DNA from: a virus
Lineage: Duplodnaviria; Heunggongvirae; Uroviricota; Caudoviricetes
Virus record (IMG/VR): IMGVR_UViG_2623620502_000007
Length of the DNA stretch: 35,017 nt
Strand: one strand, 5' to 3'
Shown here: positions 1 through 35,017 of the stretch, one piece after another
Layout: each line of letters begins with the position of its first letter
Numbering within the stretch: position 1 is the stretch's first letter
Notes under the pieces: model-generated
Database searches by the model: none
Told to the model about the DNA's origin: nothing
What the model saw: only the letters and a program-made list of their open reading frames with translations
Position numbers and translations under genes: made by a program

Positions 1-1362
1 ATGTTTAAACCGGAACTCCTTTCCCCGGCGGGAACGCTGAAAAATATGCGTTACGCTTTCGCTTATGGCGCAGATGCTGTTTATGCGGGCCAGCCGCGTT
101 ATTCCCTGCGTGTGCGCAACAACGAATTCAACCACGAAAATCTTCAGCTCGGCATCAATGAAGCCCACGCGCTGGGGAAAAAGTTTTATGTCGTGGTCAA
201 CATTGCACCGCACAACGCCAAGCTGAAAACCTTTATCCGTGACCTGAAACCGGTGGTGGAAATGGGGCCGGATGCGCTGATTATGTCCGATCCAGGGCTG
301 ATTATGCTGGTGCGTGAGCACTTCCCTGAAATGCCGATCCACCTTTCGGTGCAGGCTAACGCCGTGAACTGGGCGACGGTGAAATTCTGGCAGCAAATGG
401 GCCTGACCCGCGTGATCCTCTCTCGCGAGCTGTCGCTGGAAGAGATTGAAGAGATCCGCAATCAGGTGCCGGATATGGAGATCGAGATCTTCGTTCACGG
501 CGCGCTGTGCATGGCCTACTCCGGTCGCTGCCTGCTCTCTGGCTATATCAACAAGCGCGACCCGAACCAGGGCACCTGCACCAACGCCTGCCGCTGGGAG
601 TACAACGTCCAGGAAGGGAAAGAAGATGATGTTGGCAACATCGTACACAAGTACGAGCCGATTCCGGTGCAAAATGTTGAGCCGACGCTGGGTATCGGCG
701 CACCAACCGACAAAGTGTTTATGATCGAAGAGGCCCAGCGTCCGGGCGAGTATATGACCGCGTTTGAAGATGAGCACGGCACTTACATCATGAACTCGAA
801 AGATCTGCGCGCCATCGCCCATGTAGAACGCCTGACCAAAATGGGCGTGCATTCGCTGAAAATCGAAGGTCGTACCAAATCTTTCTACTATTGTGCACGC
901 ACCGCACAGGTTTACCGCAAAGCTATCGATGACGCCGCTGCGGGAAAACCGTTCGATACCAGCCTGCTGGAAACTCTGGAAGGTCTGGCGCATCGTGGCT
1001 ATACCGAAGGTTTCCTGCGTCGTCATACTCACGACGATTATCAGAACTACGAATACGGTTATTCAGTTTCTGACCGCCAGCAGTTTGTTGGTGAGTTTAC
1101 CGGTGAGCGCAAGGGGGACCTCGCGGCGGTAGCGGTGAAAAATAAATTCTCCGTTGGCGACAGCCTTGAGCTGATGACGCCGCAAGGCAACATTAATTTT
1201 ACCCTTGAGCACATGGAAAACGCCAAAGGCGAAGCTATGCCGATAGCACCAGGCGATGGTTATACTGTGTGGCTCCCGGTCCCGCAGGATCTTGAGCTCA
1301 ATTACGCGCTGCTGATGCGTAATTTCTCCGGGGAAACCACGCGTAATCCCCACGGTAAGTGA
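1..1362 (+). CDS. yegQ: U32-family peptidase-like protein YegQ (also called RlhA)
   Basis: Full 453-aa ORF starting at window position 1; N-terminus MFKPELLSPAG and Cys-rich motifs (CMAYSGRC, CTNACRWEY) recognisable as E. coli YegQ; host-like GC content. Confidence 0.9.
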   Translation: MFKPELLSPAGTLKNMRYAFAYGADAVYAGQPRYSLRVRNNEFNHENLQLGINEAHALGKKFYVVVNIAPHNAKLKTFIRDLKPVVEMGPDALIMSDPGLIMLVREHFPEMPIHLSVQANAVNWATVKFWQQMGLTRVILSRELSLEEIEEIRNQVPDMEIEIFVHGALCMAYSGRCLLSGYINKRDPNQGTCTNACRWEYNVQEGKEDDVGNIVHKYEPIPVQNVEPTLGIGAPTDKVFMIEEAQRPGEYMTAFEDEHGTYIMNSKDLRAIAHVERLTKMGVHSLKIEGRTKSFYYCARTAQVYRKAIDDAAAGKPFDTSLLETLEGLAHRGYTEGFLRRHTHDDYQNYEYGYSVSDRQQFVGEFTGERKGDLAAVAVKNKFSVGDSLELMTPQGNINFTLEHMENAKGEAMPIAPGDGYTVWLPVPQDLELNYALLMRNFSGETTRNPHGK

Positions 1363-1506
1363 TTAATTTCGATTATTTTTCCCGGATGGAAAATTCTTAG
1401 AAACCGATCACATACAGCTGTATTTATTAAGGTTATCATCCGTTTCGCTGAAAAACATAACCCATAAAATGCTAGCTGTACCAGGAACCACCTCCTTAGC
1501 CTGTGT

Positions 1507-1533
1507 AATCTCCCTTACACGGGCTTATTTTTT
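1507..1533. repeat. att core, left junction (27 bp, exact copy of 34514-34540)
   Basis: aatctcccttacacgggcttatttttt occurs identically at both prophage ends; it is the reverse complement of the P2 att core as I recall it. Confidence 0.85.
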
Positions 1534-1595
1534 ACGTACAACAAATTGAAATAAAAGGATTTATTTCTGGTCACGTCCACACATTGACCACATCG

Positions 1596-1621
1596 ACAAA
1601 AAAGCCCCTCGACTGAGGGGC
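1596..1621 (-). terminator. Rho-independent terminator downstream of ogr (usable on both strands)
   Basis: GC-rich hairpin gcccctc-gact-gaggggc (1604-1621) flanked by an A-run on the plus strand (T-run on the minus strand) immediately after the ogr stop; weaker T-rich tract tttctgttt also follows on the plus strand. Confidence 0.65.
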
Positions 1622-1634
1622 TTTCTGTTTGTAA

Positions 1635-1853
1635 TTACATCCACATAATTTGCTGCCCTGATGGCAACGGGTGCGGCCTTACGGCGTGGACTTCTCCCGG
1701 CTTCACGATGTATCGCTGTACCGACTCATAAGTGATGAACGTGGCACTGCAATTCACGTTCTGACACTGGTGATAACGCTCTTTTGTCGTGTCAGTGATA
1801 TAGCGGCTTGTACGCGCATGTGCGGCATGCTGGCATAAAGGACAATGAAACAT
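1635..1853 (-). CDS. ogr: Ogr, zinc-finger late-gene transcriptional activator (72 aa)
   Basis: MFHCPLCQHAAHARTSRY...CQNVNCSATF with C-x2-C...C-x4-C zinc finger; the 72-aa product from the internal Met matches P2 Ogr length. The six-frame ORF extends 21 codons upstream (to 1916) but I take the internal Met as the start. Confidence 0.88.
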   Translation of the reverse strand: MFHCPLCQHAAHARTSRYITDTTKERYHQCQNVNCSATFITYESVQRYIVKPGEVHAVRPHPLPSGQQIMWM

Positions 1854-1934
1854 CGCGAGCACCTCTTCCGGTTTTGTTGATGGTGCCATTTTAGTTAATT
1901 TATCCTTATAAAACAAATAGATAAAATAAAAACA

Positions 1935-3098
1935 TCACTCGTCATCTTCTGTTTCGTACTCCACATCAGAAAGCCTGACCTCAAGCTCCAGGGACGTCGT
2001 GAAGCCGCTATTATTCAGAAAATGTGTCACCTTAGTGATTGTCCAGTCCTGCTCGTCTATGACGCGCTTAAAGCCTGACACTTTGACCGGTGTTTCCGTG
2101 TAAATATCTGCACGACCGGTAGCCAGGCTGATGGAGAACTCCGCAACGCCCCGTTGCAGTTTATCCCACTTCGCCTGAGCGGCGCGCATGGCCTGCGCTT
2201 TCGTGGCATATACCGTGGTCAGGGCAAAAACATTGTCAGCCTCACCGGCCATGTATTCACCTTCGCGCGCTTCCGGTACTTTTGGCGCTTTCTTCTGCGT
2301 GACCGGTTTCGCTTTCGGGGGCTCCAGTGCGCGCAGGTGTTTCTCTTTCTTTTTGCGTTTCAGTTTTACCTTCTGCTTTTGTGGCTTCGGGTCTTTGGTG
2401 TGTAACCACTTTGCCGTTACGCCTGTGTAGGCTCCACGGTCAGCAATCGCAAAATGATGACGGTCGCCGTCGCTGCGGGTGATGGTAATCTGCGGGATTT
2501 TTTTACCGCTGGCCGTCACCCCCTGCCCCGCTTTGAGAAACAGCAGTTTTCCCATTTTTACCGACACCTCACCGCCGTTGCGTTCAGCAAGACGGGTCAG
2601 GAATTTCGCATCGGACTCCTGCGACTGGTCGATGTGCGGGATTTTAATTCCGGCCAGTGACGGAGCGACACTGGCTTCCAGCCTGTTACGGGAGGCAATC
2701 GCCTCAACAATCGCACCGAGCGTGGTGTCATGCCAGGAGCCTTCCCGGCGGGAATTGAGCGTGCCACGAAAATCTGCACTCCGGGCGCGGATGGTGACCA
2801 CATCCGGTGCGCCCCGGTGTTCAACCTCATCAACGGTGAATTTCCCCTTGCATACCAGGGCAAAACCTTTCCAGCCGATATACACCGTCAGGACAGCGCC
2901 ACGAACCGGCAGCCCGACCTGCCCGTCGGCATCGTTCAGTTCAATATCAAGCTGGTCAGCCTCAAAGCCCCGGTTATCCGTCAGGGTCATGCTCATCAGA
3001 CGGTCACTGATATTGCCGGTAATATCCCTGCTGTCGAGCATCAGCATGTAATCCGGCGTCAGCGTACTGCCTGCATCAAATGTCAGCGCATCCAGCAT
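1935..3098 (-). CDS. D: Tail protein gpD (387 aa)
   Basis: Position and length identical to P2 D; N-terminus MLDALTFDAGSTLTPDY; follows U in the tail operon. Confidence 0.88.
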   Translation of the reverse strand: MLDALTFDAGSTLTPDYMLMLDSRDITGNISDRLMSMTLTDNRGFEADQLDIELNDADGQVGLPVRGAVLTVYIGWKGFALVCKGKFTVDEVEHRGAPDVVTIRARSADFRGTLNSRREGSWHDTTLGAIVEAIASRNRLEASVAPSLAGIKIPHIDQSQESDAKFLTRLAERNGGEVSVKMGKLLFLKAGQGVTASGKKIPQITITRSDGDRHHFAIADRGAYTGVTAKWLHTKDPKPQKQKVKLKRKKKEKHLRALEPPKAKPVTQKKAPKVPEAREGEYMAGEADNVFALTTVYATKAQAMRAAQAKWDKLQRGVAEFSISLATGRADIYTETPVKVSGFKRVIDEQDWTITKVTHFLNNSGFTTSLELEVRLSDVEYETEDDE

Positions 3099-3577
3099 TA
3101 TCTCGCCCCCGTCATCCCCGTGAATCTGGTCGCCATACTGCCAGCCTTACCGATGAGCGATTCCGCCTGTTTACCGATATCGCCATAAAGCGCGGCCAGT
3201 GATTCATCAACGCGGGTGAGCGACAGCGTAAAATCAATTTTCCGGGGTGTGCCGTCTGCAAAGAAAATACTCCCTGTTTCACTCACCCTGCTGATGACAT
3301 ACATGCCGTAAATCATGCCGGTGCCATCCAGCAACGGCCACGCCCGGCCTTCCTCTGCCATCAGCCTGAGCGTGGTCATCGTCAGCTTCCCGCCGGTCAG
3401 TTCGGGATAAAGCACGCCGGCAAGCGTCATGTTTTCCTCACCCACACCGAGAAACTGAAAGGCATCCCGTTTACCGATACGGGAATTTGACGGCCAGCGA
3501 TAATCTGATTCGCGCTGCATGGTCTGGTGTGGCAGCGTCTGGCGCATAAAAACAAACATACCTAACGCGAGCATCAT
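3098..3577 (-). CDS. U: Tail protein gpU (159 aa)
   Basis: Synteny and length match P2 U; stop overlaps the D start. Confidence 0.85.
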   Translation of the reverse strand: MMLALGMFVFMRQTLPHQTMQRESDYRWPSNSRIGKRDAFQFLGVGEENMTLAGVLYPELTGGKLTMTTLRLMAEEGRAWPLLDGTGMIYGMYVISRVSETGSIFFADGTPRKIDFTLSLTRVDESLAALYGDIGKQAESLIGKAGSMATRFTGMTGAR

Positions 3578-3591
3578 TTTTCGTCACCTCC

Positions 3592-6039
3592 TTAACCGTC
3601 ATGCATCATGCTGGCACGGGCGCGCGCACGTTTATCCCGCTCGTATTTTTCGAGCGCATCCTGTAACTGGCGGTCGAGCTGAGTCCCCGGCGCAGTACCG
3701 CCCGTCAGACTGATGTGATATTCGTTTTTACTCTGGTCCACATAAGAGCGGCCAGCCGGTGCCGTAACCGGCTGATAAGCCTGATAGCCTGCATAAGAGC
3801 TGGTCGCCGGAATATAACCACCGGTGCCATACGTGGCGGCATGAGTTCTGGCGGCAGTCTGGTCAAGTGCGTCAGACTCTTTGTTGATAACACCGAGTTT
3901 TTCCAGTACCCAGTCAATACCACTGCGCAGTTTGTTGAACGCACTAAGCGGCAGCATCAACGCGTCAGCCAGTGCCTGCCCGAACATGACGCCCGTGTCA
4001 CGGCAACGATTCAGGGTGTCCTGGGTGGCTTTGACCGGAGCAATCAGGTTTTTAAACCACTGCCACGCGGCCTGTAACTTTTCACCCAGCCAGTCAAACA
4101 CCGGTTTAAGTGGCGTGAACAGTTCCCCCACCGGCGCAAATGCCGCTTTCAGCCCTTCCACCACACCGCCAAAGAATGCGCTGACAGGCTCCCAGTATTT
4201 ACGGATAAGCAACGCCCCGGCGACAATGGCGGCCACCACGGCCACAACCGGCCAGCTAATCGCCCCGATGGCCGTCATAACAGCACTGCCAACCGTCGTG
4301 AAGATTGCCCCCATTGCGCCTGCTGCCGCGATGATGGCATTGATGCCGGTGATAACCGGCCAGGCTACAAGACCAATGGCACCGATGATGCCAGTAAGTG
4401 CCAGCGCGCCACCGGCAATGAGGCCAATGGTTGACGCCAGTGATTTGTTTTTCTGGATCCAGCCGTCGAGTTTTAACACATACTTTGTGGCCGTCTGCGT
4501 GAGCTTACGCAGTGCGCCTTCCTGCTGGTCAAACAGGTCAGTCCCCACCGCCTCATAAGCGGACTGAAACTCCTTAAAGTCACCGCCGAGGTTGTCCTGC
4601 ATGATATTTACCAGCTCTGCGGTCTTCCCGTCTGAGGCTTTAAACGCAGCGGTCAGTTTGTCCAGCTTTCCGGTTGAGGCGGCAGTCATCAGCACAGCGG
4701 CGGCTGAGCTGGCCTCCTCCCCGAAAATGGTTTTCATGTATTCAGCCTGCTGGGCAGTACCGAGCCGGTTTTTCTCAAAACTGGCCTGCATTTCTTTCAG
4801 AATGGTAAATACTGGTCGGGTGTTTCCCTTGCTGTCTGAGGTTTTCACACCAAGCTCTTTCAGTGCATCCCATGCTTTTCCCGTCGGTGCCTGCAGGCGG
4901 CTTAACACGGCACGGCTTCCCGTCCCCGCCATTGAACCGGTAATTTTTGCGTCATGCAGCGCCCCGACCATTGCGGCGGTTTCTTCAATGCTGACACCGG
5001 CATTTTTTGCCACTGGTGCGGCATAGGTCAGCGCATCGCTCATACCGTCAAAATCGGCGGCGGTTTTGTTCATCGTCATGGAGAGAACATCCCCGATATG
5101 AGCGACCTTATCGTTTGAAAGCTGAAAGGCGGATTTCATCCCCATCAGCAGGGCGGCGTTTTCTTCCATCGTGCGGCGGTTCGCCAGCGCCATATTCAGC
5201 GTGACCGGCGTTGCCGCCTGAATGGCATCAACATCCCCACCGGCTTTCGCAATGATAATCTGCGCACCGGCAGCATCATCCGCCGAGGCGGCAGTATTGT
5301 CGCCGAGCTGGCGCGCCTGTTTGCGGAGCGCGGCCATTTCGGCGGAATCTTTTGCCACACCGAGCACAGCCTGCAATTCTGAGTTTTTCTGCGCAAACTC
5401 ATAACCGGGCATCAGCAGCTTAACTCCGGCCATCGTTCCCGCCGCCGCAATCCCCACACCGGCAGCGCCCACTGAGGCCATATTTCCGGCAAGTTCTTTT
5501 CCTGCCTGATAACGCTGTTTGACTGCGTTAAGTTTTGCCTGTTGTGCACTGACACGCGCCAGCGCGTCACGCTGCCGGTTAAGCTGTGCGGTGGTTTCAC
5601 TGATACGGTTTTTCAGCCCCTGCTCATCATGTGCAAGATTGCGGGTATTAATTCCCACAGCGGCCAGTTCCCGCTGCTGGCGTTTAACGGAATCCGTCAG
5701 GCGGTTATATTTCGCCTGTAAGTCCTCCGCCGCACGCTTTGCGGATTCCAGCACTTTCGCCTGAGCACGGGTCGGACGTTCAGTGTTTTTAAACTGTGTG
5801 GCAAGTGCTTCGGCCTCCTGCCGTGCCTTTTCAAGTGCATGACCAGTCACGGCGAGCTGTGCACTGGTCTTGCGAAACCCCTCAATACGGGATGCCTGAC
5901 CGTTCAGCTCGCGCAGTGATTTTTGTGTTTCCCGGATATCCCCCGACAGCGACTTACTCGCTGTGCGGATGGATTTAAACGGGCGGGATGCCTGGTCAAC
6001 AGCCCTGAGCAATACCTGTAATTTTACATTGTTACTCAT
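3592..6039 (-). CDS. T: Tail tape measure protein gpT (815 aa)
   Basis: Long Ala/Gly-rich coiled-coil N-terminal region and hydrophobic Gly/Ala-rich central segment typical of tape measure proteins; length equals P2 T; lies directly downstream of E/E'. Confidence 0.9.
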   Translation of the reverse strand: MSNNVKLQVLLRAVDQASRPFKSIRTASKSLSGDIRETQKSLRELNGQASRIEGFRKTSAQLAVTGHALEKARQEAEALATQFKNTERPTRAQAKVLESAKRAAEDLQAKYNRLTDSVKRQQRELAAVGINTRNLAHDEQGLKNRISETTAQLNRQRDALARVSAQQAKLNAVKQRYQAGKELAGNMASVGAAGVGIAAAGTMAGVKLLMPGYEFAQKNSELQAVLGVAKDSAEMAALRKQARQLGDNTAASADDAAGAQIIIAKAGGDVDAIQAATPVTLNMALANRRTMEENAALLMGMKSAFQLSNDKVAHIGDVLSMTMNKTAADFDGMSDALTYAAPVAKNAGVSIEETAAMVGALHDAKITGSMAGTGSRAVLSRLQAPTGKAWDALKELGVKTSDSKGNTRPVFTILKEMQASFEKNRLGTAQQAEYMKTIFGEEASSAAAVLMTAASTGKLDKLTAAFKASDGKTAELVNIMQDNLGGDFKEFQSAYEAVGTDLFDQQEGALRKLTQTATKYVLKLDGWIQKNKSLASTIGLIAGGALALTGIIGAIGLVAWPVITGINAIIAAAGAMGAIFTTVGSAVMTAIGAISWPVVAVVAAIVAGALLIRKYWEPVSAFFGGVVEGLKAAFAPVGELFTPLKPVFDWLGEKLQAAWQWFKNLIAPVKATQDTLNRCRDTGVMFGQALADALMLPLSAFNKLRSGIDWVLEKLGVINKESDALDQTAARTHAATYGTGGYIPATSSYAGYQAYQPVTAPAGRSYVDQSKNEYHISLTGGTAPGTQLDRQLQDALEKYERDKRARARASMMHDG

Positions 6040-6459
6040 TCGTGTTTCCGCTTCGCCGGAGCGCCTTTTCGCGCCATGTGATGAGTTCGGTCAGGCTCAT
6101 GGGATACAGTTCTGATGGCGGCCAGTGAAATATCACTGCCACATCCGCCATCAGGTCATCGACCGAGAGATTTTTCGGAAACGTCACTGCACCGAGTTCG
6201 GCGACAAAAAACCGACCACCTTACCGGCCAGCGCCACAAGGTCAGGCAGTTCCAGTGCGGCGACTTCCTGCTCGGTCAGCATCGGTGCCGTCATGCGCGG
6301 CAACACCTTAATCAGTGCATCGACTTCGGAGTTTGCGACCGCTGCCAGACTGACACCGCGCAGCGTCCCGGCACTGGGTTTCATCAGCGTGACCTGTTCG
6401 ATAACCTGCTCACCACGTTTGACCGGATTGTCCAGGGTAATCACATTTTCTTTGTTCAT
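6032..6459 (-). CDS. E': Tail assembly chaperone gpE+E' (142 aa) made by programmed -1 ribosomal frameshift at 6205-6211
   Basis: After a -1 slip on GGT TTT TTG the reading frame stays open for 57 further codons (VAELGAVTFPKNLSVDDLMADVAVIFHWPPSELYPMSLTELITWREKALRRSGNTNE) and stops at TAA overlapping the T start (ATGAGTAA). Total 142 aa equals P2 E+E'. Confidence 0.8.
6184..6459 (-). CDS. E: Tail assembly chaperone gpE (91 aa, zero-frame product)
   Basis: 91-aa ORF immediately upstream of T, ending ...VGFLSPNSVQ; contains the TTTTTTG slippery heptamer 7 codons before its stop. Confidence 0.85.
   Translation of the reverse strand: MNKENVITLDNPVKRGEQVIEQVTLMKPSAGTLRGVSLAAVANSEVDALIKVLPRMTAPMLTEQEVAALELPDLVALAGKVVGFLSPNSVQ
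6205..6211 (-). other. Slippery heptamer TTTTTTG (minus strand) for the E/E' -1 frameshift
   Basis: Plus strand reads c-aaaaaa at 6205-6211; on the minus strand this is TTT TTG in the E frame. Confidence 0.8.
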
Positions 6460-6515
6460 GGTTTTCTCACTTATGAATCGGGGTTAACCGGTCAGCCAGG
6501 CTGACCGGATGAAAA

Positions 6516-7034
6516 TCACAGGCCGATATTGCGGCGGTGTTGCTCCAGCCGGTCGACGCCGTTCACCTTCTCAATCATGTTGATGGTGTCGATTTCGACC
6601 AGCTCCTTACCGTCCATCGTCAGCCGGAAATAGGTGCAGACCACGGAGATTTTCGACTCGGTGTCTTCTCCCTGTTTACCCTCGCCGGTGTCGATTTCTT
6701 TCTGACGTCCACGCATGACCACCTCGACGGCCACCGTTTCGCCGGTATCGTCACGCTGGTAAGAGCCTGCAAAACGAATCGGCACAGCATCCACACCGGT
6801 TGCGGCGTAAAGCTCCCAGATAACCGAATCCGGGAAGCCCCCGAGCGACCACTCCATTGACAGCGCATCGTCATCAAGGCCGAGGTCTACCGGTGCGCTG
6901 CCGTTCATTCCCGCACCGCGATAGTTTTCGAGCTTACGGGTCAGTTTTGGCAGCGTGACGGACTTTGCAACGCCCTGATAGCTGTAGCCGTTCAGAAAGA
7001 CGTTCATTAACTTGAGTTTGCGCGGCATTGCCAT
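6516..7034 (-). CDS. FII: Tail tube protein gpFII (172 aa)
   Basis: Synteny (between FI and E) and length match P2 FII. Confidence 0.88.
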   Translation of the reverse strand: MAMPRKLKLMNVFLNGYSYQGVAKSVTLPKLTRKLENYRGAGMNGSAPVDLGLDDDALSMEWSLGGFPDSVIWELYAATGVDAVPIRFAGSYQRDDTGETVAVEVVMRGRQKEIDTGEGKQGEDTESKISVVCTYFRLTMDGKELVEIDTINMIEKVNGVDRLEQHRRNIGL

Positions 7035-7046
7035 CGGTCAGGCTCC

Positions 7047-8237
7047 TTAATTGCTGTTAACCGAGGTGACCAGATTTGCCAGGTATTTATCGGTAATACG
7101 CTGGCGCAGGGTCAGGTTTTCGAGAGGAGGCACCGGTGTATAGTCGTAGTCGATATACAGTTTTCCGGCCTTGAGGGTTTCCGCATCGTTGGATTCTTCG
7201 CTGAACCAGCAGGTCGCATCCACGATATAGCCGTTTGTTTTCAGCTCTCGGAATTTGGCATTGATGCCATCAACGATGTCGCGAATCAGCGTTGCGGTGA
7301 TGGGCTTGTCCACCGCCCACATGTGCGCCTCAGCCATCGTGTCGGCCAGCACCTGCGCGGTGCGGGTGTAGTTTTCAAAGAGGAACAGCGGGTCATCAGA
7401 GCAGGTACGGTTACCCCAGAAGCGGAAACCGTCACGGCGAATCAGCGTTGTGACGCCTGACTCATTCAGCAGGTCAGCATCGGTGCCGGACTCCTGCAAA
7501 TCCCAGAATACAGATGCGCTGATGCCGGTAACACCGTTCACCCCAACGTTGGACAGTGTTTTATGCCAGCCCTGCTCCTGGTCGATTTTAGCGCGCAGAC
7601 CCAGCGCACGGGCGGTGGCATACGCGGTGGCGGTGGTACTGGTGACCGTATCCCATGCGAGGAAATCCGGCCAGATGACCATCAGCTCACGCTGGCTGAA
7701 ATTCTGGCGGTAGGCTTTCACCTCGGAAATGGTCTTACAGCCCCATGCGCTGATATATCCGAAAGCGCGCAGCTTCTGACAGACGGATGCCAGTGCAACA
7801 GCCACCTCTTTGGTGTCCAGTCCCGGCACACCGAGAATACGCGGTTTAACACCGGTTACCGACTCTGCCGCCAGCAGGGCTTTCAGTCCGGTGTACTGAC
7901 CGTTTTCGTCGGTGGTGCCGATGATATTGGAAACGGTCTGCGCAAGTTTCGTTTCTTCGTCGTCGCCGGTGCCGTCCTCCACGCGCACAACAACGGTAAC
8001 CGGTTTTGACTGGTCGGCGATGGCCTGCAACGATGCCGCCAGCGTGCCTTTTTTACCGGCCTTTGCAATTGCGCTCTGCACATTGGTAATCAGCACCGGT
8101 TTATTGATGGGGAAGGTTTCCGCATCCGCATCGCTGGCCGTGCAGACCATGCCGACAATGGCTGTGGATACGGTGGAAATGACGCGGGTGCCGTCGTTAA
8201 TCTCCAGCACCTGCACGCCGTGATGATAGTCACTCAT
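7047..8237 (-). CDS. FI: Contractile tail sheath protein gpFI (396 aa)
   Basis: Length identical to P2 FI; N-terminus MSDYHHGVQVLEINDGTRVISTVSTAIVGMV; first gene of the FI-FII-E-T-U-D operon. Confidence 0.9.
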   Translation of the reverse strand: MSDYHHGVQVLEINDGTRVISTVSTAIVGMVCTASDADAETFPINKPVLITNVQSAIAKAGKKGTLAASLQAIADQSKPVTVVVRVEDGTGDDEETKLAQTVSNIIGTTDENGQYTGLKALLAAESVTGVKPRILGVPGLDTKEVAVALASVCQKLRAFGYISAWGCKTISEVKAYRQNFSQRELMVIWPDFLAWDTVTSTTATAYATARALGLRAKIDQEQGWHKTLSNVGVNGVTGISASVFWDLQESGTDADLLNESGVTTLIRRDGFRFWGNRTCSDDPLFLFENYTRTAQVLADTMAEAHMWAVDKPITATLIRDIVDGINAKFRELKTNGYIVDATCWFSEESNDAETLKAGKLYIDYDYTPVPPLENLTLRQRITDKYLANLVTSVNSN

Positions 8238-8330
8238 CCGTTTAACTCCGTGGTTAATGGGTGCAACTATTTTCCGTTGGGTAGTACATGAGACGCTATT
8301 TGACCTGGCTGGTCAGTGGATGAAACAACA

Positions 8331-8360
8331 GATAAAGAAAAGGCGGGCAATCTGCCCGCC
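8331..8360 (-). terminator. Rho-independent terminator on the minus strand, between the cargo gene and FI
   Basis: Hairpin ggcgggca-atc-tgcccgcc (8342-8360) followed on the minus strand by TTTTCTTTATC. Confidence 0.6.
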
Positions 8361-8592
8361 TGTCCTGATTTGTACACACTCATTTTCCGACTGACAATTT
8401 ACATAGCCAAAATGCTATCAAATCTGACAGCCTGTTTTGAGCGAAGAGGAACCTGAGATTGTGGTATGCTAATTTATGGGGAGCAGGTCAATTGTATTAG
8501 TTATCTTTTTGCCTTTCTTTATCCCATTTCTTTACAGTGGTCTGATACCACTCTTCACGTGTTCGTTATTCCTCTGCTCTGTCACTTGAATT

Positions 8593-9189
8593 TTAGTTGT
8601 CTGTTTTAATTTTTTTGCTTCCCTGGGAAATCGGCCTCCAGTCTTCTCTAATATTTTTCATCTGCTCAGCTATCTGTGTCATTGGACTCCTTGCACCTAA
8701 GTAGCTAACCCCCTCGAAAGAAGCCATATCATAAGAATACTCATTCCGCTCTCTTTCAGTTGAGCCCGGCTGTTTAGACCAGCTAATACTAACAGAATAA
8801 ACTTGATCTTTAATCTGGTCATACTTACAAAGACTGCTGTTGAGGGAATGGCCGTTTTTCAATACGCTAACCTTGCTAAATGGTATACCTTTATTTTTTC
8901 TATGTTCTGCATTAACCAGTGGGGGATTAAATCCGACTTCAATATCATAGGCTGGGGCATTTCCGGTATTAGCAATATTGATATCAAAATAAAAAGCAGC
9001 CCAAGAATTTGGTTCAAGAGTCACAACGACATGAGGTTGAACTGATGCGTCAACCATCCTTTTTGTCTCGTCTGCTAATAGCCTTGTTACTCTCCACAAG
9101 AAAAATGTAGCAACTGCTGTTAGCAATGCTGCCAAAGCGGAGATAAGTGTACTTACTGTGTTTATATGCTCTGCGATAAATTCGATCAT
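8593..9189 (-). CDS. Hypothetical membrane-anchored protein (198 aa), cargo in the FI/G slot
   Basis: AT-rich ORF with a Shine-Dalgarno-like AAGGA upstream; predicted single N-terminal transmembrane helix (VSTLISALAALLTAVATFFLW) followed by a roughly 165-aa soluble domain; no family recognised by eye. Confidence 0.6.
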   Translation of the reverse strand: MIEFIAEHINTVSTLISALAALLTAVATFFLWRVTRLLADETKRMVDASVQPHVVVTLEPNSWAAFYFDINIANTGNAPAYDIEVGFNPPLVNAEHRKNKGIPFSKVSVLKNGHSLNSSLCKYDQIKDQVYSVSISWSKQPGSTERERNEYSYDMASFEGVSYLGARSPMTQIAEQMKNIREDWRPISQGSKKIKTDN

Positions 9190-9641
9190 GAGTTGTCCTT
9201 GGGGGCGTACTAATTGTTTTCAATACTAAAATAGCGCCGGGCTTGAAAAATTGCACACTTATGGTTCGATTTACCTCAACAGTTAAGGCTTCAACTTCCC
9301 CCATGCACCTCACCCAGCCCAAGACTGTATGAGGTCTGACAAAGAACTTCCTGACACTTGAAAACGAGGCAACGGCTAGGGTTTCTCGTAGGGCAAGGAT
9401 TGAATACGAAGCCTGTATATTGCTCCGCGAACGCTGCTGAGGGCAGTTTAAATGTTGGGCGTTTATGTAGCCTTTCACTCACCAGCATGAGTTCAATGTC
9501 TGTGAGTTACCGACAACAATATAAAGGGGGTGGCATCATCATATATCCAAGCTAGAGTCAAATCCTCTAACTGGTTTTATGATCAGTGTCAATTGTTTGA
9601 TTATTGAACGTTTACGAAGCAGCACGGGAGCCATATAACTA

Positions 9642-9860
9642 ATGGGCAGGTATAAGCCTGTATCACGAGGAATCAGTAAAATGGCTGATGATAAGACCAA
9701 AATCGGTACCCCTGACAATGATTTAATAAGTATCAAACAGGATTACGAGAGACGTGATTGGGCTGAAAAGTTTGGAGTTAGCGAGACCAAACTTGTTCAA
9801 GCCGTACAGGCTGTAGGTCATTCGGCTAAGAAAGTACAGGCATGGCTTAAAGACCATTAA
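9642..9860 (+). CDS. Small hypothetical protein (72 aa; 59 aa if started at the internal ATG 9681), possibly DUF3606-like
   Basis: ORF in the AT-rich cargo region; the internal ATG at 9681 has the better RBS (GAGG about 10 nt upstream); the motif DYERRDWAEKFGVSETKLVQAVQAVG resembles DUF3606-type small proteins from memory. Confidence 0.5.
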   Translation: MGRYKPVSRGISKMADDKTKIGTPDNDLISIKQDYERRDWAEKFGVSETKLVQAVQAVGHSAKKVQAWLKDH

Positions 9861-9912
9861 TATATGAGCGCCTTTCTAGGCGCTTTTTTCTTTGTCCTTT
9901 GGGGGATGATTT

Positions 9913-10191
9913 ATGGCTAATAATTTATTTATTACTTACGACCTCATTAAAACGAAAGATTATGCGGCTGTGTATGATGCAATTAAATCTTTAGGAAATT
10001 GGGCTTTAACAACTGAATCGAACTGGTATGTTAACTGTAGTTACTCTGCCGAGGATGCAGCCAAAATTGTGAGGGCGATCATGGATAGTGATGATAAGCT
10101 TATTGTTGTAGACGCAACCAATAACTCAGCTTATTGGTACAATCTCTCAGATGAAGTTAGTAACCAAATTCTGACTGAGTGGAACAAGTAA
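9913..10191 (+). CDS. Small hypothetical protein (92 aa), cargo in the FI/G slot
   Basis: Strong RBS (GGGGGA 7-9 nt upstream of ATG), AT-rich codon usage, followed by a hairpin terminator; no family recognised. Confidence 0.6.
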   Translation: MANNLFITYDLIKTKDYAAVYDAIKSLGNWALTTESNWYVNCSYSAEDAAKIVRAIMDSDDKLIVVDATNNSAYWYNLSDEVSNQILTEWNK

Positions 10192-10196
10192 TTAAA

Positions 10197-10220
10197 GGGG
10201 GTGGGTAGCCCCCTTTAATT
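10197..10220 (+). terminator. Weak rho-independent terminator after the 92-aa ORF
   Basis: ggggg-tgggtag-ccccc stem-loop followed by tttaatt. Confidence 0.5.
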
Positions 10221-10411
10221 CAGAAACCATCATGATTGAAACATTAAATATACTGGGTTAATTCTTTCATCCTTGCTCCCTTGCTATATGTCCTGAAAGC
10301 GTCCTTTTTAGCCTTCTGCTCAGTATGTCCGGTAATGGCACAGAGCGGACTGCCAGATTAGGCTTTACTCTGTGCCATAGATATGTAATCTCACACCAGA
10401 GCTTATACAAC

Positions 10412-10939
10412 TTATTGCGGCATTTCCGGCCATTCAGGATTTGCAGGATCCACACGACTGACCAGAACGCTGTAGCGTTCCCAAGCCTCCAGCCGTGTGC
10501 GCTCCTCCTCTGTTGCCATGTTCAGCCTGACAGCGCGCTCCAGCGGCAAAATCACGGATTCAGCATCTGCAAGAAGTCTGGCTTTCCGATTTTCTGCCTG
10601 CTGCTGCAATTCCTCTGCCGTATAAATGCGTTTAATCACTTTGCCGTCCTTAAACATCCAGTTCCCTGAAATGTCCGCCCGTCGGTTAGCAGTAATATCC
10701 GCCACTTCAACCACACTTAATCCATCCGGTCTGATAGCTGTCACATCCTTTTCCACATAGCGGATGATATTATCTTTGTCGTACGCTATTTTTATCGTGT
10801 CATCAGCAAAATACTTTTGTTCTTCGTACCAGTTCTTACCATCTTCTGTAAAAAACCAGACGACATCAAAGTTCTTTGTCAATTGATATTGTTCAACCGT
10901 TTTTGGATTACCTGCCGTTATATTTATCAAATGCTGCAT
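10412..10939 (-). CDS. G: Tail fibre assembly chaperone gpG (175 aa)
   Basis: Length equals P2 G; immediately downstream of H with a 3-nt gap. Confidence 0.85.
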
Positions 10940-10942
10940 AAA

Positions 10943-13153
10943 TTATACCTGCGCCACGTTGTACCATGTCCCGTTAATGTATTTCTGAACCGGTCTGTAA
11001 TATACGCCACCAATGTTATCGGCAGAGTTTGAGCCGGTATCCTGAACAATAATGCCGGTATATACACACCCGGACGGTGCCTGATGTGTCCATGTCATGC
11101 CATTGTTCGCAGGTTTGTATGTGGCGGCACCACCAAGTCGGATATCCCGGACATAGCGGGAGTCAAAATTGCTGAAATTTGATGGTATCACCTGCCCGGT
11201 AACCCGTAGTGCATCAGGCTTAAGCGTCATCAGATCTTTTGTTGTGCTGCCAGACCTGATGCGCCATTTAAAATATTCATTGCCATTATCACCAGTTTCA
11301 AACCACATGTATGAGTCAGAATCAGCATCTGAATCATTTTTAAATCCAATTTTCGCCCAGTCAGTGTTTCTTTCCCAAATCAGGAAGGCATCATTGATAA
11401 ATTTTATGCTGCCTGACATGCTTCCGCCTGATAATGCCAGAGCAAGAATATCCGCAGGTGTTGGCTTTCGTGATGTGGTATAAAACTCTGACCAGTCAGC
11501 CTCAAATCCATACCCATCACGTGCCGACCTGTAAAAAATCCCCCTGTTTTTATAATCCACAAGAAACTGCATTGCCGGACAACTTCCCTCACCCGTGTAA
11601 AAATGCAACACCATTTTTGATGCTCCGCCATCCTGTGCACAATAAGCACCACTGTCCCAGTTCCATCCTACCGCTTTATTATTTGCAACCGTATTTCCTG
11701 TTTTCCCTAATGCAAAAGCCGGTTGCTTATTTTTCGTATTGTAGTCGCGTCGCCAGCCCGGCGCATAATCAGCTCCGTGATTGATATACGTGAATTGCGC
11801 ACTGGTGGTACCACCACCGCTTGATGTACTCGGAGTGGTCACACGAATGGTCATTGCTGCTTTAACGCCCATAACCTCAATCACGCAACCTGCAAGATGA
11901 ATAGTCCCACAGTCAGTATCGGTAATAATTTTGTTATTACCATATGACCAGGAACACTTGCACATCCAGTAAGGATGATTAAAGGCTCCCTGAGACTCTA
12001 GCCAGTCAATAAACTGAGCGGTTGTCCAGTTTCCGGCTTCAGTGCTCAAAGCGCCGCTATAAGCACGACAGGCACCGATATTTTTCGTGAAGGTATCCTT
12101 TCCCGGAATATCCGCACCGTTCTGATCTTTCTGAAGACGTTTTTCAGCATTGTCATAGGCAGACCTCACCGCTTTTGGTGTTGCGGCCAGCGTTTCTGAA
12201 TCGCTGTTGGTGGCGCTACTGAGCTGGACAAGCCCTTTTCGCGCCGTGGTGGCATCCTGTGCGGTATATTTCCCGTTAGCGAGGTCATATGCTGCCTTTA
12301 CCGCCTTTGGCGTTGCCGCAAGCGTTTCAGAATCGCTGTTGGTGGCGCTACTGAGCTGAGCAAGCCCTTTTCGCGCTGTGGTGGCGTCCTGTGCAGTGTA
12401 TTTCCCGTTAGCAAGGTCATATGCTGTCTTTACTGCTTTTGGCGTTGCGGCGAGCGTTTCAGACGTGCTGTTAGTCGCACTACTGAGCTGAACAAGGCCT
12501 TTTCGCGCCGTGGTGGCATCCTGCGCAGTATATTTCCCGTTAGCAAGGTCATATGCGGCCTTTACCGCTTTCGGCGTTGCGGCCAGTGTTTCAGACGTGC
12601 TGTTGGTCGCACTGCTTAACTGAGTAAAACCTTTTGCGGTCAGCGAGGCGTCCGGGTGACGTCGTGACTGTTCGTGCTCTGCAATTTTGTCATCAACGTA
12701 ATCCTGCGTCGCCATCACCGTTGTGGTGTCAATGGTCAGCGCCACTGAGGCCACACTGCTGACGATGATGACCATGCGACAGGTCTGCGAACGCCCTGAG
12801 CCTTCGGCAAGAGCTGGCTTATAACTTTCGGCCATGTTCGCCACGGCAATTAATGTTCCCGCATCATCGTACAGGCCAAGCTCACGCATCCAGAAACCGC
12901 CCACCTCCGGCGGAATAACCAGCTCTGCGATAATATAATTACTGTTTCGTTTGTCCTGACTGATTTTGTTCAGCGCATGTCGCCAGACTTCGTGGATAAG
13001 CCCGGTCTGTCCGGCATCCGGGACAGGCAATTTACCACCGCCATCCCCGACGGCCATCGTGGTAATGTTGACCTTCCGCCCTCCCGGTGCGGTTGCCGCT
13101 GCCAGCTTTGCTGCACCGGCAGTGGTGATAACGGTTTTGAATTTTGTGCTCAT
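10943..13153 (-). CDS. H: Tail fibre protein gpH (736 aa) with internal tandem repeats and a divergent C-terminal receptor-binding region
   Basis: N-terminus MSTKFKTVITTAGAAKLAAA is typical of P2-family H; about 3.7 tandem copies of a 44-aa unit; C-terminal half is lower-GC and Cys-containing, unlike the N-terminal part. Confidence 0.88.
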   Translation of the reverse strand: MSTKFKTVITTAGAAKLAAATAPGGRKVNITTMAVGDGGGKLPVPDAGQTGLIHEVWRHALNKISQDKRNSNYIIAELVIPPEVGGFWMRELGLYDDAGTLIAVANMAESYKPALAEGSGRSQTCRMVIIVSSVASVALTIDTTTVMATQDYVDDKIAEHEQSRRHPDASLTAKGFTQLSSATNSTSETLAATPKAVKAAYDLANGKYTAQDATTARKGLVQLSSATNSTSETLAATPKAVKTAYDLANGKYTAQDATTARKGLAQLSSATNSDSETLAATPKAVKAAYDLANGKYTAQDATTARKGLVQLSSATNSDSETLAATPKAVRSAYDNAEKRLQKDQNGADIPGKDTFTKNIGACRAYSGALSTEAGNWTTAQFIDWLESQGAFNHPYWMCKCSWSYGNNKIITDTDCGTIHLAGCVIEVMGVKAAMTIRVTTPSTSSGGGTTSAQFTYINHGADYAPGWRRDYNTKNKQPAFALGKTGNTVANNKAVGWNWDSGAYCAQDGGASKMVLHFYTGEGSCPAMQFLVDYKNRGIFYRSARDGYGFEADWSEFYTTSRKPTPADILALALSGGSMSGSIKFINDAFLIWERNTDWAKIGFKNDSDADSDSYMWFETGDNGNEYFKWRIRSGSTTKDLMTLKPDALRVTGQVIPSNFSNFDSRYVRDIRLGGAATYKPANNGMTWTHQAPSGCVYTGIIVQDTGSNSADNIGGVYYRPVQKYINGTWYNVAQV
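12140..12634 (-). repeat. Intragenic tandem repeat in H: about 3.7 copies of a 132-nt (44-aa) unit
   Basis: Protein repeat KG[FL]xQLSSATNS[TD]SETLAATPKAVKxAYDLANGKYTAQDATTAR at aa 174-217, 218-261, 262-305 and a partial fourth copy; near-identical at nucleotide level. Confidence 0.85.
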
Positions 13154-13163
13154 TATTCCTCAC

Positions 13164-13694
13164 TTATCCGGGGTAAACCGTAATTACATCGCCGTCGTAA
13201 GCCACACCACCGGCGAACAGGTAGCCGGGAATGTCCCGGGTAATGTTCAGGCCAATAAGGTGGCGGCTTGCAGGTTTGGCATCAGCAATCAGCCGTTCCA
13301 TTTCCTGATACATTGCCTCTGTGATGCCACTTTCCAGTACACCAATATCAAGCCGGAAGGTGCCGGGCGGGTCACTGTTTTCCCACCACTCCGTCACGTT
13401 GATGAGATAGCCGAGCGGCTCCACCACACGCCGGATTGCACCTATAGTGCCTTTATGACAGTGGATGAAATACGCATCGCGGATAACGGCGCGTTTTGTC
13501 GCTTCCGGCCACTTTTCATCCCACCTGTCGACCGAAAACGCCCACGCCAGCCACGGCAGCAGATTTGCCGGACAGGTGTCCGGGTTCCACAGCTCACGAA
13601 TACTGACCGGCGTTTTTTCAATTTCCGCACAGGCTTTTGCGGCGGCGACCTCAAGCGGTGATGAGCCGGTCGGCAGCAGTCGCGAATCACTCAT
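13164..13694 (-). CDS. I: Baseplate protein gpI (176 aa)
   Basis: Synteny and length match P2 I; overlaps the J stop. Confidence 0.85.
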   Translation of the reverse strand: MSDSRLLPTGSSPLEVAAAKACAEIEKTPVSIRELWNPDTCPANLLPWLAWAFSVDRWDEKWPEATKRAVIRDAYFIHCHKGTIGAIRRVVEPLGYLINVTEWWENSDPPGTFRLDIGVLESGITEAMYQEMERLIADAKPASRHLIGLNITRDIPGYLFAGGVAYDGDVITVYPG

Positions 13695-14595
13695 CCGAGC
13701 CTCCGGTCACGACGCGGTATTCGGTACAGAAAGACGCCTGCGTACTGTTGAGCACGATGTCGGCCAGTGGTGCAGCCAGTTCGACACGCTGCACACCTTC
13801 CACATGCAAAGCGGCATAAATGGCAGACAGACGGATGTCGCGCCCCAGCCGGTGCTGTGCCGTGATATACGCTTCCAGTTTTTTCACGGCGGCAGCGCGA
13901 ATGGGTTCGCTTTCGGGACCAGGGTAAAGGTAAAGCGTGGCGTTTATCTGGTATTCAACGATGGCGGCAGACTGCACGGTCACGCGGTCGGCCACCGGCC
14001 TGACGTCCTCGCCATTAAGGGCGTTACGCACCACCGCCAGCAGGTCTTCGGATGCGACACCGTTATTTTCACGTGACAGCACAGAGATGGTGACGCAGGC
14101 CGGAGACGGACTGGTTACAGAAATATCCGCGACACGCCCGTCGGCACTGCGACCATGATACTGATAAGCACCCACCGACCCGGCGACGCTTAAGCCCTCA
14201 AACGCCTGCTGAATACGCAGACGATAATCGGTGTCAGATTCCATCACTGCCGGTGTCGGCGGAATGGTCGAATCATCTGCCGGGGTGATAGTCAGGCGCG
14301 TGGTGTTGTAATTGGCACCAATCACATCAAGGTCATTACCGGCTGCACAGGCCAACATCACCGCCCGTGCGGCCTCATTCACACGCTGACGCCAGATAAG
14401 CTCACGATAAGCGTTTTCCTCCAGCAGTTTGACGAGAGGCTCGGATTCCAGCGTCAGGGTACGGGCGACCGCCTCCTGCTGGTCTTCCGGGTAAAGGGAA
14501 ATCAGTGTCGCCTTGCGTTCGGCAAGAATGGTTTCAAAGTCCAGCTCCTCGACCACATCCGGTGCAGGTAGCTGGTTCAGGTCGATAATCGGCAT
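13687..14595 (-). CDS. J: Baseplate wedge protein gpJ (302 aa)
   Basis: Synteny and length match P2 J. Confidence 0.87.
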   Translation of the reverse strand: MPIIDLNQLPAPDVVEELDFETILAERKATLISLYPEDQQEAVARTLTLESEPLVKLLEENAYRELIWRQRVNEAARAVMLACAAGNDLDVIGANYNTTRLTITPADDSTIPPTPAVMESDTDYRLRIQQAFEGLSVAGSVGAYQYHGRSADGRVADISVTSPSPACVTISVLSRENNGVASEDLLAVVRNALNGEDVRPVADRVTVQSAAIVEYQINATLYLYPGPESEPIRAAAVKKLEAYITAQHRLGRDIRLSAIYAALHVEGVQRVELAAPLADIVLNSTQASFCTEYRVVTGGSDE

Positions 14596-14599
14596 GGTT

Positions 14600-14947
14600 T
14601 CAACTCACAGGGATGGTTAACGAAAGTGGCTGGCCGGTGTCGTTGTGCTGGCCGGTCAAAGTGACAGTCATTCGCCCGTCAAAACCGCGCTCAGTGGTGA
14701 CGGATGACAGGGTGATGCGGGGTTCCCATTTCAGCACCGCCATGTAACAGGCGACCTTAATCTGCAACTCAAGCGCCGGGGTCTGCGGCTGGTCAATCAT
14801 TGACGCCAGCAACGAGCCGTAATCACGACGCATCACCCGTGAGCCGACCGGTGTGCGCAGGATATCGCCGATACTCTGGCTGATATGCTCAAGGTCAGTG
14901 ACAGTCAGGCCATCACTGCGATTCATTCCGAGATAACGCGCTGTCAT
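14600..14947 (-). CDS. W: Baseplate protein gpW (115 aa, gp25-like)
   Basis: Synteny and length match P2 W. Confidence 0.85.
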   Translation of the reverse strand: MTARYLGMNRSDGLTVTDLEHISQSIGDILRTPVGSRVMRRDYGSLLASMIDQPQTPALELQIKVACYMAVLKWEPRITLSSVTTERGFDGRMTVTLTGQHNDTGQPLSLTIPVS

Positions 14948-15579
14948 AGAGGGCTCCCGGTTGTGCCGCCGCTGTCGCCGGGGTGTTTATGGGTATGCAG
15001 TACCTTACCGTTTGATGAGAGTTCACCGCCGGTGTGTTCAATGTTGCCGCGCATCGTCCCGCCCTTCTGCACTTCCAGCGTGCCGGTAATCAGCCTGTTG
15101 GTGCAGACCACCTCCGGTGTGTCCAGGGTGACGCGGGTTGATGCTTTCACCATGACCACCGGCACCGTGGCAGTAACAGAATCAGAAGCCGTCACGCTGG
15201 CCGTTTTAATTCCGCTTACCGTGAGTGCACTGGTTTCGGGTTCATACTCAATCACCGCCCCGTCAGGGAAACGGATATGCAGGGCATCCGCCGACGCAGA
15301 CGGCGCGGGGTTATCGCCGGAATAAATCCCCGGCAGAACAAACGCCGTGTCAAGTTCACCGCCCACGGCCAGAATCAGCACCTGCTCCCCCACGGAAGGT
15401 GCCCACCATGTGCGCGAGCGCCCGGCACGACAGGTCAGCCACTGAAGCCAGTCGGTGCACATGCCGCCGGTCTGCACACGGCAGCGACCGGCTTTAAGGT
15501 TGGTTTCGACGACAAGGCCGGTACGAATCATGTTGCGCAGTGCGCGCGCGAGTTCCTGGATATTTGCGAGAGTGTTCAT
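14944..15579 (-). CDS. V: Baseplate spike/hub protein gpV (211 aa)
   Basis: Synteny and length match P2 V; 4-nt overlap with the W start. Confidence 0.85.
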   Translation of the reverse strand: MNTLANIQELARALRNMIRTGLVVETNLKAGRCRVQTGGMCTDWLQWLTCRAGRSRTWWAPSVGEQVLILAVGGELDTAFVLPGIYSGDNPAPSASADALHIRFPDGAVIEYEPETSALTVSGIKTASVTASDSVTATVPVVMVKASTRVTLDTPEVVCTNRLITGTLEVQKGGTMRGNIEHTGGELSSNGKVLHTHKHPGDSGGTTGSPL

Positions 15580-15645
15580 AACGGGAAGGATGCCGCCGGG
15601 TCATACCGGCGGCAATGTAACGATGAGGTGTCGGGAATGGCACAA

Positions 15646-16098
15646 CTAACGGTCGAGGTGAGCCAGGATAATCTCTTCAATCATCTGCACATCCTCACCG
15701 GTAAAGCCGAGCAGAGGACGCGCCGGATAATCAATTTTCTTACCGTCTTTCCGGGTTTCTTCCGACAGACCGAACTGATGCACACTGGCGATTTTCGGTG
15801 ACTTCCCGCCGTAAAACTCCATTGATGCCTGTTCAGGGCTGGCGCGGATATGCAAAAAACGACTGGTGATAAGTTTCGCAAACATTTTTCGCTTAACGCG
15901 ACCGGTCTTTTTTCTGGCGCTCTGCTGCTGGCGTGGCACGTAGGGGGTGCCGTCCGGGGCTTTCTGTGCCATCACCCGACGCTGCTGACTCTGCCGCAGA
16001 CGTTTCGCCAGTTCGGCACTCAGTCGCCGACGCCCTGACGGTGACAGCGATTCAATAAGTCCGGTCAGCCGGTCTTCAAAACGCTTAAACTCATTCAT
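15646..16098 (-). CDS. S: Tail completion protein gpS (150 aa)
   Basis: Synteny and length match P2 S. Confidence 0.82.
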   Translation of the reverse strand: MNEFKRFEDRLTGLIESLSPSGRRRLSAELAKRLRQSQQRRVMAQKAPDGTPYVPRQQQSARKKTGRVKRKMFAKLITSRFLHIRASPEQASMEFYGGKSPKIASVHQFGLSEETRKDGKKIDYPARPLLGFTGEDVQMIEEIILAHLDR

Positions 16099-16558
16099 CC
16101 CACTTGCTCACCAGTTCGCCATTGATATAAAGCTCCATCGGGCGGGTGACGGGCTCCGGCGGCGTGGGTTCCGGGATATTCTTCACATGCAGCGCGCCGT
16201 CAACCTCACTGACCAGCGTGCGCTCGGTCAGCATCAGGCTGATACTGATATCAAAGCTGCTGTCATTGTTGATGTCCGCATAAAACGTGAAGCCCTTTTT
16301 CTGGCCTTCGTCGGTGGTCATGATGTCGGGCTGATTTTCCCGCAGCCACGCCAGCACCGGCACAATGAGCAGGTCAAAATCACCGGTAAAGTCGGTCACA
16401 ATCACATTGAGCGTGTAACGCTTTTCGAATGACAACGACGTCGCCAGTGTGGAGGCAATACTCCCGTTATCCACGAATATCCGCAGCATCTCGGGACTGG
16501 TTTTCAGCACCGTGACGGCATCAGTCAGCGCCCTGCGCAGGCTGTCGGGTTTGAGCAT
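16091..16558 (-). CDS. R: Tail completion protein gpR (155 aa)
   Basis: Synteny and length match P2 R. Confidence 0.82.
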   Translation of the reverse strand: MLKPDSLRRALTDAVTVLKTSPEMLRIFVDNGSIASTLATSLSFEKRYTLNVIVTDFTGDFDLLIVPVLAWLRENQPDIMTTDEGQKKGFTFYADINNDSSFDISISLMLTERTLVSEVDGALHVKNIPEPTPPEPVTRPMELYINGELVSKWDE

Positions 16559-16811
16559 CGTTTTCGTCCTGACAGTGTTTAATCATTTTTACCTGGCTGG
16601 CACAGCGTGCCAGCGCGTTCTCAAGCTGCCGGATATCGGCACTTAAATCGCCGTTCGTCTGCGGGTCACTGCCCGGCATCGGGCAAAGGCTCACTTTCGG
16701 GCAGGCGTTGGCGACAATCACTGGCGTCGGTGCAGGCCGGGCGCTGGTGCAACCGGCGCACAGCATCAGGCAGGTCAGCGCCGTACCAGCGGCGAAAATC
16801 TTCGTTTTCAT
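16521..16811 (-). CDS. lysC: LysC, outer-membrane lipoprotein spanin (Rz1-like), partly embedded out of frame in lysB
   Basis: Internal start MKTKIFAAGTALTCLMLCAGC gives a lipoprotein signal with lipobox LCAGC; Pro-rich mature part; overlaps the 3' end of lysB in a different frame. Confidence 0.75.
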   Translation of the reverse strand: MKTKIFAAGTALTCLMLCAGCTSARPAPTPVIVANACPKVSLCPMPGSDPQTNGDLSADIRQLENALARCASQVKMIKHCQDENDAQTRQPAQGAD

Positions 16812-17091
16812 TAAGTAACCTCGTGATGGTTTTCTCGCGCTGTGCTTCACGCTTCGCGGCGTTCTCCAGTTCCTGACGCAGTACCACCTGCGCCAGCTCG
16901 TTTTTGTCTGCTCTGGTGAGGGCAACATGAAGCTGATTTTTCAGCATGGTGATGGTCGTCTGCTGCCCGCTGGCGACGTTGTTCGCCCTGTCCAGCGAGG
17001 CGCGCAGGCTGGCGTTTTCATGCTTCGCCAGAAACAGCCCCGCCACCGCCAGCGATAACAACACGACCAGCACAATCATCAGCTTTGACAT
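16666..17091 (-). CDS. lysB: LysB, inner-membrane spanin (Rz-like, 141 aa)
   Basis: N-terminal TM helix followed by a coiled-coil region; length equals P2 LysB. Confidence 0.8.
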   Translation of the reverse strand: MSKLMIVLVVLLSLAVAGLFLAKHENASLRASLDRANNVASGQQTTITMLKNQLHVALTRADKNELAQVVLRQELENAAKREAQREKTITRLLNENEDFRRWYGADLPDAVRRLHQRPACTDASDCRQRLPESEPLPDAGQ

Positions 17092-17504
17092 AATTCCCGC
17101 CCCTCAAGACGCTGACGACAGGCTTTACGTATCAGCCGGAAAAACAGCGACGCCACAAGATAAATCAGCGCGGTAAAAATCCATCCGGCGGCGACCAGCG
17201 AGATAAATGTCGCCACCATCGCCACCAGAGCCACTGCCCGTCTGCACCACGGCACCGGCTGCAAAAACAGCGACGTGACAATCTTCACGGCCAGCGATTC
17301 CGGCGGCAGCTCCCGTCCGTAGCGTTCCAGTACATACTCAGTGGCATACACCCCGACACCACCGGCAACCACACAGATAACCGCCGCCAGAATCGCCCAG
17401 GCGGCGACAAAACTGACGGCCACGCTCTGCGGGTAAATCAGGGACAGTGCCAGCATCAGCGCCAGCGACACGTGCAGCATCAGTGAAAGGGATAATTTCT
17501 TCAT
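17079..17504 (-). CDS. lysA: LysA, multi-pass membrane lysis-timing protein (141 aa)
   Basis: Four hydrophobic segments; length and position match P2 LysA. Confidence 0.78.
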   Translation of the reverse strand: MKKLSLSLMLHVSLALMLALSLIYPQSVAVSFVAAWAILAAVICVVAGGVGVYATEYVLERYGRELPPESLAVKIVTSLFLQPVPWCRRAVALVAMVATFISLVAAGWIFTALIYLVASLFFRLIRKACRQRLEGRELCQS

Positions 17505-17518
17505 GGTGTTTACTCCGT

Positions 17519-18016
17519 TTAAGCCGGTACGCCGCCAGCGGTACGCCAGACGGTGACCAGTTTTTCCAGTGAATGCTCACGCTGACCGTAACCGGCACCC
17601 GGCAGGGACGCCCAGATATTGCGACAGCGTGAAATGGCGCGCTCAATGCGTCCCGCCCGGATGTCATCCAGTGCACCGCGTTCGCGGATCAACTGAATGG
17701 CGAGTCTGTCCTGTGACAACGGACTGAAATCCGGCAGGGCAAGCTGTTTGCGGTAATGCGGCCAGAACAGGTAAAGCTGCTGATAGCGACCGGAGGCCGT
17801 GGATTTTTCACCGCGACGGTTAAACACCTTCGCCGGTCGGCCATGTGCGAACGGGTGGTCACTGTAGTCGGTGAAAATTTCCGGCTTCCCGTCCAGTCCG
17901 GTGACTATCACGTCATAGCCACGGTTTTTCGTCAGCGGATGATTCGCCGTCCCTTCGGATACCGCCAGCATGTCGAGAAAGGCGGCGATATTCTGATGCG
18001 TGTTAATTACCGGCAT
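17519..18016 (-). CDS. K: Endolysin gpK (165 aa, lysozyme-like)
   Basis: Position between Y and lysA; length equals P2 K. Confidence 0.85.
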   Translation of the reverse strand: MPVINTHQNIAAFLDMLAVSEGTANHPLTKNRGYDVIVTGLDGKPEIFTDYSDHPFAHGRPAKVFNRRGEKSTASGRYQQLYLFWPHYRKQLALPDFSPLSQDRLAIQLIRERGALDDIRAGRIERAISRCRNIWASLPGAGYGQREHSLEKLVTVWRTAGGVPA

Positions 18017-18297
18017 TACGGTTTCCCCCTGCCCTTAAAGCGACGCTGAATGGCAATCTCAATCACCTGATAACCGGCGATACCCAGCATGGAGCCGATG
18101 CCGCACACCGCAGGCAGTGACAGGTCAGGAAACTGCACCAGAACAACACCGGCAACCATCGAGACAAAACCACCGAGCAACATGCGTCCGATAAACAGAC
18201 GCGGGGTGATGGGTTCACCACCGGCAAGCACCTTGCCGACAACAATCAGCACCCCAATCATGAAAAGCGACAGGACGCTTTTTTCTTCTGCTGTCAT
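18016..18297 (-). CDS. Y: Holin gpY (93 aa)
   Basis: Small protein with hydrophobic helices and a basic C-terminus (RRFKGRGKP); length equals P2 Y. Confidence 0.82.
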   Translation of the reverse strand: MTAEEKSVLSLFMIGVLIVVGKVLAGGEPITPRLFIGRMLLGGFVSMVAGVVLVQFPDLSLPAVCGIGSMLGIAGYQVIEIAIQRRFKGRGKP

Positions 18298-18300
18298 GCG

Positions 18301-18504
18301 TTACTCCCACAGATTGACAGTTTCAGCCACGGGCGCGGTCTGAACGTCGGGCAGTTCGACGGCGGTGCCGTGTGGCAGCACCGCACCCAGTTCAGCCAGT
18401 CCCGGATTTGCGGCGAGCACGGCTTCGACCACGCCCTCAGTGCGCCCGTAATACCGGACACAAATGGCGTCGAGCGTGTCGCCCTGTAGCGCAAAGGTCT
18501 TCAT
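18301..18504 (-). CDS. X: Tail protein gpX (67 aa)
   Basis: Internal Met start MKTFALQGDTLDAICVRYYG gives 67 aa as in P2 X; the six-frame ORF extends 23 codons upstream and overlaps L. Confidence 0.78.
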   Translation of the reverse strand: MKTFALQGDTLDAICVRYYGRTEGVVEAVLAANPGLAELGAVLPHGTAVELPDVQTAPVAETVNLWE

Positions 18505-19013
18505 CAGATTTGACTCACGATGCAGCGCGGCTTGTCCTGGATACGCGCCACCGCCCAGCGCATATCCCGCCACAGCTCATCAATGGTGCTGTCAATGCTG
18601 TCAGCCTTCTTGTCGCCTTTCGCACTGGCATCCACGCCGCGATAACGCTCATAAAGCGACGCGGTCGCCATCGCACACACGGCGCGCTCGTAGTAAAAAA
18701 CTTTGATGCTTTCACCGTCGATATCGTCCGCCGGGACGTCCGCCAGACGCGTAAAACCGGCGGCAATTTTCTGTTCGCGGTACTCGTACAGCTCCGCATT
18801 CGTCTCCGCCATGCCTGACTTGATGGCCTCACGCAGACGGGCGGGGGCGACGGTCTGCTCAAGGCGCATACGTTCCCGGACGCGCTTCGGGTCGATATCG
18901 GGAAAAAAGAACGTGTTTTTAATCACCGGCTCGTCGCCTGCCGGTTGCGGGATGACCACCGTACCCTCACCGGACACGGGAGCCTCCTTTCGCGGAATAA
19001 TCAGCGTCATCAT
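18504..19013 (-). CDS. L: Head completion protein gpL (169 aa)
   Basis: Start taken at MMTLIIPRKEAP to give 169 aa as in P2 L; the six-frame ORF extends 20 codons upstream. Confidence 0.8.
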   Translation of the reverse strand: MMTLIIPRKEAPVSGEGTVVIPQPAGDEPVIKNTFFFPDIDPKRVRERMRLEQTVAPARLREAIKSGMAETNAELYEYREQKIAAGFTRLADVPADDIDGESIKVFYYERAVCAMATASLYERYRGVDASAKGDKKADSIDSTIDELWRDMRWAVARIQDKPRCIVSQI

Positions 19014-19112
19014 GACTACCTCTGAAAAGTCGGGCGGTGGACGCCGGTACAGCGTCAGGTGATTCACCCTCACTGACCGGCGTGCCGCCCTGGCGCGGGG
19101 CGCATTCGGTTG

Positions 19113-19856
19113 TTAACTGGCTTTCTTTTTCGGGCGTCCACGTTTTGCCGGTGTCACGCTCCGGGTCTTACGCGGGGTACGGGTGGCCGCTTTGGGCTGC
19201 GGCTCCGGCTTCGGTTTCAGCTCCCGCTCCAGTCGTTCAATCTCTTTTTTGACGCCTGCCTGACAGTCGAGCTGTGTCGCACGTTGCAGGTGAGCCAGCG
19301 CACCGGCGGCATCACCACCGTCACGCAGAAACAGACCGGTGATTTTGTGCAGCTTTGCGCGCACTTCATCAGGCATGTCTGCCGTGGCAGTCAGTTCAAG
19401 TGTGTCCGTCAGCAGGCGGGGATCCACAGACTCACCGGCAGCGTGAGCGCGCATGGCCGCGAGCGCCACCTCCTCGGTGAACATGTACGGCGGGGTGCGG
19501 CGGTGTTTACCCGGCATGGTCAGACCGTACTTCAGGGCATAACGGGCAATCTCCAGCGCACCGGCAATATCGCCGGTATCCAGACGCCACAGCATGACCG
19601 TCATCAGAATGTCATCCTGTGCACCTTTGCCCTGCTCCAGCACGCCGTTCACCCACGGCAACCAGAACGGCAGCAGTTCGCGTTTTTTCGCGGCCTTCAG
19701 CTCTTTTGAATAAATCGCTTTCAGTGTGCGCTGGTCTGCGGCCAGCTTGACCAGCATCTGCTCATAGACAGTTGCATGTCGCAGCGGGGCGGCTTCCCGC
19801 TGCGCGGTCATCGCTGCCGAAACCCGCATCATGTGGCGCTGTGCGGGACTCGTCAT
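19113..19856 (-). CDS. M: Terminase small (endonuclease) subunit gpM (247 aa)
   Basis: Length equals P2 M; basic Lys/Arg-rich C-terminus; follows N. Confidence 0.85.
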   Translation of the reverse strand: MTSPAQRHMMRVSAAMTAQREAAPLRHATVYEQMLVKLAADQRTLKAIYSKELKAAKKRELLPFWLPWVNGVLEQGKGAQDDILMTVMLWRLDTGDIAGALEIARYALKYGLTMPGKHRRTPPYMFTEEVALAAMRAHAAGESVDPRLLTDTLELTATADMPDEVRAKLHKITGLFLRDGGDAAGALAHLQRATQLDCQAGVKKEIERLERELKPKPEPQPKAATRTPRKTRSVTPAKRGRPKKKAS

Positions 19857-19859
19857 CGG

Positions 19860-20933
19860 TTACGCTCCCGGCTCTGCGGTCGCTTTAGCCGGTGTGGAGA
19901 AATCACCGACCTTAATTTTTTCCACCAGACAACCGGCGGCGTAGTCCTCCACCACGTAATCAATGTTCATTGACTCGTAGTTCTCCACGCGGTCGAGTTT
20001 CGGGTTTTCCTCAATCACGCGGCGATGGCTGTCATCCATGTAGTAGATGGACAGGTTTTCCAGCTTCGTGATGAGCATCGCATCCGCCGGGAAGTACGGG
20101 ACGCGTACCGCTGGCAGGTTGCCGATGCGTTTCTGGCTGATGATGACGTCAGCGGCCAGCATTTCGCTGTTGTCCTGCTCCTTGTTGACGATGGGAAAAT
20201 ACTTGTCCGCCAGTAGCTGACGTCCCACAATCACCACAAGGTCAGGGTCTTCCTGATACCACGGCTCAATCAGGTTGTTGGTCGCATCCATCACCAGTGC
20301 ATCGAGGCTGGCATAATCACCGCCCTTACCCACGCGGATGACCTCAGAGGTGGTGTGCCCTTCCTCGTCAGTGACCTTGCTCATCACGCGCGCCGGTGCT
20401 TCATTGCGGTATTTCTGCAGCCAGCCGACCGCCACATCCTGCAGCATCGGATTGCTGCTGCGGTCAGAGGTTTCGGCACGCTTCACGCCGTTAAAACCGG
20501 CCATGATGAAATCAAGGGACTGGCGTTTGATAATGGCGTTACGGACACGGAGCTGGAAATCCTGATAACGCGCCCACAGGTCCAGCGTTTTGTAGCGGAT
20601 ATAAAAATCGAAATTAATCTGGTCGCATTCGTACTTGTTGGACGCCAGCTTCGAGAAGTCCTTCGGCTGACGCTCGGTGCCACCGGCGGTGTCGGTGGTG
20701 CTGGCGATGGAGCCGGTGACACCGATGCCAATTTTTTCCCCTTTCATTTCGCTGACCGGCACAATGTTGATGCGGGTCAGAAAGTCAGAGGACTCCTGCA
20801 TGGTGTTCATCAGGGTCTGGGTGACCGACGGTTCAACGGTGAATTTTTTCGACACATCACCGGCGTCGATGCCGTTCAGTTCGGCAACACGGGACAGGTA
20901 AGCATTAAATTTAAAGCGGGTTTCCTGGCGCAT
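19860..20933 (-). CDS. N: Major capsid protein gpN (357 aa)
   Basis: Length equals P2 N; synteny O-N-M. Confidence 0.9.
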   Translation of the reverse strand: MRQETRFKFNAYLSRVAELNGIDAGDVSKKFTVEPSVTQTLMNTMQESSDFLTRINIVPVSEMKGEKIGIGVTGSIASTTDTAGGTERQPKDFSKLASNKYECDQINFDFYIRYKTLDLWARYQDFQLRVRNAIIKRQSLDFIMAGFNGVKRAETSDRSSNPMLQDVAVGWLQKYRNEAPARVMSKVTDEEGHTTSEVIRVGKGGDYASLDALVMDATNNLIEPWYQEDPDLVVIVGRQLLADKYFPIVNKEQDNSEMLAADVIISQKRIGNLPAVRVPYFPADAMLITKLENLSIYYMDDSHRRVIEENPKLDRVENYESMNIDYVVEDYAAGCLVEKIKVGDFSTPAKATAEPGA

Positions 20934-20991
20934 AGTTATTCCTGAAATTAAGGGTTAATCGTGAAGGTTTTCCCGGACTGACTGACGCCGG

Positions 20992-21846
20992 TCAGCAGTT
21001 CGTCATCAGGGCGTCACCGCCACCACCGGTGGCCTTGCTGCGGCGCTGCTGGGTCAGACTTTCGGTGTGGTCGAGACTGTTTTTCAGGCGGGTGAATGCC
21101 TGGCTGGTTTCATCCGCCCTGTCAGTCACCTCCTGCTTAAGTGCGGAAAAGGCGGTTTCCATCTCAGCGAGGCGCTGCTCAGTGGCGCTCAGTTTTTCCT
21201 GCACATGTTCAGCAACAGCGGTCACCGCTTCATGCACGTCATTCAGACGGGCGTCATCGCTGGCCTGTTTGCGGCCAAAAATGGATTTCACCTTTTCGGT
21301 CAGGGCGGTGAACACGGTTTCAGGCAGGTCTTCAAATTCCAGCTCAACAGGCGTTGCCACTGAAATCAGGTTTTCAGGGCTTAATTTGAAGCGGTTCAGA
21401 GGGTTGTGTTTTGCCGTGCGGCAGAATTCCAGGTATTCCGTGCCGAGGCTTGCCGGGTCATCGGTGACGGCCAGACCCACCAGATAACATTTGCCGGTAT
21501 TGGCAAAGTTCGGCTGAATTTCCATTGAGGTATAGACCTTCTGCGCGGCCTTGTTCATCGCGATAAGGTCATCGGTCGGGGTGATTTTCGCAAACAGCGC
21601 CCATTTGCCTTTCAGCGCCGAATCATCGTCAATCTTTTCGGCCTTCAGTTCGACCACATCGCCATAACGCTTAAAAATACCGTCAGGCAGGATGCCGCGC
21701 AGATGTTCCAGGTTAATGCGGCAACCATAGACACGCGGGTCAAAGGTTTCGGCCATTTCCTGAATATCCTGCGCACTGATGACACGCCCGTCACAGGTGT
21801 CACCCTCAACGCCGATACGAAAGAATTTTGAGACTTTTTTTGCCAT
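20992..21846 (-). CDS. O: Capsid scaffold protein gpO (284 aa)
   Basis: Start taken at MAKKVSKFFRIGVEGD to give 284 aa as in P2 O; the six-frame ORF extends 22 codons upstream. Confidence 0.85.
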   Translation of the reverse strand: MAKKVSKFFRIGVEGDTCDGRVISAQDIQEMAETFDPRVYGCRINLEHLRGILPDGIFKRYGDVVELKAEKIDDDSALKGKWALFAKITPTDDLIAMNKAAQKVYTSMEIQPNFANTGKCYLVGLAVTDDPASLGTEYLEFCRTAKHNPLNRFKLSPENLISVATPVELEFEDLPETVFTALTEKVKSIFGRKQASDDARLNDVHEAVTAVAEHVQEKLSATEQRLAEMETAFSALKQEVTDRADETSQAFTRLKNSLDHTESLTQQRRSKATGGGGDALMTNC

Positions 21847-22019
21847 TGTCAGGAGTCCTGAATAGTGATTAGAGGAGTCACATGTCGGCATCAGTTTCCC
21901 GACGATGCGCATCCTCCGCCATCAGTCCCGGATGGCTTATCACTGACACAACAGCACCTTAGCGAATCGCGGGGCGCGACTCAGTAGCCTTGCCGTGTAT
22001 TCATCACGGCGAGGTATTC
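21847..22019. promoter_or_regulatory. Divergent late-promoter region between O (minus) and P (plus)
   Basis: Non-coding gap between divergently transcribed late operons, where P2 carries Ogr-dependent late promoters; I could not find an exact TGT-N12-ACA activator motif by eye, so this is positional only. Confidence 0.4.
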
Positions 22020-23792
22020 ATGACCATCACCACAGACACCACTCTTTTACACGACCCGCGTCGTCAGGCGGCGCTGCTGTACTGGCAGGGGTTTTCCGTG
22101 CCGCAGATTGCCGCCATGTTGCAGATGAAACGCCCGACGGTGCAGAGCTGGAAACAGCGCGACGGCTGGGACAGCGTTGCCCCCATCAGCCGTGTCGAAA
22201 TGAGTCTGGAAGCGCGACTGACCCAGCTCATCATCAAACCGCAGAAAACCGGCGGTGACTTCAAGGAAATTGACCTGCTGGGACGCCAGATTGAACGACT
22301 GGCACGGGTAAACCGCTACAGTCAGACCGGCAACGAGGCAGACCTTAATCCGAACGTCGCTAACCGCAACAAAGGCGGGCGTCGCAAACCGAAAAAGAAT
22401 TTTTTCAGTGACGAGGCCATCGAAAAGCTGGAGCAGATTTTCTTTGAGCAGTCTTTCGAATATCAGTTGCACTGGTATCGCGCCGGGCTTGAGCACCGCA
22501 TCCGCGATATCCTGAAATCCCGCCAGATTGGCGCGACGTTTTATTTTTCCCGCGAGGCGCTGCTGCGCGCCCTGAAAACCGGTCATAACCAGATTTTTCT
22601 GTCGGCCAGTAAAACGCAGGCGTATGTGTTCCGCGAATACATCATCGCCTTTGCCCGTCTGGTTGACGTTGACCTGACCGGTGACCCGATTGTCCTGGGC
22701 AATAACGGCGCAAAACTGATTTTTCTCGGCACCAACTCCAACACCGCACAGAGCCATAACGGCGACCTGTACGTCGACGAGATTTTCTGGATCCCGAATT
22801 TTCAGGTACTGCGTAAGGTGGCATCAGGTATGGCCTCACAGAGTCACCTGCGTTCGACCTATTTCTCCACCCCGTCCACGCTGGCGCACGACGCCTACCC
22901 GTTCTGGTCAGGTGAACTGTTCAACCGGGGACGCGCCAGCGCCGCCGAACGCGTGGAAATCGACGTCAGTCATAACGCCCTTGCCGGTGGGCTTCTCTGT
23001 GCGGACGGCCAGTGGCGGCAGATTGTCACCATTGAGGACGCCCTGAAAGGTGGCTGCACGCTGTTCGACATTGAGCAGCTCAAACGTGAAAACAGCGCCG
23101 ACGATTTTAAAAACCTGTTCATGTGTGAATTTGTTGACGACAAGGCGTCGGTGTTCCCGTTCGAGGAGCTGCAACGCTGCATGGTCGACACGCTGGAAGA
23201 ATGGGAAGACTATGCGCCGTTTGCCGCGAATCCGTTCGGCTCCCGCCCGGTATGGATTGGTTACGACCCGTCACACCGTGGCGACAGCGCCGGATGCGTG
23301 GTGCTGGCACCGCCGGTGGTGGCCGGTGGCAAATTCAGAATACTTGAGCGTCACCAGTGGAAAGGCATGGACTTTGCCACTCAGGCGGAATCCATCCGCA
23401 AACTCACCGAAAAATACAACGTCGAATACATCGGTATTGATGCCACCGGCCTCGGTGTCGGCGTGTTCCAGCTCGTGCGCTCGTTCTATCCCGCCGCGCG
23501 CGATATCCGCTACACGCCGGAAATGAAAACCGCAATGGTGCTCAAGGCAAAAGACGTTATCCGCCGTGGCTGTCTGGAATATGACGTCAGCGCCACCGAC
23601 ATCACCAGCTCGTTTATGGCTATCCGCAAGACCATGACCAGCAGCGGACGCAGCGCCACCTATGAGGCCAGCCGCAGCGAGGAAGCCAGCCACGCCGACC
23701 TCGCCTGGGCAACCATGCACGCCCTGTTAAATGAGCCACTCACCGCCGGTATCAGCACTCCGCTGACATCCACCATTCTGGAGTTTTACTGA
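22020..23792 (+). CDS. P: Terminase large (ATPase) subunit gpP (590 aa)
   Basis: Start taken at MTITTDTTLLHDPRRQ to give 590 aa as in P2 P; the six-frame ORF begins 10 codons upstream. Confidence 0.88.
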   Translation: MTITTDTTLLHDPRRQAALLYWQGFSVPQIAAMLQMKRPTVQSWKQRDGWDSVAPISRVEMSLEARLTQLIIKPQKTGGDFKEIDLLGRQIERLARVNRYSQTGNEADLNPNVANRNKGGRRKPKKNFFSDEAIEKLEQIFFEQSFEYQLHWYRAGLEHRIRDILKSRQIGATFYFSREALLRALKTGHNQIFLSASKTQAYVFREYIIAFARLVDVDLTGDPIVLGNNGAKLIFLGTNSNTAQSHNGDLYVDEIFWIPNFQVLRKVASGMASQSHLRSTYFSTPSTLAHDAYPFWSGELFNRGRASAAERVEIDVSHNALAGGLLCADGQWRQIVTIEDALKGGCTLFDIEQLKRENSADDFKNLFMCEFVDDKASVFPFEELQRCMVDTLEEWEDYAPFAANPFGSRPVWIGYDPSHRGDSAGCVVLAPPVVAGGKFRILERHQWKGMDFATQAESIRKLTEKYNVEYIGIDATGLGVGVFQLVRSFYPAARDIRYTPEMKTAMVLKAKDVIRRGCLEYDVSATDITSSFMAIRKTMTSSGRSATYEASRSEEASHADLAWATMHALLNEPLTAGISTPLTSTILEFY

Positions 23793-24826
23793 TGAGCAAG
23801 AAAAAAGGGAAAACACCGCAACCTGAGGCAAAAAAAATGACCGCCAGCGCCCCGAAAATGGAGGCTTTCACCTTTGGTGAGCCGGTGCCGGTACTCGACC
23901 GCCGTGACATTCTGGATTACGTCGAGTGCATCAGTAACGGCAGATGGTATGAGCCGCCGATCAGCTTTACCGGTCTGGCGAAAAGCCTGCGTGCTGCCGT
24001 GCATCACAGCTCACCGATTTACGTTAAACGCAATATTCTGGCCTCGACATTTATCCCGCATCCGTGGCTTTCGCAACAGGATTTCAGCCGCTTTGTGCTG
24101 GATTTTCTGGTGTTCGGTAATGCGTTTCTGGAAAAGCGTTACAGCACCACCGGTAAGGTCATCAGACTGGAAACCTCACCGGCAAAATATACCCGCCGTG
24201 GCGTGGAGGAGGATGTTTACTGGTGGGTGCCGTCCTTCAACGAGCCGACAGCCTTCACGCCCGGCTCCGTGTTTCACCTGCTGGAGCCGGATATCAATCA
24301 GGAGCTGTACGGCCTGCCGGAATATCTCAGCGCCCTTAATTCTGCCTGGCTGAATGAATCAGCCACACTGTTCCGCCGCAAGTATTACGAAAACGGCGCT
24401 CATGCCGGATACATCATGTACGTCACTGATGCCGTGCAGGATCGCAACGATATCGAAATGCTTCGCGAAAACATGGTGAAGTCGAAAGGCCGCAACAACT
24501 TTAAAAATCTGTTTCTCTATGCCCCACAGGGGAAAGCCGACGGCATCAAAATTATCCCGCTCAGTGAAGTGGCAACGAAGGACGATTTTTTTAATATCAA
24601 AAAAGCCAGCGCCGCTGACCTGCTGGACGCGCACCGCATCCCCTTTCAGTTGATGGGCGGCAAGCCGGAGAACGTCGGGTCGCTGGGTGATATTGAGAAA
24701 GTGGCAAAGGTCTTTGTCCGCAATGAGCTTATCCCGCTACAGGACAGGATCCGCGAGATAAACGGCTGGCTCGGTCAGGAGGTCATCCGCTTTAAAAACT
24801 ACTCACTGGACACTGACAACGGCTGA
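23792..24826 (+). CDS. Q: Portal protein gpQ (344 aa)
   Basis: Length equals P2 Q; start overlaps the P stop (ATGA); reads toward cos. Confidence 0.9.
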   Translation: MSKKKGKTPQPEAKKMTASAPKMEAFTFGEPVPVLDRRDILDYVECISNGRWYEPPISFTGLAKSLRAAVHHSSPIYVKRNILASTFIPHPWLSQQDFSRFVLDFLVFGNAFLEKRYSTTGKVIRLETSPAKYTRRGVEEDVYWWVPSFNEPTAFTPGSVFHLLEPDINQELYGLPEYLSALNSAWLNESATLFRRKYYENGAHAGYIMYVTDAVQDRNDIEMLRENMVKSKGRNNFKNLFLYAPQGKADGIKIIPLSEVATKDDFFNIKKASAADLLDAHRIPFQLMGGKPENVGSLGDIEKVAKVFVRNELIPLQDRIREINGWLGQEVIRFKNYSLDTDNG

Positions 24827-24993
24827 ACATCGCCGCCTGCGGGCGGCTTTTTTATACCCCGTCATCACGCCCTCACTCGCTCACCACCGCACAAAACACC
24901 CCGCAGACACACCAACCCCCAACGGGCAGACTAAGCGCCGTCACGACGCGCTGAGACGCTGGAAAATAAAATCAGCACCACCGCCAGCGCGCA

Positions 24994-25012
24994 GTGCTTT
25001 CCCCGCCTCGCC
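24994..25012. other. cos site (19-nt cohesive-end sequence)
   Basis: gtgctttccccgcctcgcc is the reverse complement of GGCGAGGCGGGGAAAGCAC, which I recall as the P2 cohesive end; it lies about 170 nt beyond Q, as expected. Confidence 0.75.
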
Positions 25013-25063
25013 CGCCCGCTTCGTGGGGCAGTTTTAATGCATATGAATGTAAATTTAGAAACC

Positions 25064-25091
25064 ATACCAAGCCTAGATATAGGCTTGGTAT
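25064..25091. terminator. Perfect 12-bp inverted repeat hairpin (ataccaagccta-gata-taggcttggtat); candidate bidirectional terminator
   Basis: Lies 50 nt downstream of the minus-strand kinase operon stop and just past cos; T-rich tract tttatt follows on the plus strand and the minus-strand flank is moderately U-rich. Confidence 0.45.
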
Positions 25092-25140
25092 TTATTCAGG
25101 AATTGTGAATGCAAAATAATGCAAGAATATGCATTATTTA

Positions 25141-26202
25141 CTACTTAGCCTTGATAACTGGATGAGCCCGGTCATGGCCCCCTCCCAAGAACTTTGAAAA
25201 AATCACCTTATCATTACTCACTGGTTTACTACCATACACACTATCGTAATGAAAAAATACTTGTGGTTGGTTTGGTATACGAATGAAACCATAAGCTAGT
25301 CTAGTATCACCTATTACTCCTTCTTCTCTATTACAAACCGGATAGCATAATTGACCACATAATGACACGAGCTCATCTGCAGTGGGGCGTTTAGAAGGGT
25401 CTAGATTTAAACATTTTTCAATTATATCTATAATTTCATTTGCCAGCGGAGCAAACTGCTTATTTGACTTAATAAAATCAGGATATTGAGTATGCTTTCC
25501 AGATAAGATGTTCGGAATAGCCATATACCCTAATCCAAAAGGATACTCTCCCGTGAGGATTCTGAACATCATCGCACCTAATGCCCAGACATCAGATGGT
25601 TTTGAAACTTGCCCCTGACTTTGTATAATTTCCGGGGCCATATATGGCAATGCCCCCATAGCTGTTTGAGATGAAGTAATCGATCCTTGCCCATTCTTTG
25701 CGGCCTCATCAATTTCATCACCGGCCATTTTTGAAATTCCAAAATCGGTGATTTTAACACCTGTAGCACTAACTCCTCCAATAACCATTATGTTAGAAGG
25801 TTTGAGGTCTCGATGTATTACATCCACATGATGGGAAGCCGAAAGAGCCTTCGCTAAGTTATGAAATATCTTTGCAGTCAAGTAAGGATCAACACTTGTA
25901 TAGCTACTCAACAATGCTTTATCCAGATCTACTCCATCGATAAATTCCTCCGTTAAAAATTCACGTCCATCTTCGGCAAAATAATCTAATGTTTTAGCGA
26001 CGTTAGGATGGTTGACCCTAGATGCTAAAATAGCACTTCTATGGAATCGTTTTTCAGCAGACTTATTTTTAGGGGTCTTAAGAGCAACTTGCCTATTTAA
26101 TATCTTATCATTCGCAAGGTAAACCTTTTGCATCCCCCCCTCACCAATTTCGCTGATAATAGTATAACGATTTATATTAGTCCCAGGAACCAACTCAATC
26201 AT
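25141..26202 (-). CDS. Hanks-type Ser/Thr protein kinase with C-terminal OB-fold-like extension (353 aa), third gene of the cargo operon
   Basis: Kinase motifs IGEGGMQKV (Gly-rich loop), VALK, HRDLKPSN, DFG, APE, DVWALG; start ATG overlaps the upstream kinase stop (ATGA) with GGAGG 7 nt upstream; AT-rich. Confidence 0.85.
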   Translation of the reverse strand: MIELVPGTNINRYTIISEIGEGGMQKVYLANDKILNRQVALKTPKNKSAEKRFHRSAILASRVNHPNVAKTLDYFAEDGREFLTEEFIDGVDLDKALLSSYTSVDPYLTAKIFHNLAKALSASHHVDVIHRDLKPSNIMVIGGVSATGVKITDFGISKMAGDEIDEAAKNGQGSITSSQTAMGALPYMAPEIIQSQGQVSKPSDVWALGAMMFRILTGEYPFGLGYMAIPNILSGKHTQYPDFIKSNKQFAPLANEIIDIIEKCLNLDPSKRPTADELVSLCGQLCYPVCNREEGVIGDTRLAYGFIRIPNQPQVFFHYDSVYGSKPVSNDKVIFSKFLGGGHDRAHPVIKAK

Positions 26203-27263
26203 AACACAACCTCCGGATGAGAAAGATCAAATGTGATAAATATACGTTTTGTAGTTGTTCTTCCGGCAGGGCCAAGTATTATCACGCATGAGCTAGGCAA
26301 TAAATTTCGTTTTTTAGCCCTAATATTATTAACATAGACATCCCCTGATATATCTGAAATATAAAACTCGGAACCAGAGTAAGTAATTTCCACACTACCC
26401 ACCCCTGGATTGTTATAAGACTCCGTCTTGTGTGTAGCTGAGAGCACTACTGGTTTTTTATTATCAGATATAAGCAATGCTCGATGAGAGTTGTGCAATA
26501 ATATTTTTTTCAAAACATCGCAAACATCTTTCATAGGGGGCCTAGCTTGAGGATTTGCATCAAGACATTTGAAAAACAATTCCTTTACAATACTTGGTAA
26601 TTTTATTACCGACAAATCAAATGGATTAGATGTCAGAATCTTAGGGTAACGGGTCAATTCATCTGGGACAGGGGTTTTAGCTAAGCACATTGCTGTAACA
26701 GCAAAGGCATATGTATCAATTGCTTTAGTAAAGTCTACGTTCTGCAAATACAACTCAGGAGCTGCAAAAATTGGGGTACCTTTAAACCCAATTGTTTTTG
26801 CATTATCTATTTTTCTTGACAAGCCAAAATCATATATTTTTACAAGCCCTTCTTTATCAATCTTCATATTCCCAGGCTTTATATCACGATGAATGATATC
26901 ATGTTCATGTATCTCGCAAATACCTGATGCTATTTGCCACAAAATCTTAATAAGCTCCCCTACTGTAGTAATTTTATTATTAACTTCATTCAACGATGGA
27001 CCATCGATAAACTCTTCAACAATTGCAAGATTGCCTTCAGCATAATTAATCACATCAAACAGTTCAACAACATGTTTTGAACGTAGTGTCATTAGAGCAG
27101 CCAACTCGTCTTTCATTCGCTCTGTATCTGATGGATCATTTATAGTCTTTATTGCAACAAATCTCTCAAGATGAGAATCGCGGCATTTGATTACACTACC
27201 AAATCCCCCTAAATCAGGATCCCCAACCACTTGATATCTTTCTGGGAGAAAATCACTCATCAT
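26199..27263 (-). CDS. Hanks-type Ser/Thr protein kinase with uncharacterised C-terminal domain (about 354 aa), second gene of the cargo operon
   Basis: Motifs LGGFGSV, VAIK, HRDIKPGN, DFG, APE; start taken at the ATG preceded by AAGGAG with 6-nt spacing (the six-frame ORF begins 2 codons upstream at 27269); overlaps the phosphatase stop. Confidence 0.85.
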   Translation of the reverse strand: MMSDFLPERYQVVGDPDLGGFGSVIKCRDSHLERFVAIKTINDPSDTERMKDELAALMTLRSKHVVELFDVINYAEGNLAIVEEFIDGPSLNEVNNKITTVGELIKILWQIASGICEIHEHDIIHRDIKPGNMKIDKEGLVKIYDFGLSRKIDNAKTIGFKGTPIFAAPELYLQNVDFTKAIDTYAFAVTAMCLAKTPVPDELTRYPKILTSNPFDLSVIKLPSIVKELFFKCLDANPQARPPMKDVCDVLKKILLHNSHRALLISDNKKPVVLSATHKTESYNNPGVGSVEITYSGSEFYISDISGDVYVNNIRAKKRNLLPSSCVIILGPAGRTTTKRIFITFDLSHPEVVL

Positions 27264-28449
27264 CACCATCTCCTTTTATTGAATTCCTTTCAAGGAATGA
27301 CATGTCAAGCTGTGAAATACAATCAAGTCTATTATTTTTATTTAACCCATTTTTTTTCTCATCTAATTCCTGAAGAGATTTATTCTTATTTTTTGTTCTT
27401 GCCTTTCTTTTTGTTGTTGCTTTGTTTATATCGCTAACGACTGAATCAGTATTTTTTTTGTTTGACACTTTTCTAACACCAGAAGTGCCTTTATTATTTT
27501 TTTCAAGCTCAACTGTATTTAAAGGCTCTAATGAAGATGACTTATTCGGCACGCTAATGACTTTTAATTCACCAAATGGATCCCAGAGATTTATTACATC
27601 TCCAGATGAAACATCTAACTCTTTTAGAGTATTAAAAAGGTCTATAACTGCTATACTTGCATTGTCGAAACCACCAAACCAACTAGCAAGATCAATAACC
27701 CGCCTAGAATAAACACCTAGATTCGCCGAGTGCACATATAACTTTCTTAAATTATCCTTACCGATAGAATGCGCACCATCAGAACTTAAAATAATTACGC
27801 CACTCTCCAAGGCTTGGATATGATGAAAGTGTATTTCCAATGTGCCATCTATGCCTATAAATTGTACTAATTCACCACCAAAGCGTAAATCAATATCCTG
27901 TGGATCCATATTTAGATGATTATTATACTTTTTGGCTAAGGCAACTAAAGTATCGTCCTCGCTCAACTGAGTAGTTTCTTCATGCGAGACATAATAAATA
28001 CGGCTATCACCTACATTTACTGCGGTAATATTATCATCATCTTCTAAAGCTATCGCTGATAATGTCGCCCCTCCATTACCCTTATATACATTCAAAACAG
28101 AATCATTCGCTTGTAGCACAGCTTTCTCAAGACAAGAACGTATTGGTAAATGAGAATTTCTTATTATTTCAGTAAAAAATGTAGATAAAGTTAAAGATGC
28201 TGCATTGGCACCCCCCTCCATCCCCCCCATACCATCGGCTAACGCAACAACAACGATATCTTTAGCTTTGCTACTTGGGCGGAATTTCAATATAGCAACC
28301 CTATCTTGGTTTTCCTTCCGTACCAACCCAATGTCAGTAGCTATAGCCACTGGTAAGGTTGAGACACGACGCACTGAGGATGCTATATTTTTTCGATGTA
28401 GCCATCCGTGAATATGCTCATGAAGGATTTCGTAAGAATCACGGCTCAC
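27253..28449 (-). CDS. PP2C (PPM) family Ser/Thr phosphatase with Lys/Asn-rich C-terminal tail (398 aa), first gene of the cargo operon
   Basis: PP2C signature motifs ENQDR, ALADGMGG, VGDSR, SSDGAH, DNAS; GTG start 4 nt after AGGAGG (an in-frame ATG one base upstream runs straight into TGA); AT-rich. Confidence 0.82.
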   Translation of the reverse strand: MSRDSYEILHEHIHGWLHRKNIASSVRRVSTLPVAIATDIGLVRKENQDRVAILKFRPSSKAKDIVVVALADGMGGMEGGANAASLTLSTFFTEIIRNSHLPIRSCLEKAVLQANDSVLNVYKGNGGATLSAIALEDDDNITAVNVGDSRIYYVSHEETTQLSEDDTLVALAKKYNNHLNMDPQDIDLRFGGELVQFIGIDGTLEIHFHHIQALESGVIILSSDGAHSIGKDNLRKLYVHSANLGVYSRRVIDLASWFGGFDNASIAVIDLFNTLKELDVSSGDVINLWDPFGELKVISVPNKSSSLEPLNTVELEKNNKGTSGVRKVSNKKNTDSVVSDINKATTKRKARTKNKNKSLQELDEKKNGLNKNNRLDCISQLDMSFLERNSIKGDGDDE

Positions 28450-28579
28450 ATTACCTCCTAGTTACTTTGATAGACCAAAGAGTTAGCTTACAAAAATAGA
28501 GCGGAAATGCCTAGTGTTTCAATCGATTTTTGTGAGAATTGGTTATTTAATAACTATATAAAAACATTGGAATTTACCA

Positions 28580-30862
28580 CTAATTCCAGTTAGCAAAAAG
28601 CCCCCATTCCTCTTGCGAGCGCTCATTAAAACTATAATATTTTCCTTCGTAAAAGAGTGTAGCTCCGCGAGCTAGAGCAAGAAGCAGCCACCTTTCCACC
28701 GCAACCCCCTGCTGAGCAAGGTCTACGCGGATACGGGTAATTTGCATTCGTTCTGACCGGGTCAGTCTGGCCGATGGTGCAATTTCATGCGGTTTTAACG
28801 GGCTTCCATTTCTTTGCTGACGGTTTGGCGTTCTCAGGTCGTGTTTTAATGCGCCCCTGAGCGCCCTCACGACCTCCGGTTCATTCCATTCAATAACACC
28901 GTCATCAACCAGATTAAGCACTGCTGCGGCGTGCTCAGAAGGAGTGGGAGCCGGTAACGAAGTATCACCGCTGGTGAGCTTTCCACAGTTATTGACAGGA
29001 CTCCGAGGCGCGGCGATGCCGCTTTTTAAAGTCAAAGGCTCAACGACCGGCACTTTCGGCACAATGCGCCAGTCCGTCGTTCTGGTGATATGAATATGAC
29101 GCGCGCCGAGATGCGGCGCGTAAATGCCGACCACTCTCTCGACTTCTTCCTCGTACTCGTTAACGTCATCCGACGGGCTACGGGCAACCCTGACAGTCTG
29201 ACAATCGCGCGGAACATTTGCCCCACCCTGCGCGCTGATATACAACGCAAAATCACCACTGTCTGCGGCGGCGCGTGCAGCCTCGACGCGTTCGTCAAAC
29301 TCATCAGCAATGCTGACGCCACGAGGCAATTTGCGTAGTTCACGGTAAGCCCCCATTGTCGGCAGACCAACCGTTTTAAATTGCGGGATGCGCCACGTTG
29401 ACGCCCATGCGGTAACAGCCGCGGCAGTATCTTTAAGCGGCCTGCCGGTATCGTTATCGAGCTGACCATCCAGTGCATAGCCGTCGATATTTTTTGAGAT
29501 GTATTTAGCGATATACCCCGCAGCACCACCCCGGTTAAGGTGTTTTGCCTGAAAACGGTTTCGCGCGGCTCCTCTTTCGTCGCCATCCTCTTTGAGCGCA
29601 TAGCGACGCATGATTTCGATAATCTGGTTACGCTGGCGTGGATTACAAAAAAGCATCATATGCCAGTGCGGCGTTCCGTCGTGGTGTGGCTCGACGACAC
29701 GCAAACCGTAGACCTGTAAATCATTATCCTTGAATGCCGTGCGCATCAGGCTCCAGATACGGCAGAGATAACGCTGCGCATCCTTTGGATTAAATGCCTC
29801 ATCATTCCAGCCGTGATTAAGCTGGACGGTTTTACTTTCGCCTTTTCCGACCTGACGTGTCGGGTGATACTTTGACGGCGTGGTCAGCGTGATAAACATC
29901 CCCACATCACCCTCTGCGGCGGCGTAACGCTCAATACCGGCAATGGTGTTCATCAGCTCCATCCGGCGAATTTCAGGATTAGAAATACTGCCCATCACCT
30001 TACTGATAAGGTCGATGCGCTCGCCGGTTTCCCTGTTTTCAAGGTCACACGATTTAAGAAATTCCAGATTTGCCTGGCGGCGTGCACGCACATCACGAAT
30101 GGCATGTTTACTGGCATAAGGAGAACGGTCTTTATTGACTTCCCCGACAGCTATCAGTAACGCCTCATGCCAGCGCATACGCTGGCCTTTAAGCTGATGA
30201 GTCCACCACTCATCGTTAAACAGACGGGCAATGGCAGAATATGCCTGCCTCGTGGTCATCTGCCCTTTACGGTATTTTTTCCAGTAGAGAGGGGAAATAT
30301 TGAAAGCACGTGCAGCGCCAGCAACATGACCATAGAGGTGAGCCTGCGCCTCATCCGTAAACAGCGATTCTTTTTCGCCATGCGCATCCACCCAGGCATC
30401 GCTGAGTTCCTCATACATCATGAAAAGCTGCGATGAGATACGGGCAGCAAACTTTTTCAGCTCCTTGTCATTCATTCCCGGCAGGCGCGCATAGTGGTCA
30501 CGCTCTGCCAGAAACAGTAACGACGCGTCGGTGTTCATTTCATGGCGCTGATTCACACGCTCAATGCGCGGCCATAAACGACGCTGAAAAGTGGATGTGA
30601 GGAAATAAAACCCGTGCACCGGGCTTTTATTGCGCCGGATGTAGTCATAGCGTGAAGTAAACAGCGAGCGCAAAAAGTAAGGCAGGCGGTTAATCGTGGA
30701 TAAAACACCTTGCACCTGACGCATCTCGTCACGTGTAAGGGGTCTTTCGCGCCCGACGGCCTCGCGTGGCGCGTTCCATGCATAAGCACCGGTAAACGTC
30801 TTACCGGTGCCTGCGGCAAATGCTGACGGAGGGACAAAACGCCCGGAGGCTTTAACGGCCAT
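28580..30862 (-). CDS. A: Replication initiator gpA (rolling-circle nickase, about 760 aa)
   Basis: Start taken at MAVKASGRFVPPSAF; large protein with conserved HxH (PHWHMML) and Tyr motifs; the six-frame ORF extends 14 codons upstream to 30904, so the start is uncertain. Confidence 0.85.
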   Translation of the reverse strand: MAVKASGRFVPPSAFAAGTGKTFTGAYAWNAPREAVGRERPLTRDEMRQVQGVLSTINRLPYFLRSLFTSRYDYIRRNKSPVHGFYFLTSTFQRRLWPRIERVNQRHEMNTDASLLFLAERDHYARLPGMNDKELKKFAARISSQLFMMYEELSDAWVDAHGEKESLFTDEAQAHLYGHVAGAARAFNISPLYWKKYRKGQMTTRQAYSAIARLFNDEWWTHQLKGQRMRWHEALLIAVGEVNKDRSPYASKHAIRDVRARRQANLEFLKSCDLENRETGERIDLISKVMGSISNPEIRRMELMNTIAGIERYAAAEGDVGMFITLTTPSKYHPTRQVGKGESKTVQLNHGWNDEAFNPKDAQRYLCRIWSLMRTAFKDNDLQVYGLRVVEPHHDGTPHWHMMLFCNPRQRNQIIEIMRRYALKEDGDERGAARNRFQAKHLNRGGAAGYIAKYISKNIDGYALDGQLDNDTGRPLKDTAAAVTAWASTWRIPQFKTVGLPTMGAYRELRKLPRGVSIADEFDERVEAARAAADSGDFALYISAQGGANVPRDCQTVRVARSPSDDVNEYEEEVERVVGIYAPHLGARHIHITRTTDWRIVPKVPVVEPLTLKSGIAAPRSPVNNCGKLTSGDTSLPAPTPSEHAAAVLNLVDDGVIEWNEPEVVRALRGALKHDLRTPNRQQRNGSPLKPHEIAPSARLTRSERMQITRIRVDLAQQGVAVERWLLLALARGATLFYEGKYYSFNERSQEEWGLFANWN

Positions 30863-31127
30863 ATGAGCCAAAAACCTCTGAACAACGCTTGCTGAGTTGC
30901 TCAACCTGCGCGTTTAAATCAGCAAAAGACTTTGCGCTTCCGGTCAGAATATCGTGATGCATCAGGCCGGAAACGAGCTGGCTTAATTTCGGGTAATAAC
31001 CAACCACCGACAGCCATTCCTGACCGGCGTTTTTACCGCTTTCCGCTCTCTTTTTCTCGTGGAGAATAAACTGAAAGCTGTCACTGGTAACGACATAACG
31101 TTCGCCAATTTCAATACGAATACTCAT
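30852..31127 (-). CDS. Hypothetical early-region protein (91 aa)
   Basis: Sits between the TraR-like gene and A in the early operon, the position of the small orf80-83 genes of P2; overlaps neighbours at both ends. Confidence 0.6.
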   Translation of the reverse strand: MSIRIEIGERYVVTSDSFQFILHEKKRAESGKNAGQEWLSVVGYYPKLSQLVSGLMHHDILTGSAKSFADLNAQVEQLSKRCSEVFGSYGR

Positions 31128-31348
31128 GCCGTTCTCCGGTAATGTTTGTTTTTTGCTTCAAAGACTGACTGACAGGAAACACAACGCGTGGCTGACGGAT
31201 AAGCCGCACGACGGGCAGCAGGTATTGGCGCATCACACTCTTCGCAAACCAGCGAAGAAACTCCGCAATGTTTTACCCTTGCCGCGTTAATCTGGCGCTC
31301 CAGTAATTCAGCCTGTTGTTCCTGAATAAAATCTACGTTGTCCGGCAT
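31124..31348 (-). CDS. TraR/DksA-family C4 zinc-finger protein (74 aa)
   Basis: C-x2-C...C-x2-C (CEECDAPIP...CVSCQ) with a flanking acidic/coiled region, typical of phage TraR/DksA-like proteins. Confidence 0.7.
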   Translation of the reverse strand: MPDNVDFIQEQQAELLERQINAARVKHCGVSSLVCEECDAPIPAARRAAYPSATRCVSCQSVFEAKNKHYRRTA

Positions 31349-31653
31349 TACCAGCTCCTTTTATCGTTCAGTTTCTTGAATTCATCAGCGCAATAGCTGG
31401 CGATTTCTGTCGTTAATTTTGTCAGCTCATCCACGGATGAAATTTGCTTGTGGAATACAGCGCGTTTAACAAGTAAATTGACCACATCAGACAGGAGGTT
31501 TAATTCATTCTGATAAATCGCGATAACAGATTCAGTTATGTCGCGTTTTTCTTTATCAAGACAAAGTTGAATAAGAGACAAATCGCCATTTTTCATAACG
31601 GCGATTTTTAAGGCGTTATTCAGTAATACAACTGAATGAGAACAGGACATCAA
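31348..31653 (-). CDS. Hypothetical early-region protein (101 aa), AT-rich
   Basis: ORF with stop/start overlaps to its neighbours; composition noticeably more AT-rich than the flanking early genes. Confidence 0.55.
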
Positions 31654-31874
31654 AGCACCTTCCCGCGAGACAATCCGATATTGTGAAATTTTTCCGACTC
31701 CTCACTGAGCAGCTCGACTATCTCCACGCGGGATAACTCCGCCTTTGTGATGTGGCGAATCATGGCGTCAAGATGAGAAGAAAAGCGCGTCGCAGCGTCG
31801 GCCTGTGCTTCGGTTCTGGCCTGTTGCAGCAGTAATGCGTATATACCGCACTGATTTTCAGAAACTGTATGCAT
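31650..31874 (-). CDS. Hypothetical early-region protein (74 aa)
   Basis: Small ORF directly downstream of B in the early operon. Confidence 0.55.
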
Positions 31875-31937
31875 GACTTTCTCCAGGCAAAAAGAAGCCC
31901 CGCACGATTAAGTGCGTTAAAAACTCTGGTTAATTAT

Positions 31938-32438
31938 TTAATGCAGATATTGCTCTGGTTTTACCGACGTCAGAATTGTCGGTGCATACTCAAACAGGCT
32001 GAATAATTCACGTAATGCACGGAACAAAGCATCACGCCAGTAACATGATTCTTCATTAATTCGCCAGTATGGCTGGTTGAATTCTTTTTCAGTCAGTCGT
32101 GCGTGCATAAATAAAGTGCGACGCTGACTGACTGTTAAAAAACTAATATATGCATACTCACTTGCACCAACCTGACGGCGTTTTGAGAATGCGCCACGCA
32201 ATTCATCAATTGCACAAACCAGTCGTTCACGTTCGACGTCGTTCATTTCTTCAAAACGCATCGTTGCGTGACGCTGTTTTAACTGTGCATGAAAGCAAAC
32301 CGTTAGCCGTTCGCGCTCCATCATCTGATTATAATAATCACATGTATCCTGCCAGCGAGGGACGGCAAGATGCTTGCCAATTATCCGGCGCATAGCTGCT
32401 GGCTGTTTTTCAACGAGATTGAGCGTCATCACTGTCAT
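31938..32438 (-). CDS. B: Replication protein gpB (166 aa)
   Basis: Start taken at MTVMTLNLVEKQPAAMRR to give 166 aa; the six-frame ORF begins 2 codons upstream; the ATG overlaps the upstream small ORF stop (ATGA). Confidence 0.82.
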   Translation of the reverse strand: MTVMTLNLVEKQPAAMRRIIGKHLAVPRWQDTCDYYNQMMERERLTVCFHAQLKQRHATMRFEEMNDVERERLVCAIDELRGAFSKRRQVGASEYAYISFLTVSQRRTLFMHARLTEKEFNQPYWRINEESCYWRDALFRALRELFSLFEYAPTILTSVKPEQYLH

Positions 32439-32605
32439 TTCCATACCCTCCGGCTTTTCAGAAAGGTCAGAGCCTTTTTTAACGGACTCTGTTTTTTGGT
32501 GCGGATAATGATTCCCTTACGCCCCTTACCGTGGGTGATGGTGAAGTCAATCGCCCTGGGGCTTTCGTTACGCAGTAACTGAGCAATACAACGAGGCTCA
32601 TTCAT
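32435..32605 (-). CDS. Small basic hypothetical protein (56 aa) between cox and B
   Basis: ATG at 32605 preceded by AAGGAGA with 5-nt spacing; Lys/Arg-rich; the six-frame ORF start at 32629 would overlap cox. Confidence 0.55.
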   Translation of the reverse strand: MNEPRCIAQLLRNESPRAIDFTITHGKGRKGIIIRTKKQSPLKKALTFLKSRRVWK

Positions 32606-32615
32606 ACGGTTCTCC

Positions 32616-32891
32616 TTAACGTGGTTCACCGAGACCTAACCACATCAACCAGCCGTCACGAATCTCTTTAGGGCGGCTTTCATAAGCCAGTTTTAGTCCG
32701 TTATTCCATGCCGGAAGGTATACCCAATATTCACCTGCACGACCTGAAGCTGATTGTGGATCGGTCATATCAATTACAGGCAGCTTTCCTTTATCAATCA
32801 TCCGACGAACCGCTCCTGTCGATTTTCCTATTAGTTTTGCGAACTCCTGATAAGGAATCGCATCAGTCATGAGTGTTACTTGCTTGCTCAT
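32616..32891 (-). CDS. cox: Cox, excisionase and repressor of the lysogenic promoter (91 aa)
   Basis: MSKQVTLMTDAIPYQEFAKLIGKSTGAVRRMIDKGKLPVI...; 91 aa as in P2 Cox; divergent from C. Confidence 0.88.
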   Translation of the reverse strand: MSKQVTLMTDAIPYQEFAKLIGKSTGAVRRMIDKGKLPVIDMTDPQSASGRAGEYWVYLPAWNNGLKLAYESRPKEIRDGWLMWLGLGEPR

Positions 32892-33005
32892 GTCGTCCTC
32901 TAGCCCTCATGAATTGCGTTTAATGTCTTATAATGCCTTTTAGTGCCCACATCCAAGCACTAAACAATCTACATCTAAACTAAATACTATTGAGATCTAA
33001 ACACC
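32892..33005. promoter_or_regulatory. Pe/Pc divergent promoter-operator region (lysis-lysogeny switch)
   Basis: 114-bp AT-rich gap between divergent cox and C, the position of the P2 switch; operator repeats not resolved by eye. Confidence 0.55.
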
Positions 33006-33305
33006 ATGTCAAACACGATAAGCGAGAAGATAGTCTTAATGCGAAAATCAGAGTATTTGAGCAGACAACAACTTGCTGATTTAACAGGGGTTCCGTATGG
33101 CACGCTGAGTTACTATGAAAGTGGTCGTTCAACACCTCCAACAGATGTCATGATGAACATCCTGCAGACCCCACAATTCACCAAATACACTTTATGGTTC
33201 ATGACCAATCAGATCGCTCCTGAGTCCGGGCAAATTGCGCCCGCTCTCGCACACTTTGGGCAAAACGAAACAACGTCGCCCCACTCCGGTCAAAAGACTG
33301 GTTAA
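33006..33305 (+). CDS. C: Immunity repressor C (99 aa)
   Basis: 99 aa as in P2 C; helix-turn-helix segment LSRQQLADLTGVPYGTLSYYESGRSTP. Confidence 0.88.
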   Translation: MSNTISEKIVLMRKSEYLSRQQLADLTGVPYGTLSYYESGRSTPPTDVMMNILQTPQFTKYTLWFMTNQIAPESGQIAPALAHFGQNETTSPHSGQKTG

Positions 33306-33420
33306 CAATTCATCGTGAATATATTCATCACAAGTGCCTACTATTGGTGGCTAAATTTCAGCCACCACGAAAAAAGCGATTAGTAGTCGCAAAAAAACAC
33401 ACCACTCGGAGGGTTTTCTG

Positions 33421-34434
33421 ATGGCAATCAAAAAACTCGATGATGGTCGATATGAAGTGGACATCCGCCCTACTGGACGTAATGGAAAACGCATCCGTAG
33501 GAAGTTTGATAAGAAAAGCGAAGCTGTCGCTTTCGAGAAATACACGTTGTACAACCACCACAATAAAGAATGGCTATCAAAACCAACAGACAAGCGACGT
33601 CTGTCGGAGCTGACACAGATCTGGTGGGATTTAAAGGGTAAACACGAAGAGCATGGGAAATCTAATCTTGGAAAAATTGAAATCTTCACAAAAATAACGA
33701 ATGACCCATGCGCATTTCAAATTACGAAATCGCTTATCAGCCAGTACTGCGCCACCCGAAGAAGTCAGGGTATTAAACCTTCGAGTATCAATCGTGATTT
33801 AACATGTATTAGCGGCATGTTTACAGCCCTGATTGAAGCGGAGTTATTCTTTGGTGAGCACCCTATCAGAGGGACAAAAAGGCTTAAGGAGGAAAAACCA
33901 GACACAGGCTATCTCACGCAGGAAGAAATTGCCTTACTGCTTGCTGCTCTTGACGGCGACAACAAAAAGATTGCGATTCTTTGCCTGAGTACTGGAGCAC
34001 GTTGGGGAGAAGCAGCTCGTTTGAAAGCAGAAAATATCATCCATAACCGCGTCACGTTTGTTAAAACGAAAACAAACAAACCACGCACCGTCCCGATCTC
34101 AGAGGCTGTTGCCAAAATGATCGCGGATAACAAACGAGGTTTTTTATTCCCTGATGCTGATTACCCTCGCTTCAGACGAACAATGAAAGCAATAAAACCG
34201 GATTTGCCAATGGGGCAAGCCACACATGCACTAAGGCACAGCTTTGCCACTCATTTCATGATTAATGGAGGAAGTATTATCACGCTACAACGGATACTAG
34301 GTCACACGCGGATTGAGCAAACTATGGTTTACGCTCATTTTGCGCCAGAGTACCTTCAGGACGCCATTTCTCTTAATCCGCTAAGAGGTGGTACTGAAGC
34401 CGAGAGTGTCCACATAGTGTCCACAGTAGAGTAA
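33421..34434 (+). CDS. int: Tyrosine integrase (337 aa)
   Basis: Length equals P2 Int; C-terminal catalytic motifs HALRHSFATHF and LGHTRIEQTMVYAH; GGAGGG RBS; att core 80 nt downstream. Confidence 0.92.
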   Translation: MAIKKLDDGRYEVDIRPTGRNGKRIRRKFDKKSEAVAFEKYTLYNHHNKEWLSKPTDKRRLSELTQIWWDLKGKHEEHGKSNLGKIEIFTKITNDPCAFQITKSLISQYCATRRSQGIKPSSINRDLTCISGMFTALIEAELFFGEHPIRGTKRLKEEKPDTGYLTQEEIALLLAALDGDNKKIAILCLSTGARWGEAARLKAENIIHNRVTFVKTKTNKPRTVPISEAVAKMIADNKRGFLFPDADYPRFRRTMKAIKPDLPMGQATHALRHSFATHFMINGGSIITLQRILGHTRIEQTMVYAHFAPEYLQDAISLNPLRGGTEAESVHIVSTVE

Positions 34435-34513
34435 CGTTTAAGGGCTTTCAGTGGTAATTTATGCCGCTCAAACCCGCATTGTACCGTTGAAAGCCCCTAC
34501 TGGTGACACCCTA

Positions 34514-34540
34514 AATCTCCCTTACACGGGCTTATTTTTT
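34514..34540. repeat. att core, right junction (27 bp, exact copy of 1507-1533)
   Basis: Identical 27-mer; the right copy is followed by one extra T. Confidence 0.85.
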
Positions 34541-34699
34541 TATGCATAAGCCCTATCTCTGGTAACCGTCTTCCATTGACCACATCGATAGAATCTCCCT
34601 TCATAGCACGATGCCTTTCACGTAACGGCATCGTGCTCGCACAGGTTCCGGCTAAGCACAACCAGAACGCGCATGTTTGACGCTTACCAAAAAATATTC

Positions 34700-35017
34700 T
34701 CACTCTCCACATTTGAATGTCAGACGAGCGACGCCATGTAATCCTGCACCTTCTGTCTTCAGGTCAACTATCTGCATTTTTTTGCCCTGAGTAACACAGA
34801 AATGGGCTGCATCATTTTTTACTATATTTTCTGCACCAGATATTCTGCCCCTGGCTAAAGAAGCTTCGGCTTCGGTGTAGTATTGGTTATCGAGTTTACG
34901 CTGAATATTACTTTTATATGCAAGACCAAATTTACCGATACTTGTCTCATCATTATGCACAGCACAACCAGACACAATAAAAATACTAATTAATGATATA
35001 GCAGCTATCTTTTTCAT
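34700..35017 (-). CDS. yegR: Small lipoprotein (105 aa), probably YegR
   Basis: Signal peptide with lipobox (MKKIAAISLISIFIVSGC); start codon exactly at the window edge; neighbourhood with yegQ fits the E. coli yegQ-yegR locus. Confidence 0.6.
   Translation of the reverse strand: MKKIAAISLISIFIVSGCAVHNDETSIGKFGLAYKSNIQRKLDNQYYTEAEASLARGRISGAENIVKNDAAHFCVTQGKKMQIVDLKTEGAGLHGVARLTFKCGE

Follow-up and report, generated by a model that had tools for sequence, protein, structure and literature searches.

P2-like phages have been classically defined as not UV-inducible, and a P2 lysogen spontaneously releases about 4.5e-4 phage per cell (PMC1904263). No spontaneous phage release occurs from cox-defective P2 prophages (PMC3936717). 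The table of P2 attachment sites already lists cyaR (PMC3032704), and the consensus of the arm sites bound by P2-type Int is tgTGGaCa (PMC3448106). Kinase-kinase-phosphatase (KKP) modules sit between gpA and the portal gene in P2 prophages and provide an anti-T4 and anti-T-odd defence triggered by Gp59; for modules other than the one analysed here, joint toxicity of the two kinases, its neutralisation by the phosphatase, and defence against lytic phages have been shown (PMC11341870).

The window analysed here is a stretch of 35,017 nucleotides from a Caudoviricetes record (IMGVR_UViG_2623620502_000007). In our reading, which is given a probability of about 85%, it carries a Peduovirus prophage, complete in structure and with the immunity of P2, that is integrated at cyaR and has a KKP operon and a Z-locus cargo swapped in.

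Attachment site and limits of the element

A repeat search of the window returned AATCTCCCTTACACGGGCTTATTTTTT as an exact 27-nt direct repeat. The left copy (1507-1533) forms the junction on the cyaR/ogr side and the right copy (34514-34540) that on the int/yegR side, and both are identical at 27/27 positions to the annotated attP core of P2. The core is duplicated at both ends, and the P and P' arms lie inside the element. Counted from repeat to repeat with one core, the element is 33,007 bp long against 33,593 bp for P2, and is inside the span of packaged P2-like genomes (29.5-34.8 kb). The flanks are yegQ (trhP) at 1-1362 and yegR at 34700-35017. A P2-like prophage with exact att repeats between these genes had been proposed from the sequence alone, and was found. 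The location can be refined, because the site is not merely intergenic. The cyaR (ryeE) sRNA gene was detected at 1445-1530 on the plus strand (Rfam RF00112, 100.7 bits, model positions 1-85 of 85), and the alignment showed that the cyaR region is identical to its K-12 counterpart. Through the phage core, the cyaR terminator regains its loop, its U-tract and the 3' arm of its stem. The att core is the 3' half of the terminator, and cyaR is left intact by the integration. The attachment site is therefore the 3' end of cyaR between yegQ and yegR, the classic P2 site. A tRNA scan of the window found none, thus the site is not a tRNA. A 71-aa open reading frame (34497-34712) over the right core was rejected as a gene because it crosses attR and the bacterial flank; in strain VG12A2 the PGAP annotation of this span amounts to one partial pseudogene fragment about 120 nt long.

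The same site was examined in 5,426 complete E. coli genomes. The reconstructed empty junction is uninterrupted in 4,203 of them, which provides the empty-site comparison that had been suggested. An int-attR-yegR junction with a P2-type int is present in 812, in agreement with the idea of a recurrently used P2 site. The K-12 remnant (ogrK, yegZ) expected at the locus was also confirmed, since the MG1655 alignments show the same junction.

P2 backbone and cis-acting sites

The tblastn search with all 42 P2 proteins gave 37 full-length matches with amino acid identities of 93-100%, apart from a mosaic H and a G of 74%. The only P2 genes without a counterpart are accessory ones, namely orf30, fun(Z), orf91, tin, and old. 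The gene order is collinear with P2, and all 37 conserved genes have an ATG start and one terminal stop. The sequence-only reading had stated that the P2 gene sets are complete and of P2-identical length. The completeness held, and the P2 length is kept in 35 of the 37 genes, the exceptions being H (736 vs 669 aa) and A (760 vs 761 aa). The dN/dS ratio against P2 is 0.068 over 20.7 kb.

From the left end, the minus strand carries the late-gene activator ogr (1635-1853; 72 aa, 100% identical to P2 Ogr, with a terminator matching at 24/24 positions) and the F operon tail genes D, U, T, E and E+E', FII, and FI (1935-8237), which are full length at 98.5-100% amino acid identity. The E+E' product of the -1 frameshift is open (142 aa) and its slip region is identical to P2 at 31/31 positions. 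The tail fibre assembly gene G (175 aa) and the tail fibre gene H (736 aa) follow on the minus strand at 10412-13153. Tandem Repeats Finder detected a 132-nt in-frame tandem repeat of 3.4 copies in H (12168-12613). Within 13164-21846, also on the minus strand, are the baseplate genes I, J, W, and V, the tail completion genes S and R, the lysis genes lysC, lysB, lysA, K, and Y, and then X, L, M, N, and O, all of P2 length with 93-100% amino acid identity. The S-V junction is without orf30. The large terminase subunit P (590 aa, 99.8%) and the portal protein Q (344 aa, 98.5%) are encoded on the plus strand at 22020-24826. The replication initiator A (28580-30862, minus strand; 760 aa) is 95% identical to P2 A, and the early operon orf83, orf82, orf81, orf80, B, orf78, and cox (30852-32891, minus strand) is of P2 length at 93-100% identity, Cox being 100% identical. 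The immunity repressor C (33006-33305, plus strand; 99 aa) is 100% identical to P2 and the integrase (33421-34434, plus strand; 337 aa) is 99.4% identical.

The sites on which these proteins act were compared with P2 as well. At the left end, an IHF site (1532-1565) matches at 33/34 positions and the P-arm Int sites (1569-1596), which contain a direct pair of the arm motif, at 28/28. At the right end, the P'-arm Int sites (34400-34426) match at 26/27 and the Cox boxes (34424-34497) at 74/74. The face-to-face Pe/Pc switch with the C operators O1 and O2 lies at 32909-33012 (Pe/O1/O2 40/40, Pc 26/26), and the ori nick region inside A (28984-29024) is identical at 41/41 positions. The 19-nt cohesive-end sequence cos is located between Q and the accessory slot at 24994-25012, with 19/19 matches to P2 cosL/cosR; about 55 nt around it and the TGCAT repeats are conserved. 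The elements int, cox, C, ogr, and cos, all named by the sequence-only reading, are present, either full length or fully matched. The Ogr activator-binding site common to the divergent late promoters pO and pP (21926-21956) matches at 31/31 positions. On the other hand, the activator sites of pF and pV differ from P2 (25/29 and 20/28, with matches at other positions). At pF, at pV, and at the S-V junction the sequence is unlike P2, yet it is collinear with the sequenced phage fiAA91-ss.

Accessory cargo

The sequence-only reading left the cargo unnamed; it comes in two parts. The Z/fun locus (8238-10411) holds a cargo in place of P2 fun(Z). It is composed of a truncated ORF1 (8593-9189, minus strand), which covers positions 1-198 of the 230-position profile phrog_11802, a DUF3606 protein (9642/9681-9860, plus strand; Pfam E-value 9e-18), and a 92-aa phrog_1090 protein (9913-10191, plus strand). 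The cargo is 99.1% identical to that of phage R18C and 98.7% identical to the P2-EC53 Z-region (AJ512682). Codon 199 of ORF1 is changed from TAT to TAA, leaving 198 aa against 230 aa in R18C and P2-EC53; this premature stop shows that the element has acquired some mutation. For the 'inverted repeats' that the P2-EC53 Z-region record describes, the repeat search gave no confirmation, yielding a terminator hairpin and one 16-nt pair (81%) and nothing more. The Z-locus proteins match no PADLOC model.

The second cargo is an operon of 35-40% GC on the minus strand between cos and gene A (25141-28449), where it replaces P2 old and tin. The first gene encodes a PP2C phosphatase (27253-28449; Pfam PP2C_2 PF13672, 27 bits against a cutoff of 24). 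Two kinase genes follow, one at 26199-27263/27269 whose product ends in an FHA fold and one at 25141-26202 whose product has a C-terminus resembling a cold-shock domain (CSD-like); the two match Pkinase PF00069 with E-values of 1e-47 and 1e-40 (160 and 137 bits). The reading frames overlap by 17 nt (27253-27269) and by 4 nt (26199-26202). An FHA domain was not detected in the C-terminal tail of the middle kinase by Pfam (E<=10), phmmer or PDB profile searches. The AlphaFold2 model of residues 256-354 (pLDDT 90), however, gave Foldseek top matches in the PDB which are almost all FHA domains, including Rv0020c and Rad53 FHA1 (TM 0.55-0.62, best E-value 7e-3). The predicted fold thus suggests an FHA domain, supported at the fold level only. 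The isolated C-terminus of the second kinase showed a weak CSD match (PF00313, E 0.007, 16.6 bits against a cutoff of 27) and an S1-like match, also at E 0.007, and it contains a YGFI motif. In the AT-rich stretch that separates A from the phosphatase gene (28450-28579, minus strand), a consensus scan gave the promoter-like site TTGAAA-18-TATTTT at 28522->28493, and a ribosome-binding site, AGGAGG, is present as well. This stretch is probably the KKP promoter.

By its genes and position, the cassette is read as the known kinase-kinase-phosphatase anti-phage module that has already been described in P2 prophages, and we infer a defence activity for it. The operon would act as an abortive-infection system against lytic phages, with the kinases as toxin and the phosphatase as antitoxin. 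The allele found here is rare, with 4 carriers among the 5,426 complete E. coli genomes. Term searches found KKP, phosphatase, and DUF3606 unmentioned in Rousset et al. 2022 (PMC9122126) and in the 2026 NAR paper on P2/P4 hotspots (PMC13586616).

Excision, release and alternative explanations

Virion production and the excision behaviour are predicted here from the sequence. P2 Int and IHF would have inserted the element by recombining the 27-bp attP core with the identical sequence at the 3' end of host cyaR. In the lysogen, Pe would be repressed by C. An occasional flip of the C/Cox switch would lead to excision dependent on Cox and Int, with A then driving replication by the rolling-circle mode, Ogr turning on the late genes, and DNA being packaged from cos to cos. 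The sequence-only reading called the element probably inducible, which is a poor fit. Because C, cox, and the Pe/Pc operators are 100% those of P2 and P2 is not UV-inducible, the phenotype to be expected is a low spontaneous release rather than SOS or UV induction.

The element may nevertheless carry a lethal missense or regulatory change. A grounded or cryptic prophage, in which such changes block excision or plaque formation and which is kept for the host benefit of KKP and P2 immunity, is the strongest alternative, though an unlikely one. The earlier statement that nothing suggests decay stands for the essential genes, which are open, and has to be qualified for one non-essential Z-locus ORF; the nonsense mutation in ORF1 shows that mutations are accumulating. 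The P2-unlike promoter regions of pF and pV point in the same direction. So does strain AF200, where the identical cassette, with the same three proteins, is found in a clearly degraded P2-like prophage with an IS21-family insertion and lost tail genes. Besides, a packaged phage with this KKP cargo is absent from the record: the tblastn search of the phosphatase against 50,697 phage records gave no close relative (best 35% identity). Since the cassette is absent from the virion-derived genomes of this collection, the combination of backbone and cargo has not been seen packaged. Against these points, all of the 37 conserved genes are open, dN/dS is low at the value given above, and the sites used for recombination, packaging, and replication, like those of the switch, hardly differ from P2. 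The divergent promoter regions, moreover, are common to fiAA91-ss, a sequenced phage. The structurally complete prophage is therefore preferred.

In Pseudomonas Pf6, KKP reportedly sets the rate of prophage production via phosphorylation of an H-NS-like silencer, besides host defence. By analogy, phosphorylation by the cassette of the present prophage might target a nucleoid protein of the host or one of the phage proteins C, Cox and Int, and so render a P2-type prophage that is otherwise non-inducible conditionally inducible, which we regard as quite improbable. Least probable of all is that each of the two kinases defends on its own as a single-gene system of the PD-T4-6 type, with an unrelated phosphatase and no KKP toxin-antitoxin module: the best-named PADLOC matches of both are the generic PD-T4-6 and mad6 profiles (E-values down to 1e-59) and the phosphatase matches no PADLOC model, so that PADLOC cannot name the system, but all three genes belong to one operon with overlapping or abutting ends, their order (phosphatase, kinase-FHA, kinase-CSD-like) and gpA-portal position fit the KKP definition, and the same three proteins occur together in the AF200 prophage.

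Comparison with known systems

The element, its site and its cargo all belong to known kinds. It adds another occupied example of a P2 site that is very common, the P2-type int junction being present in 15% of complete E. coli genomes, and it shows that defence cargo is swapped as modules in the P2 accessory slots, as expected. Its importance beyond annotation is little. The host strain should be immune to P2 and able to serve as a helper for P4-type satellites. By analogy with described KKP modules, it probably resists T4-like and some T-odd phages.

P2 (NC_001895) has the same gene order and 37 genes in common, with identical C, Cox, and Ogr, and the 27-bp att core, 19-nt cos, operators, and ori nick region are identical. 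The nucleotide identity is 96.4-98.1% over the aligned 58-86% of each query half. P2 differs in having orf30, fun(Z), orf91, tin, and old, whereas the element has KKP and a different Z-locus set; the 736-aa mosaic H, the 74% G, and the pF and pV regions are further differences. Phage fiAA91-ss (NC_022750) has H and G of the same type as the element, likewise lacks orf30 at the S-V junction, and has the pF region in common with it. Its H gene is collinear with H here, which adds one extra 44-aa unit. It has, however, the cdt-V toxin genes and an IS21 where the element has KKP, and a different int and C. The whole Z-locus cargo matches R18C (NC_049461) at 99.1%, and the R18C ORF1 is full-length (230 aa).

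None of the complete E. coli genomes matched the whole element at 100%. The best match (99.6%) is the VG12A2 prophage (NZ_CP128592.1), which is also at cyaR/yegR and is 99.6-99.65% identical over the common stretch. Its KKP region is 100% identical and its ORF1 has the same truncated length. The two differ by about 100 substitutions, and yegR is interrupted by an IS1 in VG12A2, whereas it is intact in the window. The K-12 remnant PR-X (ogrK, yegZ) has the same junction at the cyaR 3' end, with 97% identity from the left junction through ogr and the same right flank, but keeps only 629 bp, composed of ogrK, a D fragment and the right end with 18 nt of the core.

The KKP systems of Pf6 (PfkA/PfkB/PfpC) and E. 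coli 15EC039 likewise have a PP2C phosphatase and then two Ser/Thr kinases (PMC11341870). Their PfkB-type kinase has a C-terminal FHA domain, seen here at the fold level, and their PfkA-type kinase has a C-terminal cold-shock domain with a GFI/GFA motif, to which the CSD-like tail with YGFI may correspond here (PMC11341870); in the variant of the element, FHA and CSD are below the Pfam thresholds. The KKP modules of P2-type prophages likewise lie between gpA and portal, and the present operon is likened to them by architecture and position.

Conservation of the P2 backbone

The 42 P2 proteins translated from NC_001895 were searched against the window. Thirty-seven of them matched full length with 93–100% identity, the exceptions being H, which is mosaic, and G (74%). 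All 37 genes have an ATG at the P2-equivalent position and one terminal stop, and 35 have exactly the P2 length. The other two are H (736 aa vs 669) and A (760 aa vs 761). The –1 frameshift product E+E' is also open (142 aa). The P2 genes absent from the window are orf30, fun(Z), orf91, tin, and old, each of which is non-essential in P2. Over the 20.7 kb of coding sequence in common with P2, dN is 0.0062 and dS is 0.091. The resulting dN/dS of 0.068 indicated that the genes are under purifying selection and do not belong to a decaying remnant. H contains an in-frame tandem repeat at 12168–12613, composed of 3.4 copies of a 132-nt (44-aa) unit with 88% matches. The H gene of phage fiAA91-ss has one unit fewer; the extra unit accounts for the length of 736 aa.

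A repeat search of the window gave a single exact 27-nt direct repeat, AATCTCCCTTACACGGGCTTATTTTTT, at 1507–1533 and 34514–34540, which is the annotated P2 attP core in 27 of 27 positions. The element is 33,007 bp long with one core counted, and P2 is 33,593 bp. Megablast against 50,697 phage records retrieved Peduovirus genomes, among them fiAA91-ss, R18C, P2, and Wphi, at 95–98% identity over most of the element. The sequence-only reading, an intact P2-like prophage with exact 27-bp repeats, was thus confirmed as an observation by the cores and the 37 open genes. Its interpretation is likewise supported once three points are adjusted: integration was at cyaR, SOS induction is not expected of this prophage, and one gene of the cargo is truncated.

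The cis-acting sites were compared with P2 as well. Identity was complete for cos (19/19), the tQ terminator (22/22), the pO/pP activator site (31/31), the frameshift region (31/31), the ogr terminator (24/24), the Int P-arm (28/28), the Cox boxes (74/74), Pe/O1/O2 (40/40), Pc (26/26), and the ori nick region (41/41). The IHF site matched in 33/34 positions and the Int P'-arm in 26/27. The activator sites of pF and pV do not match P2, nor does the S–V junction; here the window is collinear with fiAA91-ss, a phage recorded from urban raw wastewater.

A third P-arm-like stretch, GATTTCTTTCTGACGTCCACGCATGACCACCTCGAC, lies in the tail tube gene FII (6692–6728; 19167–19182 in P2). With two gaps, it agrees with the P arm in 33 of 36 positions. 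The Int arm motif G[TA]CCAC forms exactly three direct pairs with 10–11 nt spacing in the window, one each in the P arm, FII, and the P' arm and all on the same strand; 0.14 pairs were expected from shuffles. P2 has the same three pairs. The FII stretch is a candidate arm-like site for Int.

Attachment site at cyaR

The flanks are yegQ (now trhP, 1–1362) on the left and yegR (34700–35017) on the right, as the yegQ/yegR assignment had it. The location was sharpened by an Rfam match to a complete CyaR/RyeE sRNA at 1445–1530 (100.7 bits vs a gathering score of 47), which places the site in the cyaR sRNA gene. According to this match, the 27-bp core is the loop, 3' stem arm, and U-tract of the cyaR terminator. 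Since integration rebuilds the core, cyaR stays whole. A tRNA scan of the window found no tRNA genes.

The alignment with MG1655 located the K-12 cryptic remnant PR-X, with ogrK and yegZ, at the same core and flank, as the sequence-only reading had proposed. PR-X starts at exactly the same core and continues via ogrK into the D fragment yegZ. At its other end, a partial core, TACACGGGCTTATTTTTT, adjoins the same right flank as in the window. cyaR has been tabulated as the P2 site of Wphi2 (strain W), ogr-D' (K-12), and P2*B (strain B) (PMC3032704). Comparison with the empty site was carried out using a reconstructed junction of 160 nt, which was found without interruption in 4,203 of the 5,426 complete E. 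coli genomes. The int–P'arm–core–yegR junction is present in 812 of them. These counts indicated that the site is used very often and, together with the published listing, bear out its recurrent use.

Immediately beyond the right core, the bacterial flank at 34554–34602 resembles a fossil P2 P arm. It aligns to 1561–1610 with a local score of 22 (shuffle mean 7.5, sd 1.3; 0 of 2,000 shuffles reached 22). The alignment contains a 15-nt exact run, CATTGACCACATCGA, and a partial core, AATCTCCCTT, comes after it at 34591–34600. The P-arm-like stretch is also present in K-12 and lay within the empty-site query matched in the 4,203 genomes. On this sequence resemblance, the 'empty' cyaR site may be what an older P2-like integration left behind.

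Immunity and phage release

The prophage and P2 have identical C and Cox proteins and identical Pe/Pc operators. Therefore, the immunity and switch behaviour of P2 are expected. Non-inducibility by UV is a classical defining trait of P2-like phages (PMC1904263), so the earlier expectation that the prophage is probably inducible does not hold. The spontaneous release from a P2 lysogen is ~4.5e-4 phage per bacterium (PMC1904263), and P2 prophages defective in cox show no spontaneous phage production (PMC3936717). By analogy with published P2 behaviour, the element should release phage spontaneously at a low rate rather than by induction.

Cargo in the Z/fun slot

The region 8238–10411, in the accessory locus where P2 has fun(Z), shares 99.1% identity with phage R18C and 98.7% with the 'Z-region' record of P2-EC53. 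The P2-EC53 record annotates its ORF1 product as a putative lysogenic conversion protein. In the window, codon 199 of ORF1 (8593–9189, minus strand) is TAA, where R18C and P2-EC53 have TAT, and ORF1 is consequently 198 aa instead of 230. It covers only positions 1–198 of the 230-position PHROG profile. Four more substitutions are found no more than about 90 bp from the stop. In E. coli VG12A2 the corresponding ORF is likewise only 597 nt long. The claim that nothing suggests decay is valid for the 37 conserved genes, all open, but fails for this non-essential gene, whose premature stop is the single sign of decay in the element. The remaining genes of the slot encode a DUF3606 protein and an uncharacterised protein of 92 aa.

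KKP cargo between cos and gene A

The region 25141–28449 has 35–40% GC vs about 56% in the backbone and carries three overlapping minus-strand genes. They encode a PP2C phosphatase (398 aa; PF13672, 27 bits vs a cutoff of 24), a Ser/Thr kinase with an FHA-like tail (354/356 aa), and a Ser/Thr kinase with a CSD-like tail (353 aa). Both kinases match PF00069 (E-values of 1e-40 and 9e-47). As read from the translations, the VAxK, HRDxKPxN, and DFG motifs are kept in both kinases, and the metal-site motifs DGMGG, GDSR, SDG, and DN in the phosphatase. Pfam and PDB sequence searches did not find FHA in the first kinase tail. An AlphaFold2 model of its residues 256–354 (24 homologues, pLDDT 90) gave top PDB matches almost only to FHA domains (TM 0.55–0.62, best E-value 7e-3). 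The other tail has a sub-threshold CSD match (E 0.007) and a YGFI motif. The order phosphatase, kinase with FHA, kinase with CSD is that of the kinase-kinase-phosphatase (KKP) module of Guo et al. 2024 (PMC11341870). Judged from sequence and the modelled fold, the cargo arrangement is that of a KKP module, with the FHA tail assigned by fold and the CSD tail below threshold.

Guo et al. reported more than 1,200 KKP clusters, mostly in temperate phages, P2 among them (PMC11341870). In their study, the kinases acted as a joint toxin which the phosphatase neutralised; protection against T4 and T-odd phages was shown for modules from E. coli, Salmonella, Shewanella, and Vibrio, and T4 Gp59 inhibited the phosphatase (PMC11341870). 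The operon has the same direction as gene A, whereas P2 old and tin run opposite, and it stands in place of orf91 too. Upstream, an AT-rich gap of 130 bp (28450–28579) contains a promoter-like TTGAAA-18-TATTTT and an AGGAGG ribosome-binding site, downstream of which the phosphatase starts with GTG.

The KKP allele is rare, occurring in 4 of 5,426 complete genomes, and a variant about 74% identical is present in others. None of the 50,697 phage records searched carries the cassette. E. coli AF200 (NZ_OZ547450.1) encodes the same three proteins at 12344–15652, with identical RefSeq WP accessions. Its host prophage is P2-like but different: it lies next to pflA, its int differs and its Cox is 123 aa long, and an IS21-family element interrupts it, with tail genes lost. 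The result indicated that the cassette moves between P2 backbones.

Comparison with known systems

The closest complete genome, VG12A2 (NZ_CP128592.1), carries a 99.6–99.65% identical prophage that is already in RefSeq. Beside it, an IS1 lies inside yegR (30077–30774), whereas yegR is intact in the window (about 34870). Therefore, the window strain differs from VG12A2, though closely related. All parts of the element are of kinds already known, namely phage P2, the cyaR attachment site, the accessory-gene hotspots described for P2 (PMC9122126, PMC13586616), and the KKP module.

What the first reader, a model, noticed from the sequence alone, without database searches (positions are those of the whole stretch)
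6032..6459. Programmed -1 ribosomal frameshift producing gpE+E' with the stop embedded in the T start
The E reading frame contains TTT TTG seven codons before its stop. A -1 slip opens a 57-codon extension ending at TAA within ATGAGTAA, the T initiation region, giving a 142-aa fusion, exactly the size of P2 E+E'. This is the conserved tail-assembly chaperone frameshift (analogous to lambda G/GT) and shows the tail operon is intact.
Basis: partly seen in the sequence, partly recalled or inferred. Interest (0 to 1): 0.4.

Follow-up and report, generated by a model that had tools for sequence, protein, structure and literature searches.

The report
Phage P2 E/E+E' tail frameshift
This is the already well-known programmed -1 ribosomal frameshift of phage P2's tail-assembly gene E, sitting in a P2-type prophage whose E and E+E' proteins are letter-for-letter identical to those of P2, so it is real but ordinary.

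Summary
It lies on the minus strand. Gene E (6459..6184, 91 aa) carries an in-frame T_TTT_TTG heptamer (6211..6205) at codons 84-85. A -1 slip there opens 57 further codons that end at TAA 6034..6032, inside ATGAGTAA, where ATG 6039 starts the 815-aa tape-measure gene T. The fusion is 142 aa.

The 428-nt region is 98.6% identical to phage P2. All six differences are synonymous, so both proteins are 100% identical to P2 gpE and gpE+E'. The P2 GenBank record annotates the same join and frameshift site.

The T-run is invariant in 11 diverged Peduoviridae and in 80 IMG/VR loci. The extension matches Pfam PF06528 (Phage_P2_GpE) and evolves as coding sequence in the -1 frame. The alternative GTG start that RefSeq uses for a separate 51-aa CDS is not conserved.

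I found no convincing stimulatory RNA structure. FI, FII, E, T, U, D and ogr are all full length, and the window holds a complete P2-like prophage bounded by attP-core repeats.

Verdict: already known, low interest. The frameshift itself was not measured here. The frameshifting and its roughly 10% frequency come from the P2 literature.

The parts
6184..6459 (-). Gene E, 91 aa plus TGA. Tail assembly protein, Pfam PF10109 Phage_TAC_7. 100% identical in protein to P2 gpE.
6205..6211 (-). Slippery heptamer T_TTT_TTG, in frame (GG[T TTT TTG], codons 83-85 of E). Homologous to the frameshift site annotated in P2.
   Evidence: T-run invariant in relatives:
6032..6205 (-). E' segment: 57 codons in the -1 frame starting by re-reading G6205, plus TAA 6034..6032. 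Its C-terminal part matches Pfam PF06528 Phage_P2_GpE (E = 1.2e-21).
6032..6459 (-). E+E' fusion CDS, complement(join(6032..6205,6205..6459)), 142 aa, identical to P2 gpE+E'.
6032..6039 (-). ATGAGTAA: T start codon (6039..6037) overlapping the E' stop (6034..6032). The ATGAGTRR overlap is present in all but 2 of 41 distinct relatives.
3592..6039 (-). Gene T, tape measure protein, 815 aa (PF10145). 11 aa differences from P2 gpT.
6516..7034 (-). Gene FII, tail tube, 172 aa, identical to P2 gpFII. Upstream neighbour of E.
7047..8237 (-). Gene FI, tail sheath, 396 aa. First gene of the F operon.
1935..3577 (-). Genes U (3577..3098, 159 aa) and D (3098..1935, 387 aa), the distal genes of the F operon, both full length.

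Best explanation
The region is the E / E+E' gene pair of a P2-type (Peduovirus) prophage.

Most ribosomes translate E from ATG 6459 to TGA 6184 and make the 91-aa gpE. A minority slip back one nucleotide on U_UUU_UUG (6211..6205), probably with tRNA-Phe on UUU in the P site and tRNA-Leu on UUG in the A site. They then continue for 57 codons in the -1 frame to UAA 6034..6032, making the 142-aa gpE+E'. The fusion shares gpE's first 85 residues and carries the GpE-family C-terminal domain.

By analogy with lambda gpG/gpGT, the two proteins would act as tail-assembly chaperones in a ratio fixed by the slip frequency. They would act on the tape-measure protein gpT, whose gene starts 8 nt before the E' stop.

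Shown here: the anatomy, identity to P2, conservation of the T-run, and coding constraint on the -1 frame. Taken from the literature on the identical P2 sequence: that the frameshift occurs. The roughly 10% frequency and the essentiality of E' are recalled from the abstract of Christie et al. 2002, which I could not retrieve. Inferred: the chaperone mechanism, and the exact codon or tRNA at which the slip takes place.
For: - Anatomy confirmed.
- 98.6% nucleotide identity to P2 over 428 nt. The last 235 nt, including the slip site and all of E', are identical. gpE and gpE+E' are 100% identical to P2's.
- The P2 record annotates E, a joined E+E' ('-1 frameshift; essential tail protein') and the frameshift site at the homologous base.
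- Literature: P2 frameshifts at TTTTTTG to give a 91-aa E and a 142-aa E+E' (PMC3091744). E' lacks a ribosome-binding site, extends 37 nt back into E and overlaps T (PMC3931495). Both statements hold in the window.
- Pfam: PF10109 on E, and PF06528 only on the -1 extension. PHROG tail families match both parts.
- The gene pair lies between the tube and tape-measure genes.
- Conservation: TTTTTT is invariant in 11 phages from about 7 Peduoviridae genera at 63% mean column identity. Every one has a 55-58-codon -1 extension ending at or next to the T start. Third-position invariance in E is 1 of 75, yet both third positions in the T-run are invariant.
- All 80 IMG/VR loci (41 distinct E' sequences) keep the run: T6G in 39 distinct sequences and T6A in 2.
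- The -1 frame shows excess third-position variation both before and after its internal ATG.
Against: - No expression data exist for this window; the frameshift is inferred from identity to P2.
- U_UU.U_UU.G is not among the intrinsically efficient -1 motifs in E. coli reporter assays. Heterogeneous ZZN codons such as UUG shift less than UUU or UUC (PMC4066793).
- I found no convincing stimulator. The alignment fold has a covariation term of about 0. The window's own MFE structure (z = -3.5) is only marginally better supported than shuffles in relatives.
- The bare sequence signature is not rare (7 of 148 ORFs).
- RefSeq/PGAP annotates E' as a separate 51-aa CDS rather than as a frameshift product.
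Confidence: 0.93

Rival explanations
1. E' is translated on its own, as RefSeq/PGAP annotates it. Initiation would be at GTG 6187, which overlaps the E stop (GTGA) and gives a 51-aa 'GpE family phage tail protein', or at the conserved internal ATG of the DDLMAD motif, giving about 39 aa. No frameshift would be involved.
For: - ORF listing finds a 51-aa GTG ORF at 6187..6032.
- PGAP annotates exactly this CDS in E. coli M217 and labels it 'GpE family phage tail protein' in all 12 listed hits.
- Several phage records annotate a 39-44-aa CDS starting at the internal ATG.
- The GTGA stop/start overlap could allow termination-reinitiation.
Against: - The GTG is not conserved. Relatives have ATT, ATA or GTA at that position, while the T-run is invariant.
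- The -1 frame shows a coding-type substitution pattern upstream of the internal ATG.
- The published description of P2 says E' lacks a ribosome-binding site (PMC3931495).
- Recalled from the abstract of Christie et al. 2002, which I could not retrieve: fusion polypeptides showed translation of E' as a -1 extension of E.
- PHROG 1756 aligns across the junction (residues 82-142).
Confidence: 0.03
2. The fusion arises from transcriptional slippage. RNA polymerase adds one extra U in the U6 run, so a subset of mRNAs encodes E+E' in a single frame. The product would also be 142 aa but would have Phe instead of Leu at residue 85.
For: - The slip site is a homopolymer run.
- The run, not the seventh base, is what is invariant: T6G, T6A and T6C all occur.
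- Relatives in Stenotrophomonas and Xanthomonas carry a longer T7 run (PMC3931495).
- Homopolymeric heptamers are avoided in E. coli genes, possibly because of transcriptional slippage (PMC4066793).
Against: - From general knowledge: appreciable slippage by E. coli RNA polymerase needs runs of about 8-9 or more, and 6 U is short.
- The run is always in the X_XXY_YY register relative to the E frame in all 12 aligned genomes. Ribosomal slippage requires that register; transcriptional slippage does not.
- The literature treats the event as translational.
Confidence: 0.03
3. This is a variant of the main mechanism: a P-site-only slip. tRNA-Phe would slip from UUU to the overlapping UUU while the A site waits for the relatively slowly decoded UUG. 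The -1 frame codon UUU is then read, so residue 85 is Phe and the GenBank-style join (Leu85) is wrong by one residue.
For: - UUG in the A site is a poor tandem shifter in E. coli (PMC4066793).
- The seventh base varies (G, A or C) among relatives while T6 is invariant. That fits a mechanism depending mainly on the U-run.
Against: No direct evidence either way. The annotated join in P2 assumes tandem slippage after Leu. Tandem slippage is the general model for X_XXY_YYZ heptamers (PMC4066793).
Confidence: 0.12
4. The overlap is a chance ORF arrangement with no expressed -1 product in this prophage, that is, a decayed or cryptic element.
For: The bare signature is found in 7 of 148 ORFs of the window.
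Against: - Protein identity to P2 is 100%, and all 6 nucleotide differences in E are synonymous.
- There is a strong Pfam hit on the extension.
- The arrangement is conserved across Peduoviridae.
- The prophage is complete, with both att cores and intact late genes.
Confidence: 0.01

Closest known systems
Bacteriophage P2 genes E and E+E' (GenBank AF063097 / NC_001895; Christie, Temple, Bartlett & Goodwin 2002, J Bacteriol 184:6522)
   Same: Everything that can be read from sequence is the same. That covers the position between FII and T, the 91-aa and 142-aa products (100% identical), the T_TTT_TTG site at codons 84-85, E' reaching 37 nt back into E, and the ATGAGTAA overlap with T.
   Different: There are only six synonymous nucleotide differences in the first 225 nt of E. 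The surrounding prophage differs from P2 in its accessory-gene slots and its tail fibre, but not in this feature.
Phage lambda G / G-T tail assembly chaperone frameshift (Levin, Hendrix & Casjens 1993; Xu, Hendrix & Duda 2004, 2013, 2014)
   Same: The logic is the same. There are two overlapping ORFs between the major tail or tube gene and the tape-measure gene. [quoted passage not shown] The review PMC5009743 describes G/GT binding the tape measure and recruiting the tail tube protein.
   Different: There is no detectable sequence similarity: Pfam finds only PF10109 and PF06528, not the lambda G or T families. The heptamer differs; lambda uses G_GGA_AAG (from general knowledge). P2 has a contractile tail with a sheath. 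The chaperone biochemistry has been shown for lambda, not for P2 or this prophage.
E/E+E' homologues of other Peduoviridae (Burkholderia KS5/KS14/KL3, Stenotrophomonas Smp131, enteric 186-like Eganvirus and others)
   Same: They share a conserved T6G (or T7G / T7C) site, a -1 extension of about 55-60 codons carrying the (D/E)xMADIAxxFxW...WR motif, and an end at the tape-measure start.
   Different: E has variable N-terminal extensions (91-130 aa). The E stop lies 6-16 codons after the slip site. In Burkholderia phages the E' stop does not overlap the T start.

Membership tests
P2 gpE / gpE+E' programmed -1 frameshift pair | Sequence homology of the 0-frame product to gpE and of the -1 extension to the GpE (E') domain. 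| tested here: met
   100% amino-acid identity to P2 gpE and gpE+E'. PF10109 E = 1.5e-12 on E. PF06528 E = 1.2e-21 on residues 104-139 of the fusion only.
P2 gpE / gpE+E' programmed -1 frameshift pair | Location between the tail tube gene (FII) and the tape-measure gene (T) in the FI-FII-E-E'-T-U-D operon. | tested here: met
   The gene order FI, FII, E/E', T, U, D is collinear with P2, and all genes are full length.
P2 gpE / gpE+E' programmed -1 frameshift pair | An in-frame slippery heptamer (T_TTT_TTG) inside the overlap, with the -1 frame open from the heptamer to the end of E'. | tested here: met
   The heptamer is at 6211..6205 in X_XXY_YYZ register and is the only one in E. The -1 frame is open from 6220 to 6035. 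The T-run is invariant in relatives.
P2 gpE / gpE+E' programmed -1 frameshift pair | E' has no conserved start codon or ribosome-binding site of its own. | tested here: met
   GTG 6187 is replaced by ATT, ATA or GTA in relatives. No Shine-Dalgarno motif is evident upstream of it. The literature states that P2 E' lacks a ribosome-binding site. An internal ATG (the Met of DDLMAD) is conserved, but coding constraint extends upstream of it.
P2 gpE / gpE+E' programmed -1 frameshift pair | Both products are actually made (roughly 10% frameshifting) and E' is essential for tail assembly. | not testable with these tools
   This is known for P2 from Christie et al. 2002. The paper is not held; it is summarised. 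The frequency figure is from my memory of the abstract.
Lambda-type G/GT tail assembly chaperones (functional class) | Two-ORF -1 frameshift arrangement immediately upstream of the tape-measure gene. | tested here: met
Lambda-type G/GT tail assembly chaperones (functional class) | Sequence membership in the lambda gpG / gpT protein families. | tested here: not met
   The Pfam scan of E and E+E' at E <= 0.01 returns only PF10109 and PF06528. This is an analogue of lambda G/GT, not a sequence homologue.
Lambda-type G/GT tail assembly chaperones (functional class) | The short and long forms bind the tape measure, the long form recruits the tube protein, and both are absent from virions. | not testable with these tools
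   Described for lambda in PMC5009743. No solved structure of a relative exists.
Stimulated -1 PRF signals (dnaX / IS911 / IS3 type) | A conserved downstream hairpin or pseudoknot at 5-9 nt, or an upstream Shine-Dalgarno-like element at about 6-17 nt. | tested here: inconclusive
   - The window's MFE structure has z = -3.5, but it starts 11 nt after the heptamer.
- The alignment consensus has a covariation term of -0.03.
- The named structure is 70.6% paired against 68.5% in shuffles, 16/500, which is within what unstructured related sequences give.
- An SD-like AAGGUGGU ends 4 nt upstream. It is common in enteric relatives, but synonymous variants that break it exist.

The most novel reading that the evidence does not exclude
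U_UUU_UUG is a comparatively poor -1 shifter in E. coli reporter assays, and no canonical stimulator is evident. The reported efficiency of the P2 site might therefore depend on an unrecognised context element. One candidate is the SD-like UAAGGUGGUC (6223..6214), at an unusually short spacing upstream. Another is the extended downstream structure that contains the 10-bp CUGAUGGCGG/CCGCCAUCAG helix (6154..6145 with 6121..6112). Alternatively the slip could be a P-site-only event that places Phe rather than Leu at residue 85. Any of these would refine the mechanism of a textbook site but would not change what the element is.
Probability: 0.12. Interest if true: 0.25.

Novelty: already known. 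Interest (0 to 1): 0.05.

Why it matters
It matters little scientifically. This is a copy of an experimentally characterised recoding site, and the same 428 nt occur in 1,582 of 5,426 complete E. coli genomes.

The practical value is for annotation. RefSeq/PGAP and many phage records split E+E' into 'phage tail assembly protein' plus an orphan 39-51-aa 'GpE family phage tail protein'. The correct feature here is complement(join(6032..6205,6205..6459)) with ribosomal slippage.

Together with the full-length FI, FII, T, U, D and ogr genes and the intact att cores, it also supports the view that this prophage can probably still build tails.

Tried and rejected
1. **Downstream stimulatory RNA.** I folded 6215..6100 (z = -3.5), ran RNAalifold on 10 relatives (covariation term about 0) and counted pairs for the window's MFE structure. 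Support is marginal. The structure starts too far from the heptamer, or in the case of the small CGCCG/CGGUG hairpin too close to it. I rejected it as evidence, which agrees with the published statement that P2 has no such hairpin.

2. **Upstream SD-like element.** It is present and common in enteric relatives. It is not conserved in Yersinia YenM42.18 or the Burkholderia phages, and synonymous variants break it in some IMG/VR loci. I left it as an untested lead.

3. **Independent start at GTG 6187.** Rejected because the GTG is not conserved.

4. **Retrieving Christie et al. 2002.** The paper is not held, whether requested by DOI or by PMC id. I relied on the GenBank annotation and on two papers that summarise it.

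5. **Other database searches.** PDB sequence search with the fusion found no relative. NCBIfam scan found no model hit.

6. **Chance test of the bare pattern.** It is not rare, so I did not use it as evidence.

7. **Side check of other in-frame heptamers.** These are A_AAA_AAG in orf78 leading into B, and A_AAA_AAC in orf82 leading into orf83. Both are identical in P2. The orf78 heptamer is absent from the only diverged relative found, so it is probably incidental.

The large protein-database searches, structure prediction and the metagenome and genome scans were deliberately not used, because the answer did not need them.
Full report
**Observation**

The feature is on the minus strand.

- Gene E starts at ATG 6459 and stops at TGA 6186..6184, giving 91 aa.
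- Codons 83-85 are GGT TTT TTG. T_TTT_TTG (6211..6205) is therefore an X_XXY_YYZ heptamer in register with the E frame. It is the only such heptamer in E.
- Re-reading G6205 in the -1 frame gives 57 codons (VAELGAVTFPKNLSVDDLMADVAVIFHWPPSELYPMSLTELITWREKALRRSGNTNE) and then TAA 6034..6032.
- That TAA lies inside ATGAGTAA (6039..6032). ATG 6039 opens an 815-aa ORF, 6039..3592.
- The fusion is 85 + 57 = 142 aa.
- The -1 frame is open for only three codons upstream of the heptamer. It reaches 37 nt back into E, which matches the published description of P2.

**Is it more than chance?**

The bare pattern is not. I looked for an in-frame slippery heptamer in the last 20 codons followed by at least 40 open codons in the -1 frame. 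It occurs in 7 of 148 ORFs of at least 60 aa in this window. Most of those are spurious ORFs or genes with ATGA overlaps. The evidence has to come from homology and conservation, and both are decisive.

**Identity**

Megablast of 5900..6600 finds 82 phage records. Phage P2 itself matches at 98.3%, and at 98.6% over the 428-nt E+E' span.

In the pairwise alignment with P2 (AF063097), the last 235 nt are identical. That stretch includes the heptamer, all of E' and the T start. The six differences in E are all synonymous. gpE and gpE+E' are therefore 100% identical to P2's.

The P2 record annotates three things at the homologous base:

- E;
- a two-piece joined CDS 'gpE+E'; shares amino terminus with gpE; -1 frameshift; essential tail protein';
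- a misc_feature 'site of -1 translational frameshift'.

Lynch et al. 2010 (PMC3091744) state that the P2 frameshift occurs at TTTTTTG and gives a 91-aa E and a 142-aa E+E'. Chang et al. [quoted passage not shown]

I could not retrieve the primary paper, Christie et al. 2002. The roughly 10% efficiency and the essentiality of E' are from my memory of its abstract.

**Protein families and context**

- E matches PF10109, 'Phage tail assembly chaperone proteins, E, or 41 or 14'.
- Only the -1 extension matches PF06528, Phage_P2_GpE (1.2e-21).
- The flanking genes are tail tube FII (PF04985), sheath FI, and a tape-measure protein (PF10145).
- PHROGs places both halves in 'tail' families. One of these (phrog_1756) aligns across the junction.
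- No relative has a solved structure.

**Comparative test**

I aligned the E-to-T interval of the window, P2 and ten further Peduoviridae. They come from Klebsiella, Salmonella, Yersinia and Burkholderia and cover about seven genera, with a mean column identity of 63%.

- The six T's are invariant in all of them.
- The seventh base is G in all but one, which has C.
- In every genome the heptamer is in register with E. The -1 frame then runs 55-58 codons, carries the motif (D/E)xMADIAxxFxW...WR, and ends at or beside the tape-measure start.
- Across the 11 non-redundant sequences only 1 of 75 third-codon positions of E is invariant. Both third positions inside the T-run (6211 and 6208) are invariant. 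That is synonymous-site constraint on the slip site.
- Beyond the E stop, substitutions concentrate at the third position of the -1 frame. This holds both before and after the conserved internal ATG, so the -1 frame is translated from upstream of that ATG.
- A scan of IMG/VR with the fusion alignment found 578 relatives among the first 600 candidate stretches. The 80 kept loci (41 distinct E' sequences, 66-100% identity) all retain the T-run at the homologous position. It is T6G in 39 distinct sequences and T6A in two. All but two of the 41 keep the ATGAGTRR overlap with T.

**Rivals**

1. *Independent initiation.* RefSeq/PGAP annotates E' as a separate 51-aa 'GpE family phage tail protein' starting at GTG 6187, which overlaps the E stop. 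Several phage records start it at the internal ATG. The GTG is not conserved: relatives have ATT, ATA or GTA. There is no evident Shine-Dalgarno sequence, and coding constraint extends upstream of the ATG. I regard these CDSs as annotation artefacts of pipelines that do not model the frameshift.
2. *Transcriptional slippage on U6.* This would give a 142-aa product with Phe85. A run of six is short for E. coli RNA polymerase (general knowledge). The strict codon register of the run in all genomes is what ribosomal slippage requires.
3. *P-site-only slip.* This would also give Phe85 and cannot be excluded from sequence. The seventh base varies while T6 does not. UUG is a poor tandem shifter in E. 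coli (PMC4066793).

**Stimulators**

- The 116 nt from 6215 to 6100 fold better than shuffles (-44.7 kcal/mol, z = -3.5). The structure starts 11 nt after the heptamer.
- Its strongest helix, CUGAUGGCGG/CCGCCAUCAG (6154..6145 with 6121..6112), lies about 50 nt downstream inside the most conserved protein motif.
- RNAalifold on ten relatives gives -9.6 kcal/mol with a covariation term of -0.03.
- Pair counting for the window's structure gives 70.6% paired against 68.5% in shuffles (16/500). That is within what unstructured related sequences produce.
- The small CGCCG/CGGUG hairpin starts 2 nt after the heptamer. Only its invariant 3-bp core is kept; the outer pairs break rather than covary.
- An SD-like UAAGGUGGUC (6223..6214) ends 2-4 nt before the heptamer. 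It is common in enteric relatives but absent from YenM42.18 and the Burkholderia phages. Synonymous changes break it in some IMG/VR loci.

I conclude that there is no demonstrated stimulator. This agrees with the published statement for P2.

**'The tail operon is intact'**

The frameshift site alone does not show this, but direct comparison does at the CDS level.

- FI (396 aa, 6 changes), FII (172 aa, 0 changes), E (0 changes), T (815 aa, 11 changes), U (159 aa, 2 changes) and D (387 aa, 5 changes) all have P2's length and no internal stops.
- ogr is intact.
- The window is collinear with P2 from one attP core repeat (1507..1533) to the other (34514..34540). It is therefore a complete integrated prophage.
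- The region upstream of FI that carries the pF promoter and activator site is noticeably more diverged than the coding regions. It was not assessed functionally.

**Verdict**

This is the known P2 E/E+E' programmed -1 frameshift, identical in protein sequence to the type phage. The same sequence is present in 29% of complete E. coli genomes. Novelty: already known. Interest is low. The only practical point is that the correct annotation is complement(join(6032..6205,6205..6459)) rather than two separate CDSs.

Noticed in passing
window 1507-1533 and 34514-34540; host flanks 1-1506 and 34541-35017: Exact 27-bp copies of the P2 attP core (AATCTCCCTTACACGGGCTTATTTTTT) bracket a complete, P2-collinear prophage of about 33 kb that lies inverted in the window. 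The left host flank encodes a U32-family peptidase (1-1362).
   Followed up: partly
window ~25013-28711 (ORFs 25141-26202, 26199-27269, 27253-28449, all minus strand): P2's old/tin slot is replaced by three genes: two Ser/Thr protein kinases and a PP2C-like phosphatase. The kinases match Pkinase (E = 9e-47 and 1e-39) and the PADLOC defence-system models mad6 and PD-T4-6 (E down to 2e-59). This is a candidate anti-phage cargo in a known P2 hotspot.
   Followed up: partly
window ~8445-10326 (ORFs 8593-9189 minus, 9642-9860 plus, 9913-10191 plus): P2's Z/fun slot between tail-fibre gene G and FI is replaced by unrelated DNA. It encodes a 198-aa protein with no Pfam or PADLOC hit, a 72-aa DUF3606 protein and a 92-aa ORF with no hit.
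   Followed up: partly
window 32435-32605 (minus), heptamer in ...CCG TTA AAA AAG GCT... about 10 codons before the orf78 stop: The orf78 homologue carries an in-frame A_AAA_AAG, the most slippery E. coli heptamer. Its -1 frame runs straight into replication gene B (ATGA overlap), so a slip would make an Orf78-B fusion. The sequence is identical in P2. It is not conserved in the only diverged relative found (Enterobacter phage ENT4), so it is probably incidental.
   Followed up: partly
window 31124-31348 (minus), ...GAA GCA AAA AAC AAA...: The orf82 homologue has an in-frame A_AAA_AAC near its 3' end, and its -1 frame continues into orf83 (ATGA overlap). The sequence is identical in P2. Conservation was not examined.
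   Followed up: no
window 6214-6223 (minus): A Shine-Dalgarno-like UAAGGUGGUC lies 2-4 nt upstream of the E slip site and could pair over up to 8 bp with the 16S rRNA 3' end. AAGGTGRT is common in enteric P2-like phages. It is absent from Yersinia YenM42.18 and the Burkholderia phages, and synonymous variants break it in some relatives. The spacing is shorter than that known to stimulate -1 shifts.
   Followed up: partly
window 6145-6154 and 6112-6121 (minus): A perfect 10-bp inverted repeat, CTGATGGCGG ... CCGCCATCAG, lies inside E' and encodes the conserved DLMAD and WPPSE motifs. It is mostly retained in enteric relatives, with changes compatible with G-U pairs. It lies about 50 nt downstream of the slip site, too far to be a canonical frameshift stimulator.
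   Followed up: partly
window 6032-6187 (minus); locus L013 573-728: RefSeq/PGAP annotates E' as an independent 51-aa 'GpE family phage tail protein' starting at GTG, without ribosomal slippage. The 428-nt E+E' sequence occurs in 1,582 of 5,426 complete E. coli genomes, so this looks like a systematic mis-annotation (seen in all 12 listed hits; CDS coordinates checked in one genome).
   Followed up: yes
window 10943-13153 (minus) and 15580-15643: The tail-fibre gene H homologue is 736 aa against P2's 669 aa. It is mosaic, with only patches of 77-86% identity to P2 in its distal part. P2's nonessential orf30, between S and V, is absent: a 64-nt gap replaces about 940 nt.
   Followed up: no
window 8238-8340 (minus): The region upstream of FI holds the pF late promoter and its activator-binding site in P2. 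Beyond about -40 it is much more diverged from P2 than the flanking coding sequence.
   Followed up: no

Follow-up and report, generated by a model that had tools for sequence, protein, structure and literature searches.

The Z/fun protein of phage P2 blocks T5, and T4 Imm, P22 SieA, and lactococcal Sie2009 are single-gene membrane proteins of prophages acting in superinfection exclusion or abortive infection. GenBank record AJ512682, the Z-region of P2-EC53, which we take to stem from Nilsson et al. 2004, names a "putative lysogenic conversion protein". The G/FI (Z/fun) slot of P2-like phages is a documented hotspot for cargo and defense genes (PMC13586616; bioRxiv 10.1101/2024.10.15.618418), and the island found in phage R18C has already been described as genes of unknown function (PMC6823313). 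The cargo analyzed here, in a window of 35,017 nucleotides (the whole stretch of DNA under study), is 98.7–99.1% identical to R18C and to AJ512682, and is neither new nor a single system. The locus itself adds little, given that Z/fun is a textbook P2 hotspot and that this cargo was already present in AJ512682 and noted in R18C in 2019; what is useful is, among other points, the structural assignment of its 92 a.a. protein, with a Cas2/BPSL1038-like fold, and the very large, mostly stand-alone family on mobile elements to which this protein belongs.

Pfam domains on the flanking ORFs, together with the RefSeq annotation of identical loci, place the cargo in the G/FI (Z/fun) interval of a P2-like phage, as the earlier note on this DNA had proposed. 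The window shares with the P2 Z/fun locus the same slot, the same conserved joints, and a cargo of AT-rich foreign DNA. A comparison of the FI–G interval with P2 and P2_2H1 revealed common backbone joints with different cargo, and none of the three window cargo proteins resembles P2's own Z/fun protein. Aligned with P2 (NC_070904) and P2_2H1, the window matches from FI as far as 8448/8450 and again from 10336/10339 onward. The features of the interval are as follows:

7047–8237, minus strand: FI, tail sheath gene (Pfam Phage_sheath)
8238–8448, minus strand: P2 backbone from FI to the cargo joint, 94–96% identical to P2 and P2_2H1, both of which carry different cargo
8341–8361, minus strand: intrinsic terminator with a 9-bp stem, 7 GC pairs, and a T-run (terminator scan and inverted-repeat search)
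8449–10338, no strand: variable Z/fun cargo, ~1.89 kb, GC about 0.40, delimited by the backbone break-points
8497–8592, minus strand: remnant comprising the last 32 DUF8453 codons, separated from the ORF by Y199* and itself interrupted by Q208*
8593–9189, minus strand: truncated DUF8453/phrog_11802 allele, 198 a.a. (PHROG E 7e-123; RefSeq name in other strains)
9190–9569, no strand: non-coding spacer between the divergent units, presumed to hold the DUF8453 promoter
9570–9639, plus strand: regulatory region of the small operon, invariant in the window, E. coli L004, and Pantoea leporis
9681–9860, plus strand: DUF3606 protein, 59 a.a. (Pfam PF12244; phrog_10779, E 2e-38; RefSeq start; GAGGAA RBS)
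9866–9895, plus strand: intrinsic terminator or attenuator between the DUF3606 and 92 a.a. genes (terminator scan; hairpin at 9866–9885 plus T-run)
9913–10191, plus strand: 92 a.a. protein, phrog_1090, Cas2/BPSL1038-like ferredoxin fold
10190–10220, no strand: perfect 12-bp inverted repeat AATTAAAGGGGG/CCCCCTTTAATT (inverted-repeat search and terminator scan)
10244–10339, minus strand: 3′-terminal relic of a tyrosine integrase gene, DUF6538 type (tblastn)
10339–10411, minus strand: conserved backbone shared with P2 and P2_2H1, downstream of G
10412–10939, minus strand: G, tail-fiber assembly gene (Pfam Caudo_TAP)

The earlier note had described a 2.2-kb low-GC insertion at 8238–10411; the AT-rich foreign stretch is real, but its extent is reduced here to the ~1.89 kb between the joints. 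GC content is 0.39–0.45 over about 8200–10400, compared to 0.53–0.59 across FI and its left-hand neighbor genes; on the right, low GC persists in G and in the 3′ half of H, as far as about 12000. The segment between FI and the cargo presumably holds the P2 late F promoter, upstream of FI. A hairpin that had been read as the membrane protein gene's own terminator, at 8331–8360, does exist (at 8341–8361), but it does not belong to that gene: because identity to P2 and P2_2H1 continues to 8448/8450, it lies inside the conserved backbone and is common to phages with other cargo. It is predicted to serve leftward transcripts entering from the cargo or from G. The opposite joint carries another hairpin with a 9-bp stem (GGCACAGAG...CTCTGTGCC, 10337–10375), and AJ512682 annotates a "left inverted repeat" that coincides in part with the backbone segment that follows. 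The left and right "inverted repeats" of that record display no detectable mutual complementarity in the window (best local alignment of 9 bp), and an inverted-repeat search of the window returned no long left/right pair matching the annotation; the annotated repeats instead coincide with the conserved backbone joints.

Among 5,426 complete E. coli genomes, 99 contain the cargo at 99–100% identity, all of them within the 1,029 that match the flanks. The same block occurs in P. leporis at 94% identity, at a non-P2 chromosomal site, with ends matching 8438 and 10342 and with a 312-bp insertion at about 9416. A literature search for DUF8453, the WP accessions, and the PHROG identifiers returned no paper, and the only mention of DUF3606 retrieved was the R18C note.

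The minus-strand gene had been described as encoding a 198 a.a. single-pass membrane protein, and the ORF and its transmembrane (TM) helix were both recovered; 198 a.a. is not, however, the normal full length, as the family protein comprises 230 a.a. and the phrog_11802 match covers only profile positions 1–198 of 230, short of full-length membership. We noted two nonsense changes in the window, TAT>TAA (codon 199) and CAA>TAA (codon 208), upstream of or within a region that in intact alleles encodes a helix (residues 201–229) with invariant D203 and R204. Given that these premature stops remove the conserved C-terminal helix, the window copy is probably impaired. The truncated allele is present in 10 of the 99 E. 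coli copies, with 83 falling in the intact-allele identity band, while the P. leporis gene carries a nonsense mutation of independent origin next to intact small genes. Structure prediction for the DUF8453 and 92 a.a. proteins yielded folds with pLDDT 84 and 94, respectively. For the former, hydropathy and the AF2 model delineate an N-terminal TM helix (~12–32), an Ig-like beta-sandwich (54–154), and a helix (169–188), with an N-out/C-in topology predicted by charge.

Like T4 Imm, P22 SieA, and lactococcal Sie2009, DUF8453 is a small protein with a predicted single pass through the inner membrane, encoded as a lysogenic-conversion gene in a prophage hotspot; in AJ512682 (P2-EC53), it is the "ORF1 putative lysogenic conversion protein". 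In Xanthomonas and Klebsiella, homologues stand as single genes beside integrases, and a P4-like satellite carries one adjacent to an AbiJ_NTD4 gene; the other two cargo genes are missing in each case. An IS-truncated copy was also seen in P4-like satellites. The 88 a.a. and 95 a.a. genes upstream of the Klebsiella and Xanthomonas copies, considered as possible partners, are unrelated to the window genes, and Pfam comparison of 42 DUF8453 homologues returned only stray CARDB, DUF11, and DUF7507 matches.

The first plus-strand gene, previously given as a DUF3606-like protein of 59–72 a.a. (ORF 9642/9681–9860), is a genuine DUF3606 member of 59 a.a., scoring 64.3 bits against a PF12244 cut-off of 24.3 and spanning model positions 1–54 of 54. 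Its dN/dS relative to L004 is 0.05. Its regulatory region comprises a palindrome, ACTGGT-N6-A(T/C)CAGT (9570–9587), and putative −35 (TTTACG, 9611–9616) and −10 (TATAAC, 9634–9639) elements separated by 17 nt, consistent with a putative promoter region. In E. coli 90-1, a 91% identical copy of this region lies directly upstream of the 92 a.a. gene, without DUF3606. A sigma-70 scan yielded no strong consensus in the spacer and one weak site, inside a coding region; that no promoter passes this simple scan sits against the two-unit interpretation developed below. No Rfam family matched the 490-bp spacer, and the 142 a.a. ORF at 9050–9478 was discarded as spurious, lacking homology support from Pfam or PADLOC. 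The 9866–9885 hairpin is kept in three contexts with differing loops, and in L004 one stem position changes from A-T to G-T. Past the 92 a.a. gene, where a terminator had been placed at 10197–10220, we found the hairpin at 10190–10220; it is likely a bidirectional terminator, and in the donor-type element it is shared with the convergent integrase gene.

The 92 a.a. ORF exists as described, and its structure model and fold searches assign it a Cas2/BPSL1038-like ferredoxin fold. This fold is similar to that of the Cas2/VapD/BPSL1038 nucleases (PDB 5dlj_E, 7vxr; PMC10491678), whereas the sequence offers no significant match: the protein scores 13.8 bits against the Cas2 (PF09827) threshold of 23.8, sub-threshold colinear PF09827 matches occur in 22 of 48 homologues (best E 0.0057), and single-sequence and profile searches of the PDB with the small proteins gave chance matches only, without retrieving 7vxr. 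The Asp to Ser/Thr turn spacing is 23–25 residues, not the 20 of these nucleases. Across 128 representatives of the family, the position of the Cas2-type Asp (D10) is not invariant, holding an acidic residue in only about 84%, which weakens the reading of the protein as a nuclease. Position 32 is Leu in the window, as against Lys, Arg, or His in 75% of the family.

The family comprises about 2,400 clusters at 50% identity across many phyla, mostly as stand-alone genes, with homologues retaining about 45–60% identity across distant phyla. The only annotated fusion, a 1,507 a.a. Baseplate_J-like protein with two copies of the domain, was not informative. There is no association with cas1 or CRISPR, the gene's neighbors in the window being FI and G, and Cas families were absent from the 25 commonest Pfam/PADLOC families listed among 140 neighbors in 40 species. 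A raw tally of its four closest neighbors, covering 40 species and taken without a matched background, contains type II, IIG, and III restriction-modification genes, ThsA/TIR, E1-E2, CapP, RmrA, integrases, and resolvases, along with housekeeping genes. Restriction-modification, Thoeris, and E1-E2 genes are frequent neighbors of the gene in chromosomal islands.

Outside this island, the three genes show no linkage. Among 41 species-representative loci of the 92 a.a. gene, only the P. leporis copy of the same island has DUF3606 or DUF8453 nearby; in 39 of the 40 other species, the gene occurs without DUF3606, and there is no conserved neighbor. Beside DUF6538 integrases in E. coli, we observed three arrangements: promoter, DUF3606, and the 92 a.a. 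gene; promoter and the 92 a.a. gene; and an unrelated 42 a.a. peptide followed by the 92 a.a. gene. DNA homology to the E. coli L004/L008 element spans 9570–10339, ending in the integrase relic, which is 64% identical to residues 351–392 of the L004 integrase (E 3e-15, tblastn) and was co-transferred with the small operon. Relative to L004, DUF3606 is 95% identical and the adjacent 92 a.a. gene only 76%, indicating that this pair is itself recombinant. The 234 a.a. gene upstream of DUF3606 in Yersinia ruckeri, considered as a partner, is unrelated to the window genes. All three genes, each with many homologues, are under purifying selection, with the 92 a.a. and DUF8453 genes at non-synonymous divergence of 0.15–0.2 and synonymous sites saturated.

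We consider it reasonably likely that 8449–10338 is exchangeable Z/fun cargo assembled from two accessory ("moron") units, each mobile on its own, rather than one system. The data establish its boundaries and mosaic origin, the independence of the genes and the purifying selection on them, the folds, and the lack of known defense signatures. The minus-strand unit is the single DUF8453 gene, whose product is predicted to be anchored in the inner membrane by an N-out/C-in TM helix, with a cytoplasmic Ig-like beta-sandwich and C-terminal helices. The plus-strand unit is a small putative transcription unit acquired from a different integrative element, from the end nearest its integrase, with ~100 bp of the integrase gene included; in it, the palindrome and putative promoter precede DUF3606, an internal terminator should limit read-through, and the 92 a.a. 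protein is the constant component, able to occur alone. With low confidence, both units may be expressed in the lysogen as conflict genes, the membrane protein perhaps as an exclusion or abortive-infection-type factor at the inner membrane, and the Cas2-like protein perhaps cleaving or binding nucleic acid on its own, not as the toxin of an obligate pair. A defense or exclusion role is plausible from the location. The integrase relic and the shared cargo ends document a cargo swap, with DNA moving between the P2 hotspot, a chromosomal islet in Pantoea, and a further element at its integrase end, and guilt by adjacency misleads in an island that is a recombinant of separately mobile units. Across the 99 E. 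coli genomes and Pantoea, the three genes occur together nearly unchanged, an observation that runs counter to the mosaic interpretation and may reflect joint function rather than recent common descent.

The earlier note had favored a single abortive-infection or superinfection-exclusion module in which a membrane effector is controlled by two small soluble partners, a proposal that the lack of linkage and the truncated membrane gene do not bear out. Co-inheritance of the block with the same ends in the 99 E. coli genomes and R18C (99–100%) and in P. leporis (94%), the defense-hotspot location, and the divergent units around the shared 490-bp spacer would suit it; yet the genes do not co-occur outside this single block, their histories are separate (donor-type homology begins at 9570, and the P. 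leporis insertion lies at 9416), nonsense mutations disrupt the membrane gene but not the small genes, both in 10 of the 99 E. coli copies and, as a separate event, in P. leporis, and PADLOC gives no significant match. We regard such a module as quite unlikely. More restricted, and in our assessment simply unlikely, is a VapXD-like type II toxin-antitoxin pair of DUF3606 as upstream antitoxin and the 92 a.a. protein as Cas2/VapD-fold nuclease toxin, acting in prophage stabilization or abortive infection. As in VapXD pairs, a mobile element carries an operon in which a small gene precedes one of Cas2/VapD fold; the order and lengths of the genes fit, the conserved palindrome could be an autoregulatory operator, the internal terminator would yield the upstream protein in excess, and the variable upstream partners (DUF3606, the 42 a.a. 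peptide, or a DUF2188-like protein) could reflect antitoxin shuffling. However, the window pair is non-obligate, with the 92 a.a. gene alone in most species and, in E. coli 90-1, directly behind the same promoter, while DUF3606 also occurs without it; the two genes do not overlap, being separated by 52 nt and a terminator, the upstream partner is apparently unrelated to VapX, and the variability of the putative catalytic Asp in the wider family and the Leu at position 32 in the window also speak against the pair.

By eye, the earlier note had recognized none of the three as a known defense protein, and a PADLOC scan (PADLOC-DB v2.0.0) of all ORFs gave no significant match, with none for DUF8453 and best E values of 0.024–0.025 for the small proteins (Cas2 models; PDC-M03B); NCBIfam returned nothing for the cargo proteins, and PHROG only families of unknown function. 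An anti-defense role for the 92 a.a. protein, for instance as a Cas2 mimic poisoning the uptake of spacers by Cas1-Cas2 and thereby protecting the mobile elements that carry it, could draw on the Cas2-like fold with no cas genes nearby, and on the occurrence of a small single gene of a PHROG phage family beside integrases at mobile-element ends. We consider this very unlikely, as its conservation across distant phyla is unusual for anti-defense proteins, its C-terminal helix is missing from solved Cas2 structures (PMC10491678), and the restriction-modification, Thoeris, and E1-E2 neighbors fit defense or regulation at least as well. That the cargo is merely hitch-hiking DNA in decay, without any present function, seems to us rather improbable. 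The nonsense mutations in DUF8453 (two here and an independent one in P. leporis), the IS-truncated satellite copy, the integrase relic, and the lack of clear promoters in the sigma-70 scan point that way, but purifying selection is strong on DUF3606 and, across deep divergence, on the other two genes, most E. coli copies (83 of 99) are in the intact-allele band, regulatory and terminator elements are conserved, and the plaque-forming phage R18C retains the island (PMC6823313).

Extending the two-unit mosaic, we offer a tentative and rather doubtful proposal in which the 92 a.a. family would represent stand-alone Cas2/BPSL1038-like single-gene conflict factors (either minimal nucleic-acid-targeting defense or a Cas2 mimic blocking CRISPR spacer acquisition) that phages, satellites, and defense islands carry at their integrase ends and in their hotspots, with DUF3606 as a dispensable regulator; in a separate role, DUF8453 would be a new exclusion protein anchored in the membrane, with recurrent loss of the C-terminal helix reflecting selection against a costly activity. 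With one gene damaged, the window allele is a poor choice for cloning in a defense assay; the intact 230 a.a. allele is carried by, for example, R18C and strain 36C_1_fosA3.

The late genes of this P2-like prophage are transcribed from the minus strand, and the features discussed here are arranged as follows:

3592–6039, minus strand, tape-measure gene
6516–7034, minus strand, tube gene
7047–8237, minus strand, sheath gene FI
8593–9189, minus strand, DUF8453 membrane protein gene
9681–9860, plus strand, DUF3606 gene
9866–9895, plus strand, internal terminator between the DUF3606 gene and the 92-aa gene (hairpin and T-run; terminator scan)
9913–10191, plus strand, 92-aa protein gene
10412–10939, minus strand, tail-fibre assembly gene G
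10943–13153, minus strand, fibre gene H

The interval between G and FI is the Z/fun locus, a hotspot for accessory and defence genes (PMC13586616; bioRxiv 10.1101/2024.10.15.618418; PMC6823313). The earlier note had placed a low-GC insertion at 8238–10411; the low GC was borne out (0.39–0.45 across ~8200–10400, down from 0.53–0.59), but the extent was too wide, as its flanks are P2 backbone. When compared with the P2 (NC_070904) and P2_2H1 phages, whose slots hold different cargo, backbone identity (94–96%) runs from FI to 8448/8450 and restarts at 10336/10339, which delimits the exchangeable cargo to 8449–10338. Backbone, rather than cargo, accounts for the 211-bp stretch upstream of FI and the 73 bp that follow G, and also for the minus-strand terminator at 8341–8361, which had been ascribed to the membrane gene. 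All three ORFs noted in the island do exist, and the middle one, described as DUF3606-like, is a clear DUF3606 (Pfam, 64.3 bits). A hairpin (10337–10375; 9-bp stem, GGCACAGAG-N21-CTCTGTGCC) sits precisely on the right-hand cargo joint and is kept in both P2 and P2_2H1; given it has no T-run, it is not an obvious terminator. This hairpin overlaps the 'left inverted repeat' of GenBank record AJ512682.

The island is real hotspot cargo that has been described before. The 2,174-bp interval is present at 99–100% identity in 99 of 5,426 complete E. coli genomes (flanks match in 1,029), and at 99.1% identity in the plaque-forming P2-like phage R18C, where two small ORFs, one of them DUF3606, were listed as morons of unknown function (PMC6823313). 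It is also 98.7% identical to AJ512682, recorded as "Bacteriophage P2-EC53 proviral Z-region, ORF1", the ORF of which is annotated as a "putative lysogenic conversion protein".

While the earlier note had suggested that the three genes act as one module, each is found elsewhere without the others. In Xanthomonas and Klebsiella, DUF8453 has integrases and unrelated genes as neighbours; in P4-like satellites, it adjoins an AbiJ_NTD4 gene. Yersinia ruckeri and Burkholderiales carry DUF3606 with no 92-aa gene beside it. Across 41 species-representative loci, no conserved neighbour family was found within 5 kb of the 92-aa gene, and DUF3606 or DUF8453 occurred within this distance only in Pantoea leporis, which carries this island. 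Beside DUF6538-type integrases in E. coli, the 92-aa gene was seen in three arrangements: preceded by the putative promoter and DUF3606 (L004–L008); preceded directly by the same putative promoter, without DUF3606 (strain 90-1); or behind an unrelated basic peptide of 42 aa. The window and L004 share 95% identity in DUF3606 but only 76% in the 92-aa protein, indicating that this pair is itself recombinant. On these sequence comparisons, the cargo is not a coherent three-gene module, and its DUF8453 gene is damaged in the window copy.

At the DNA level, the window and the L004-type element are homologous over 9570–10339, which spans the small operon (putative promoter region, DUF3606, and 92-aa gene), its terminator, and approximately the first 100 bp of a convergent integrase gene. 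The translation of 10244–10339 (minus strand) matches the integrase C-terminus at 64% identity (E 3e-15). The homology and this integrase relic indicate that the small operon was taken from a different integrative element, at its integrase end, the donor type being small and carrying a capsid gene (Phage_cap_E). In the E. coli loci L062–L065 and L075 (~1.5–5.3 kb of each), homologues of the 92-aa gene occupy the integrase end of such a small element, which also encodes a Phage_cap_E major capsid protein, a protein of 614 aa, and a divergent Ser/Ala-rich protein of 82 aa; this element may be a capsid-encoding satellite.

The whole cargo was also found in Pantoea leporis (NZ_JALMEU010000002, 3209–5428; 94% identical, with a 312-bp insertion at window position ~9416), not in a P2 phage but elsewhere on the chromosome, with a split tyrosine recombinase and the bud (acetoin) operon as neighbours. 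This copy ends at window positions 8438 and 10342, within 10 bp of the P2 joints, the common sequence being GAGCGAAGAG at the left joint and TGGCACA at the right one. As a single example, this match points to cargo being swapped via recombination at short shared sequences.

The minus-strand gene was described as encoding a 198-aa single-pass membrane protein; hydropathy supports the one transmembrane segment (residues ~12–32), but the length is that of a truncated allele. The RefSeq and R18C versions of the gene span 693 nt and encode 230 aa ("DUF8453 domain-containing protein"); the window allele differs from them by TAT>TAA at codon 199, CAA>TAA at codon 208, and K179N. Using a 131-bp probe spanning the truncation stretch, the window allele was counted in 10 of the 99 E. 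coli copies, with 83 in the identity band of the intact allele. The family (phrog_11802; 234 matches) extends to Xanthomonas and Sphingomonadaceae at 44–50% identity with a conserved architecture; the AF2 model (pLDDT 84) shows a long N-terminal helix (2–49), a seven-strand beta-sandwich (54–154), and two further helices (169–188 and 201–229). With no positive charges in the flank before the transmembrane segment and four after, the protein is predicted to be N-out/C-in, with the sandwich cytoplasmic. Truncation removes helix 201–229, including the invariant D203 and R204.

The P. leporis copy carries an independent nonsense codon (S202*), three codons from Y199* (window 8593–8595; the 10 E. 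coli copies). Each removes exactly the C-terminal helix and leaves the downstream frame largely intact; this adjacency may reflect selection or chance. In E. coli P4-like satellites (L058–L061, gene at 5001–5627), a 71%-identical copy sits between a P4-type primase and an IS, convergent with the AbiJ_NTD4 gene, its N-terminal TM anchor replaced by the IS junction; this truncated form recurs widely in E. coli databases, its clusters reaching 225 sequences. Either a cost of carrying the protein or its plain dispensability may lie behind such repeated damage.

Purifying selection is seen in all three genes: dN/dS is 0.05 in DUF3606, and the 92-aa and DUF8453 genes have a non-synonymous divergence of 0.15–0.2 with saturated synonymous sites. 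DUF3606 is best read as 59 aa from the RefSeq start (GAGGAA RBS), with a C-terminal half predicted to be rich in helix and a weak HTH_19 match (E 0.15). Approximately 70 bp upstream of it (9570–9639) are conserved, containing the palindrome ACTGGT-N6-ACCAGT (one mismatch in the window) and plausible −35/−10 hexamers. The internal terminator hairpin is kept in three genomic contexts (with a differing loop and, in L004, one stem pair altered from A-T to G-T), and expression of the 92-aa gene would depend on read-through and be weaker.

Interest in the locus is modest, and what most deserves pursuit is the stand-alone Cas2-like family of the 92-aa protein. For this protein, modelled with confidence as a ferredoxin fold (pLDDT 94), Foldseek against the PDB placed BPSL1038 (7vxr) and many Cas2 chains at the top (TM 0.58–0.68, E 0.01–0.05), and Pfam gave colinear sub-threshold Cas2 matches in 22 of 48 homologues and DUF3884 in 27; a profile search of PDB sequences retrieved neither Cas2 nor 7vxr. 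BPSL1038, a Cas2/VapD-like DNase that stands alone, carries an additional helix at its C-terminus and has a D11(X20)SST site (PMC10491678). In the 92-aa protein, the additional helix is present, an Asp (D10) ends beta1, and a Thr-Glu-Ser turn lies at 34–36. Among 128 divergent representatives, the best-conserved residues are D61 (97%), G28, and I24, while D10 is acidic in only 84%, making a nuclease possible rather than established.

Most of the 2,411 family clusters (E ≤ 1e-3) are stand-alone proteins of ~92 aa. Several tandem-duplicated proteins are 230–260 aa, and a large Baseplate_J-like metagenomic protein of 1,507 aa (P0302), which also has a CBM_5_12 module, carries two tandem copies of the 92-aa domain at ~365–540. 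The 140 nearest neighbours of the gene (40 species) include defence genes (type II, IIG, and III restriction-modification, ThsA with TIR, E1-E2/ThiF, CapP, and RmrA), mobile-element genes (integrases, resolvases, and TniB), and housekeeping genes (ribonucleotide reductase and ETF), an uncontrolled tally which suggests variable or defence-island contexts.

Both DUF8453 and the small operon would be lysogen-expressed morons. Intact DUF8453 would be an exclusion or abortive-infection-type factor working on the cytoplasmic side of the inner membrane, and the 92-aa protein would act on nucleic acid as a Cas2/BPSL1038-like dimer, without needing DUF3606. DUF3606 may be a small DNA-binding regulator at the palindrome, the HTH_19 match being the sole indication. 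Taken as a whole, we regard this two-unit mosaic with its proposed roles as reasonably probable, the bulk of the weight lying on its structural and evolutionary part; any specific function for the cargo genes is doubtful.

Elsewhere in the window, the main P2 hotspot (the old/tin slot; 25141–28449, minus strand), between portal gene Q (23792–24826) and gpA (28580–30904), holds two tandem Ser/Thr protein kinases matching the PADLOC PD-T4-6 and mad6 models (E 1e-54 to 2e-59) and a PP2C-like phosphatase gene. By these matches, its cargo is recognisably of defence type, whereas that of the Z/fun slot is not. Low GC (0.41–0.49) extends past the island across 10400–12000, taking in G and the 3′ half of the tail-fibre gene H, and the window's G is 85% identical to that of P2 and 94% to that of P2_2H1, which fits a putative exchange of a host-range cassette beside the cargo slot.

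Follow-up and report, generated by a model that had tools for sequence, protein, structure and literature searches.

A stretch of about 450 nt in which no gene is evident lies amid the cargo genes of a P2-like prophage of E. coli. The question raised by this locus is whether the stretch encodes a structured RNA (such as a regulatory RNA, an antitoxin RNA or another non-coding part of a defence module), as the initial annotation suggested, whether it holds promoters for the divergent genes on either side, or whether it is something else. The window, which is the whole stretch of DNA that was analysed (35,017 nt; IMG/VR record IMGVR_UViG_2623620502_000007), is that prophage, and its cargo insert occupies the Z/fun position between FI and G. 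The reading favoured here, with a probability of about 0.8, is that the gap, a spacer between divergent genes, is a mosaic of recombination debris and contains no dedicated RNA gene.

From FI toward G the insert carries ORF1 on the minus strand and the gap, followed by two plus-strand genes, the DUF3606 gene and one that encodes 92 aa. The distance between ORF1 and the first plus-strand ATG is 452 nt (9190-9641). The genes and hairpins around the gap are as follows.

6516-7034, minus strand: FII, tail tube
7047-8237, minus strand: FI, sheath
8593-9189, minus strand: ORF1, N-terminally membrane-anchored protein, phrog_11802; left flank of the gap, 'ORF1' of P2-EC53
9681-9860, plus strand: DUF3606 gene, 59 aa; right flank of the gap
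9866-9885: terminator hairpin after the DUF3606 gene
9913-10191, plus strand: 92-aa gene, phrog_1090
10190-10220: bidirectional hairpin after the 92-aa gene
10412-10939, minus strand: G, tail-fibre gene
10943-13153, minus strand: H, tail-fibre gene

The N-terminus of ORF1 is a hydrophobic segment, and the P2-EC53 record (AJ512682) names the product "putative lysogenic conversion protein". ORF1 is shortened in the window by a TAT to TAA change at codon 199, and a second stop (CAA to TAA) lies further downstream (window 8593-8597 and its equivalents in L002 and L005; loci used for comparison carry L numbers). The last 32 residues are lost relative to the 230-aa forms in R18C, P2-EC53 and the island copy of E2348/69, and RefSeq lists the 198-aa ORF1 as an ordinary CDS. 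At the other end of the insert, the 92-aa protein has sub-threshold Cas2-like matches (Pfam CRISPR_Cas2, E 0.07; PADLOC Cas2 models, E 0.024-0.025), and its homologues adjoin integrases in the ygeQ-type islands L007 and L158, with or without DUF3606. The hairpin at 10190-10220, between the 92-aa gene and G, has a perfect 12-bp stem (AATTAAAGGGGG...CCCCCTTTAATT) and is probably a bidirectional terminator that insulates the cargo from the late tail-fibre operon.

The absence of a convincing ORF from 9190-9641, reported in the initial annotation, is borne out by ORF, Pfam, PHROGs, PADLOC and annotation checks. The ORF scan returned no ORF in the gap that combines a Shine-Dalgarno sequence with at least 20 codons, and none of the six-frame ORFs has a significant match to Pfam, PHROGs or PADLOC. 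RefSeq and GenBank annotate no gene in the gap, where the P2-EC53 record has only a -10 signal and the RBS of ORF1. The non-coding gap is most likely better bounded as 9190-9680, with the DUF3606 gene starting at ATG 9681 and not at ATG 9642, since RefSeq places the start at ATG 9681, the alignments to the Pfam and PHROG profiles set in at residues 17 and 14, respectively, of the 72-aa ORF from ATG 9642 (just past the methionine of ATG 9681), a GAGGA at 9667-9671 lies 9 nt 5' of ATG 9681, and the 13 codons that a start at ATG 9642 would add are poorly conserved in L158 and missing from L007.

About 400 of the 452 nt of 9190-9641 (88%) can be traced to other loci, in three segments (9190-9327, 9366-9555 and 9570-9641). 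The initial annotation overlooked that gene and island debris of traceable origin makes up most of the stretch.

Origins of the segments of the gap

The features recognized within the gap are given below. The promoter, operator and 5' UTR entries are candidates.

9190-9236, minus strand: ORF1-proximal leader with RBS AAGGA, 6 nt before the ATG; 86% identity to leuX island L004
9237-9327: 91-nt module; matches the left end of a leuX island element (~260 nt) at 81-87% identity
9328-9365: junction, 38 nt; no detectable homologue
9366-9414, plus strand: probable 3' remnant of the island gene that precedes the endonuclease gene (WP_001547076-like; E 0.002, weak)
9415-9417: deletion junction with GTA microhomology; L013, L024 and L100 have 312 nt more here
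9415-9555, plus strand: pseudogene remnant, last 46 codons plus TAG, Endonuclease VII family (PF02945); 48% identity
9556-9569: 14-nt junction that joins the endonuclease remnant to the DUF3606 cassette; no source found
9570-9587: operator-like palindrome ACTGGT-N6-ATCAGT; perfect ACTGGT-N6-ACCAGT in L158 and L007
9611-9639, plus strand: candidate sigma-70 promoter, TTTACG 9611-9616, 17-nt spacer, TATAAC 9634-9639
9640-9680, plus strand: probable 5' UTR with GAGGA 9667-9671, preceding the DUF3606 ATG at 9681

By homology, the middle of the gap holds a decayed gene of the Endonuclease VII family, of which 9415-9555 is a C-terminal pseudogene fragment. An earlier stage of the decay is preserved in L013, one of three P2-like contigs with adjoining tail-fibre genes (the others being L024 and L100) whose gap is 91-92% identical to that of the window. 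Their additional 312 nt are the 5' two-thirds of the endonuclease gene and have 84-85% nucleotide identity to a gene of leuX islands. This source gene is annotated as 'endonuclease domain-containing protein' and lies 9.6 kb from the module in those islands. The ORF of the L013 insert has no match in Pfam, PADLOC or PHROGs. The intact island protein (143 aa) matches PF02945 (Endonuclease_7) with 27.4 bits against a cut-off of 23.6, and it also hits genes labelled as endonuclease VII in several hundred records of phages. The L013 translation is 64% identical to the island protein over 138 aa and is interrupted by an in-frame stop and an 11-nt deletion. In the window, 9415-9552 (followed by TAG at 9553-9555) reads VYCSANAAEGSLNVGRLCSLSLTSMSSMSVSYRQQYKGGGIIIYPS. 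It aligns with residues 97-142 of the island protein at 48% identity, and its Smith-Waterman score (91) exceeds all those obtained when the gap was shuffled 1000 times and compared in six frames (median 32, maximum 53).

Residues 1-96 have been removed from the window copy by the 312-nt deletion and by loss further upstream, and the start codon, the RBS and the catalytic DHxH...N region are missing as well. The remnant ranks with the least conserved parts of the cassette (90% identity in L013 and 95% in L118 and L119, compared with 96-99% for the genes). Thus, all three features looked for in a pseudogene, namely homology to an intact member, a disrupted or truncated frame and relaxed constraint, were found. 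The probable remnant of the preceding island gene includes an exact 14-nt match at 9402-9415, and its counterpart in L013 is clear (E 2e-12), with the last ~34 codons retained.

Even the intact form of the endonuclease deserves a comment. In the Endonuclease VII family, two zinc-binding cysteines are normally present in the segment that follows the DHCH-TG-R motif. The segment past this motif in the intact protein of L155 (12035-12466) is AVVHRSANAAEGG, and even this copy may be atypical or inactive if the consensus holds.

The right end of the gap has a different source. Homology to two unrelated islands of the ygeQ type, L158 and L007, begins exactly at 9570. The L158 island has the whole pair of DUF3606 and 92-aa genes at 82% identity. 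The L007 island, which adjoins ygeQ and also carries genes for an integrase and a capsid protein, matches window 9570-9616 at 91.5% upstream of its homologue of the 92-aa gene, which is itself only 70% identical. The palindrome ACTGGT-N6-AYCAGT, the sequence GTCAATTG and the pair TTTACG-N17/18-TATAAC are kept in the window, L158 and L007. The hexamers are the same in L007, and the spacer bases between them differ from those of the window.

The right ~110 nt (9570-9680) are thus likely to be the native promoter/operator and 5' UTR of the plus-strand DUF3606/92-aa pair, with a predicted transcription start near 9646 and a leader of ~35 nt. The pair TTTACG-N17-TATAAC scores 7.2 bits against a shuffle median of 11.1 (PWM scan) and fails the T6 rule of the consensus scan. 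No sigma-70 site in the gap scored above shuffled sequence, in either the consensus scan or the PWM scan and with the candidates of both strands considered, and the promoter assignments therefore rest on context and comparison. The suggestion that the gap contains promoters for the flanking divergent genes, which the gene layout demands, thus gains support from L158 and L007 on the right side; on the left side the candidates score at or below chance.

The left end of the gap leads to a second kind of island. The loci that bear the 91-nt module are integrative islands beside tRNA-Leu (leuX) and ahr. In L155, the island begins with variable cargo and a non-coding element. Next come genes for a resolvase-like protein (PF00239 plus HTH_7; WP_001547064) and for a DEAD/DEAH helicase, many small genes and a gene for an HNH endonuclease; two further small genes, the "endonuclease domain" gene, a gene on the minus strand and one for a tyrosine integrase complete the island. 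The 1.26 kb (3367-4625) that separate the resolvase-like from the helicase gene of L155 are unannotated, and the ORFs found there are of low complexity only.

The non-coding element of these islands is ~260 nt long and is 92-96% identical across E. coli, Enterobacter and Kosakonia. Its left border is razor-sharp (…GGCTTGAAAAATTGCA…), and the genes differ to the left of it and sometimes to the right. The element occupies 2326-2590 of L155 and is also present in L004-L006, L009-L011, L045, L066, L074, L090, L093, L097 and L151. It carries a direct repeat, GGCTT(G/C)AA, with its copies 43 nt apart, and a hairpin, CCCAGCC-GAAG-GCTGGG. In L066 and L075 the element abuts a 5'-truncated gene for a P4-type integrase. 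The element has neither codon periodicity nor covariation, and a search of it against Rfam gave sub-threshold chance matches only.

A gene homologous to ORF1 lies to the left of the element in the L004, L005 and L139 islands. The L004 island is collinear with the window through ORF1 (94% identity), the leader (86%) and the module (86%). In L005, ORF1 is 87% and the module 84% identical, and the leader has no blastn hit. Among 5,426 complete E. coli genomes, a sensitive search found the full gap in ~99 and 9237-9327 alone in ~65 others, where these lone copies are 81-86% identical and unannotated. The module appears from these alignments to have been co-transferred with ORF1, and the ORF1 promoter is most likely to lie within the collinear 138 nt (9190-9327), so that the left ~140 nt would probably serve as ORF1 promoter and leader. 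The best minus-strand sigma-70 candidates for ORF1 (GTGCAA-N17-TATTTT at 9256-9228 and TTAACT-N17-CATAAG at 9286-9258) are at or below chance.

A larger regulatory role for the left end has to be weighed, in which the left 140-330 nt would form a long 5' leader/promoter of ORF1 and the module would be a functional cis-element brought from the island. The collinearity of ORF1, leader and module in phage and island copies is consistent with this, as are the long blocks GGGGGAAGTTGAAGCCTTAA and TGCAATTTTTCAAG on the minus strand of the module, which are invariant in 22 copies. Additionally, the depositors of AJ512682 marked a -10 signal at 9518-9523, ~330 nt upstream of ORF1; however, this signal sits in the endonuclease remnant and is 312 nt farther from ORF1 in L013. 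The absence of any promoter scoring above chance also speaks against such a leader. Islands that lack ORF1, and in which the neighbouring genes converge on the module, still keep the module, which is therefore not specifically an ORF1 element. The module within the phage cassette is no better conserved than third codon positions, and it is about as diverged between window and island (81-87% identity) as the L013 pseudogene remnant is from the island gene (84-85%). It is therefore treated as a passenger. A long regulatory leader is thus unlikely, and it is similarly improbable that the module retains a cis-acting role in the phage cassette.

The role of the module in the islands is a separate matter. 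Among 16-22 module copies there is no codon periodicity and there are no compensatory changes on either strand, and the conservation of the module in islands therefore resembles that of a DNA-level, sequence-specific function. The module could be the functional end of the ~260-nt cis-acting element, as a protein-binding or recombination site that edges the cargo slot and promotes the shuttling of ORF1-type cargo between island and phage, a proposal to which only a small probability is given. Several more specific proposals were rejected. A small peptide (e.g., MVRFTSTVKASTSPMHLTQPKTV) would have no Shine-Dalgarno sequence, and the variable sites of 16 island copies are spread evenly over the three codon phases (31/32/33, p=0.97). 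A minus-strand terminator or ctRNA-like RNA (a 15.9-bit chance match) would have a closing stem that is broken in L006 and L010, and RNAalifold found no covariation for it. An integron-like or res-like crossover site would have no palindrome at the sharp border and a core that departs from the attC consensus, and the resolvase-like gene is missing at several of the loci.

Structured RNA, constraint and the residual open frame

The proposal that the gap encodes a structured non-coding RNA of the cargo module (for example, an sRNA with a regulatory role, the RNA of an antitoxin, or an RNA like those of retrons and defence systems) draws on the presence of a long unannotated stretch amid cargo genes in a defence-type hotspot. 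It is not supported by Rfam searches, folding, covariation or substitution rate. The covariance-model search found no match inside 9190-9641 at the gathering threshold, and with Rfam 15 at E<=10 the gap returned a lone 15.5-bit snoRNA chance match. Elsewhere in the window, the CyaR/RyeE sRNA gene (RF00112, 100.7 bits) is found at 1445-1530, in the left part. The several short inverted repeats pointed out in the initial annotation are at chance level, and the minimum free energy is not below that of dinucleotide shuffles (z -0.9 for the minus strand and 0.0 for the plus strand). The gap contains no tandem repeats, including any of the ToxI kind, and its direct repeats are limited to short chance pairs. 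Neither a reverse transcriptase nor another RNA-partner protein is encoded by the neighbouring genes.

Copies of the cassette were drawn from E. coli genomes, phage records, IMG/VR and metagenomes; 17-mer scans of metagenome and viral data returned mostly chance matches, and ~25 true copies were left after BLAST filtering. Covariation was assessed in 10 distinct copies (the window, P2-EC53, R18C, L013, L022, L030, L118, L119, L156 and L157). With RNAalifold, the pairs that vary among these copies number 37 on the plus strand and 27 on the minus strand; compensatory changes occur in 0 and 1 of them, respectively, and 23 and 12 lose their pairing in one or more copies. One hairpin of the module, CAGCC-CAA-GRCTG (9316-9328), has a C-G to U-A change in L119, which speaks for an RNA, but the covariation term for the module across 22 copies is only -0.42 kcal/mol.

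The substitution rate points in the same direction. Divergence from the window, given for the gap and for third codon positions, is 0.074 and 0.057 in L013, 0.046 and 0.043 in L156, 0.045 and 0.046 in L157, 0.024 and 0.026 in L118, and 0.031 and 0.037 in L119, so that the pace of change in the gap is close to that of third codon positions in the three flanking genes. The first plus second codon positions of these genes diverge by 0.010-0.017. The gap also tolerates length differences of 1, 3 and 312 nt, and 9366-9555 can be traced to protein-gene debris. The cassette copies are young (at least 91% identical), which limits the power of the rate and covariation tests, and the spacer may still contain a binding site or a functional RNA of small size. 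A structured RNA as the purpose of the gap is nevertheless very unlikely.

The 65-codon ORF at 9358-9555 was rightly dismissed as a gene in the initial annotation, which missed that it is the recognizable 3' remnant of one. That the C-terminal part of the endonuclease has been domesticated here as a small protein with a function is most improbable: its 65 codons are open and close at the ancestral stop, but the ORF starts with TTG and has no Shine-Dalgarno sequence, its first 19 residues derive from unrelated DNA that was read in a different ancestral frame, the catalytic motif is missing, the segment is the fastest-evolving of the cassette (90-95% identity), the frame is broken in L013, and a word-index search of the protein collection found no homologue of the fused ORF.

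Assembly of the spacer and spread of the cassette

In the simplest history, the mosaic spacer of recombination debris was assembled in three steps. ORF1 would have arrived with its own leader and with the first 91 nt of the adjoining backbone element of a leuX island. This segment would then have been joined to the 3' end of two genes that lie ~9.6 kb along the same kind of island, of which the second, the Endonuclease VII-family gene, would have decayed first by a stop and an 11-nt deletion (the state seen in L013) and then by the 312-nt deletion seen in the window. Finally, a junction would have been formed to the DUF3606/92-aa cassette of a ygeQ-type island, which would have brought its own upstream control region. 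A transfer from island to phage is the direction we infer, because intact copies of the endonuclease gene occur only in islands and because the ~260-nt element belongs to an island backbone that is found with many cargoes.

The cassette of ORF1, gap, DUF3606 gene and 92-aa gene spans ~2 kb, at about 8438-10395. Outside P2-like phages it is found in L156 and L157 at 95-96% identity, flanked by DUF977 and DUF1627 genes and IS elements. The occurrence of the unit in both settings indicates that it now moves as a block between prophage types, in the P2 FI/G hotspot and in lambdoid-type contexts. Long inverted repeats around the cassette, which are labelled in AJ512682, were looked for between the two flanks in the window, and none was detectable.

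As for function, only the two ends of the gap are likely to matter, as probable control regions of ORF1 on the left and of the plus-strand pair on the right, and the middle (~9328-9569) is likely inert.

Comparison with known systems

The gap is best read as ordinary mosaic intergenic debris with two control regions. Its likeness to ToxI-type RNAs, to retron msr-msd and to DRT ncRNAs is that of an unannotated stretch beside small cargo genes in a hotspot. Unlike the loci of ToxI (type III TA), the gap has neither tandem direct repeats nor a ToxN/AbiQ-like or endoribonuclease neighbour, and unlike retron and DRT loci it is bordered by genes for a membrane protein, a DUF3606 protein and the 92-aa protein, among which Pfam, PADLOC and PHROGs reveal no reverse transcriptase. 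A term search of the paper by Rousset (2022) gave no match for this locus. The value of the result is in part corrective: a tempting stretch in a phage defence hotspot that seems to hide an RNA resolves into leftovers and ordinary control regions. It also yields a candidate promoter/operator for the DUF3606/92-aa pair and draws attention to the conserved leuX island element.

Close relatives are the proviral Z-region of P2-EC53 (AJ512682) and phage R18C, which have the same cassette at the same site between G and FI and a gap that is 98.7% and 99.1% identical, respectively. In the P2-EC53 record a -10 signal and an RBS are all that is marked in the stretch and in R18C nothing is marked; ORF1 is full length (230 aa) in both. 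With respect to the Endonuclease VII family (PF02945), window 9415-9552 aligns with the C-terminal 46 residues of the island member. Only the non-catalytic tail is kept in the window, whereas the DH(C/D)H-TG-R...N core belongs to the deleted 312 nt or to sequence upstream, and the fragment is no working member of the family.

A large survey of P2/P4 hotspots found that most pseudogenes there are very small intergenic fragments, which it interprets as remnants of intense recombination, and that such remnants are usually without recognizable homology to known defence genes (Nucleic Acids Res 2026, PMC13586616). The gap resembles these remnants in that it lies at a variable locus of a P2-like prophage and is what is left of genes that were swapped with other mobile elements and with cryptic islands. 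It differs from them in that its source can be traced piece by piece to two types of island and in that a decay series leads from the island gene through L013 to the window. It also differs from the debris of defence genes, since the remnant here is that of an Endonuclease VII-family gene of the island backbone. The breakpoints thus provide a concrete case, dated by decay, of a P2 hotspot cassette that was built from two kinds of island with no flanking homology, and this case bears on how defence-type cargo moves among unrelated mobile elements (PMC13586616).

Follow-up and report, generated by a model that had tools for sequence, protein, structure and literature searches.

A PF03406 repeat array and apparently exchanged distal modules in the tail-fibre gene H of a P2-like Escherichia coli prophage

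The tail-fibre gene H of the P2-like prophage analysed here very probably carries an array of PF03406 units placed between a P2-type N-terminal domain and an exchangeable distal part, with units being lost from the array by misalignment and the distal half being swapped module by module. The order along the locus is N-terminal attachment domain, repeat array, distal modules that appear to have been swapped, and chaperone gene (Table 1). The feature is already known in kind: the repeat is catalogued in Pfam, and the mosaicism is of the ordinary sort found in phage tail fibres, which has been a textbook matter for P2, Mu and P1 since 1992.

The H locus and its domain order

The stretch of viral DNA that was analysed, referred to here as the window, is 35,017 nucleotides long (IMG/VR record IMGVR_UViG_2623620502_000007), and the region of it that contains H belongs to a P2-like (Peduovirus) prophage in Escherichia coli. 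The gene encodes 736 aa. Its sequence recurs with 100% identity in E. coli VG12A2 (NZ_CP128592.1), and the annotation there names the product 'tail fiber protein'. In the RefSeq annotation of that identical locus the late genes follow the order V-W-J-I-H-G, and Pfam matches place Tail_P2_I and Baseplate_J upstream of H and Caudo_TAP downstream. The tail-collar fibre N-terminal domain, PF12571, covers the N-terminal 150 aa of H. This domain, the position within V-W-J-I-H-G and the downstream Caudo_TAP gene are the marks of a P2-type H; all three are present here, and from its sequence H can be assigned to the P2 H family.

The resemblance to P2 H itself (NP_046775) is close in the first part of the protein and largely lost in the distal part. 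The P2 gene occupies the same place in the late-gene order, its N-terminal 171 aa are 96.5% identical to those of window H, its PF03406 units follow directly on that domain, as they do here, and a 175-aa Caudo_TAP chaperone is encoded downstream. However, P2 H has 2 units (one full and one truncated) where window H has 4, and the distal part of window H is largely unrelated to that of P2 and lower in GC. The length of 669 aa that the original prediction had given for P2 H is confirmed, and window H is the longer of the two. PADLOC, applied to the cargo ORFs downstream of G, found nothing.

Table 1. Positions of the features of the H locus in the window
Feature	Coordinates	Strand	Evidence or remarks
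Tail-fibre assembly chaperone G, 175 aa	10412..10939	-	Pfam Caudo_TAP, E 1.6e-34
Tail-fibre gene H, P2-like (Peduovirus) prophage	10943..13153	-	ORF and translation
C-terminal tip, aa 657-736	10946..11185	-	Matches Mu S tip and 9cuy short tail fibre
Mu S-like module, aa 572-656, Gp34_trimer-type	11186..11440	-	GC 0.424
Mu S'-like module, aa 348-571	11441..12112	-	GC 0.467, 7 Cys; Pfam gp37_C match inside
Truncated repeat unit 4, aa 304-340	12134..12244	-	HMM positions 1-33 of 44
29-nt perfect block, unit 4 (twin of 12330-12358)	12198..12226	-	Exact pair search
Repeat unit 3, aa 260-303	12245..12376	-	
29-nt perfect block, unit 3	12330..12358	-	Exact pair search; D6/RX24 junction in equivalent block
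Repeat unit 2, aa 216-259	12377..12508	-	
Repeat unit 1, aa 172-215	12509..12640	-	
26-nt perfect block, unit 1; twin in unit 2 at 12399-12424	12531..12556	-	Derived from unit positions 85-110
N-terminal baseplate-attachment domain, aa 1-171	12641..13153	-	PF12571, E 2.3e-58; 96.5% identity to P2 H N-terminus

The repeat array

The original prediction described the array as about 3.7 near-identical copies of a 44-aa unit at 12140-12634. Tandem Repeats Finder places it at 12168-12613, with a period of 132, 3.4 copies, 88% matches and no indels (score 675), and a repeat search returns 226-nt copies at 12146, 12278 and 12410, which are spaced by exactly 132 nt. Read in frame, the array extends over 12134-12640 and consists of three complete units of 44 aa and a truncated fourth, about 3.8 units in all, so the predicted count and extent were accurate. 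The description of the units as near-identical holds for the protein, in which the full units are 89-93% identical, but not for the DNA, in which they are 82-86% identical. The tail of unit 4 (aa 334-347, running on to 12113) aligns to the segment of Mu S and S' that comes after their single repeat. It also aligns to the start of the S'-like module, and the two Mu alignments overlap over query residues 334-363.

The array belongs to the Pfam family PF03406 (Phage_fiber_2, 'phage tail fibre repeat'). Four stretches of H match the family with a total of 258.3 bits against a cut-off of 22 (E 1.8e-78), which excludes chance as an explanation for the array; the best of them, aa 170-210, spans model positions 1-41 of 42. 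With a score above the gathering cut-off and a period of 44 aa (132 nt) inside a tail-fibre protein, the array is an ordinary multi-copy instance of this catalogued family, from which nothing material sets it apart. In prophage fibre proteins of E. coli O157, PF03406 has been annotated as single inter-collagen units (PMC3368898). When the repeat was used as a profile query against the Protein Data Bank, only Mu S and S' were returned, with one unit each, and a match to TrwJ in the same search was sub-threshold (E 0.38). An AlphaFold2 monomer model of aa 148-361, made from the single sequence, has a pLDDT of 43 and a pTM of 0.25 and is too poor to serve as a structural guide. From what is generally known of trimeric fibres, the units would be expected to stack along a trimeric proximal shaft, and each gain or loss of a unit would then shift the length of the fibre by a fixed step.

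Copy number among H homologues

Genes for H were gathered from a phage collection, IMG/VR and GTDB genomes with the N-terminal domain as bait, and their units were counted with an HMM derived from the units of window H. Among 100 complete H genes, half have 4 units (50 genes), while 2 units are found in 23, 5 in 12, 3 in 8 and a single unit in 7; entries with 6 units are seen in the protein database. The period is 44 aa in all of them, and copy number differs by whole units. The original prediction regarded the array as a substrate for copy-number change, a view that an invariant repeat number across homologues would contradict. The range of 1-5 units in related H genes bears it out, as does one change from 4 units to 3 that can be mapped to a 29-nt block (see below).

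When the genes are grouped by the sequence that follows the repeats, unit number is constant in most distal types (as in one type with 4 units in 10/10 genes and another with 2 in 7/7), and three distal types hold alleles that are one unit apart. The window's own type is one with such a difference, comprising 8 alleles with 4 units and 1 with 3. The latter is the H gene of phage fiAA91-ss (YP_008766936, 692 aa), which is 96.7% identical to window H and has the same distal modules and chaperone, and which lacks one of the window's units (2079 nt, 3 units). The H gene of 'Peduovirus P2' (OU784750 / NC_070905) belongs to the same allele family and matches window H along all 2211 nt with 97.6% DNA identity. 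A match is present in roughly 2300 complete E. coli genomes. Among the matches listed, 30 are full-length; 25 of these measure 2211 nt, and 5 measure 2079 nt and are thus one unit shorter.

A compensation between the two halves of the fibre, in which unit number would offset distal length so as to hold fibre length constant, was also considered and was rejected. No significant correlation between unit number and distal length was found for all combinations (Spearman -0.12, p 0.47) or for the E. coli types (Spearman -0.30, p 0.23).

A mapped loss of one unit

Eight alleles from complete genomes were compared, four with 3 units and four with 4. The 3-unit alleles are scattered and not grouped when their non-repeat sequence is considered, which suggests that they have more than one origin. 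One pair of alleles allows a change to be followed base by base. E. coli D6, with 4 units, and RX24, with 3, have 0 differences in 1701 non-repeat nt; within the arrays, identity extends over 305 nt from the left and 99 nt from the right. These two runs overlap by 29 nt, and a single 132-nt deletion from D6 therefore yields RX24 with 0 mismatches. The 29 nt in which the junction falls are shared without mismatch by units 3 and 4. The segment absent from RX24 has a sequence found nowhere else in RX24, and the direction of the change is thus a loss and not a gain.

At least one copy-number change is, on this comparison, evidently an exact in-frame loss of one unit through an apparent misalignment at 29 nt of identity. 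Because 132 nt corresponds to 44 codons, every change by one unit stays in frame. The misalignment might arise by unequal homologous recombination or by replication slippage. Within the window, the longest stretches of perfect identity between units are 26-29 nt (Table 1), and the 29-nt pair at 12198-12226 and 12330-12358 is the best candidate substrate for a one-unit deletion. The mapped junction represents one event. The other 3-unit alleles have no close parent in the sample, and in most of them 11-25 mismatches are left under a model of one deletion from the sampled 4-unit alleles.

Divergence and selection among the units

Compared pairwise, the three full units of window H have dS values of 0.58-0.75 and dN/dS values of 0.08-0.14, and the pairs that involve the truncated unit 4 have dS values of 0.50-1.31. 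The N-terminal domain has a dS of only 0.04-0.075 between separate phages. As the differences between units are mostly synonymous, with a dS far above that of the N-terminal domain, the units are best regarded as old paralogues that have remained constant as protein, and selection keeps them as protein and not as DNA.

The units at the two ends of the array are also well conserved between genes. First units are 94-97% identical between alleles, and first and last units are 92-97% identical to their counterparts elsewhere. A table of variable sites shows the internal units to be patchworks of polymorphism blocks common to several alleles, and in one allele (L018) units 2 and 3 are 100% identical, which suggests a recent duplication or conversion outside the window's allele. 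These comparisons point to occasional unequal exchange or slippage, together with conversion among internal units, at a rate too low to have made the units alike. In the window the units are 14-18% diverged as DNA, and their number is mostly fixed for a given distal type, a combination that argues for slow evolutionary instability and not for a rapid switch. Likewise, a copy number that is uniform in most distal types, with at most 29 nt of perfect identity between units, implies that the events are rare.

Other readings of the array

It may be that unit number is an adaptive length tuner, although this is rather unlikely. Units would in that case be gained and lost repeatedly via the 26-29-nt blocks, a selected synonymous divergence would guard the array against collapse, and the different numbers of units would suit O-antigen or capsule layers of differing thickness.

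A second possibility is that copy-number differences stem only from the import of whole arrays, and that the array never misaligns in place. Tail-fibre genes recombine heavily, the polymorphism blocks in the internal units are common to different alleles, and most of the 3-unit alleles are more than one deletion away from any sampled 4-unit allele, all of which would fit such a history. It is nevertheless quite improbable as the whole explanation, given that D6 and RX24 are identical except for an exact one-unit deletion in a 29-nt block, which is the signature of misalignment within an array. Some of the copy-number differences between alleles could still have arisen when whole arrays were imported by recombination between phages.

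The array could also be thought of as a programmed high-frequency length switch, or contingency locus, that generates fibre-length variants within one lysogen population. Frequent misalignment would be expected to homogenize the units, and the divergence of the window's units as DNA, with its high dS, makes such a switch very improbable, even though all changes are in frame, very closely related alleles do differ in copy number and identical adjacent units occur in some arrays, such as that of L018. Moreover, most distal types do not vary in copy number, no identity block between the window's units is longer than 29 nt, and 4 units are retained in five-sixths of the full-length matches listed for complete E. 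coli genomes. A contingency (phase-variable) locus is characterized by highly identical units with frequent reversible change, and, judged by its sequence and by copy number among alleles, the H array is not of this kind.

That the repeat is conserved for a role as DNA or RNA and not as protein (whether in regulation, in recombination or as a structured RNA) was considered for its exact period and for the position of the array at the edge of the exchanged region, with no supporting point found, and is barely credible in view of mostly synonymous differences between units (dN/dS about 0.1), of the lack of any Rfam family match at 8000-14000, of the fact that H is the only ORF of 60 aa or more that overlaps the array and of the failure to match Mu gix, described below.

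Modules of the distal half and the chaperone gene

Beyond the array, which is best seen as a set of protein units that are occasionally lost by misalignment, the composition of H changes. The GC content is 0.558 in the N-terminal domain and 0.542 in the repeats, and falls to 0.463 in the distal part (aa 348-736). The distal part has 8 Cys, against 1 in the N-terminal domain and 0 in the repeats. The C-terminal half is thus lower in GC and contains Cys, just as the original prediction had stated.

Most of the distal half can be matched to the fibre proteins of Mu. Residues 334-571 align to residues 177-416 of Mu S' (PDB 8ju3) with 399 bits and 73.5% identity, and residues 573-656 align to residues 184-267 of Mu S (PDB 5yvq) with 111 bits and 70% identity. 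At the C-terminus, aa 652-735 are 52% identical to the tip of Mu S and also match the tip of the 'short tail fiber' 9cuy. In a comparison with P2 H, no more than a portion of the distal half can be aligned, and there the identity is 33%; the co-linearity with the C-terminal domain of P2 H that would be expected had no exchange occurred is therefore not observed.

By megablast, similarity to other Peduoviruses breaks off in a nested fashion, close to aa 350, 459 and 560. Two further alleles have different portions of the distal half in common with window H. In the first (L011), aa 1-569 are held in common and are followed directly by a different tip, with the Mu S-like module missing. In the second (L015), aa 1-359 and aa 664-736 are held in common, and the middle is unrelated. 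That the modules can be matched separately in these two alleles indicates that they move independently, and the distal half appears to be composed of at least three independently swapped modules, namely the Mu S'-like module, the Mu S-like module and the tip. A horizontally exchanged receptor-binding domain had been proposed for this half of the protein. The exchange itself is upheld by the Mu S' and S modules, at 70-74% identity, but several modules are involved and not one domain. The conserved repeat and linker may be the homologous sequence through which P2-, Mu- and P1-type phages exchange distal modules.

The chaperone gene G seems to travel with the end of the fibre. Its product matches Mu U over the full length (PDB 5yvq_B; E 2.3e-82, 72% identity) and is 74% identical to P2 G. 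Across 88 loci, chaperone identity is correlated with identity over the C-terminal 80 aa of H, with a rho of 0.87 that is not corrected for shared ancestry. As tip identity follows chaperone identity, the tip and the chaperone behave as one cassette. Swaps at the extreme C-terminus of P2-like fibres alter host range (PMC5285337), and in the window the distal modules and the chaperone would likewise be expected to set host range.

Comparison with the invertible systems of Mu and P1

Mu S (gp49; PDB 5yvq, 9ki1) and S' (8ju3) contain one PF03406 unit each, at residues 115-158. An in-situ study of Mu built only the N-terminus of gp49 (PMC11915804). In Mu, S and S' are alternatives that are selected by inversion of the G segment, whereas in window H the S'-like and S-like sequences stand in series within one fixed gene, the N-terminal domain of which is P2-type and not Mu-type.

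The homology to Mu Sv and Sv' (73.5% for S', 70% for S) is what would be expected of a Mu/P1-type invertible system. However, none of the neighbouring ORFs scanned against Pfam contains an invertase domain (those at 8593-9189, 9050-9478 and 9913-10191 have no match, and that at 9642-9860 is a DUF3606 protein). A search of the window with a presumed Mu gix sequence found no match with up to 3 mismatches. No relic of a Mu-type inversion site was matched at the junction of the repeats and the distal part, where the local DNA is unlike the gix query. Only one chaperone gene is present at the locus. With no invertase domain in the neighbouring ORFs scanned and no match to the gix query, the locus shares modules with Mu but is not a member of the Mu/P1-type invertible (G or C segment) systems, and the H locus is fixed, unlike that of Mu.

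Significance

Phages fiAA91-ss and NC_070905 already have annotated alleles nearly identical to window H, and the allele is present in GenBank records of phages and of E. coli. The horizontal movement of tail-fibre segments between P2, Mu, P1 and other phages was reportedly described by Haggard-Ljungquist et al. in 1992. The sole item that is mildly new is the base-resolved natural deletion, seen between D6 and RX24, in which two units are joined at a 29-nt block. The module map of H could guide the engineering of P2-type fibres or tailocins, both in the choice of cut sites and in keeping the tip with its chaperone. For the prophages themselves, differences in the length of H are in part differences in the number of units, and to that extent not differences in receptor.

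The joint between the repeats and the S'-like module

The motif NGADIP.K..F..N.G occurs once in the tail-fibre protein H of the window, exactly where the last 44-aa repeat unit meets the distal module resembling the phage Mu fibre S', whereas Mu S' itself (PDB 8ju3) has two copies. The first of these, around residue 160, closes the S/S' segment lying after the protein's single repeat, and the second, around residue 190, opens the S'-like part. This pattern, one copy at the joint in H and two in Mu S', suggests that the motif is the point at which the repeat part and the S'-like part were joined.

Homologues and alleles of H

Among the homologues closest to H in the database (P0001-P0120), many carry the label 'partial' and are about 400-630 aa long. 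These entries are likely to come from short-read assemblies broken inside the gene, because the conserved 5' part of H is shared by several related places in one genome (median 2, maximum 10 per genome). Draft assemblies would be an unreliable source for counts of H repeat units.

Enterobacterial-type P2 H genes are also found in assemblies labelled Vagococcus sp. WN89Y (L093), a Gram-positive coccus, and Chryseobacterium sp. 18061 (L098), a member of the Bacteroidota. The N-terminal domain in these genes shows 74-78% identity to the enterobacterial type, and assembly contamination or mislabelling seems a more likely explanation than real host jumps. In E. coli S19-141 (NZ_CP075640.1, 16860-18938), a three-unit H allele has an internal stop and is annotated as a pseudogene; the intact state is therefore not universal among prophage copies of this type of fibre gene.

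The region between G and FI

GC content falls to 0.38-0.43 at 8300-10400, in an island flanked by the chaperone gene G and the tail-sheath gene FI. PADLOC gave no match for the island's ORFs. In P2 this position is occupied by fun(Z), and in the related phage fiAA91-ss by a different ORF. The island looks like a variable cargo slot.

Features of the H joint and the low-GC island
Feature	Position	Strand	Family
Region of H compared with Mu S'	aa 334-363 (about 12065-12152)		
198-aa hypothetical protein, island	8593-9189	minus	phrog_11802
DUF3606 protein, island	9642-9860	plus	
92-aa protein, island	9913-10191	plus	phrog_1090

Follow-up and report, generated by a model that had tools for sequence, protein, structure and literature searches.

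A rare AT-rich operon in the tin/old slot of a P2-like prophage is most probably the KKP-EC039 allele of a known antiphage toxin-antitoxin module

We have identified, with high confidence, a three-gene operon of a P2-like E. coli prophage as a KKP module carried as cargo between gpA and gpQ; its allele is most probably KKP-EC039, that of E. coli 15EC039. KKP (kinase-kinase-phosphatase) is a three-component toxin-antitoxin and antiphage system based on phosphorylation (Guo et al. 2024, Nat Commun 15:7244, PMC11341870). The operon lies in a window of 35,017 nucleotides, the whole stretch of DNA that was analysed, in which the following features were located.

23792 to 24826, plus strand: P2 portal gene Q (gpQ), which borders the slot downstream, on the far side of cos
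24994 to 25012, minus strand: exact match (0.01 expected by chance) to GGCGAGGCGGGGAAAGCAC, which we take to be the P2 cos cohesive-end sequence and to identify this position as cos
25141 to 26202, minus strand: pfkA, Hanks Ser/Thr kinase, 353 aa
25144 to 25329, minus strand: cold-shock domain (CSD) at the C-terminus of PfkA, residues ~292-353, from profile and predicted structure
26199 to 27269, minus strand: pfkB, Hanks Ser/Thr kinase, 356 aa in its longest form
26202 to 26498, minus strand: FHA-fold domain at the C-terminus of PfkB, residues 258-356, from predicted structure
27253 to 28449, minus strand: pfpC, PP2C Ser/Thr phosphatase (the antitoxin), 398 aa, GTG start
28450 to 28579, minus strand: 130-nt intergenic spacer that separates the stop of gpA from the start of pfpC
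28580 to 30904, minus strand: P2 gene A (gpA), replication endonuclease, which borders the slot upstream

Six published KKP-EC039 primers have gene-specific parts of 18 to 27 nt, and every one of these parts has an exact match at the boundaries of the three ORFs; the comparison covers the primer-binding ends only (~114 nt), and the interior may differ. The forward primers of pfpC-EC039 and KKP-EC039 match exactly at 28427-28446, the pfpC reverse primer matches 27253-27273, and the KKP-EC039 reverse primer is exact at 25141-25167. None of the six matches a second E. coli allele. KKP-EC039 and the present operon share gene order, gene sizes, a PP2C phosphatase with two Hanks kinases, FHA-fold and GFI-bearing CSD C-termini, and a P2 prophage site between gpA and the portal gene; over the ends compared no difference can be demonstrated, save that the FHA domain is not detectable by Pfam here. 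The published search for the family used the gene order 'PP2C, Pkinase and Pkinase' as its criterion, with each gene of 900-1300 bp (PMC11341870). The present genes are adjacent and co-oriented in this order, and the ORF calls give 1197 bp for pfpC, 1062-1071 bp for pfkB and 1062 bp for pfkA. An earlier note on this DNA had implied that the phosphatase-first arrangement might be novel. This did not hold up: published KKP modules have exactly this architecture, with the phosphatase gene in first place and the same two C-terminal domains (PMC11341870), and the KKP-EC039 primers match.

The pfpC gene begins at a GTG (28449-28447) that follows a Shine-Dalgarno sequence, AGGAGG (28459-28454), with 4 nt between them. 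It overlaps pfkB by 8, 11 or 17 nt, depending on the choice among four in-frame pfkB starts. The real start is probably the ATG at 27263 or 27260, giving a protein of 354 or 353 aa; the RefSeq protein has 354 aa and the published primer implies 353 aa. The pfkB-pfkA junction is an ATGA overlap (26199-26202), and the three overlapping ORFs are probably translationally coupled. GC content is 0.374 in the operon vs 0.53 across the remaining prophage. Since the P2 early operon is repressed, expression in a lysogen would need a promoter of the operon's own in the 130-nt spacer. A promoter scan of the spacer returned one weak sigma-70-like site (28522-28493), a putative promoter, and fewer matches to the sigma-70 consensus than shuffled sequence gave, and we claim no promoter. 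An Rfam scan gave no match within the operon.

All three proteins have significant profile matches. PfpC matches PP2C_2 (E 4e-6, over the Pfam gathering score) and, over residues 38-269, the Stp1-type PP2C of NCBIfam (E 2.5e-32); phrog_17277 matches it over its entire length. It consists of a catalytic domain (~38-269) and a K/N/S-rich tail (270-398). The motifs DGMGG (72-76), GDSR (147-150), SDG (223-225) and FDN (261-263) are present, and the metal-binding Asp motifs are intact. PfkB and PfkA match Pkinase (Pfam; E 1.1e-39 and 9.2e-47, respectively) and are 27% identical to each other (E 1e-18). The PfkB kinase domain (residues ~21-250) carries GGFGSV, VAIK (38-41), HRDIKPGN (127-134), DFG (147-149) and APE (170-172), and that of PfkA (residues ~13-279) carries GEGGMQKV, VALK (39-42), HRDLKPSN (130-137), DFG (153-155) and APE (189-191), so HRD and DFG are intact in both. 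The earlier note had called these features from the letters alone: the PP2C motifs DGMGG, GDSR, SDG and DN, the GTG behind AGGAGG, the motifs of two paralogous Hanks kinases, the overlaps at both junctions including ATGA, and the strong AT bias of a minus-strand operon. Each was located, and the Pkinase and PP2C profile check that it had proposed gave the Pfam and NCBIfam matches above. Its estimate of roughly 100 aa for each kinase C-terminal domain stood for PfkB (~99 aa, FHA fold) and failed for PfkA (~65-70 aa, CSD).

The C-termini of both kinases are weak or silent in Pfam, and profile searches and structure prediction were therefore used. For PfkA, the C-terminal profile matches the CSD of Unr at 2e-8 and CspB at 1e-4, and the predicted model (pLDDT 89.6) aligns to cold-shock proteins in Foldseek with TM 0.70-0.77 (E 2.4e-5). 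The isolated C-terminus gave a sub-threshold CSD match in a single-sequence Pfam search (E 0.01). A GFI motif lies at residues 305-307 (window 25282-25290) in the context YGFI. PfkA thus ends in a CSD with the GFI/GFA motif expected of the last kinase of KKP. The C-terminus of PfkB is assigned as FHA at the level of the predicted fold only, and at that level we count it as the FHA domain of KKP. No Pfam match to FHA (PF00498) appeared in PfkB, in the 120 best homologues of this protein or in the isolated C-terminal fragment, and a search of the C-terminal sequence profile against PDB sequences found no FHA. The ribosomal S15/S19 matches that this PDB search returned were at chance level and were rejected. 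By eye, the canonical GR...SxxH...NG signature is not apparent; in the domain alignment the invariant residues include G34, N57 and R85. In view of the silent Pfam searches and the lack of an apparent signature, the domain may serve for dimerisation independently of phosphorylation and not as a pThr reader.

The operon sits directly downstream of gene A and on the same strand, between gpA and cos/portal of a complete P2-like prophage. The gene A end at 28580 (RefSeq calls a gpA of 760 aa at 28580-30862), the exact cos at 24994-25012 and the portal gene at 23792-24826 agree with the earlier placement of the operon in the slot where P2 carries tin and old. The cos site is the far edge of this cargo slot, 128 nt past the pfkA stop. 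P2 reference genomes match window 25000-25041, ~42 nt adjoining cos, and nothing else of the slot. Tin acts by poisoning the ssDNA-binding protein of T-even phages, and Old is a nuclease of the ATPase/TOPRIM kind. P2 tin/old and the present operon share a locus between gene A and cos and a role as phage-exclusion cargo, but they have no sequence relation and wholly different mechanisms. The gpA-portal context, including the Phage_GPA neighbour, was found in all ten contexts listed. The gpA-gpQ slot is a documented defence hotspot (PMC9122126). Published KKP modules have FHA and CSD domains; those in P2 prophages lie next to Phage_GPA and Phage_portal, and ~90% of family members are carried by prophages or other mobile elements (PMC11341870).

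In the published mechanism, worked out on KKP-EC039 and relatives, PfkA and PfkB jointly form the toxic component, for which the FHA and CSD domains are required; these domains mediate the PfkA-PfkB interaction. The kinases have many host proteins as substrates, TopA, InfB, RpoD and FtsZ among them, and arrest growth; PfpC undoes this toxicity through dephosphorylation (PMC11341870). When T4 infects the cell, PfpC is bound by the helicase loader Gp59, which reduces its activity, an inhibition that the authors call 'modest' in vitro; kinase activity then prevails and phage production is blocked (PMC11341870). The earlier note's model, in which the kinases are the effectors of antiphage defence, and possibly of prophage control, and the phosphatase is their antidote, is essentially this mechanism. 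Kinase toxicity, phosphatase rescue and phage protection would carry over from KKP-EC039 to the present operon by way of the exact primer matches.

A different emphasis is that KKP in a P2 context mainly regulates lysogeny or interactions among mobile elements (P2, P4 satellites, other prophages), with defence secondary. The route would be phosphorylation of H-NS, StpA or a similar nucleoid protein, just as MvaU is phosphorylated by the Pf6 KKP. The founding member, Pf6 KKP of P. aeruginosa MPAO1, has a shown role in MvaU phosphorylation and Pf lysogeny; a dual function, in defence and regulation, is published for this module and was suggested by its authors for other prophages as well (PMC11341870). 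It shares the three-gene architecture, and the C-termini encoded by its primers, DLSHPEINL (PfkB) and RAHPVMILDE (PfkA), match the family-wide motifs FDLSHPEVVL and RAHPVIKAK found here (conserved DLSHPE..L and RAHPV). The position directly downstream of the replication gene likewise fits a regulatory role. The host element of Pf6 KKP is a filamentous phage, and the module's MvaU and lysogeny role is not known to extend to P2 of E. coli. With KKP-EC039, the E. coli allele tested against phage T4, only defence was shown (PMC11341870). The slot is a recognised defence hotspot, and no sequence feature bears on H-NS targeting. We consider a mainly regulatory role unlikely; it is compatible with the KKP defence explanation and does not exclude it. 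There is likewise a small chance that KKP, besides blocking T4-like phages, sets spontaneous P2 activation or P2-P4 helper-satellite interplay, which would proceed by phosphorylation of H-NS-family or other nucleoid proteins in parallel to the control of MvaU in Pf6.

The KKP module is rare, AT-rich cargo of the tin/old slot. P2-like portal and cos sequences occur in 1667 of 5426 complete E. coli genomes; 18 of these 1667 have the KKP triplet, as expected of the variable cargo, rather than conserved core, that the earlier note had supposed. The present allele occurs in 4 genomes (0.07% of complete E. coli genomes). The second allele occurs in 14 complete genomes (e.g. strain S40, NZ_CP010235) and shares the slot, the P2-like backbone, the integration region (trhP/yegQ-ogrK) and the architecture, but is only 71% identical in nucleotide sequence. 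Protein identities between the two alleles are 66% for PfpC, 67.5% for PfkB and 81% for PfkA, PfpC being the most divergent component, with a tail only 48% identical. A match of the second allele to a 'plasmid' (NZ_CP083887.1) was rejected as a chromosomal fragment with asmA, dcd, udk and yegQ. The phage collection held no isolated phage carrying the operon; the best PfkA relative there, at 44% identity, is in Klebsiella phage Kp4865-2. Among the entries listed in Supplementary Data 2 of PMC11341870, which give IMG gene ids only, none matched the strains of the present allele (O145, 2010C-4557C2, Rahnella, others), and the MCM88485xx accessions were not among the cluster members listed; proteins MCM8848563-65 belong to the draft genome of 15EC039, JAMFTL000000000.

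These data bear on whether the operon could be a recombinant that has only gene termini in common with KKP-EC039, in which case its trigger specificity may differ. The comparison at the ends leaves room for this, and the two E. coli alleles differ most in PfpC, the published trigger-binding component, a divergence that marks it as a fast-evolving part. Against it, only two alleles were detectable in the 5426 complete genomes, the four copies of the present allele are 99.8-100% identical over the full 3.3 kb, and the assembly collection has 444 indexed blocks that contain the exact PfkA protein. We regard a recombinant as very improbable and retain the KKP-EC039 allele.

Other kinase-based systems were also considered. 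The earlier note had suggested a PADLOC check: v2.0.0 returned generic kinase-domain matches only (mad6, PD-T4-6, MkoA and PglW; E 1e-54 to 2e-59) and none for PfpC, and this version, having no KKP model, is uninformative on the identity of the system. MADS Mad6 and BREX PglW were rejected on NCBIfam scores (131.6 vs a cut-off of 460, and 65.8 vs 990) and on the absence of their multi-gene context, the neighbours being only gpA and the portal gene. PD-T4-6 is a stand-alone kinase gene; its HMM covers the kinase domain (E 1e-54), yet the kinase gene here comes third in an operon of three overlapping genes. The abortive-infection kinase Stk2 of staphylococci, PD-T4-6 of E. coli, Mad6 and PglW all use a Hanks-type Ser/Thr kinase domain in antiphage defence; they differ from KKP in that each is either a single kinase or belongs to an unrelated system of several genes, without a partner PP2C or an FHA/CSD kinase pair. 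That a housekeeping signalling pair of the Stk1/Stp1 (PknB/PstP) kind landed in the prophage by chance, with no defence role, is scarcely credible and already effectively refuted: the best NCBIfam matches are to the families of the Stp1 PP2C and of the Stk1 PASTA kinase, but these score well under the equivalog cut-offs (112.3 vs 230 and 180.9 vs 450) and span catalytic domains only, PASTA and transmembrane segments are absent, the rare AT-rich operon is flanked by gpA and the portal gene in every context listed, and the primers are those of a defence module that has been tested.

Although it is a defence system already characterised, the locus seems unexplained to automated pipelines because the RefSeq labels are generic ('PP2C family phosphatase', 'serine/threonine-protein kinase') and PADLOC v2.0.0 lacks a KKP model. 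Its value for annotation is small. What is new here is only the frequency estimate, the divergence of PfpC, mainly in its tail, and the assignment of FHA at the fold level.

The window carries a minus-strand operon of a phosphatase and two kinases, as the earlier note had described, and its three genes appear in the ORF list as follows:

27253-28449, minus strand: pfpC, 398 aa, GTG start
26199-27269, minus strand: pfkB, 356 aa in its longest form
25141-26202, minus strand: pfkA, 353 aa

Profile searches gave significant matches in all three proteins. In Pfam, PP2C_2 was matched by PfpC (E 4e-6, above the gathering score) and Pkinase by PfkB (E 1.1e-39) and PfkA (E 9.2e-47), and the NCBIfam model of Stp1-type PP2C covers PfpC residues 38-269 (E 2.5e-32). 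The motifs claimed in the earlier note were recovered in full: DGMGG, GDSR, SDG and (F)DN were each located at a defined position in PfpC, and the glycine loop, VAIK or VALK, HRDxKPxN, DFG and APE were located in both kinases, which are indeed paralogous, if distantly so (27% identical, E 1e-18). Its reading of the operon layout was also borne out, with AGGAGG placed 4 nt before the pfpC GTG, an ATGA overlap at the pfkB-pfkA junction, and a GC content of 0.374 vs 0.53 in the remaining prophage. The pfkB start region (27258-27273, minus strand) holds four in-frame candidates (ATG GTG ATG ATG) right after an AAGGAG inside the 3' end of pfpC, so that the pfpC-pfkB overlap is 8, 11 or 17 nt depending on the candidate chosen. 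PfkB is accordingly 356 aa as the longest ORF, 354 aa in RefSeq and 353 aa by a published primer, and the Shine-Dalgarno spacing favours the two shorter forms.

This arrangement is that of KKP, the kinase-kinase-phosphatase module, whose genes are encoded phosphatase-first despite the name (Guo et al. 2024, Nat Commun 15:7244, PMC11341870). KKP consists of the PP2C phosphatase pfpC, the kinase pfkB with a C-terminal FHA domain, and the kinase pfkA with a C-terminal cold-shock domain bearing a GFI/GFA motif (PMC11341870). The gene order and gene sizes of KKP are both found in the window's operon. PfkA closes with the sequence ...AYGFIRIP...VFFHYDSVYG...RAHPVIKAK, in which the GFI motif occupies residues 305-307. 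In PDB, a profile built from the PfkA C-termini of 26 homologues matched the Unr cold-shock domain (2e-8) and that of CspB (1e-4), and the AlphaFold2 model of this region (pLDDT 89.6, five strands) has a TM-score of 0.70-0.77 to cold-shock proteins. The Pfam FHA family was absent from PfkB and from its 120 best homologues, and a PfkB C-terminus profile gave no FHA match in PDB; Foldseek agreed with FHA at weaker significance. The FHA label of PfkB holds at the level of the predicted fold only, and by eye the canonical pThr-binding signature is not recognisable in this domain. Taking order, sizes, and cold-shock and FHA features together, every architectural feature of KKP is therefore present. 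The primer-encoded C-terminal peptides of the Pf6 KKP of P. aeruginosa MPAO1, DLSHPEINL (PfkB) and RAHPVMILDE (PfkA), likewise fit motifs conserved across both kinase families here.

The KKP of E. coli 15EC039 (KKP-EC039) has been expressed, and its cloning primers are listed in Supplementary Table 13 (PMC11341870). In their gene-specific parts, all six are exact matches to the window, placed at ORF boundaries.

Exact matches of KKP-EC039 primers in the window
28429-28446: pfp-EC039 forward primer
28427-28446: KKP-EC039 forward primer
27253-27273: pfp-EC039 reverse primer
27235-27260: pfkB-EC039 forward primer
26199-26220: pfkB-EC039 reverse primer
25141-25167: KKP-EC039 reverse primer

The GTG start of pfpC chosen in the earlier note is confirmed, because the pfp and KKP forward primers begin at codon 2, directly 3' of the GTG; the pfkB forward primer points to a PfkB of 353 aa that starts MSDFLPERY. 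None of the six primers matches the other E. coli allele (for example in strain S40, NZ_CP010235), with three mismatches allowed for two of them, and the four complete genomes bearing the window's allele differ in it by at most 0.2%. Since the primers match exactly and skip the other allele, and since variation is so low, the window's operon is very probably KKP-EC039 itself, as compared over the primer sites.

PfkA and PfkB are toxic only in combination. For toxicity, at least one of them must have its HRD or DFG motif, and both the cold-shock (GFI) and FHA domains, which also mediate the PfkA-PfkB interaction, are required (PMC11341870). Acting together, the two phosphorylate many proteins of the host, TopA, InfB, RpoD, FtsZ and MinC/E among them, and arrest division; the phosphatase activity of PfpC reverses the effect, and the authors class KKP as a type VII-like tripartite toxin-antitoxin system (PMC11341870). 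Escape mutants of T4 were mapped to Gp59, the helicase loader. Gp59 binds PfpC-EC039, reduces its activity modestly and sets off toxicity; the G32E mutant of Gp59 does not (PMC11341870). The Pf6 kinases also phosphorylate the H-NS-family protein MvaU, leading to control of Pf prophage activation (PMC11341870). The model of kinases as effectors and phosphatase as antidote in antiphage defence, proposed before from sequence, is supported by this published mechanism. The finding itself is not new: both the allele and the phage trigger are already known. The locus had looked unexplained because PHROGs places PfpC in an 'unknown function' family (phrog_17277; the kinases are in phrog_2361), PADLOC v2.0.0 contains no KKP model, and the RefSeq names of the three genes are generic.

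A complete P2-like prophage of E. coli VG12A2 (NZ_CP128592.1), integrated next to trhP (yegQ), the CyaR sRNA and ogrK, has the same sequence as the window. At the left junction, CyaR (RyeE; 1445-1530, plus strand; Rfam RF00112, 100.7 bits) is flanked by trhP/yegQ (1-1362) and ogrK, which places the prophage in the trhP-cyaR-ogrK site. The other E. coli KKP allele, of 71% nucleotide identity, also occurs in a P2-like prophage adjoining yegQ/trhP-ogrK. The right junction is disrupted by IS1, since an IS1A transposase gene (34876-35017) begins about 440 bp beyond the integrase gene (33421-34434), next to a partial hypothetical gene.

The operon does lie in the tin/old slot of P2, between gene A and cos/portal Q. 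Gene A, which encodes the replication endonuclease, has its stop at 28580, and pfpC starts 130 nt past it; the operon ends 128 nt short of an exact copy, at 24994-25012, of the P2 cohesive-end (cos) sequence; portal gene Q (23792-24826) lies beyond. P2 genomes share just about 42 nt with the window here, adjoining cos. The gpA-pfpC spacer holds one weak sigma-70-like site, such sites being overall fewer than in shuffled sequence, and a promoter must drive the operon in the lysogen.

Rousset et al. 2022 (PMC9122126) had identified gpA-gpQ as a defence hotspot: its 18,150 occurrences showed 1,650 gene arrangements. Guo et al. found more than 1200 KKP clusters, of which over 90% are carried by temperate phages, P2, P4 and Mu-like ones among these, and a figure legend names Phage_GPA and Phage_portal among the neighbour genes (PMC11341870). 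An identical PfkA protein is indexed in 444 blocks of the assembly collection; in 10 of the 10 contexts listed, its neighbours on the two sides are Phage_GPA and Phage_portal. A P2-like portal plus cos was present in 1,667 of 5,426 complete E. coli genomes, and a detectable phosphatase-kinase-kinase triplet in only 18; in this set of genomes the operon is rare cargo. Four of the 18 carry the window's allele (99.8-100% identity) and 14 carry the second allele in the same slot, at 71% nucleotide identity to the window's. The sole full-length PfkA-like match in the phage collection lies in the unannotated record of Klebsiella phage Kp4865-2 (OK490418.1, 8633-9664; 44% identity, 96% coverage).

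A second AT-rich cargo slot, with a GC content of about 0.42, occupies 8238-10411. It is flanked by the genes for the tail sheath (7047-8237) and for tail-fibre assembly (10412-10939), at the position of Z/fun in P2, and encodes:

8593-9189, minus strand: 198-aa protein with an N-terminal hydrophobic helix, phrog_11802
9642-9860, plus strand: DUF3606 protein
9913-10191, plus strand: 92-aa protein, phrog_1090

None of these three proteins gave a PADLOC match, and the slot possibly holds uncharacterised accessory or defence cargo.

In strain PSJ-22 (AP027634.1, 5387-8537) the same KKP allele stands in a decayed prophage, where a terminase fragment of 85 aa comes after the portal gene and runs straight into ogr and trhP; the intervening late genes are missing and gpA-KKP-portal is kept. 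Another record with this allele is rearranged too, with tail genes after the portal gene. These prophage remnants have kept the defence operon. A 43-kb record of strain NDM2 labelled 'plasmid unnamed3' (NZ_CP083887.1) has the other KKP allele in a P2-like prophage, together with the chromosomal genes asmA, dcd, udk, alkA and yegQ and many frameshifts. It duplicates a chromosomal region and has the appearance of an assembly artefact, not of a plasmid.

Comparison of the two E. coli alleles puts conservation highest in PfkA (81% amino acid identity), followed by PfkB (67.5%) and PfpC (66%). The most divergent part is the PfpC tail (residues 270-398; window 27256-27642, minus strand), which is 48% identical vs 74% for the PP2C domain. 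The tail is of low complexity, rich in K, N, S, L and D, and has no family match. That the module helps to control P2/P4 lysogeny, or that its FHA domain works in a non-canonical way, is of modest probability. The divergence of PfpC would fit diversifying pressure on the component published as trigger-binding.

What the first reader, a model, noticed from the sequence alone, without database searches (positions are those of the whole stretch)
25141..25350. Second kinase carries a C-terminal segment resembling a cold-shock / OB-fold nucleic-acid-binding motif
The C-terminus of the 353-aa kinase reads EEGVIGDTRLAYGFIRIPNQPQVFFHYDSVYGSKPVSNDKVIFSKF. The pattern G-x-I...GFI...VFFH...V-x-F resembles the RNP-like core of cold-shock domains (GFGFI...VFVHF). 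A kinase fused to a nucleic-acid-binding OB fold would suggest sensing of phage nucleic acid or targeting of nucleic-acid-bound substrates. This is by-eye pattern recognition only.
Basis: inference. Interest (0 to 1): 0.55.

Follow-up and report, generated by a model that had tools for sequence, protein, structure and literature searches.

The report
Cold-shock domain of KKP kinase PfkA
The kinase tail really is a cold-shock-type nucleic-acid-binding fold, but it is the already described C-terminal domain of PfkA in the kinase-kinase-phosphatase (KKP) anti-phage module, and this E. coli copy looks like the one tested experimentally in 2024.

Summary
Window 25141-25350 (- strand) encodes residues 285-353 of a 353-aa Ser/Thr kinase, and residues 292-351 form a cold-shock domain (CSD). 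A profile of 58 homologous C-termini matches only CSD proteins among solved structures. An AlphaFold model (pLDDT 89.9) is a five-stranded barrel that superposes on CspB and CspA (TM 0.68-0.79).

It is not new. The three genes are a PP2C phosphatase (27253-28449), a first kinase (26199-27260) and the kinase+CSD (25141-26202). Together they form a KKP module (PfpC-PfkB-PfkA; Guo et al., Nat Commun 2024, PMC11341870). That paper already describes the PfkA CSD and its GFI motif as essential for toxicity and defence.

The window kinases are 54% and 44% identical to PfkA and PfkB of P. aeruginosa MPAO1. All five gene-specific cloning primers published for KKP_EC039 match the window exactly at the gene borders.

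The published trigger is T4 Gp59 inhibiting the phosphatase, not nucleic-acid sensing by the CSD. Whether the CSD binds nucleic acid is still untested. The RNP1/RNP2 aromatic core is conserved, but other canonical contact residues are lost.

Verdict: real, correctly recognised, already known; low interest.

The parts
25141..26202 (-). pfkA-type gene: 353-aa Ser/Thr kinase with a C-terminal cold-shock domain (the finding's 'second kinase')
   Evidence: ORF. Pkinase E=9.2e-47 over residues 13-279. 54% identity to PfkA of P. aeruginosa MPAO1 over 342 aa, E=1e-125. The pTac-KKP_Ec039-R primer matches 25141-25167 exactly. RefSeq WP_032316595.1 'serine/threonine-protein kinase'.
25366..26166 (-). 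Protein kinase domain of PfkA (residues 13-279)
   Evidence: Pfam PF00069 match over residues 13-279. PADLOC kinase models (mad6, PD-T4-6) cover only residues about 8-293.
25339..25359 (-). Conserved linker motif C-x3-C-Y-P (CGQLCYP, residues 282-288) between kinase and CSD. It is family-specific and its role is unknown.
   Evidence: C3, L6, C7, Y8 of alignment A1 are invariant or at least 90% conserved. Translation confirmed. Low model confidence here (mean pLDDT 66 for the first 10 residues).
25150..25329 (-). Cold-shock domain proper (residues 292-351): five-stranded beta-barrel
   Evidence: AF2 strands at model residues 13-21, 25-30, 33-39, 53-59 and 66-72, pLDDT 89.9. Foldseek top hits are CspB, CspA and Unr CSDs. 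Profile versus PDB. Translation.
25282..25290 (-). GFI motif (G305-F306-I307), the RNP1-like core. The equivalent GFI (PfkA_MP residues 307-309) or GFA (PfkA_SW) was mutated in the KKP paper and is required for toxicity and defence.
   Evidence: Translation gives GFI. Across 58 relatives the aromatic before G is conserved 58/58 and F is 53/58. Mutant data from PMC11341870.
25246..25260 (-). RNP2-like motif VFFHY (residues 315-319)
   Evidence: Translation. F316 equivalent 58/58, F/Y317 58/58, H318 52/58 (N in 6).
26199..27260 (-). pfkB-type gene: partner Ser/Thr kinase with a C-terminal domain that the KKP paper calls FHA. It overlaps pfkA by 4 nt. Alternative upstream starts lie at 27263 (RefSeq) and 27269 (first in-frame ATG).
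   Evidence: ORF. Pkinase E=1.1e-39. 44% identity to PfkB_MP over the full length, E=2e-86. The pfkB_EC039 primers match 27235-27260 and 26199-26220 exactly.
27253..28449 (-). pfpC-type gene: PP2C-family phosphatase, the antitoxin and phage sensor of KKP. It overlaps the pfkB start.
   Evidence: PF13672 PP2C_2 E=4e-6, 27 bits against a cut-off of 24. PfpC_EC039 primers match 28429-28446 and 27253-27273 exactly. RefSeq 'PP2C family protein-serine/threonine phosphatase'.
28493..28522 (-). Candidate sigma-70 promoter upstream of pfpC (TTGAAA-18-TATTTT). Consensus match only.
   Evidence: The region as a whole has fewer promoter-like sites than shuffles, so this is weak.

Best explanation
The segment is the C-terminal cold-shock domain (CSD) of a PfkA-type Ser/Thr kinase. 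PfkA is the last gene of a three-gene KKP (kinase-kinase-phosphatase) module, pfpC-pfkB-pfkA. The module sits as a low-GC insert in the gene A / cos / portal hotspot of a P2-like prophage of E. coli. By primer matches it is apparently the same module as KKP_EC039.

How the module works, as shown experimentally by Guo et al. 2024 and not by me:
- PfkA and PfkB are jointly toxic kinases that phosphorylate many host proteins needed for growth and phage replication.
- During T4 infection the phage helicase loader Gp59 binds and inhibits PfpC. This releases kinase activity and blocks phage production.
- The CSD, through its GFI motif, is required for joint kinase toxicity and for defence.

What I infer:
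- The CSD is not the phage sensor.
- It is a canonical-type CSD that keeps the RNP1/RNP2 aromatic platform (Y304, F306, F316, H318).
- It most likely acts as a docking module, by binding single-stranded nucleic acid to bring the kinase pair to nucleic-acid-associated substrates, by contacting PfkB's C-terminal domain, or both.
For: CSD identity:
- Family profile versus PDB hits only CSD proteins.
- 42/58 relatives hit Pfam CSD.
- AF2 model with pLDDT 89.9 and five strands.
- The best Foldseek PDB matches are cold-shock or related S1-like domains, TM 0.68-0.79.

KKP identity:
- Gene order PP2C-kinase-kinase on one strand with overlapping genes.
- 54% identity to PfkA_MP including the CSD and 44% to PfkB_MP.
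- Five KKP_EC039 primer cores (114 nt in all) match exactly at the borders of the three genes.
- Flanked by Phage_GPA and Phage_portal genes, one of the contexts the paper reports for KKP.
- GC 34-41% against 51-59% in the flanking phage genes.

Mechanism: PMC11341870 sections 8-12.

Conservation of CSD ligand-platform residues in 58 relatives: aromatic at the CspB-F15 position 58/58, F17 53/58, F27 58/58, H29 52/58.
Against: - The window's own CSD scores below Pfam's curated cut-off (16.8 versus 27 bits), so the assignment rests on the family profile and the model.
- Several canonical nucleic-acid contacts are lost. The CspB W8 position is mostly D/E/N, F38 is P, K13 is N/G and F30 is variable. 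Nucleic-acid binding is therefore not assured.
- Identity with KKP_EC039 is shown only at the primer sites, not over the whole cassette.
- The PfkB C-terminal domain, called FHA in the paper, gives no Pfam FHA match here, neither for the window protein, nor 46 relatives, nor PfkB_MP itself.
- The published CSD-FHA pulldown rests on a single low-scoring peptide.
Confidence: 0.9

Rival explanations
1. The CSD is a direct sensor of phage nucleic acid (ssDNA or RNA made during infection) that switches the kinase on.
For: The CSD fold and the conserved RNP1/RNP2 aromatic residues. The known trigger Gp59 is itself a protein that binds forks and ssDNA-bound gp32 (my knowledge of T4 biology), so a nucleic-acid-dependent co-input is conceivable.
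Against: [quoted passage not shown] T4 escape mutants of KKP_EC039 were followed to Gp59, which binds and inhibits PfpC. W8, F38 and K13 equivalents are lost.
Confidence: 0.07
2. The CSD has been recruited purely as a protein-protein interaction module. It docks onto the C-terminal (FHA-like) domain of PfkB to build the active heterodimer, and it binds no nucleic acid.
For: [quoted passage not shown] This rests on pulldown of His-FHA with CSD-Flag and on an AlphaFold2 heterodimer model. Both C-terminal domains are needed for joint toxicity. Acidic residues replace W8, and F38 and K13 are lost.
Against: The pulldown identification of CSD-Flag rests on one peptide with -10lgP 23.6. The conserved residues are exactly the canonical ssNA-stacking platform (F15, F17, F27 and H29 equivalents), and the closest profile matches are canonical RNA-binding CSDs of Unr and CspB. 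Many substrates are nucleic-acid-associated.
Confidence: 0.3
3. The resemblance is a chance motif match and the C-terminus is not a CSD.
For: The window sequence alone is below Pfam's gathering threshold (member 1 has no hit). The single-sequence AF2 model was uninformative (pLDDT 33.9).
Against: Family profile E=1.6e-8 to 4.7e-6 against CSD structures with end-to-end alignment. The high-confidence barrel model and CSD-dominated fold matches. Independent published annotation.
Confidence: 0.01

Closest known systems
PfkA of the KKP module (KKP_MP of P. aeruginosa MPAO1 prophage Pf6; KKP_EC039 of E. coli 15EC039), Guo et al. Nat Commun 2024 (PMC11341870)
   Same: Same architecture: Pkinase plus C-terminal CSD with a GFI motif. 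Same gene order pfpC-pfkB-pfkA with overlapping genes, and a prophage location. 54% identity to PfkA_MP over 342 aa. The KKP_EC039 cloning primers match the window exactly at all gene borders.
   Different: Nothing found that distinguishes it from KKP_EC039, though only the primer sites could be compared. Relative to KKP_MP, the host phage is P2-like rather than filamentous Pf6. The RNP2 histidine is present (VFFH) where PfkA_MP has VFFN.
Bacterial cold-shock proteins CspA / CspB (PF00313)
   Same: Five-stranded OB-type barrel, TM 0.68-0.79 and rmsd about 2 A. RNP1-like YGFI and RNP2-like VFFH motifs, with aromatic platform residues conserved.
   Different: The domain is fused to a kinase instead of free-standing. 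Only 17-30% identity. It lacks equivalents of W8, K13, F38 and R56 and has an invariant Arg at the Q59 position. It carries the family-specific motifs C-x3-CYP, SVYG and GGGxxRAxP. No binding data exist.
Cold-shock domains of Drosophila Unr / human CSDE1
   Same: Best profile match in the PDB (7zhh, E=1.6e-8), sharing the FGFI ... VFFH signature. In the 1.8-billion-protein library the next hits after the kinases are long proteins with 3-7 matched stretches; that these are multi-CSD, Unr-like proteins is my inference from their lengths and repeat counts.
   Different: Those are eukaryote-type RNA-binding repeat proteins with no kinase domain. The similarity is at domain level only.
Single-gene kinase defences: Stk2 (Staphylococcus), PD-T4-6, and the mad6 kinase of MADS
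   Same: Eukaryote-like Ser/Thr kinase domain used in phage defence. PADLOC kinase models match residues about 8-293 (mad6 2.2e-59, PD-T4-6 1.3e-54).
   Different: The matches cover only the kinase domain. There is no CSD, no paired second kinase and no PP2C antitoxin. The PADLOC 2023 library has no model matching the phosphatase.

Membership tests
KKP (kinase-kinase-phosphatase) module | Three adjacent co-oriented genes: a PP2C phosphatase (PF13672) followed by two Pkinase (PF00069) genes | tested here: met
   27253-28449, 26199-27269 and 25141-26202, all on the - strand and overlapping. PP2C_2 at 27 bits against a cut-off of 24; Pkinase 1.1e-39 and 9.2e-47. RefSeq annotation agrees.
KKP (kinase-kinase-phosphatase) module | PfkA-type kinase carries a C-terminal cold-shock domain with a GFI/GFA motif | tested here: met
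   for the CSD. GFI at residues 305-307. Homology to PfkA_MP extends through the CSD.
KKP (kinase-kinase-phosphatase) module | PfkB-type kinase carries a C-terminal FHA domain (PF00498) | tested here: inconclusive
   No Pfam FHA hit for the window C-terminus even at E<=10, none in 46 relatives, none for the family profile against the PDB, and none for PfkB_MP's own 'FHA' construct. However, the window protein is homologous to PfkB_MP end to end, including that construct (44% identity).
KKP (kinase-kinase-phosphatase) module | Sequence homology to characterised members (PfkA_MP, PfkB_MP, KKP_EC039) | tested here: met
   E=1e-125 and 2e-86. Exact matches of five KKP_EC039 primer cores at the gene borders.
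KKP (kinase-kinase-phosphatase) module | Located in a temperate prophage or other mobile element (more than 90% of KKPs; P2, P4, Mu-like, Pf6-like) | tested here: met
   Lies between the P2-type replication gene A (Phage_GPA 2.4e-123) and the portal gene. A P2 cos sequence is present at 24994-25012. It is a low-GC island.
KKP (kinase-kinase-phosphatase) module | Joint kinase toxicity neutralised by the phosphatase; protection against lytic phages | not testable with these tools
   [quoted passage not shown] Not tested here.
Cold-shock domain (PF00313 / CSD fold) | Own sequence scores above Pfam's gathering threshold | tested here: not met
   16.8 bits, E=0.0062, against a cut-off of 27 bits for the isolated 61-aa segment. 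No hit at E<=0.01 for the 74-aa segment.
Cold-shock domain (PF00313 / CSD fold) | Family-level profile similarity to bona fide CSDs | tested here: met
   Profile of 58 relatives versus the PDB: Unr 1.6e-8; Bc-CspB 4.7e-6 aligned to its residues 5-66 of 66; all significant hits are CSDs. 42/58 members hit PF00313, best 2.9e-9.
Cold-shock domain (PF00313 / CSD fold) | Five-stranded antiparallel beta-barrel (OB-type) | tested here: met
   AF2 pLDDT 89.9 and pTM 0.78, five strands. Foldseek PDB TM 0.68-0.79 to CspB, CspA and Unr CSDs.
Cold-shock domain (PF00313 / CSD fold) | RNP1 (K-G-F-G-F-I) and RNP2 (V-F-V-H-F) motifs with surface aromatic residues | tested here: met
   The window has A-Y-G-F-I and V-F-F-H-Y. 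Family conservation: aromatic 58/58, F 53/58, F 58/58, H 52/58. The W8, K13, F38 and F30 equivalents are not conserved. The CspA/CspB reference sequences and contact residues were taken from my own knowledge.
Cold-shock domain (PF00313 / CSD fold) | Binds single-stranded DNA or RNA | not testable with these tools

The most novel reading that the evidence does not exclude
The PfkA CSD keeps a working single-strand nucleic-acid platform. It would then give KKP a second input or targeting layer that the 2024 study did not address. For example, it could bring the PfkA/PfkB pair to ssDNA at replication forks or to nascent RNA. That would explain why substrates are enriched for replication, transcription, translation and nucleoid proteins, and it would couple activation to the fork-bound trigger Gp59.
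Probability: 0.2. Interest if true: 0.45.

Novelty: already known. Interest (0 to 1): 0.12.

Why it matters
This is a correct by-eye domain call, but the biology has been published. Kinase+CSD fusions are the defining feature of KKP modules, and this E. coli cassette is apparently the one already shown to defend against T4 through Gp59 inhibition of the phosphatase. Three small points remain open:
- Nobody has tested whether the CSD binds nucleic acid.
- The partner kinase's 'FHA' domain is not recognisable as FHA by sequence profiles.
- The PADLOC library dated 2023 used here has no model matching the PfpC phosphatase, and its kinase models match only the kinase domains. An automated annotation with that library would therefore label the two kinases by their generic kinase domain and would not report a three-gene system.

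Tried and rejected
1. Single-sequence AF2 of the whole kinase gave pLDDT 33.9 and was useless. It was replaced by an alignment-based model of the C-terminal 74 residues.
2. A word-indexed homology search with the 76-aa C-terminus alone found only one protein. That protein turned out to be a deletion chimera. The full-length search was needed to collect the family.
3. Looked for FHA in kinase 1 by Pfam on the isolated C-terminus, on 46 relatives, by profile versus the PDB, and on PfkB_MP itself. All were negative.
4. Tried to match the RefSeq accessions of the window proteins to the paper's Supplementary Data 2. That table uses IMG gene ids, so there was no match. The primer sequences were used instead.
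5. PADLOC assignment to PD-T4-6, mad6, MkoA or PglW was rejected. Those hits cover only the generic kinase domain, and nothing matches the phosphatase.
6. Considered direct sensing of phage nucleic acid by the CSD. Rejected as the main mechanism because the kinases are toxic without phage and the trigger acts on PfpC.

Full report
**1. The observation**

The ORF at 25141-26202 on the - strand encodes a 353-aa protein. Window 25141-25350 (-) translates to LCYPVCNREEGVIGDTRLAYGFIRIPNQPQVFFHYDSVYGSKPVSNDKVIFSKFLGGGHDRAHPVIKAK*, so the quoted string is there.

Residues 13-279 are a protein kinase domain (Pkinase E=9.2e-47). On its own the tail is only a marginal match. For the isolated 61-aa segment, Pfam CSD gives E=0.0062 at 16.8 bits, below the curated cut-off of 27 bits, and S1-like gives E=0.0068.

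**2. Is it really a cold-shock domain?**

A search with the full protein returned thousands of kinases. The best 120 are about 350-365 aa and align over 93-100% of the query at 54-100% identity. Several carry precomputed PF00313 (CSD) or PF14444 (S1-like) hits.

I cut out the C-termini and aligned 58 non-redundant ones (A1). Scanned one by one, 42 of 58 hit Pfam CSD (best 2.9e-9) and 44 of 58 hit S1-like.

The A1 profile searched against all PDB sequences found only cold-shock-domain proteins at significant E-values. These include Drosophila Unr CSD789 at 1.6e-8 and Bacillus caldolyticus CspB at 4.7e-6, aligned to its residues 5-66 of 66.

AlphaFold2 with A1 gave pLDDT 89.9 and pTM 0.78, with five strands. 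The single-sequence model of the whole protein had failed (pLDDT 33.9). Foldseek against the PDB returned CspB, CspA, CspE, Unr/CSDE1 and YB-1 CSDs, with one related S1-like domain, down to about rank 40, at TM 0.68-0.79 and rmsd about 2 A over about 65 residues.

An exhaustive HMMER search of 1.84 billion representative proteins found 506 proteins at E<=1e-3. The top hits carry the domain at the C-terminus of proteins of about 350-370 aa, or are fragments. They are followed by long proteins with 3-7 matched stretches, which I take to be multi-CSD proteins.

The fold call is therefore correct and far beyond chance.

**3. What the thing is**

The kinase is the last of three overlapping co-oriented genes:
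- a PP2C-family phosphatase at 27253-28449 (PP2C_2, 27 bits against a cut-off of 24);
- a 353-356-aa kinase at 26199-27260/27269;
- the kinase+CSD at 25141-26202.

The cassette is a low-GC island, 34-41% GC against 51-59% in the flanking phage genes. It lies between a P2-type replication gene A (Phage_GPA E=2.4e-123) and the portal gene. A sequence that I recall as the P2 cohesive end lies at 24994-25012. This is the gene A / cos / portal variable locus of P2-like prophages. The rest of the window has an ORF layout I read as P2-like structural and lysis genes; I did not scan those ORFs.

The identical cassette is present in only 4 of 5,426 complete E. coli genomes. There it is annotated simply as a phosphatase plus two kinases. 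The exact PfkA-type protein was seen on 207 contigs.

**4. It is already described**

A literature search found Guo et al., Nat Commun 2024 (PMC11341870). [quoted passage not shown] They find that more than 90% of over 1,200 KKP clusters lie in temperate phages, including P2 and P4. Their Fig. 3g legend lists Phage_GPA and Phage_portal among the neighbouring genes.

From sequences printed in their supplement, the window kinase+CSD is 54% identical to PfkA_MP over 342 aa (E=1e-125), through the CSD. The first kinase is 44% identical to PfkB_MP end to end (E=2e-86).

The gene-specific cores of all five primers published for the E. coli 15EC039 module match the window with 0 mismatches, exactly at the gene borders (sequences):
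- His-pfpC_EC039-F at 28429-28446;
- His-pfpC_EC039-R at 27253-27273;
- pfkB_EC039-F at 27235-27260;
- pfkB_EC039-R at 26199-26220;
- KKP_Ec039-R at 25141-25167, inside the finding's own coordinates.

The window cassette is therefore, as far as can be tested here, KKP_EC039 itself or a near-identical copy.

**5. How it works**

Shown in the paper, not by me:
- PfkA and PfkB are toxic only together. Toxicity requires catalytic motifs in at least one of the two kinases, and it also requires both C-terminal domains and the GFI motif.
- PfpC's phosphatase activity neutralises them. This makes the module a tripartite, type VII-like toxin-antitoxin system.
- Targets include PolA, TopA, DnaG, InfB, Tsf, FtsZ, MinC/E, RpoD and the H-NS-like MvaU.
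- Evolved T4 escape phages led the authors to Gp59. Gp59 binds PfpC_EC039 and modestly inhibits its phosphatase activity in vitro.

The sensor is thus the phosphatase, not the CSD.

My own addition concerns the CSD surface. I aligned CspA and CspB (sequences and contact residues from my knowledge of the Bs-CspB oligonucleotide complexes) to the family profile. The central stacking platform is kept:
- aromatic at F15 in 58/58 (window Y304);
- F17 in 53/58 (F306);
- F27 in 58/58 (F316);
- H29 in 52/58 (H318).

The peripheral contacts are lost. W8 is mostly D/E/N, K13 is N/G, F38 is P and F30 is variable. An invariant Arg occupies the Q59 position (R345).

This pattern fits a retained but shortened single-strand binding groove. 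It equally fits re-use of the aromatic face for a protein partner. The paper's pulldown and AF2 model place the CSD against PfkB's C-terminal domain, but the mass-spectrometry identification of the CSD rests on a single weak peptide.

I therefore treat the CSD as an essential docking module. I put nucleic-acid binding at roughly even odds, alone or together with PfkB contact. I regard direct sensing of phage nucleic acid as unlikely.

**6. Membership caveat**

One defining feature of KKP as published, an FHA domain (PF00498) in PfkB, could not be reproduced by sequence methods. There was no FHA hit for the window's C-terminus, for 46 relatives, for their profile against the PDB, or for PfkB_MP's own 'His-FHA' construct. 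None of the 120 closest relatives carries a precomputed PF00498 hit.

The domain is strongly conserved, with the consensus IGxxEIxYDGxxFxxxxVSGEVxVNN...LPGSCVVALG...FITFDxSHPEVVL. By eye it has an FHA-like 'GxVxVNN ... LG' pattern, but I see no obvious GR or SxxH phosphothreonine-binding motifs. That reading is inference only.

This does not affect the orthology with PfkB, which is clear.

**7. Verdict**

Novelty: already known. Interest: low.

Noticed in passing
window about 25300-28307 (deleted); locus L002 3001-3300: A 99-aa protein (P0001; on at least 5 contigs, the longest 295 kb) is an in-frame fusion. It joins the first 47 residues of the phosphatase (MSRDSYEIL...VRKEN) to the last 52 residues of PfkA (LAYGFIRIP...VIKAK). 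It sits in the same gene A / portal slot of a P2-like prophage. This is a natural deletion of about 3.0 kb that removes almost the whole KKP cassette, with at most 1 nt of microhomology at the junction. It may reflect counter-selection of a toxic module.
   Followed up: partly
window 26199-26500 (C-terminal ~100 aa of the first kinase, PfkB-type): The domain that the KKP paper labels FHA (PF00498) is not detectable as FHA by Pfam or by profile-versus-PDB searches. This holds for this protein, for 46 relatives and for PfkB_MP itself. It is a strongly conserved family of its own (invariant H, A, Y, G, F, G, N, C, V, G, R, D, P, E). Its fold was not tested here.
   Followed up: partly
window 8500-10500: There is a second low-GC island (39-45% GC) between two ORFs that I take, by position and size only, to be the P2-type tail sheath (7047-8237) and tail-fibre assembly (10412-10939) genes. 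From my own knowledge this corresponds to the P2 Z/fun variable locus. It holds a 198-aa ORF with a hydrophobic, possibly membrane-spanning N-terminus and no family match (8593-9189, -), a 72-aa DUF3606 protein (9642-9860, +; E=8.9e-18), and a 92-aa ORF with only faint Cas2-like similarity (9913-10191, +; E about 0.02). It could be another accessory or defence cargo.
   Followed up: partly
window 24994-25012: There is an exact match, on the - strand, to the 19-nt sequence I recall as the P2 cohesive end (GGCGAGGCGGGGAAAGCAC). It lies between the portal gene terminator (24832-24847) and the end of pfkA. The KKP cassette therefore sits immediately next to cos.
   Followed up: yes
window 25339-25359: A nearly invariant C-x3-C-Y-P motif (CGQLCYP) plus a conserved Arg five residues later lies between the kinase domain and the CSD in all PfkA-type proteins. 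It is not part of the canonical CSD or kinase folds, it was modelled with low confidence, and its role is unknown.
   Followed up: no
window 25141-28449: The PADLOC library used here (v2.0.0, 2023) has no model that matches the PfpC phosphatase. It matches the two kinases only through generic kinase models (mad6, PD-T4-6, MkoA, PglW). A scan with that library would therefore not report this three-gene system as such.
   Followed up: yes

Follow-up and report, generated by a model that had tools for sequence, protein, structure and literature searches.

From our analysis of the window, that is, the whole 35,017-nucleotide stretch of viral DNA examined here, two kinase genes and a phosphatase gene together form a kinase-kinase-phosphatase (KKP) module, and kinase 1 is the already published PfkB-type kinase. 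Kinase 1 ends in ~95 residues which are, in predicted structure, a divergent FHA-type beta-sandwich. We consider it quite likely that a P2-like prophage here carries KKP with kinase 1 ending in a trimmed FHA-type sandwich which docks onto the OB/CSD-like tail of kinase 2, probably outside the canonical phosphothreonine pocket. The FHA domain of the KKP PfkB-type kinase was known before; the sole increment is the proposal that it is a trimmed FHA which probably does not bind phosphothreonine in the canonical manner.

KKP was defined as three adjacent same-strand genes in PP2C-kinase-kinase order, each of 900-1300 bp (Guo et al. 2024, Nat Commun 15:7244, PMC11341870), encoding PfpC (PP2C), PfkB (kinase and FHA) and PfkA (kinase and cold-shock domain with a GFI/A motif) (PMC11341870). 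More than 1200 KKP clusters were reported, mostly in prophages including P2 (E. coli), adjoining Phage_portal and Phage_GPA (PMC11341870). In Pf6, PfpC is the antitoxin which neutralises the two kinases acting jointly as the toxin; both kinases are required for substrate phosphorylation and toxicity, and many host proteins are phosphorylated (PMC11341870). T4 Gp59 binds and inhibits PfpC, by which the kinase activity is unleashed and phage production is blocked, and four heterologous KKP modules, one of them that of E. coli 15EC039 (MCM8848563-65), were protective against T4 and T-odd phages (PMC11341870).

The island in the window was assigned to KKP because its architecture equals that of the published PfpC/PfkB/PfkA set. 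The agreement covers gene order, strand and size, the FHA-type tail of the PfkB homologue, the CSD-like tail of the PfkA homologue with its GFI motif, the HRD/DFG motifs and the PP2C, and the location in a mobile element. In comparisons with PfkA and PfkB sequences taken from the machine-read supplement of PMC11341870, which has minor errors, kinase 1 was 43% identical to PfkB of Pf6/MPAO1 over the full length including the tail (E 4e-76), and kinase 2 was 53% identical to PfkA including the C-terminal domain (E 8e-124), with AYGFIRIP facing AYGFIARP. The His-FHA construct of PMC11341870 (LENRHQALITHKG...FITFDLSHPEINL) spans the equivalent of kinase 1 residues 258-356. The likeness to Pf6 PfkB extends to operon order, length class, invariant C-terminal residues and the ...FITFDLSHPE tail, whereas the carriers differ, KKP being in the filamentous phage Pf6 of Pseudomonas aeruginosa there and in a P2-like myovirus of another host here.

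The window is taken as a P2-like prophage because the flanking genes encode a gpP-type terminase, portal, GPO scaffold, replication protein GPA and integrase. The three-gene island is 3.3 kb long and is flanked by the portal gene and by gene A (replication), and its GC content is 34-41% against 52-58% in the backbone (Table 1). Of 5426 complete E. coli genomes, 4 contain the operon at an identity of at least 99%, where its genes are labelled merely as generic kinases and a phosphatase, and the PP2C-kinase-kinase triad is kept around 46%-identical homologues of Pseudomonas zeae and Pseudoalteromonas. The phosphatase matched PF13672 (27.0 bits, cut-off 24), NCBIfam Stp1_PP2C (E 2.5e-32) and phrog_17277 (E 1e-136). 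In Pfam, the kinase 2 tail gave CSD at E 0.01 and S1-like at E 0.0099, both below threshold, and PfkA itself gave CSD at E 0.001. The catalytic motifs read IIHRDIKPGN with IYDFGLS and VIHRDLKPSN with ITDFGIS, so that HRD and DFG are present in both kinases, and K41, D129, N134 and D147 are invariant in the kinase 1 family. At the kinase 1/kinase 2 junction, the stop and start codons overlap as ATGA (26199-26202), and a GGAGG Shine-Dalgarno sequence (26210-26214) sits in Pro-Glu codons of the kinase 1 tail. The same junction, CCGGAG...NTATGA, also occurs in the 46%-identical homologues of Pseudomonas and Pseudoalteromonas.

Table 1. Features of the three-gene island and of kinase 1 (nucleotide positions in the window unless marked as residues)
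Feature	Position	Strand	Details
PP2C-type Ser/Thr phosphatase (PfpC-type antitoxin)	27253..28449	minus	398 aa, 1197 bp, Lys/Asn-rich C-terminal extension
Kinase 1 ORF (PfkB homologue)	26199..27269	minus	356 aa + stop, 1071 bp
Kinase 1 Ser/Thr protein kinase domain (PfkB-type)	26499..27269	minus	VAIK, HRD, DFG and APE all found
Kinase 1 FHA-fold C-terminal domain (predicted fold)	26202..26498	minus	residues ~258-356; conserved tail ...FITFDLSHPEVVL
Model strands of the kinase 1 C-terminal domain	residues 264-268, 274-276, 282-287, 291-297, 302-309, 311-313, 327-332, 343-349		full-length AlphaFold2
Putative translational-coupling junction kinase 1/kinase 2	26199..26214	minus	sequence
Kinase 2 (PfkA homologue)	25141..26202	minus	353 aa, 1062 bp; Pkinase E 9e-47
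Kinase 2 C-terminal cold-shock/OB-like domain with GFI motif (AYGFIRIP)	25144-25314	minus	residues ~297-353

The preliminary description of this DNA had proposed, from the letters and their reading frames, a distinct C-terminal domain of about 100 residues in kinase 1, and this proposal is borne out. Pfam Pkinase covers residues 21-250 (E 1.1e-39) and nothing in Pfam matches past residue 250 even at E ≤ 10; the final helix of the kinase domain in the full-length model is 246-257, and both boundaries together set off the tail as a separate unit. The peptide quoted for the domain is found as residues 265-348 of the minus-strand 356-aa ORF. The span proposed for it, 26199-26500, covers the domain; it also includes the stop codon and is not divisible by three, the in-frame limits being 26202-26498. 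No strand had been given for the C-terminal domain. The plus-strand frame across it is interrupted by many stops.

Structure prediction of the C-terminal ~100 residues gave an FHA-type beta-sandwich. The AlphaFold2 model of residues 252-356, built with 122 sequences, was all-beta with at least 8 strands at a mean pLDDT of 92.1 and a pTM of 0.84, and the model of the domain contains 8 strands of three or more residues plus short bridges, the canonical FHA having eleven strands with beta-4 at an edge. The full-length model of kinase 1 (pLDDT 92.7, pTM 0.89) agrees in its strand set with the domain-only model. Foldseek against the PDB returned FHA domains as nearly all of the best matches, with probabilities up to 1.00, TM of 0.5-0.58 and weak E-values (best 0.026), and 93 residues were aligned to Rad53 FHA1. 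The earlier low-confidence guess of a small, FHA-like beta-sandwich is in keeping with both the confident model and these matches. Foldseek against the viral predicted structures of BFVD yielded nothing meaningful (probability ≤ 0.23). We also considered an AGC-kinase-like hydrophobic motif for F-I-T-F-D-L; it was rejected since these residues form the final, high-confidence beta strand of the sandwich.

The FHA assignment is drawn from predicted structure and fold searches, since no sequence-level method recognised FHA. The profile search with PF00498, which had been suggested along with the FHA guess, was negative; the window domain gave no match at E ≤ 10 and does not reach the PF00498 gathering score, and among 39 diverse family members 38 gave no match and one gave E=0.054. 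Precomputed annotation assigned PF00498 to none of the 120 listed homologues. PfkB itself is not matched by PF00498 either, so that the ‘FHA, PF00498’ given in the paper evidently derives from structure. With the isolated domain as query, nothing was returned by Pfam, NCBIfam or PADLOC, and in PHROGs only the generic phage kinase family phrog_2361 was hit (E 2e-87 for kinase 1). A profile of the 39 family members searched against all PDB sequences found no FHA; its match to trypanosomatid ribosomal uS19 (E 0.026) was weak and was taken as spurious.

The conservation of the domain is pronounced. A search with full-length kinase 1 gave 518 homologues, and the 120 of them that were listed are all ~350 aa long with query coverage of 93-100% (mostly 97-99%) and identity of 44-72%. 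Across these 120, the tail is conserved to the same degree as the kinase core, with H262, A264, Y297, G299, G309, N314, C328, V329, G333, R342, D348 and P352 invariant and a tail consensus terminating in ...R-x-F-I-T-F-D-L-S-H-P-E-V-V-L. These 12 invariant residues and the pLDDT of 92.1 speak against a chance feature. With the tail profile, HMMER was run exhaustively over 1.84 billion representative proteins and gave 269 clusters. In all of the best 150 of these the domain is C-terminal, with full-length hits (~340-370 aa) matching at ~245-360 and the shorter matches probably being fragments. From this placement throughout the best 150 of 269 clusters, the domain seems restricted to the C-terminus of these ~350-aa kinases of the kinase 1 family. 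When the domain by itself was the query, a word-indexed protein search picked up one fragment only, and among 50,697 phage records tblastn gave just one match, in Klebsiella phage Kp4865-2 at 32% identity.

We then compared the family with 10 reference FHA domains, the sequences of which were each validated by a strong PF00498 score. Using hhalign, only the C-terminal half (beta5-beta11) was aligned (probability 39%, E 3e-4), in the register EITYSGSEFYISD---ISGDVYVNN...LPSSCVIILG...RIFITF against EFRLENNEFNVVDVGSLNG-TYVNR...LANGDEVQIG...FRLVFL of GarA. The FHA guess had been built on three motifs, of which two find a counterpart in this register, VYVNN being the FHA ‘T-x-V-N’ strand and IILG the ‘I-x-l-G’; by these matches, the structural Asn and Gly of FHA domains correspond to N314 and G333, both invariant. 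The third motif, S-x-x-H (S277, H280), falls in the beta2-beta3 loop and is not upheld; across 259 homologues, position 277 is Ser in 20% and position 280 is His in 8%. A global hhalign register, in which the first strand would be FHA beta-3, was rejected for its probability of 1.3%, and it conflicts with the beta3-beta5 hairpin, the beta1-beta11 couplings and the 93-residue alignment to Rad53 FHA1.

The canonical phosphothreonine-binding motifs G-R, S-x-x-H and N-G appear to be absent from the modelled domain; among the 259 homologues none of the three is conserved, nor is any R, S, H or N at the aligned positions. In the hhalign register, the residues before the beta-5 equivalent are P-G-V-G-S and not S-R-x-H, with V-G-S where R-R-H would be, and the S-x-N-G (beta6-beta7) loop is 3 residues shorter and reads S-G-D/E, with S-G-D where S-L-N-G is expected. 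In both AlphaFold2 models, strands 282-287 and 291-297 are separated by merely 3 residues. Mean-field direct-coupling analysis of 258 sequences gave an antiparallel hairpin ladder at 31-45/33-43/35-41 (fragment numbering) and also beta5-beta6, beta10-beta11, beta1-beta2 and beta1-beta11 contacts. Within the family, D/E310 and R337 are the most strongly coupled pair, which is probably a salt bridge joining two loops on the binding face. The simplest reading is that the edge strand beta-4 and the G-R and S-x-x-H loops would be replaced by a tight beta3-beta5 hairpin. With the loops trimmed in this way, to a tight beta-3/beta-5 hairpin and a shortened S-x-N-G loop, the modelled domain probably does not bind via the canonical phosphothreonine pocket, and the phospho-dependent recognition within the module that the preliminary description had envisaged is doubtful. 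Nevertheless, the beta10-beta11 loop, which lies on the presumed binding face, contains invariant R342 and frequent R337, and this leaves room for a non-canonical phosphate contact through R342/R337.

From the homology to Pf6 PfkB (43% identical), the domain most likely serves to dock kinase 1 to the CSD-like C-terminus of kinase 2. In Pf6, truncation of the C-terminal (FHA) part of PfkB impairs toxicity, the CSD of PfkA is likewise critical for the joint toxicity, and isolated His-FHA co-purifies with CSD-Flag (PMC11341870). On this reading, which we consider quite likely, the KKP cargo sits in the variable slot from the portal gene to gene A, with PP2C, kinase 1 and kinase 2 translationally coupled on the minus strand, and the FHA-like domain of kinase 1 would bind the OB/CSD-like tail of kinase 2 such that a kinase 1/kinase 2 heterodimer is assembled. 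We regard it as unlikely that the domain is instead a canonical-type FHA binding phosphothreonine, at a site autophosphorylated in kinase 2, in kinase 1 itself or in substrates, which would make assembly or targeting phosphorylation-dependent. The FHA fold itself, the intact catalytic motifs of both kinases with an invariant activation-loop Thr159, the multiple phosphosites reported on PfkA and PfkB (PMC11341870), and invariant R342 with the common R337 in the beta10-beta11 loop would all suit such binding; yet G-R, S-x-x-H and N-G appear to be absent, the segment for the first two being collapsed in the models to a 3-residue turn, PF00498 finds no match, and the proposed S-x-x-H is unconserved. 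Further, FHA and CSD were pulled down as isolated domains, with no kinase domain attached (PMC11341870), a result suggesting that they need not be phosphorylated by the cognate kinases.

It is rather improbable that the domain serves mainly as a substrate- or trigger-recognition module for host targets or a phage component, and not for kinase-kinase docking. C-terminal domains of defence kinases frequently serve as sensors, and the full-length pTM of 0.89, suggesting that this domain and the catalytic one keep a fixed mutual orientation, would fit such a role. It would also accommodate the many host proteins modified by the KKP kinases, both of which are required (PMC11341870). However, the only direct data are of binding to the CSD of PfkA, and the known phage trigger targets the phosphatase and not the kinases (PMC11341870). 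The surface residues of the domain, moreover, are strongly conserved across E. coli, Pseudomonas and Pseudoalteromonas hosts, which is more in keeping with a partner inside the module than with variable phage or host targets. Very improbable indeed is that the FHA resemblance is an artefact of modelling, or a convergent small beta-sandwich of unrelated fold. FHA is undetected by any sequence method, the PDB profile search gave just the spurious uS19 (E 0.026), the Foldseek E-values are weak (≥ 0.026) and the hhalign probability is 39%; beside these stand the confident models and the near-exclusive FHA matches of Foldseek.

Along with docking onto the kinase 2 tail, we tentatively put forward, at somewhat less than an even chance, that the ‘FHA’ of KKP forms a trimmed subfamily of its own, without beta-4 and both phosphothreonine-binding loops, with a covarying D/E310-R337 clamp between loops and invariant R342, repurposed as a phosphorylation-independent adaptor which binds an OB/cold-shock fold. 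To our knowledge, an FHA:CSD pairing of this kind is undescribed elsewhere.

Compared with canonical FHA domains (PF00498; M. tuberculosis FhaA/GarA, yeast Rad53 FHA1 and human Chk2), the window domain shares the fold without the Pfam match; in the models it has neither G-R nor S-x-x-H nor N-G, apparently no beta-4, and a shortened beta6-beta7 loop. In Rad53 FHA1 and Chk2, the FHA is N-terminal to the kinase, whereas here it is C-terminal. The degenerate FHA-like domains of T3SS YscD (cytoplasmic) and T7SS EssC (N-terminal) likewise are without the phosphothreonine residues, and no sequence relationship between them and the window domain was detected; these are secretion-system scaffolds unfused to kinases, whereas the window domain is fused to one. 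Stk2 of Staphylococcus, PD-T4-6, MADS Mad6 and BREX PglW are eukaryotic-like Ser/Thr defence kinases, as are those of the window, and the PD-T4-6, mad6 and PglW models are matched by kinase 1 and kinase 2 alike. These matches span the kinase domain alone, with the FHA-like tail outside all of them, and for the PP2C partner PADLOC 2023 offers no model. Unlike Stk2, PD-T4-6, Mad6 and PglW, KKP is a three-gene toxin-antitoxin arrangement.

The identification of KKP explains the purpose of two kinases and a phosphatase in a P2-like prophage. As RefSeq (‘serine/threonine protein kinase’), Pfam, NCBIfam and PADLOC 2023 name neither the module nor the C-terminal domain, labelling by structure is of use in annotating defence islands. 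If confirmed, the loss of the pocket would make the published ‘FHA, phosphopeptide interaction motif’ a label for the fold and not for the mechanism.

A sharp low-GC island (34–41%) was found at 25000–28500 of the window, against 52–58% in the P2-like backbone, and its limits are exactly those of the three genes of the kinase-kinase-phosphatase (KKP) module. As the GC content drops sharply across exactly these genes, the base composition suggests that the KKP genes are horizontally acquired cargo, lodged in a slot flanked by the portal gene and gene A. On the portal side, a strong, GC-rich hairpin and the T-run after it look like a terminator, and the candidate sigma-70-like promoter lies within the 130-bp gap after gene A [Table]. 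The P2-like prophage is not the constant home of the distant KKP triads that we located in Pseudomonas zeae (L001) and Pseudoalteromonas (L003); one of these adjoins genes for a tyrosine integrase and an AAA ATPase, and the other, in a chromosomal region, has a gene for a T6SS Tle1-like lipase and DUF2931 as its neighbours.

Table. Features of the KKP module and its flanks (window coordinates unless a locus is named).
Feature	Position	Strand	Remarks
GC-rich hairpin, then T-run (putative terminator)	24830-24847	plus	strong; directly past portal gene
Cold-shock/OB-like domain of kinase 2	25144-25314	minus	~57 residues; GFI motif (AYGFIRIP)
Kinase 1 stop/kinase 2 start junction	26199-26214	minus	ATGA overlap and Shine-Dalgarno
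Junction equivalents in homologous loci	L001:6040-6056; L003:6055-6071		
D310 and R337 of kinase 1	~26259-26342	minus	
Lys/Asn-rich C-terminal extension of PP2C	27253-27650	minus	~130 residues (~270-398)
Sigma-70-like promoter match (candidate)	28493-28522	minus	TTGAAA-18-TATTTT; weak; upstream of PP2C start

The genes of the module overlap one another. The stop of the PP2C phosphatase gene overlaps the start of kinase 1 by 17 nt (27253–27269), and the stop of kinase 1 and the start of kinase 2 share the ATGA. The Shine-Dalgarno of kinase 2, GGAG(G), sits within the codons CCG GAG, which specify an invariant Pro-Glu in the kinase 1 tail. Pseudomonas and Pseudoalteromonas homologues with 46% identity retain this CCGGAG...NTATGA junction. 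Because the Shine-Dalgarno falls within these codons and the junction is kept in such distant homologues, translational coupling may act as a nucleotide-level constraint and partly explain why the ...HPEVVL tail is so extremely conserved.

Within the C-terminal FHA-fold domain of kinase 1, the strongest direct coupling across the domain family pairs D/E310 of the β6-β7 loop with R337 of the β10-β11 loop, which suggests a covarying salt bridge clamping the two loops; in canonical FHA domains, the equivalent loops form the peptide-binding face. The C-terminal domain of kinase 2, which gave weak Pfam matches (CSD, E 0.01; S1-like, E 0.0099), is a homologue of the cold-shock-like domain (CSD) of PfkA, a kinase of the Pf6 prophage KKP, and the PfkA CSD binds the FHA domain in a published pull-down (Guo et al., 2024; PMC11341870). 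The PP2C C-terminal extension is low-complexity in appearance and gave no family match.

Matches of PADLOC-DB 2023 at 25141–28449 were confined to the kinase domains (mad6, PD-T4-6, and PglW models); this database holds no model for the KKP phosphatase, and NCBIfam (June 2026) holds no KKP-specific model. The KKP module would be missed or mislabelled by standard defence-system annotation.
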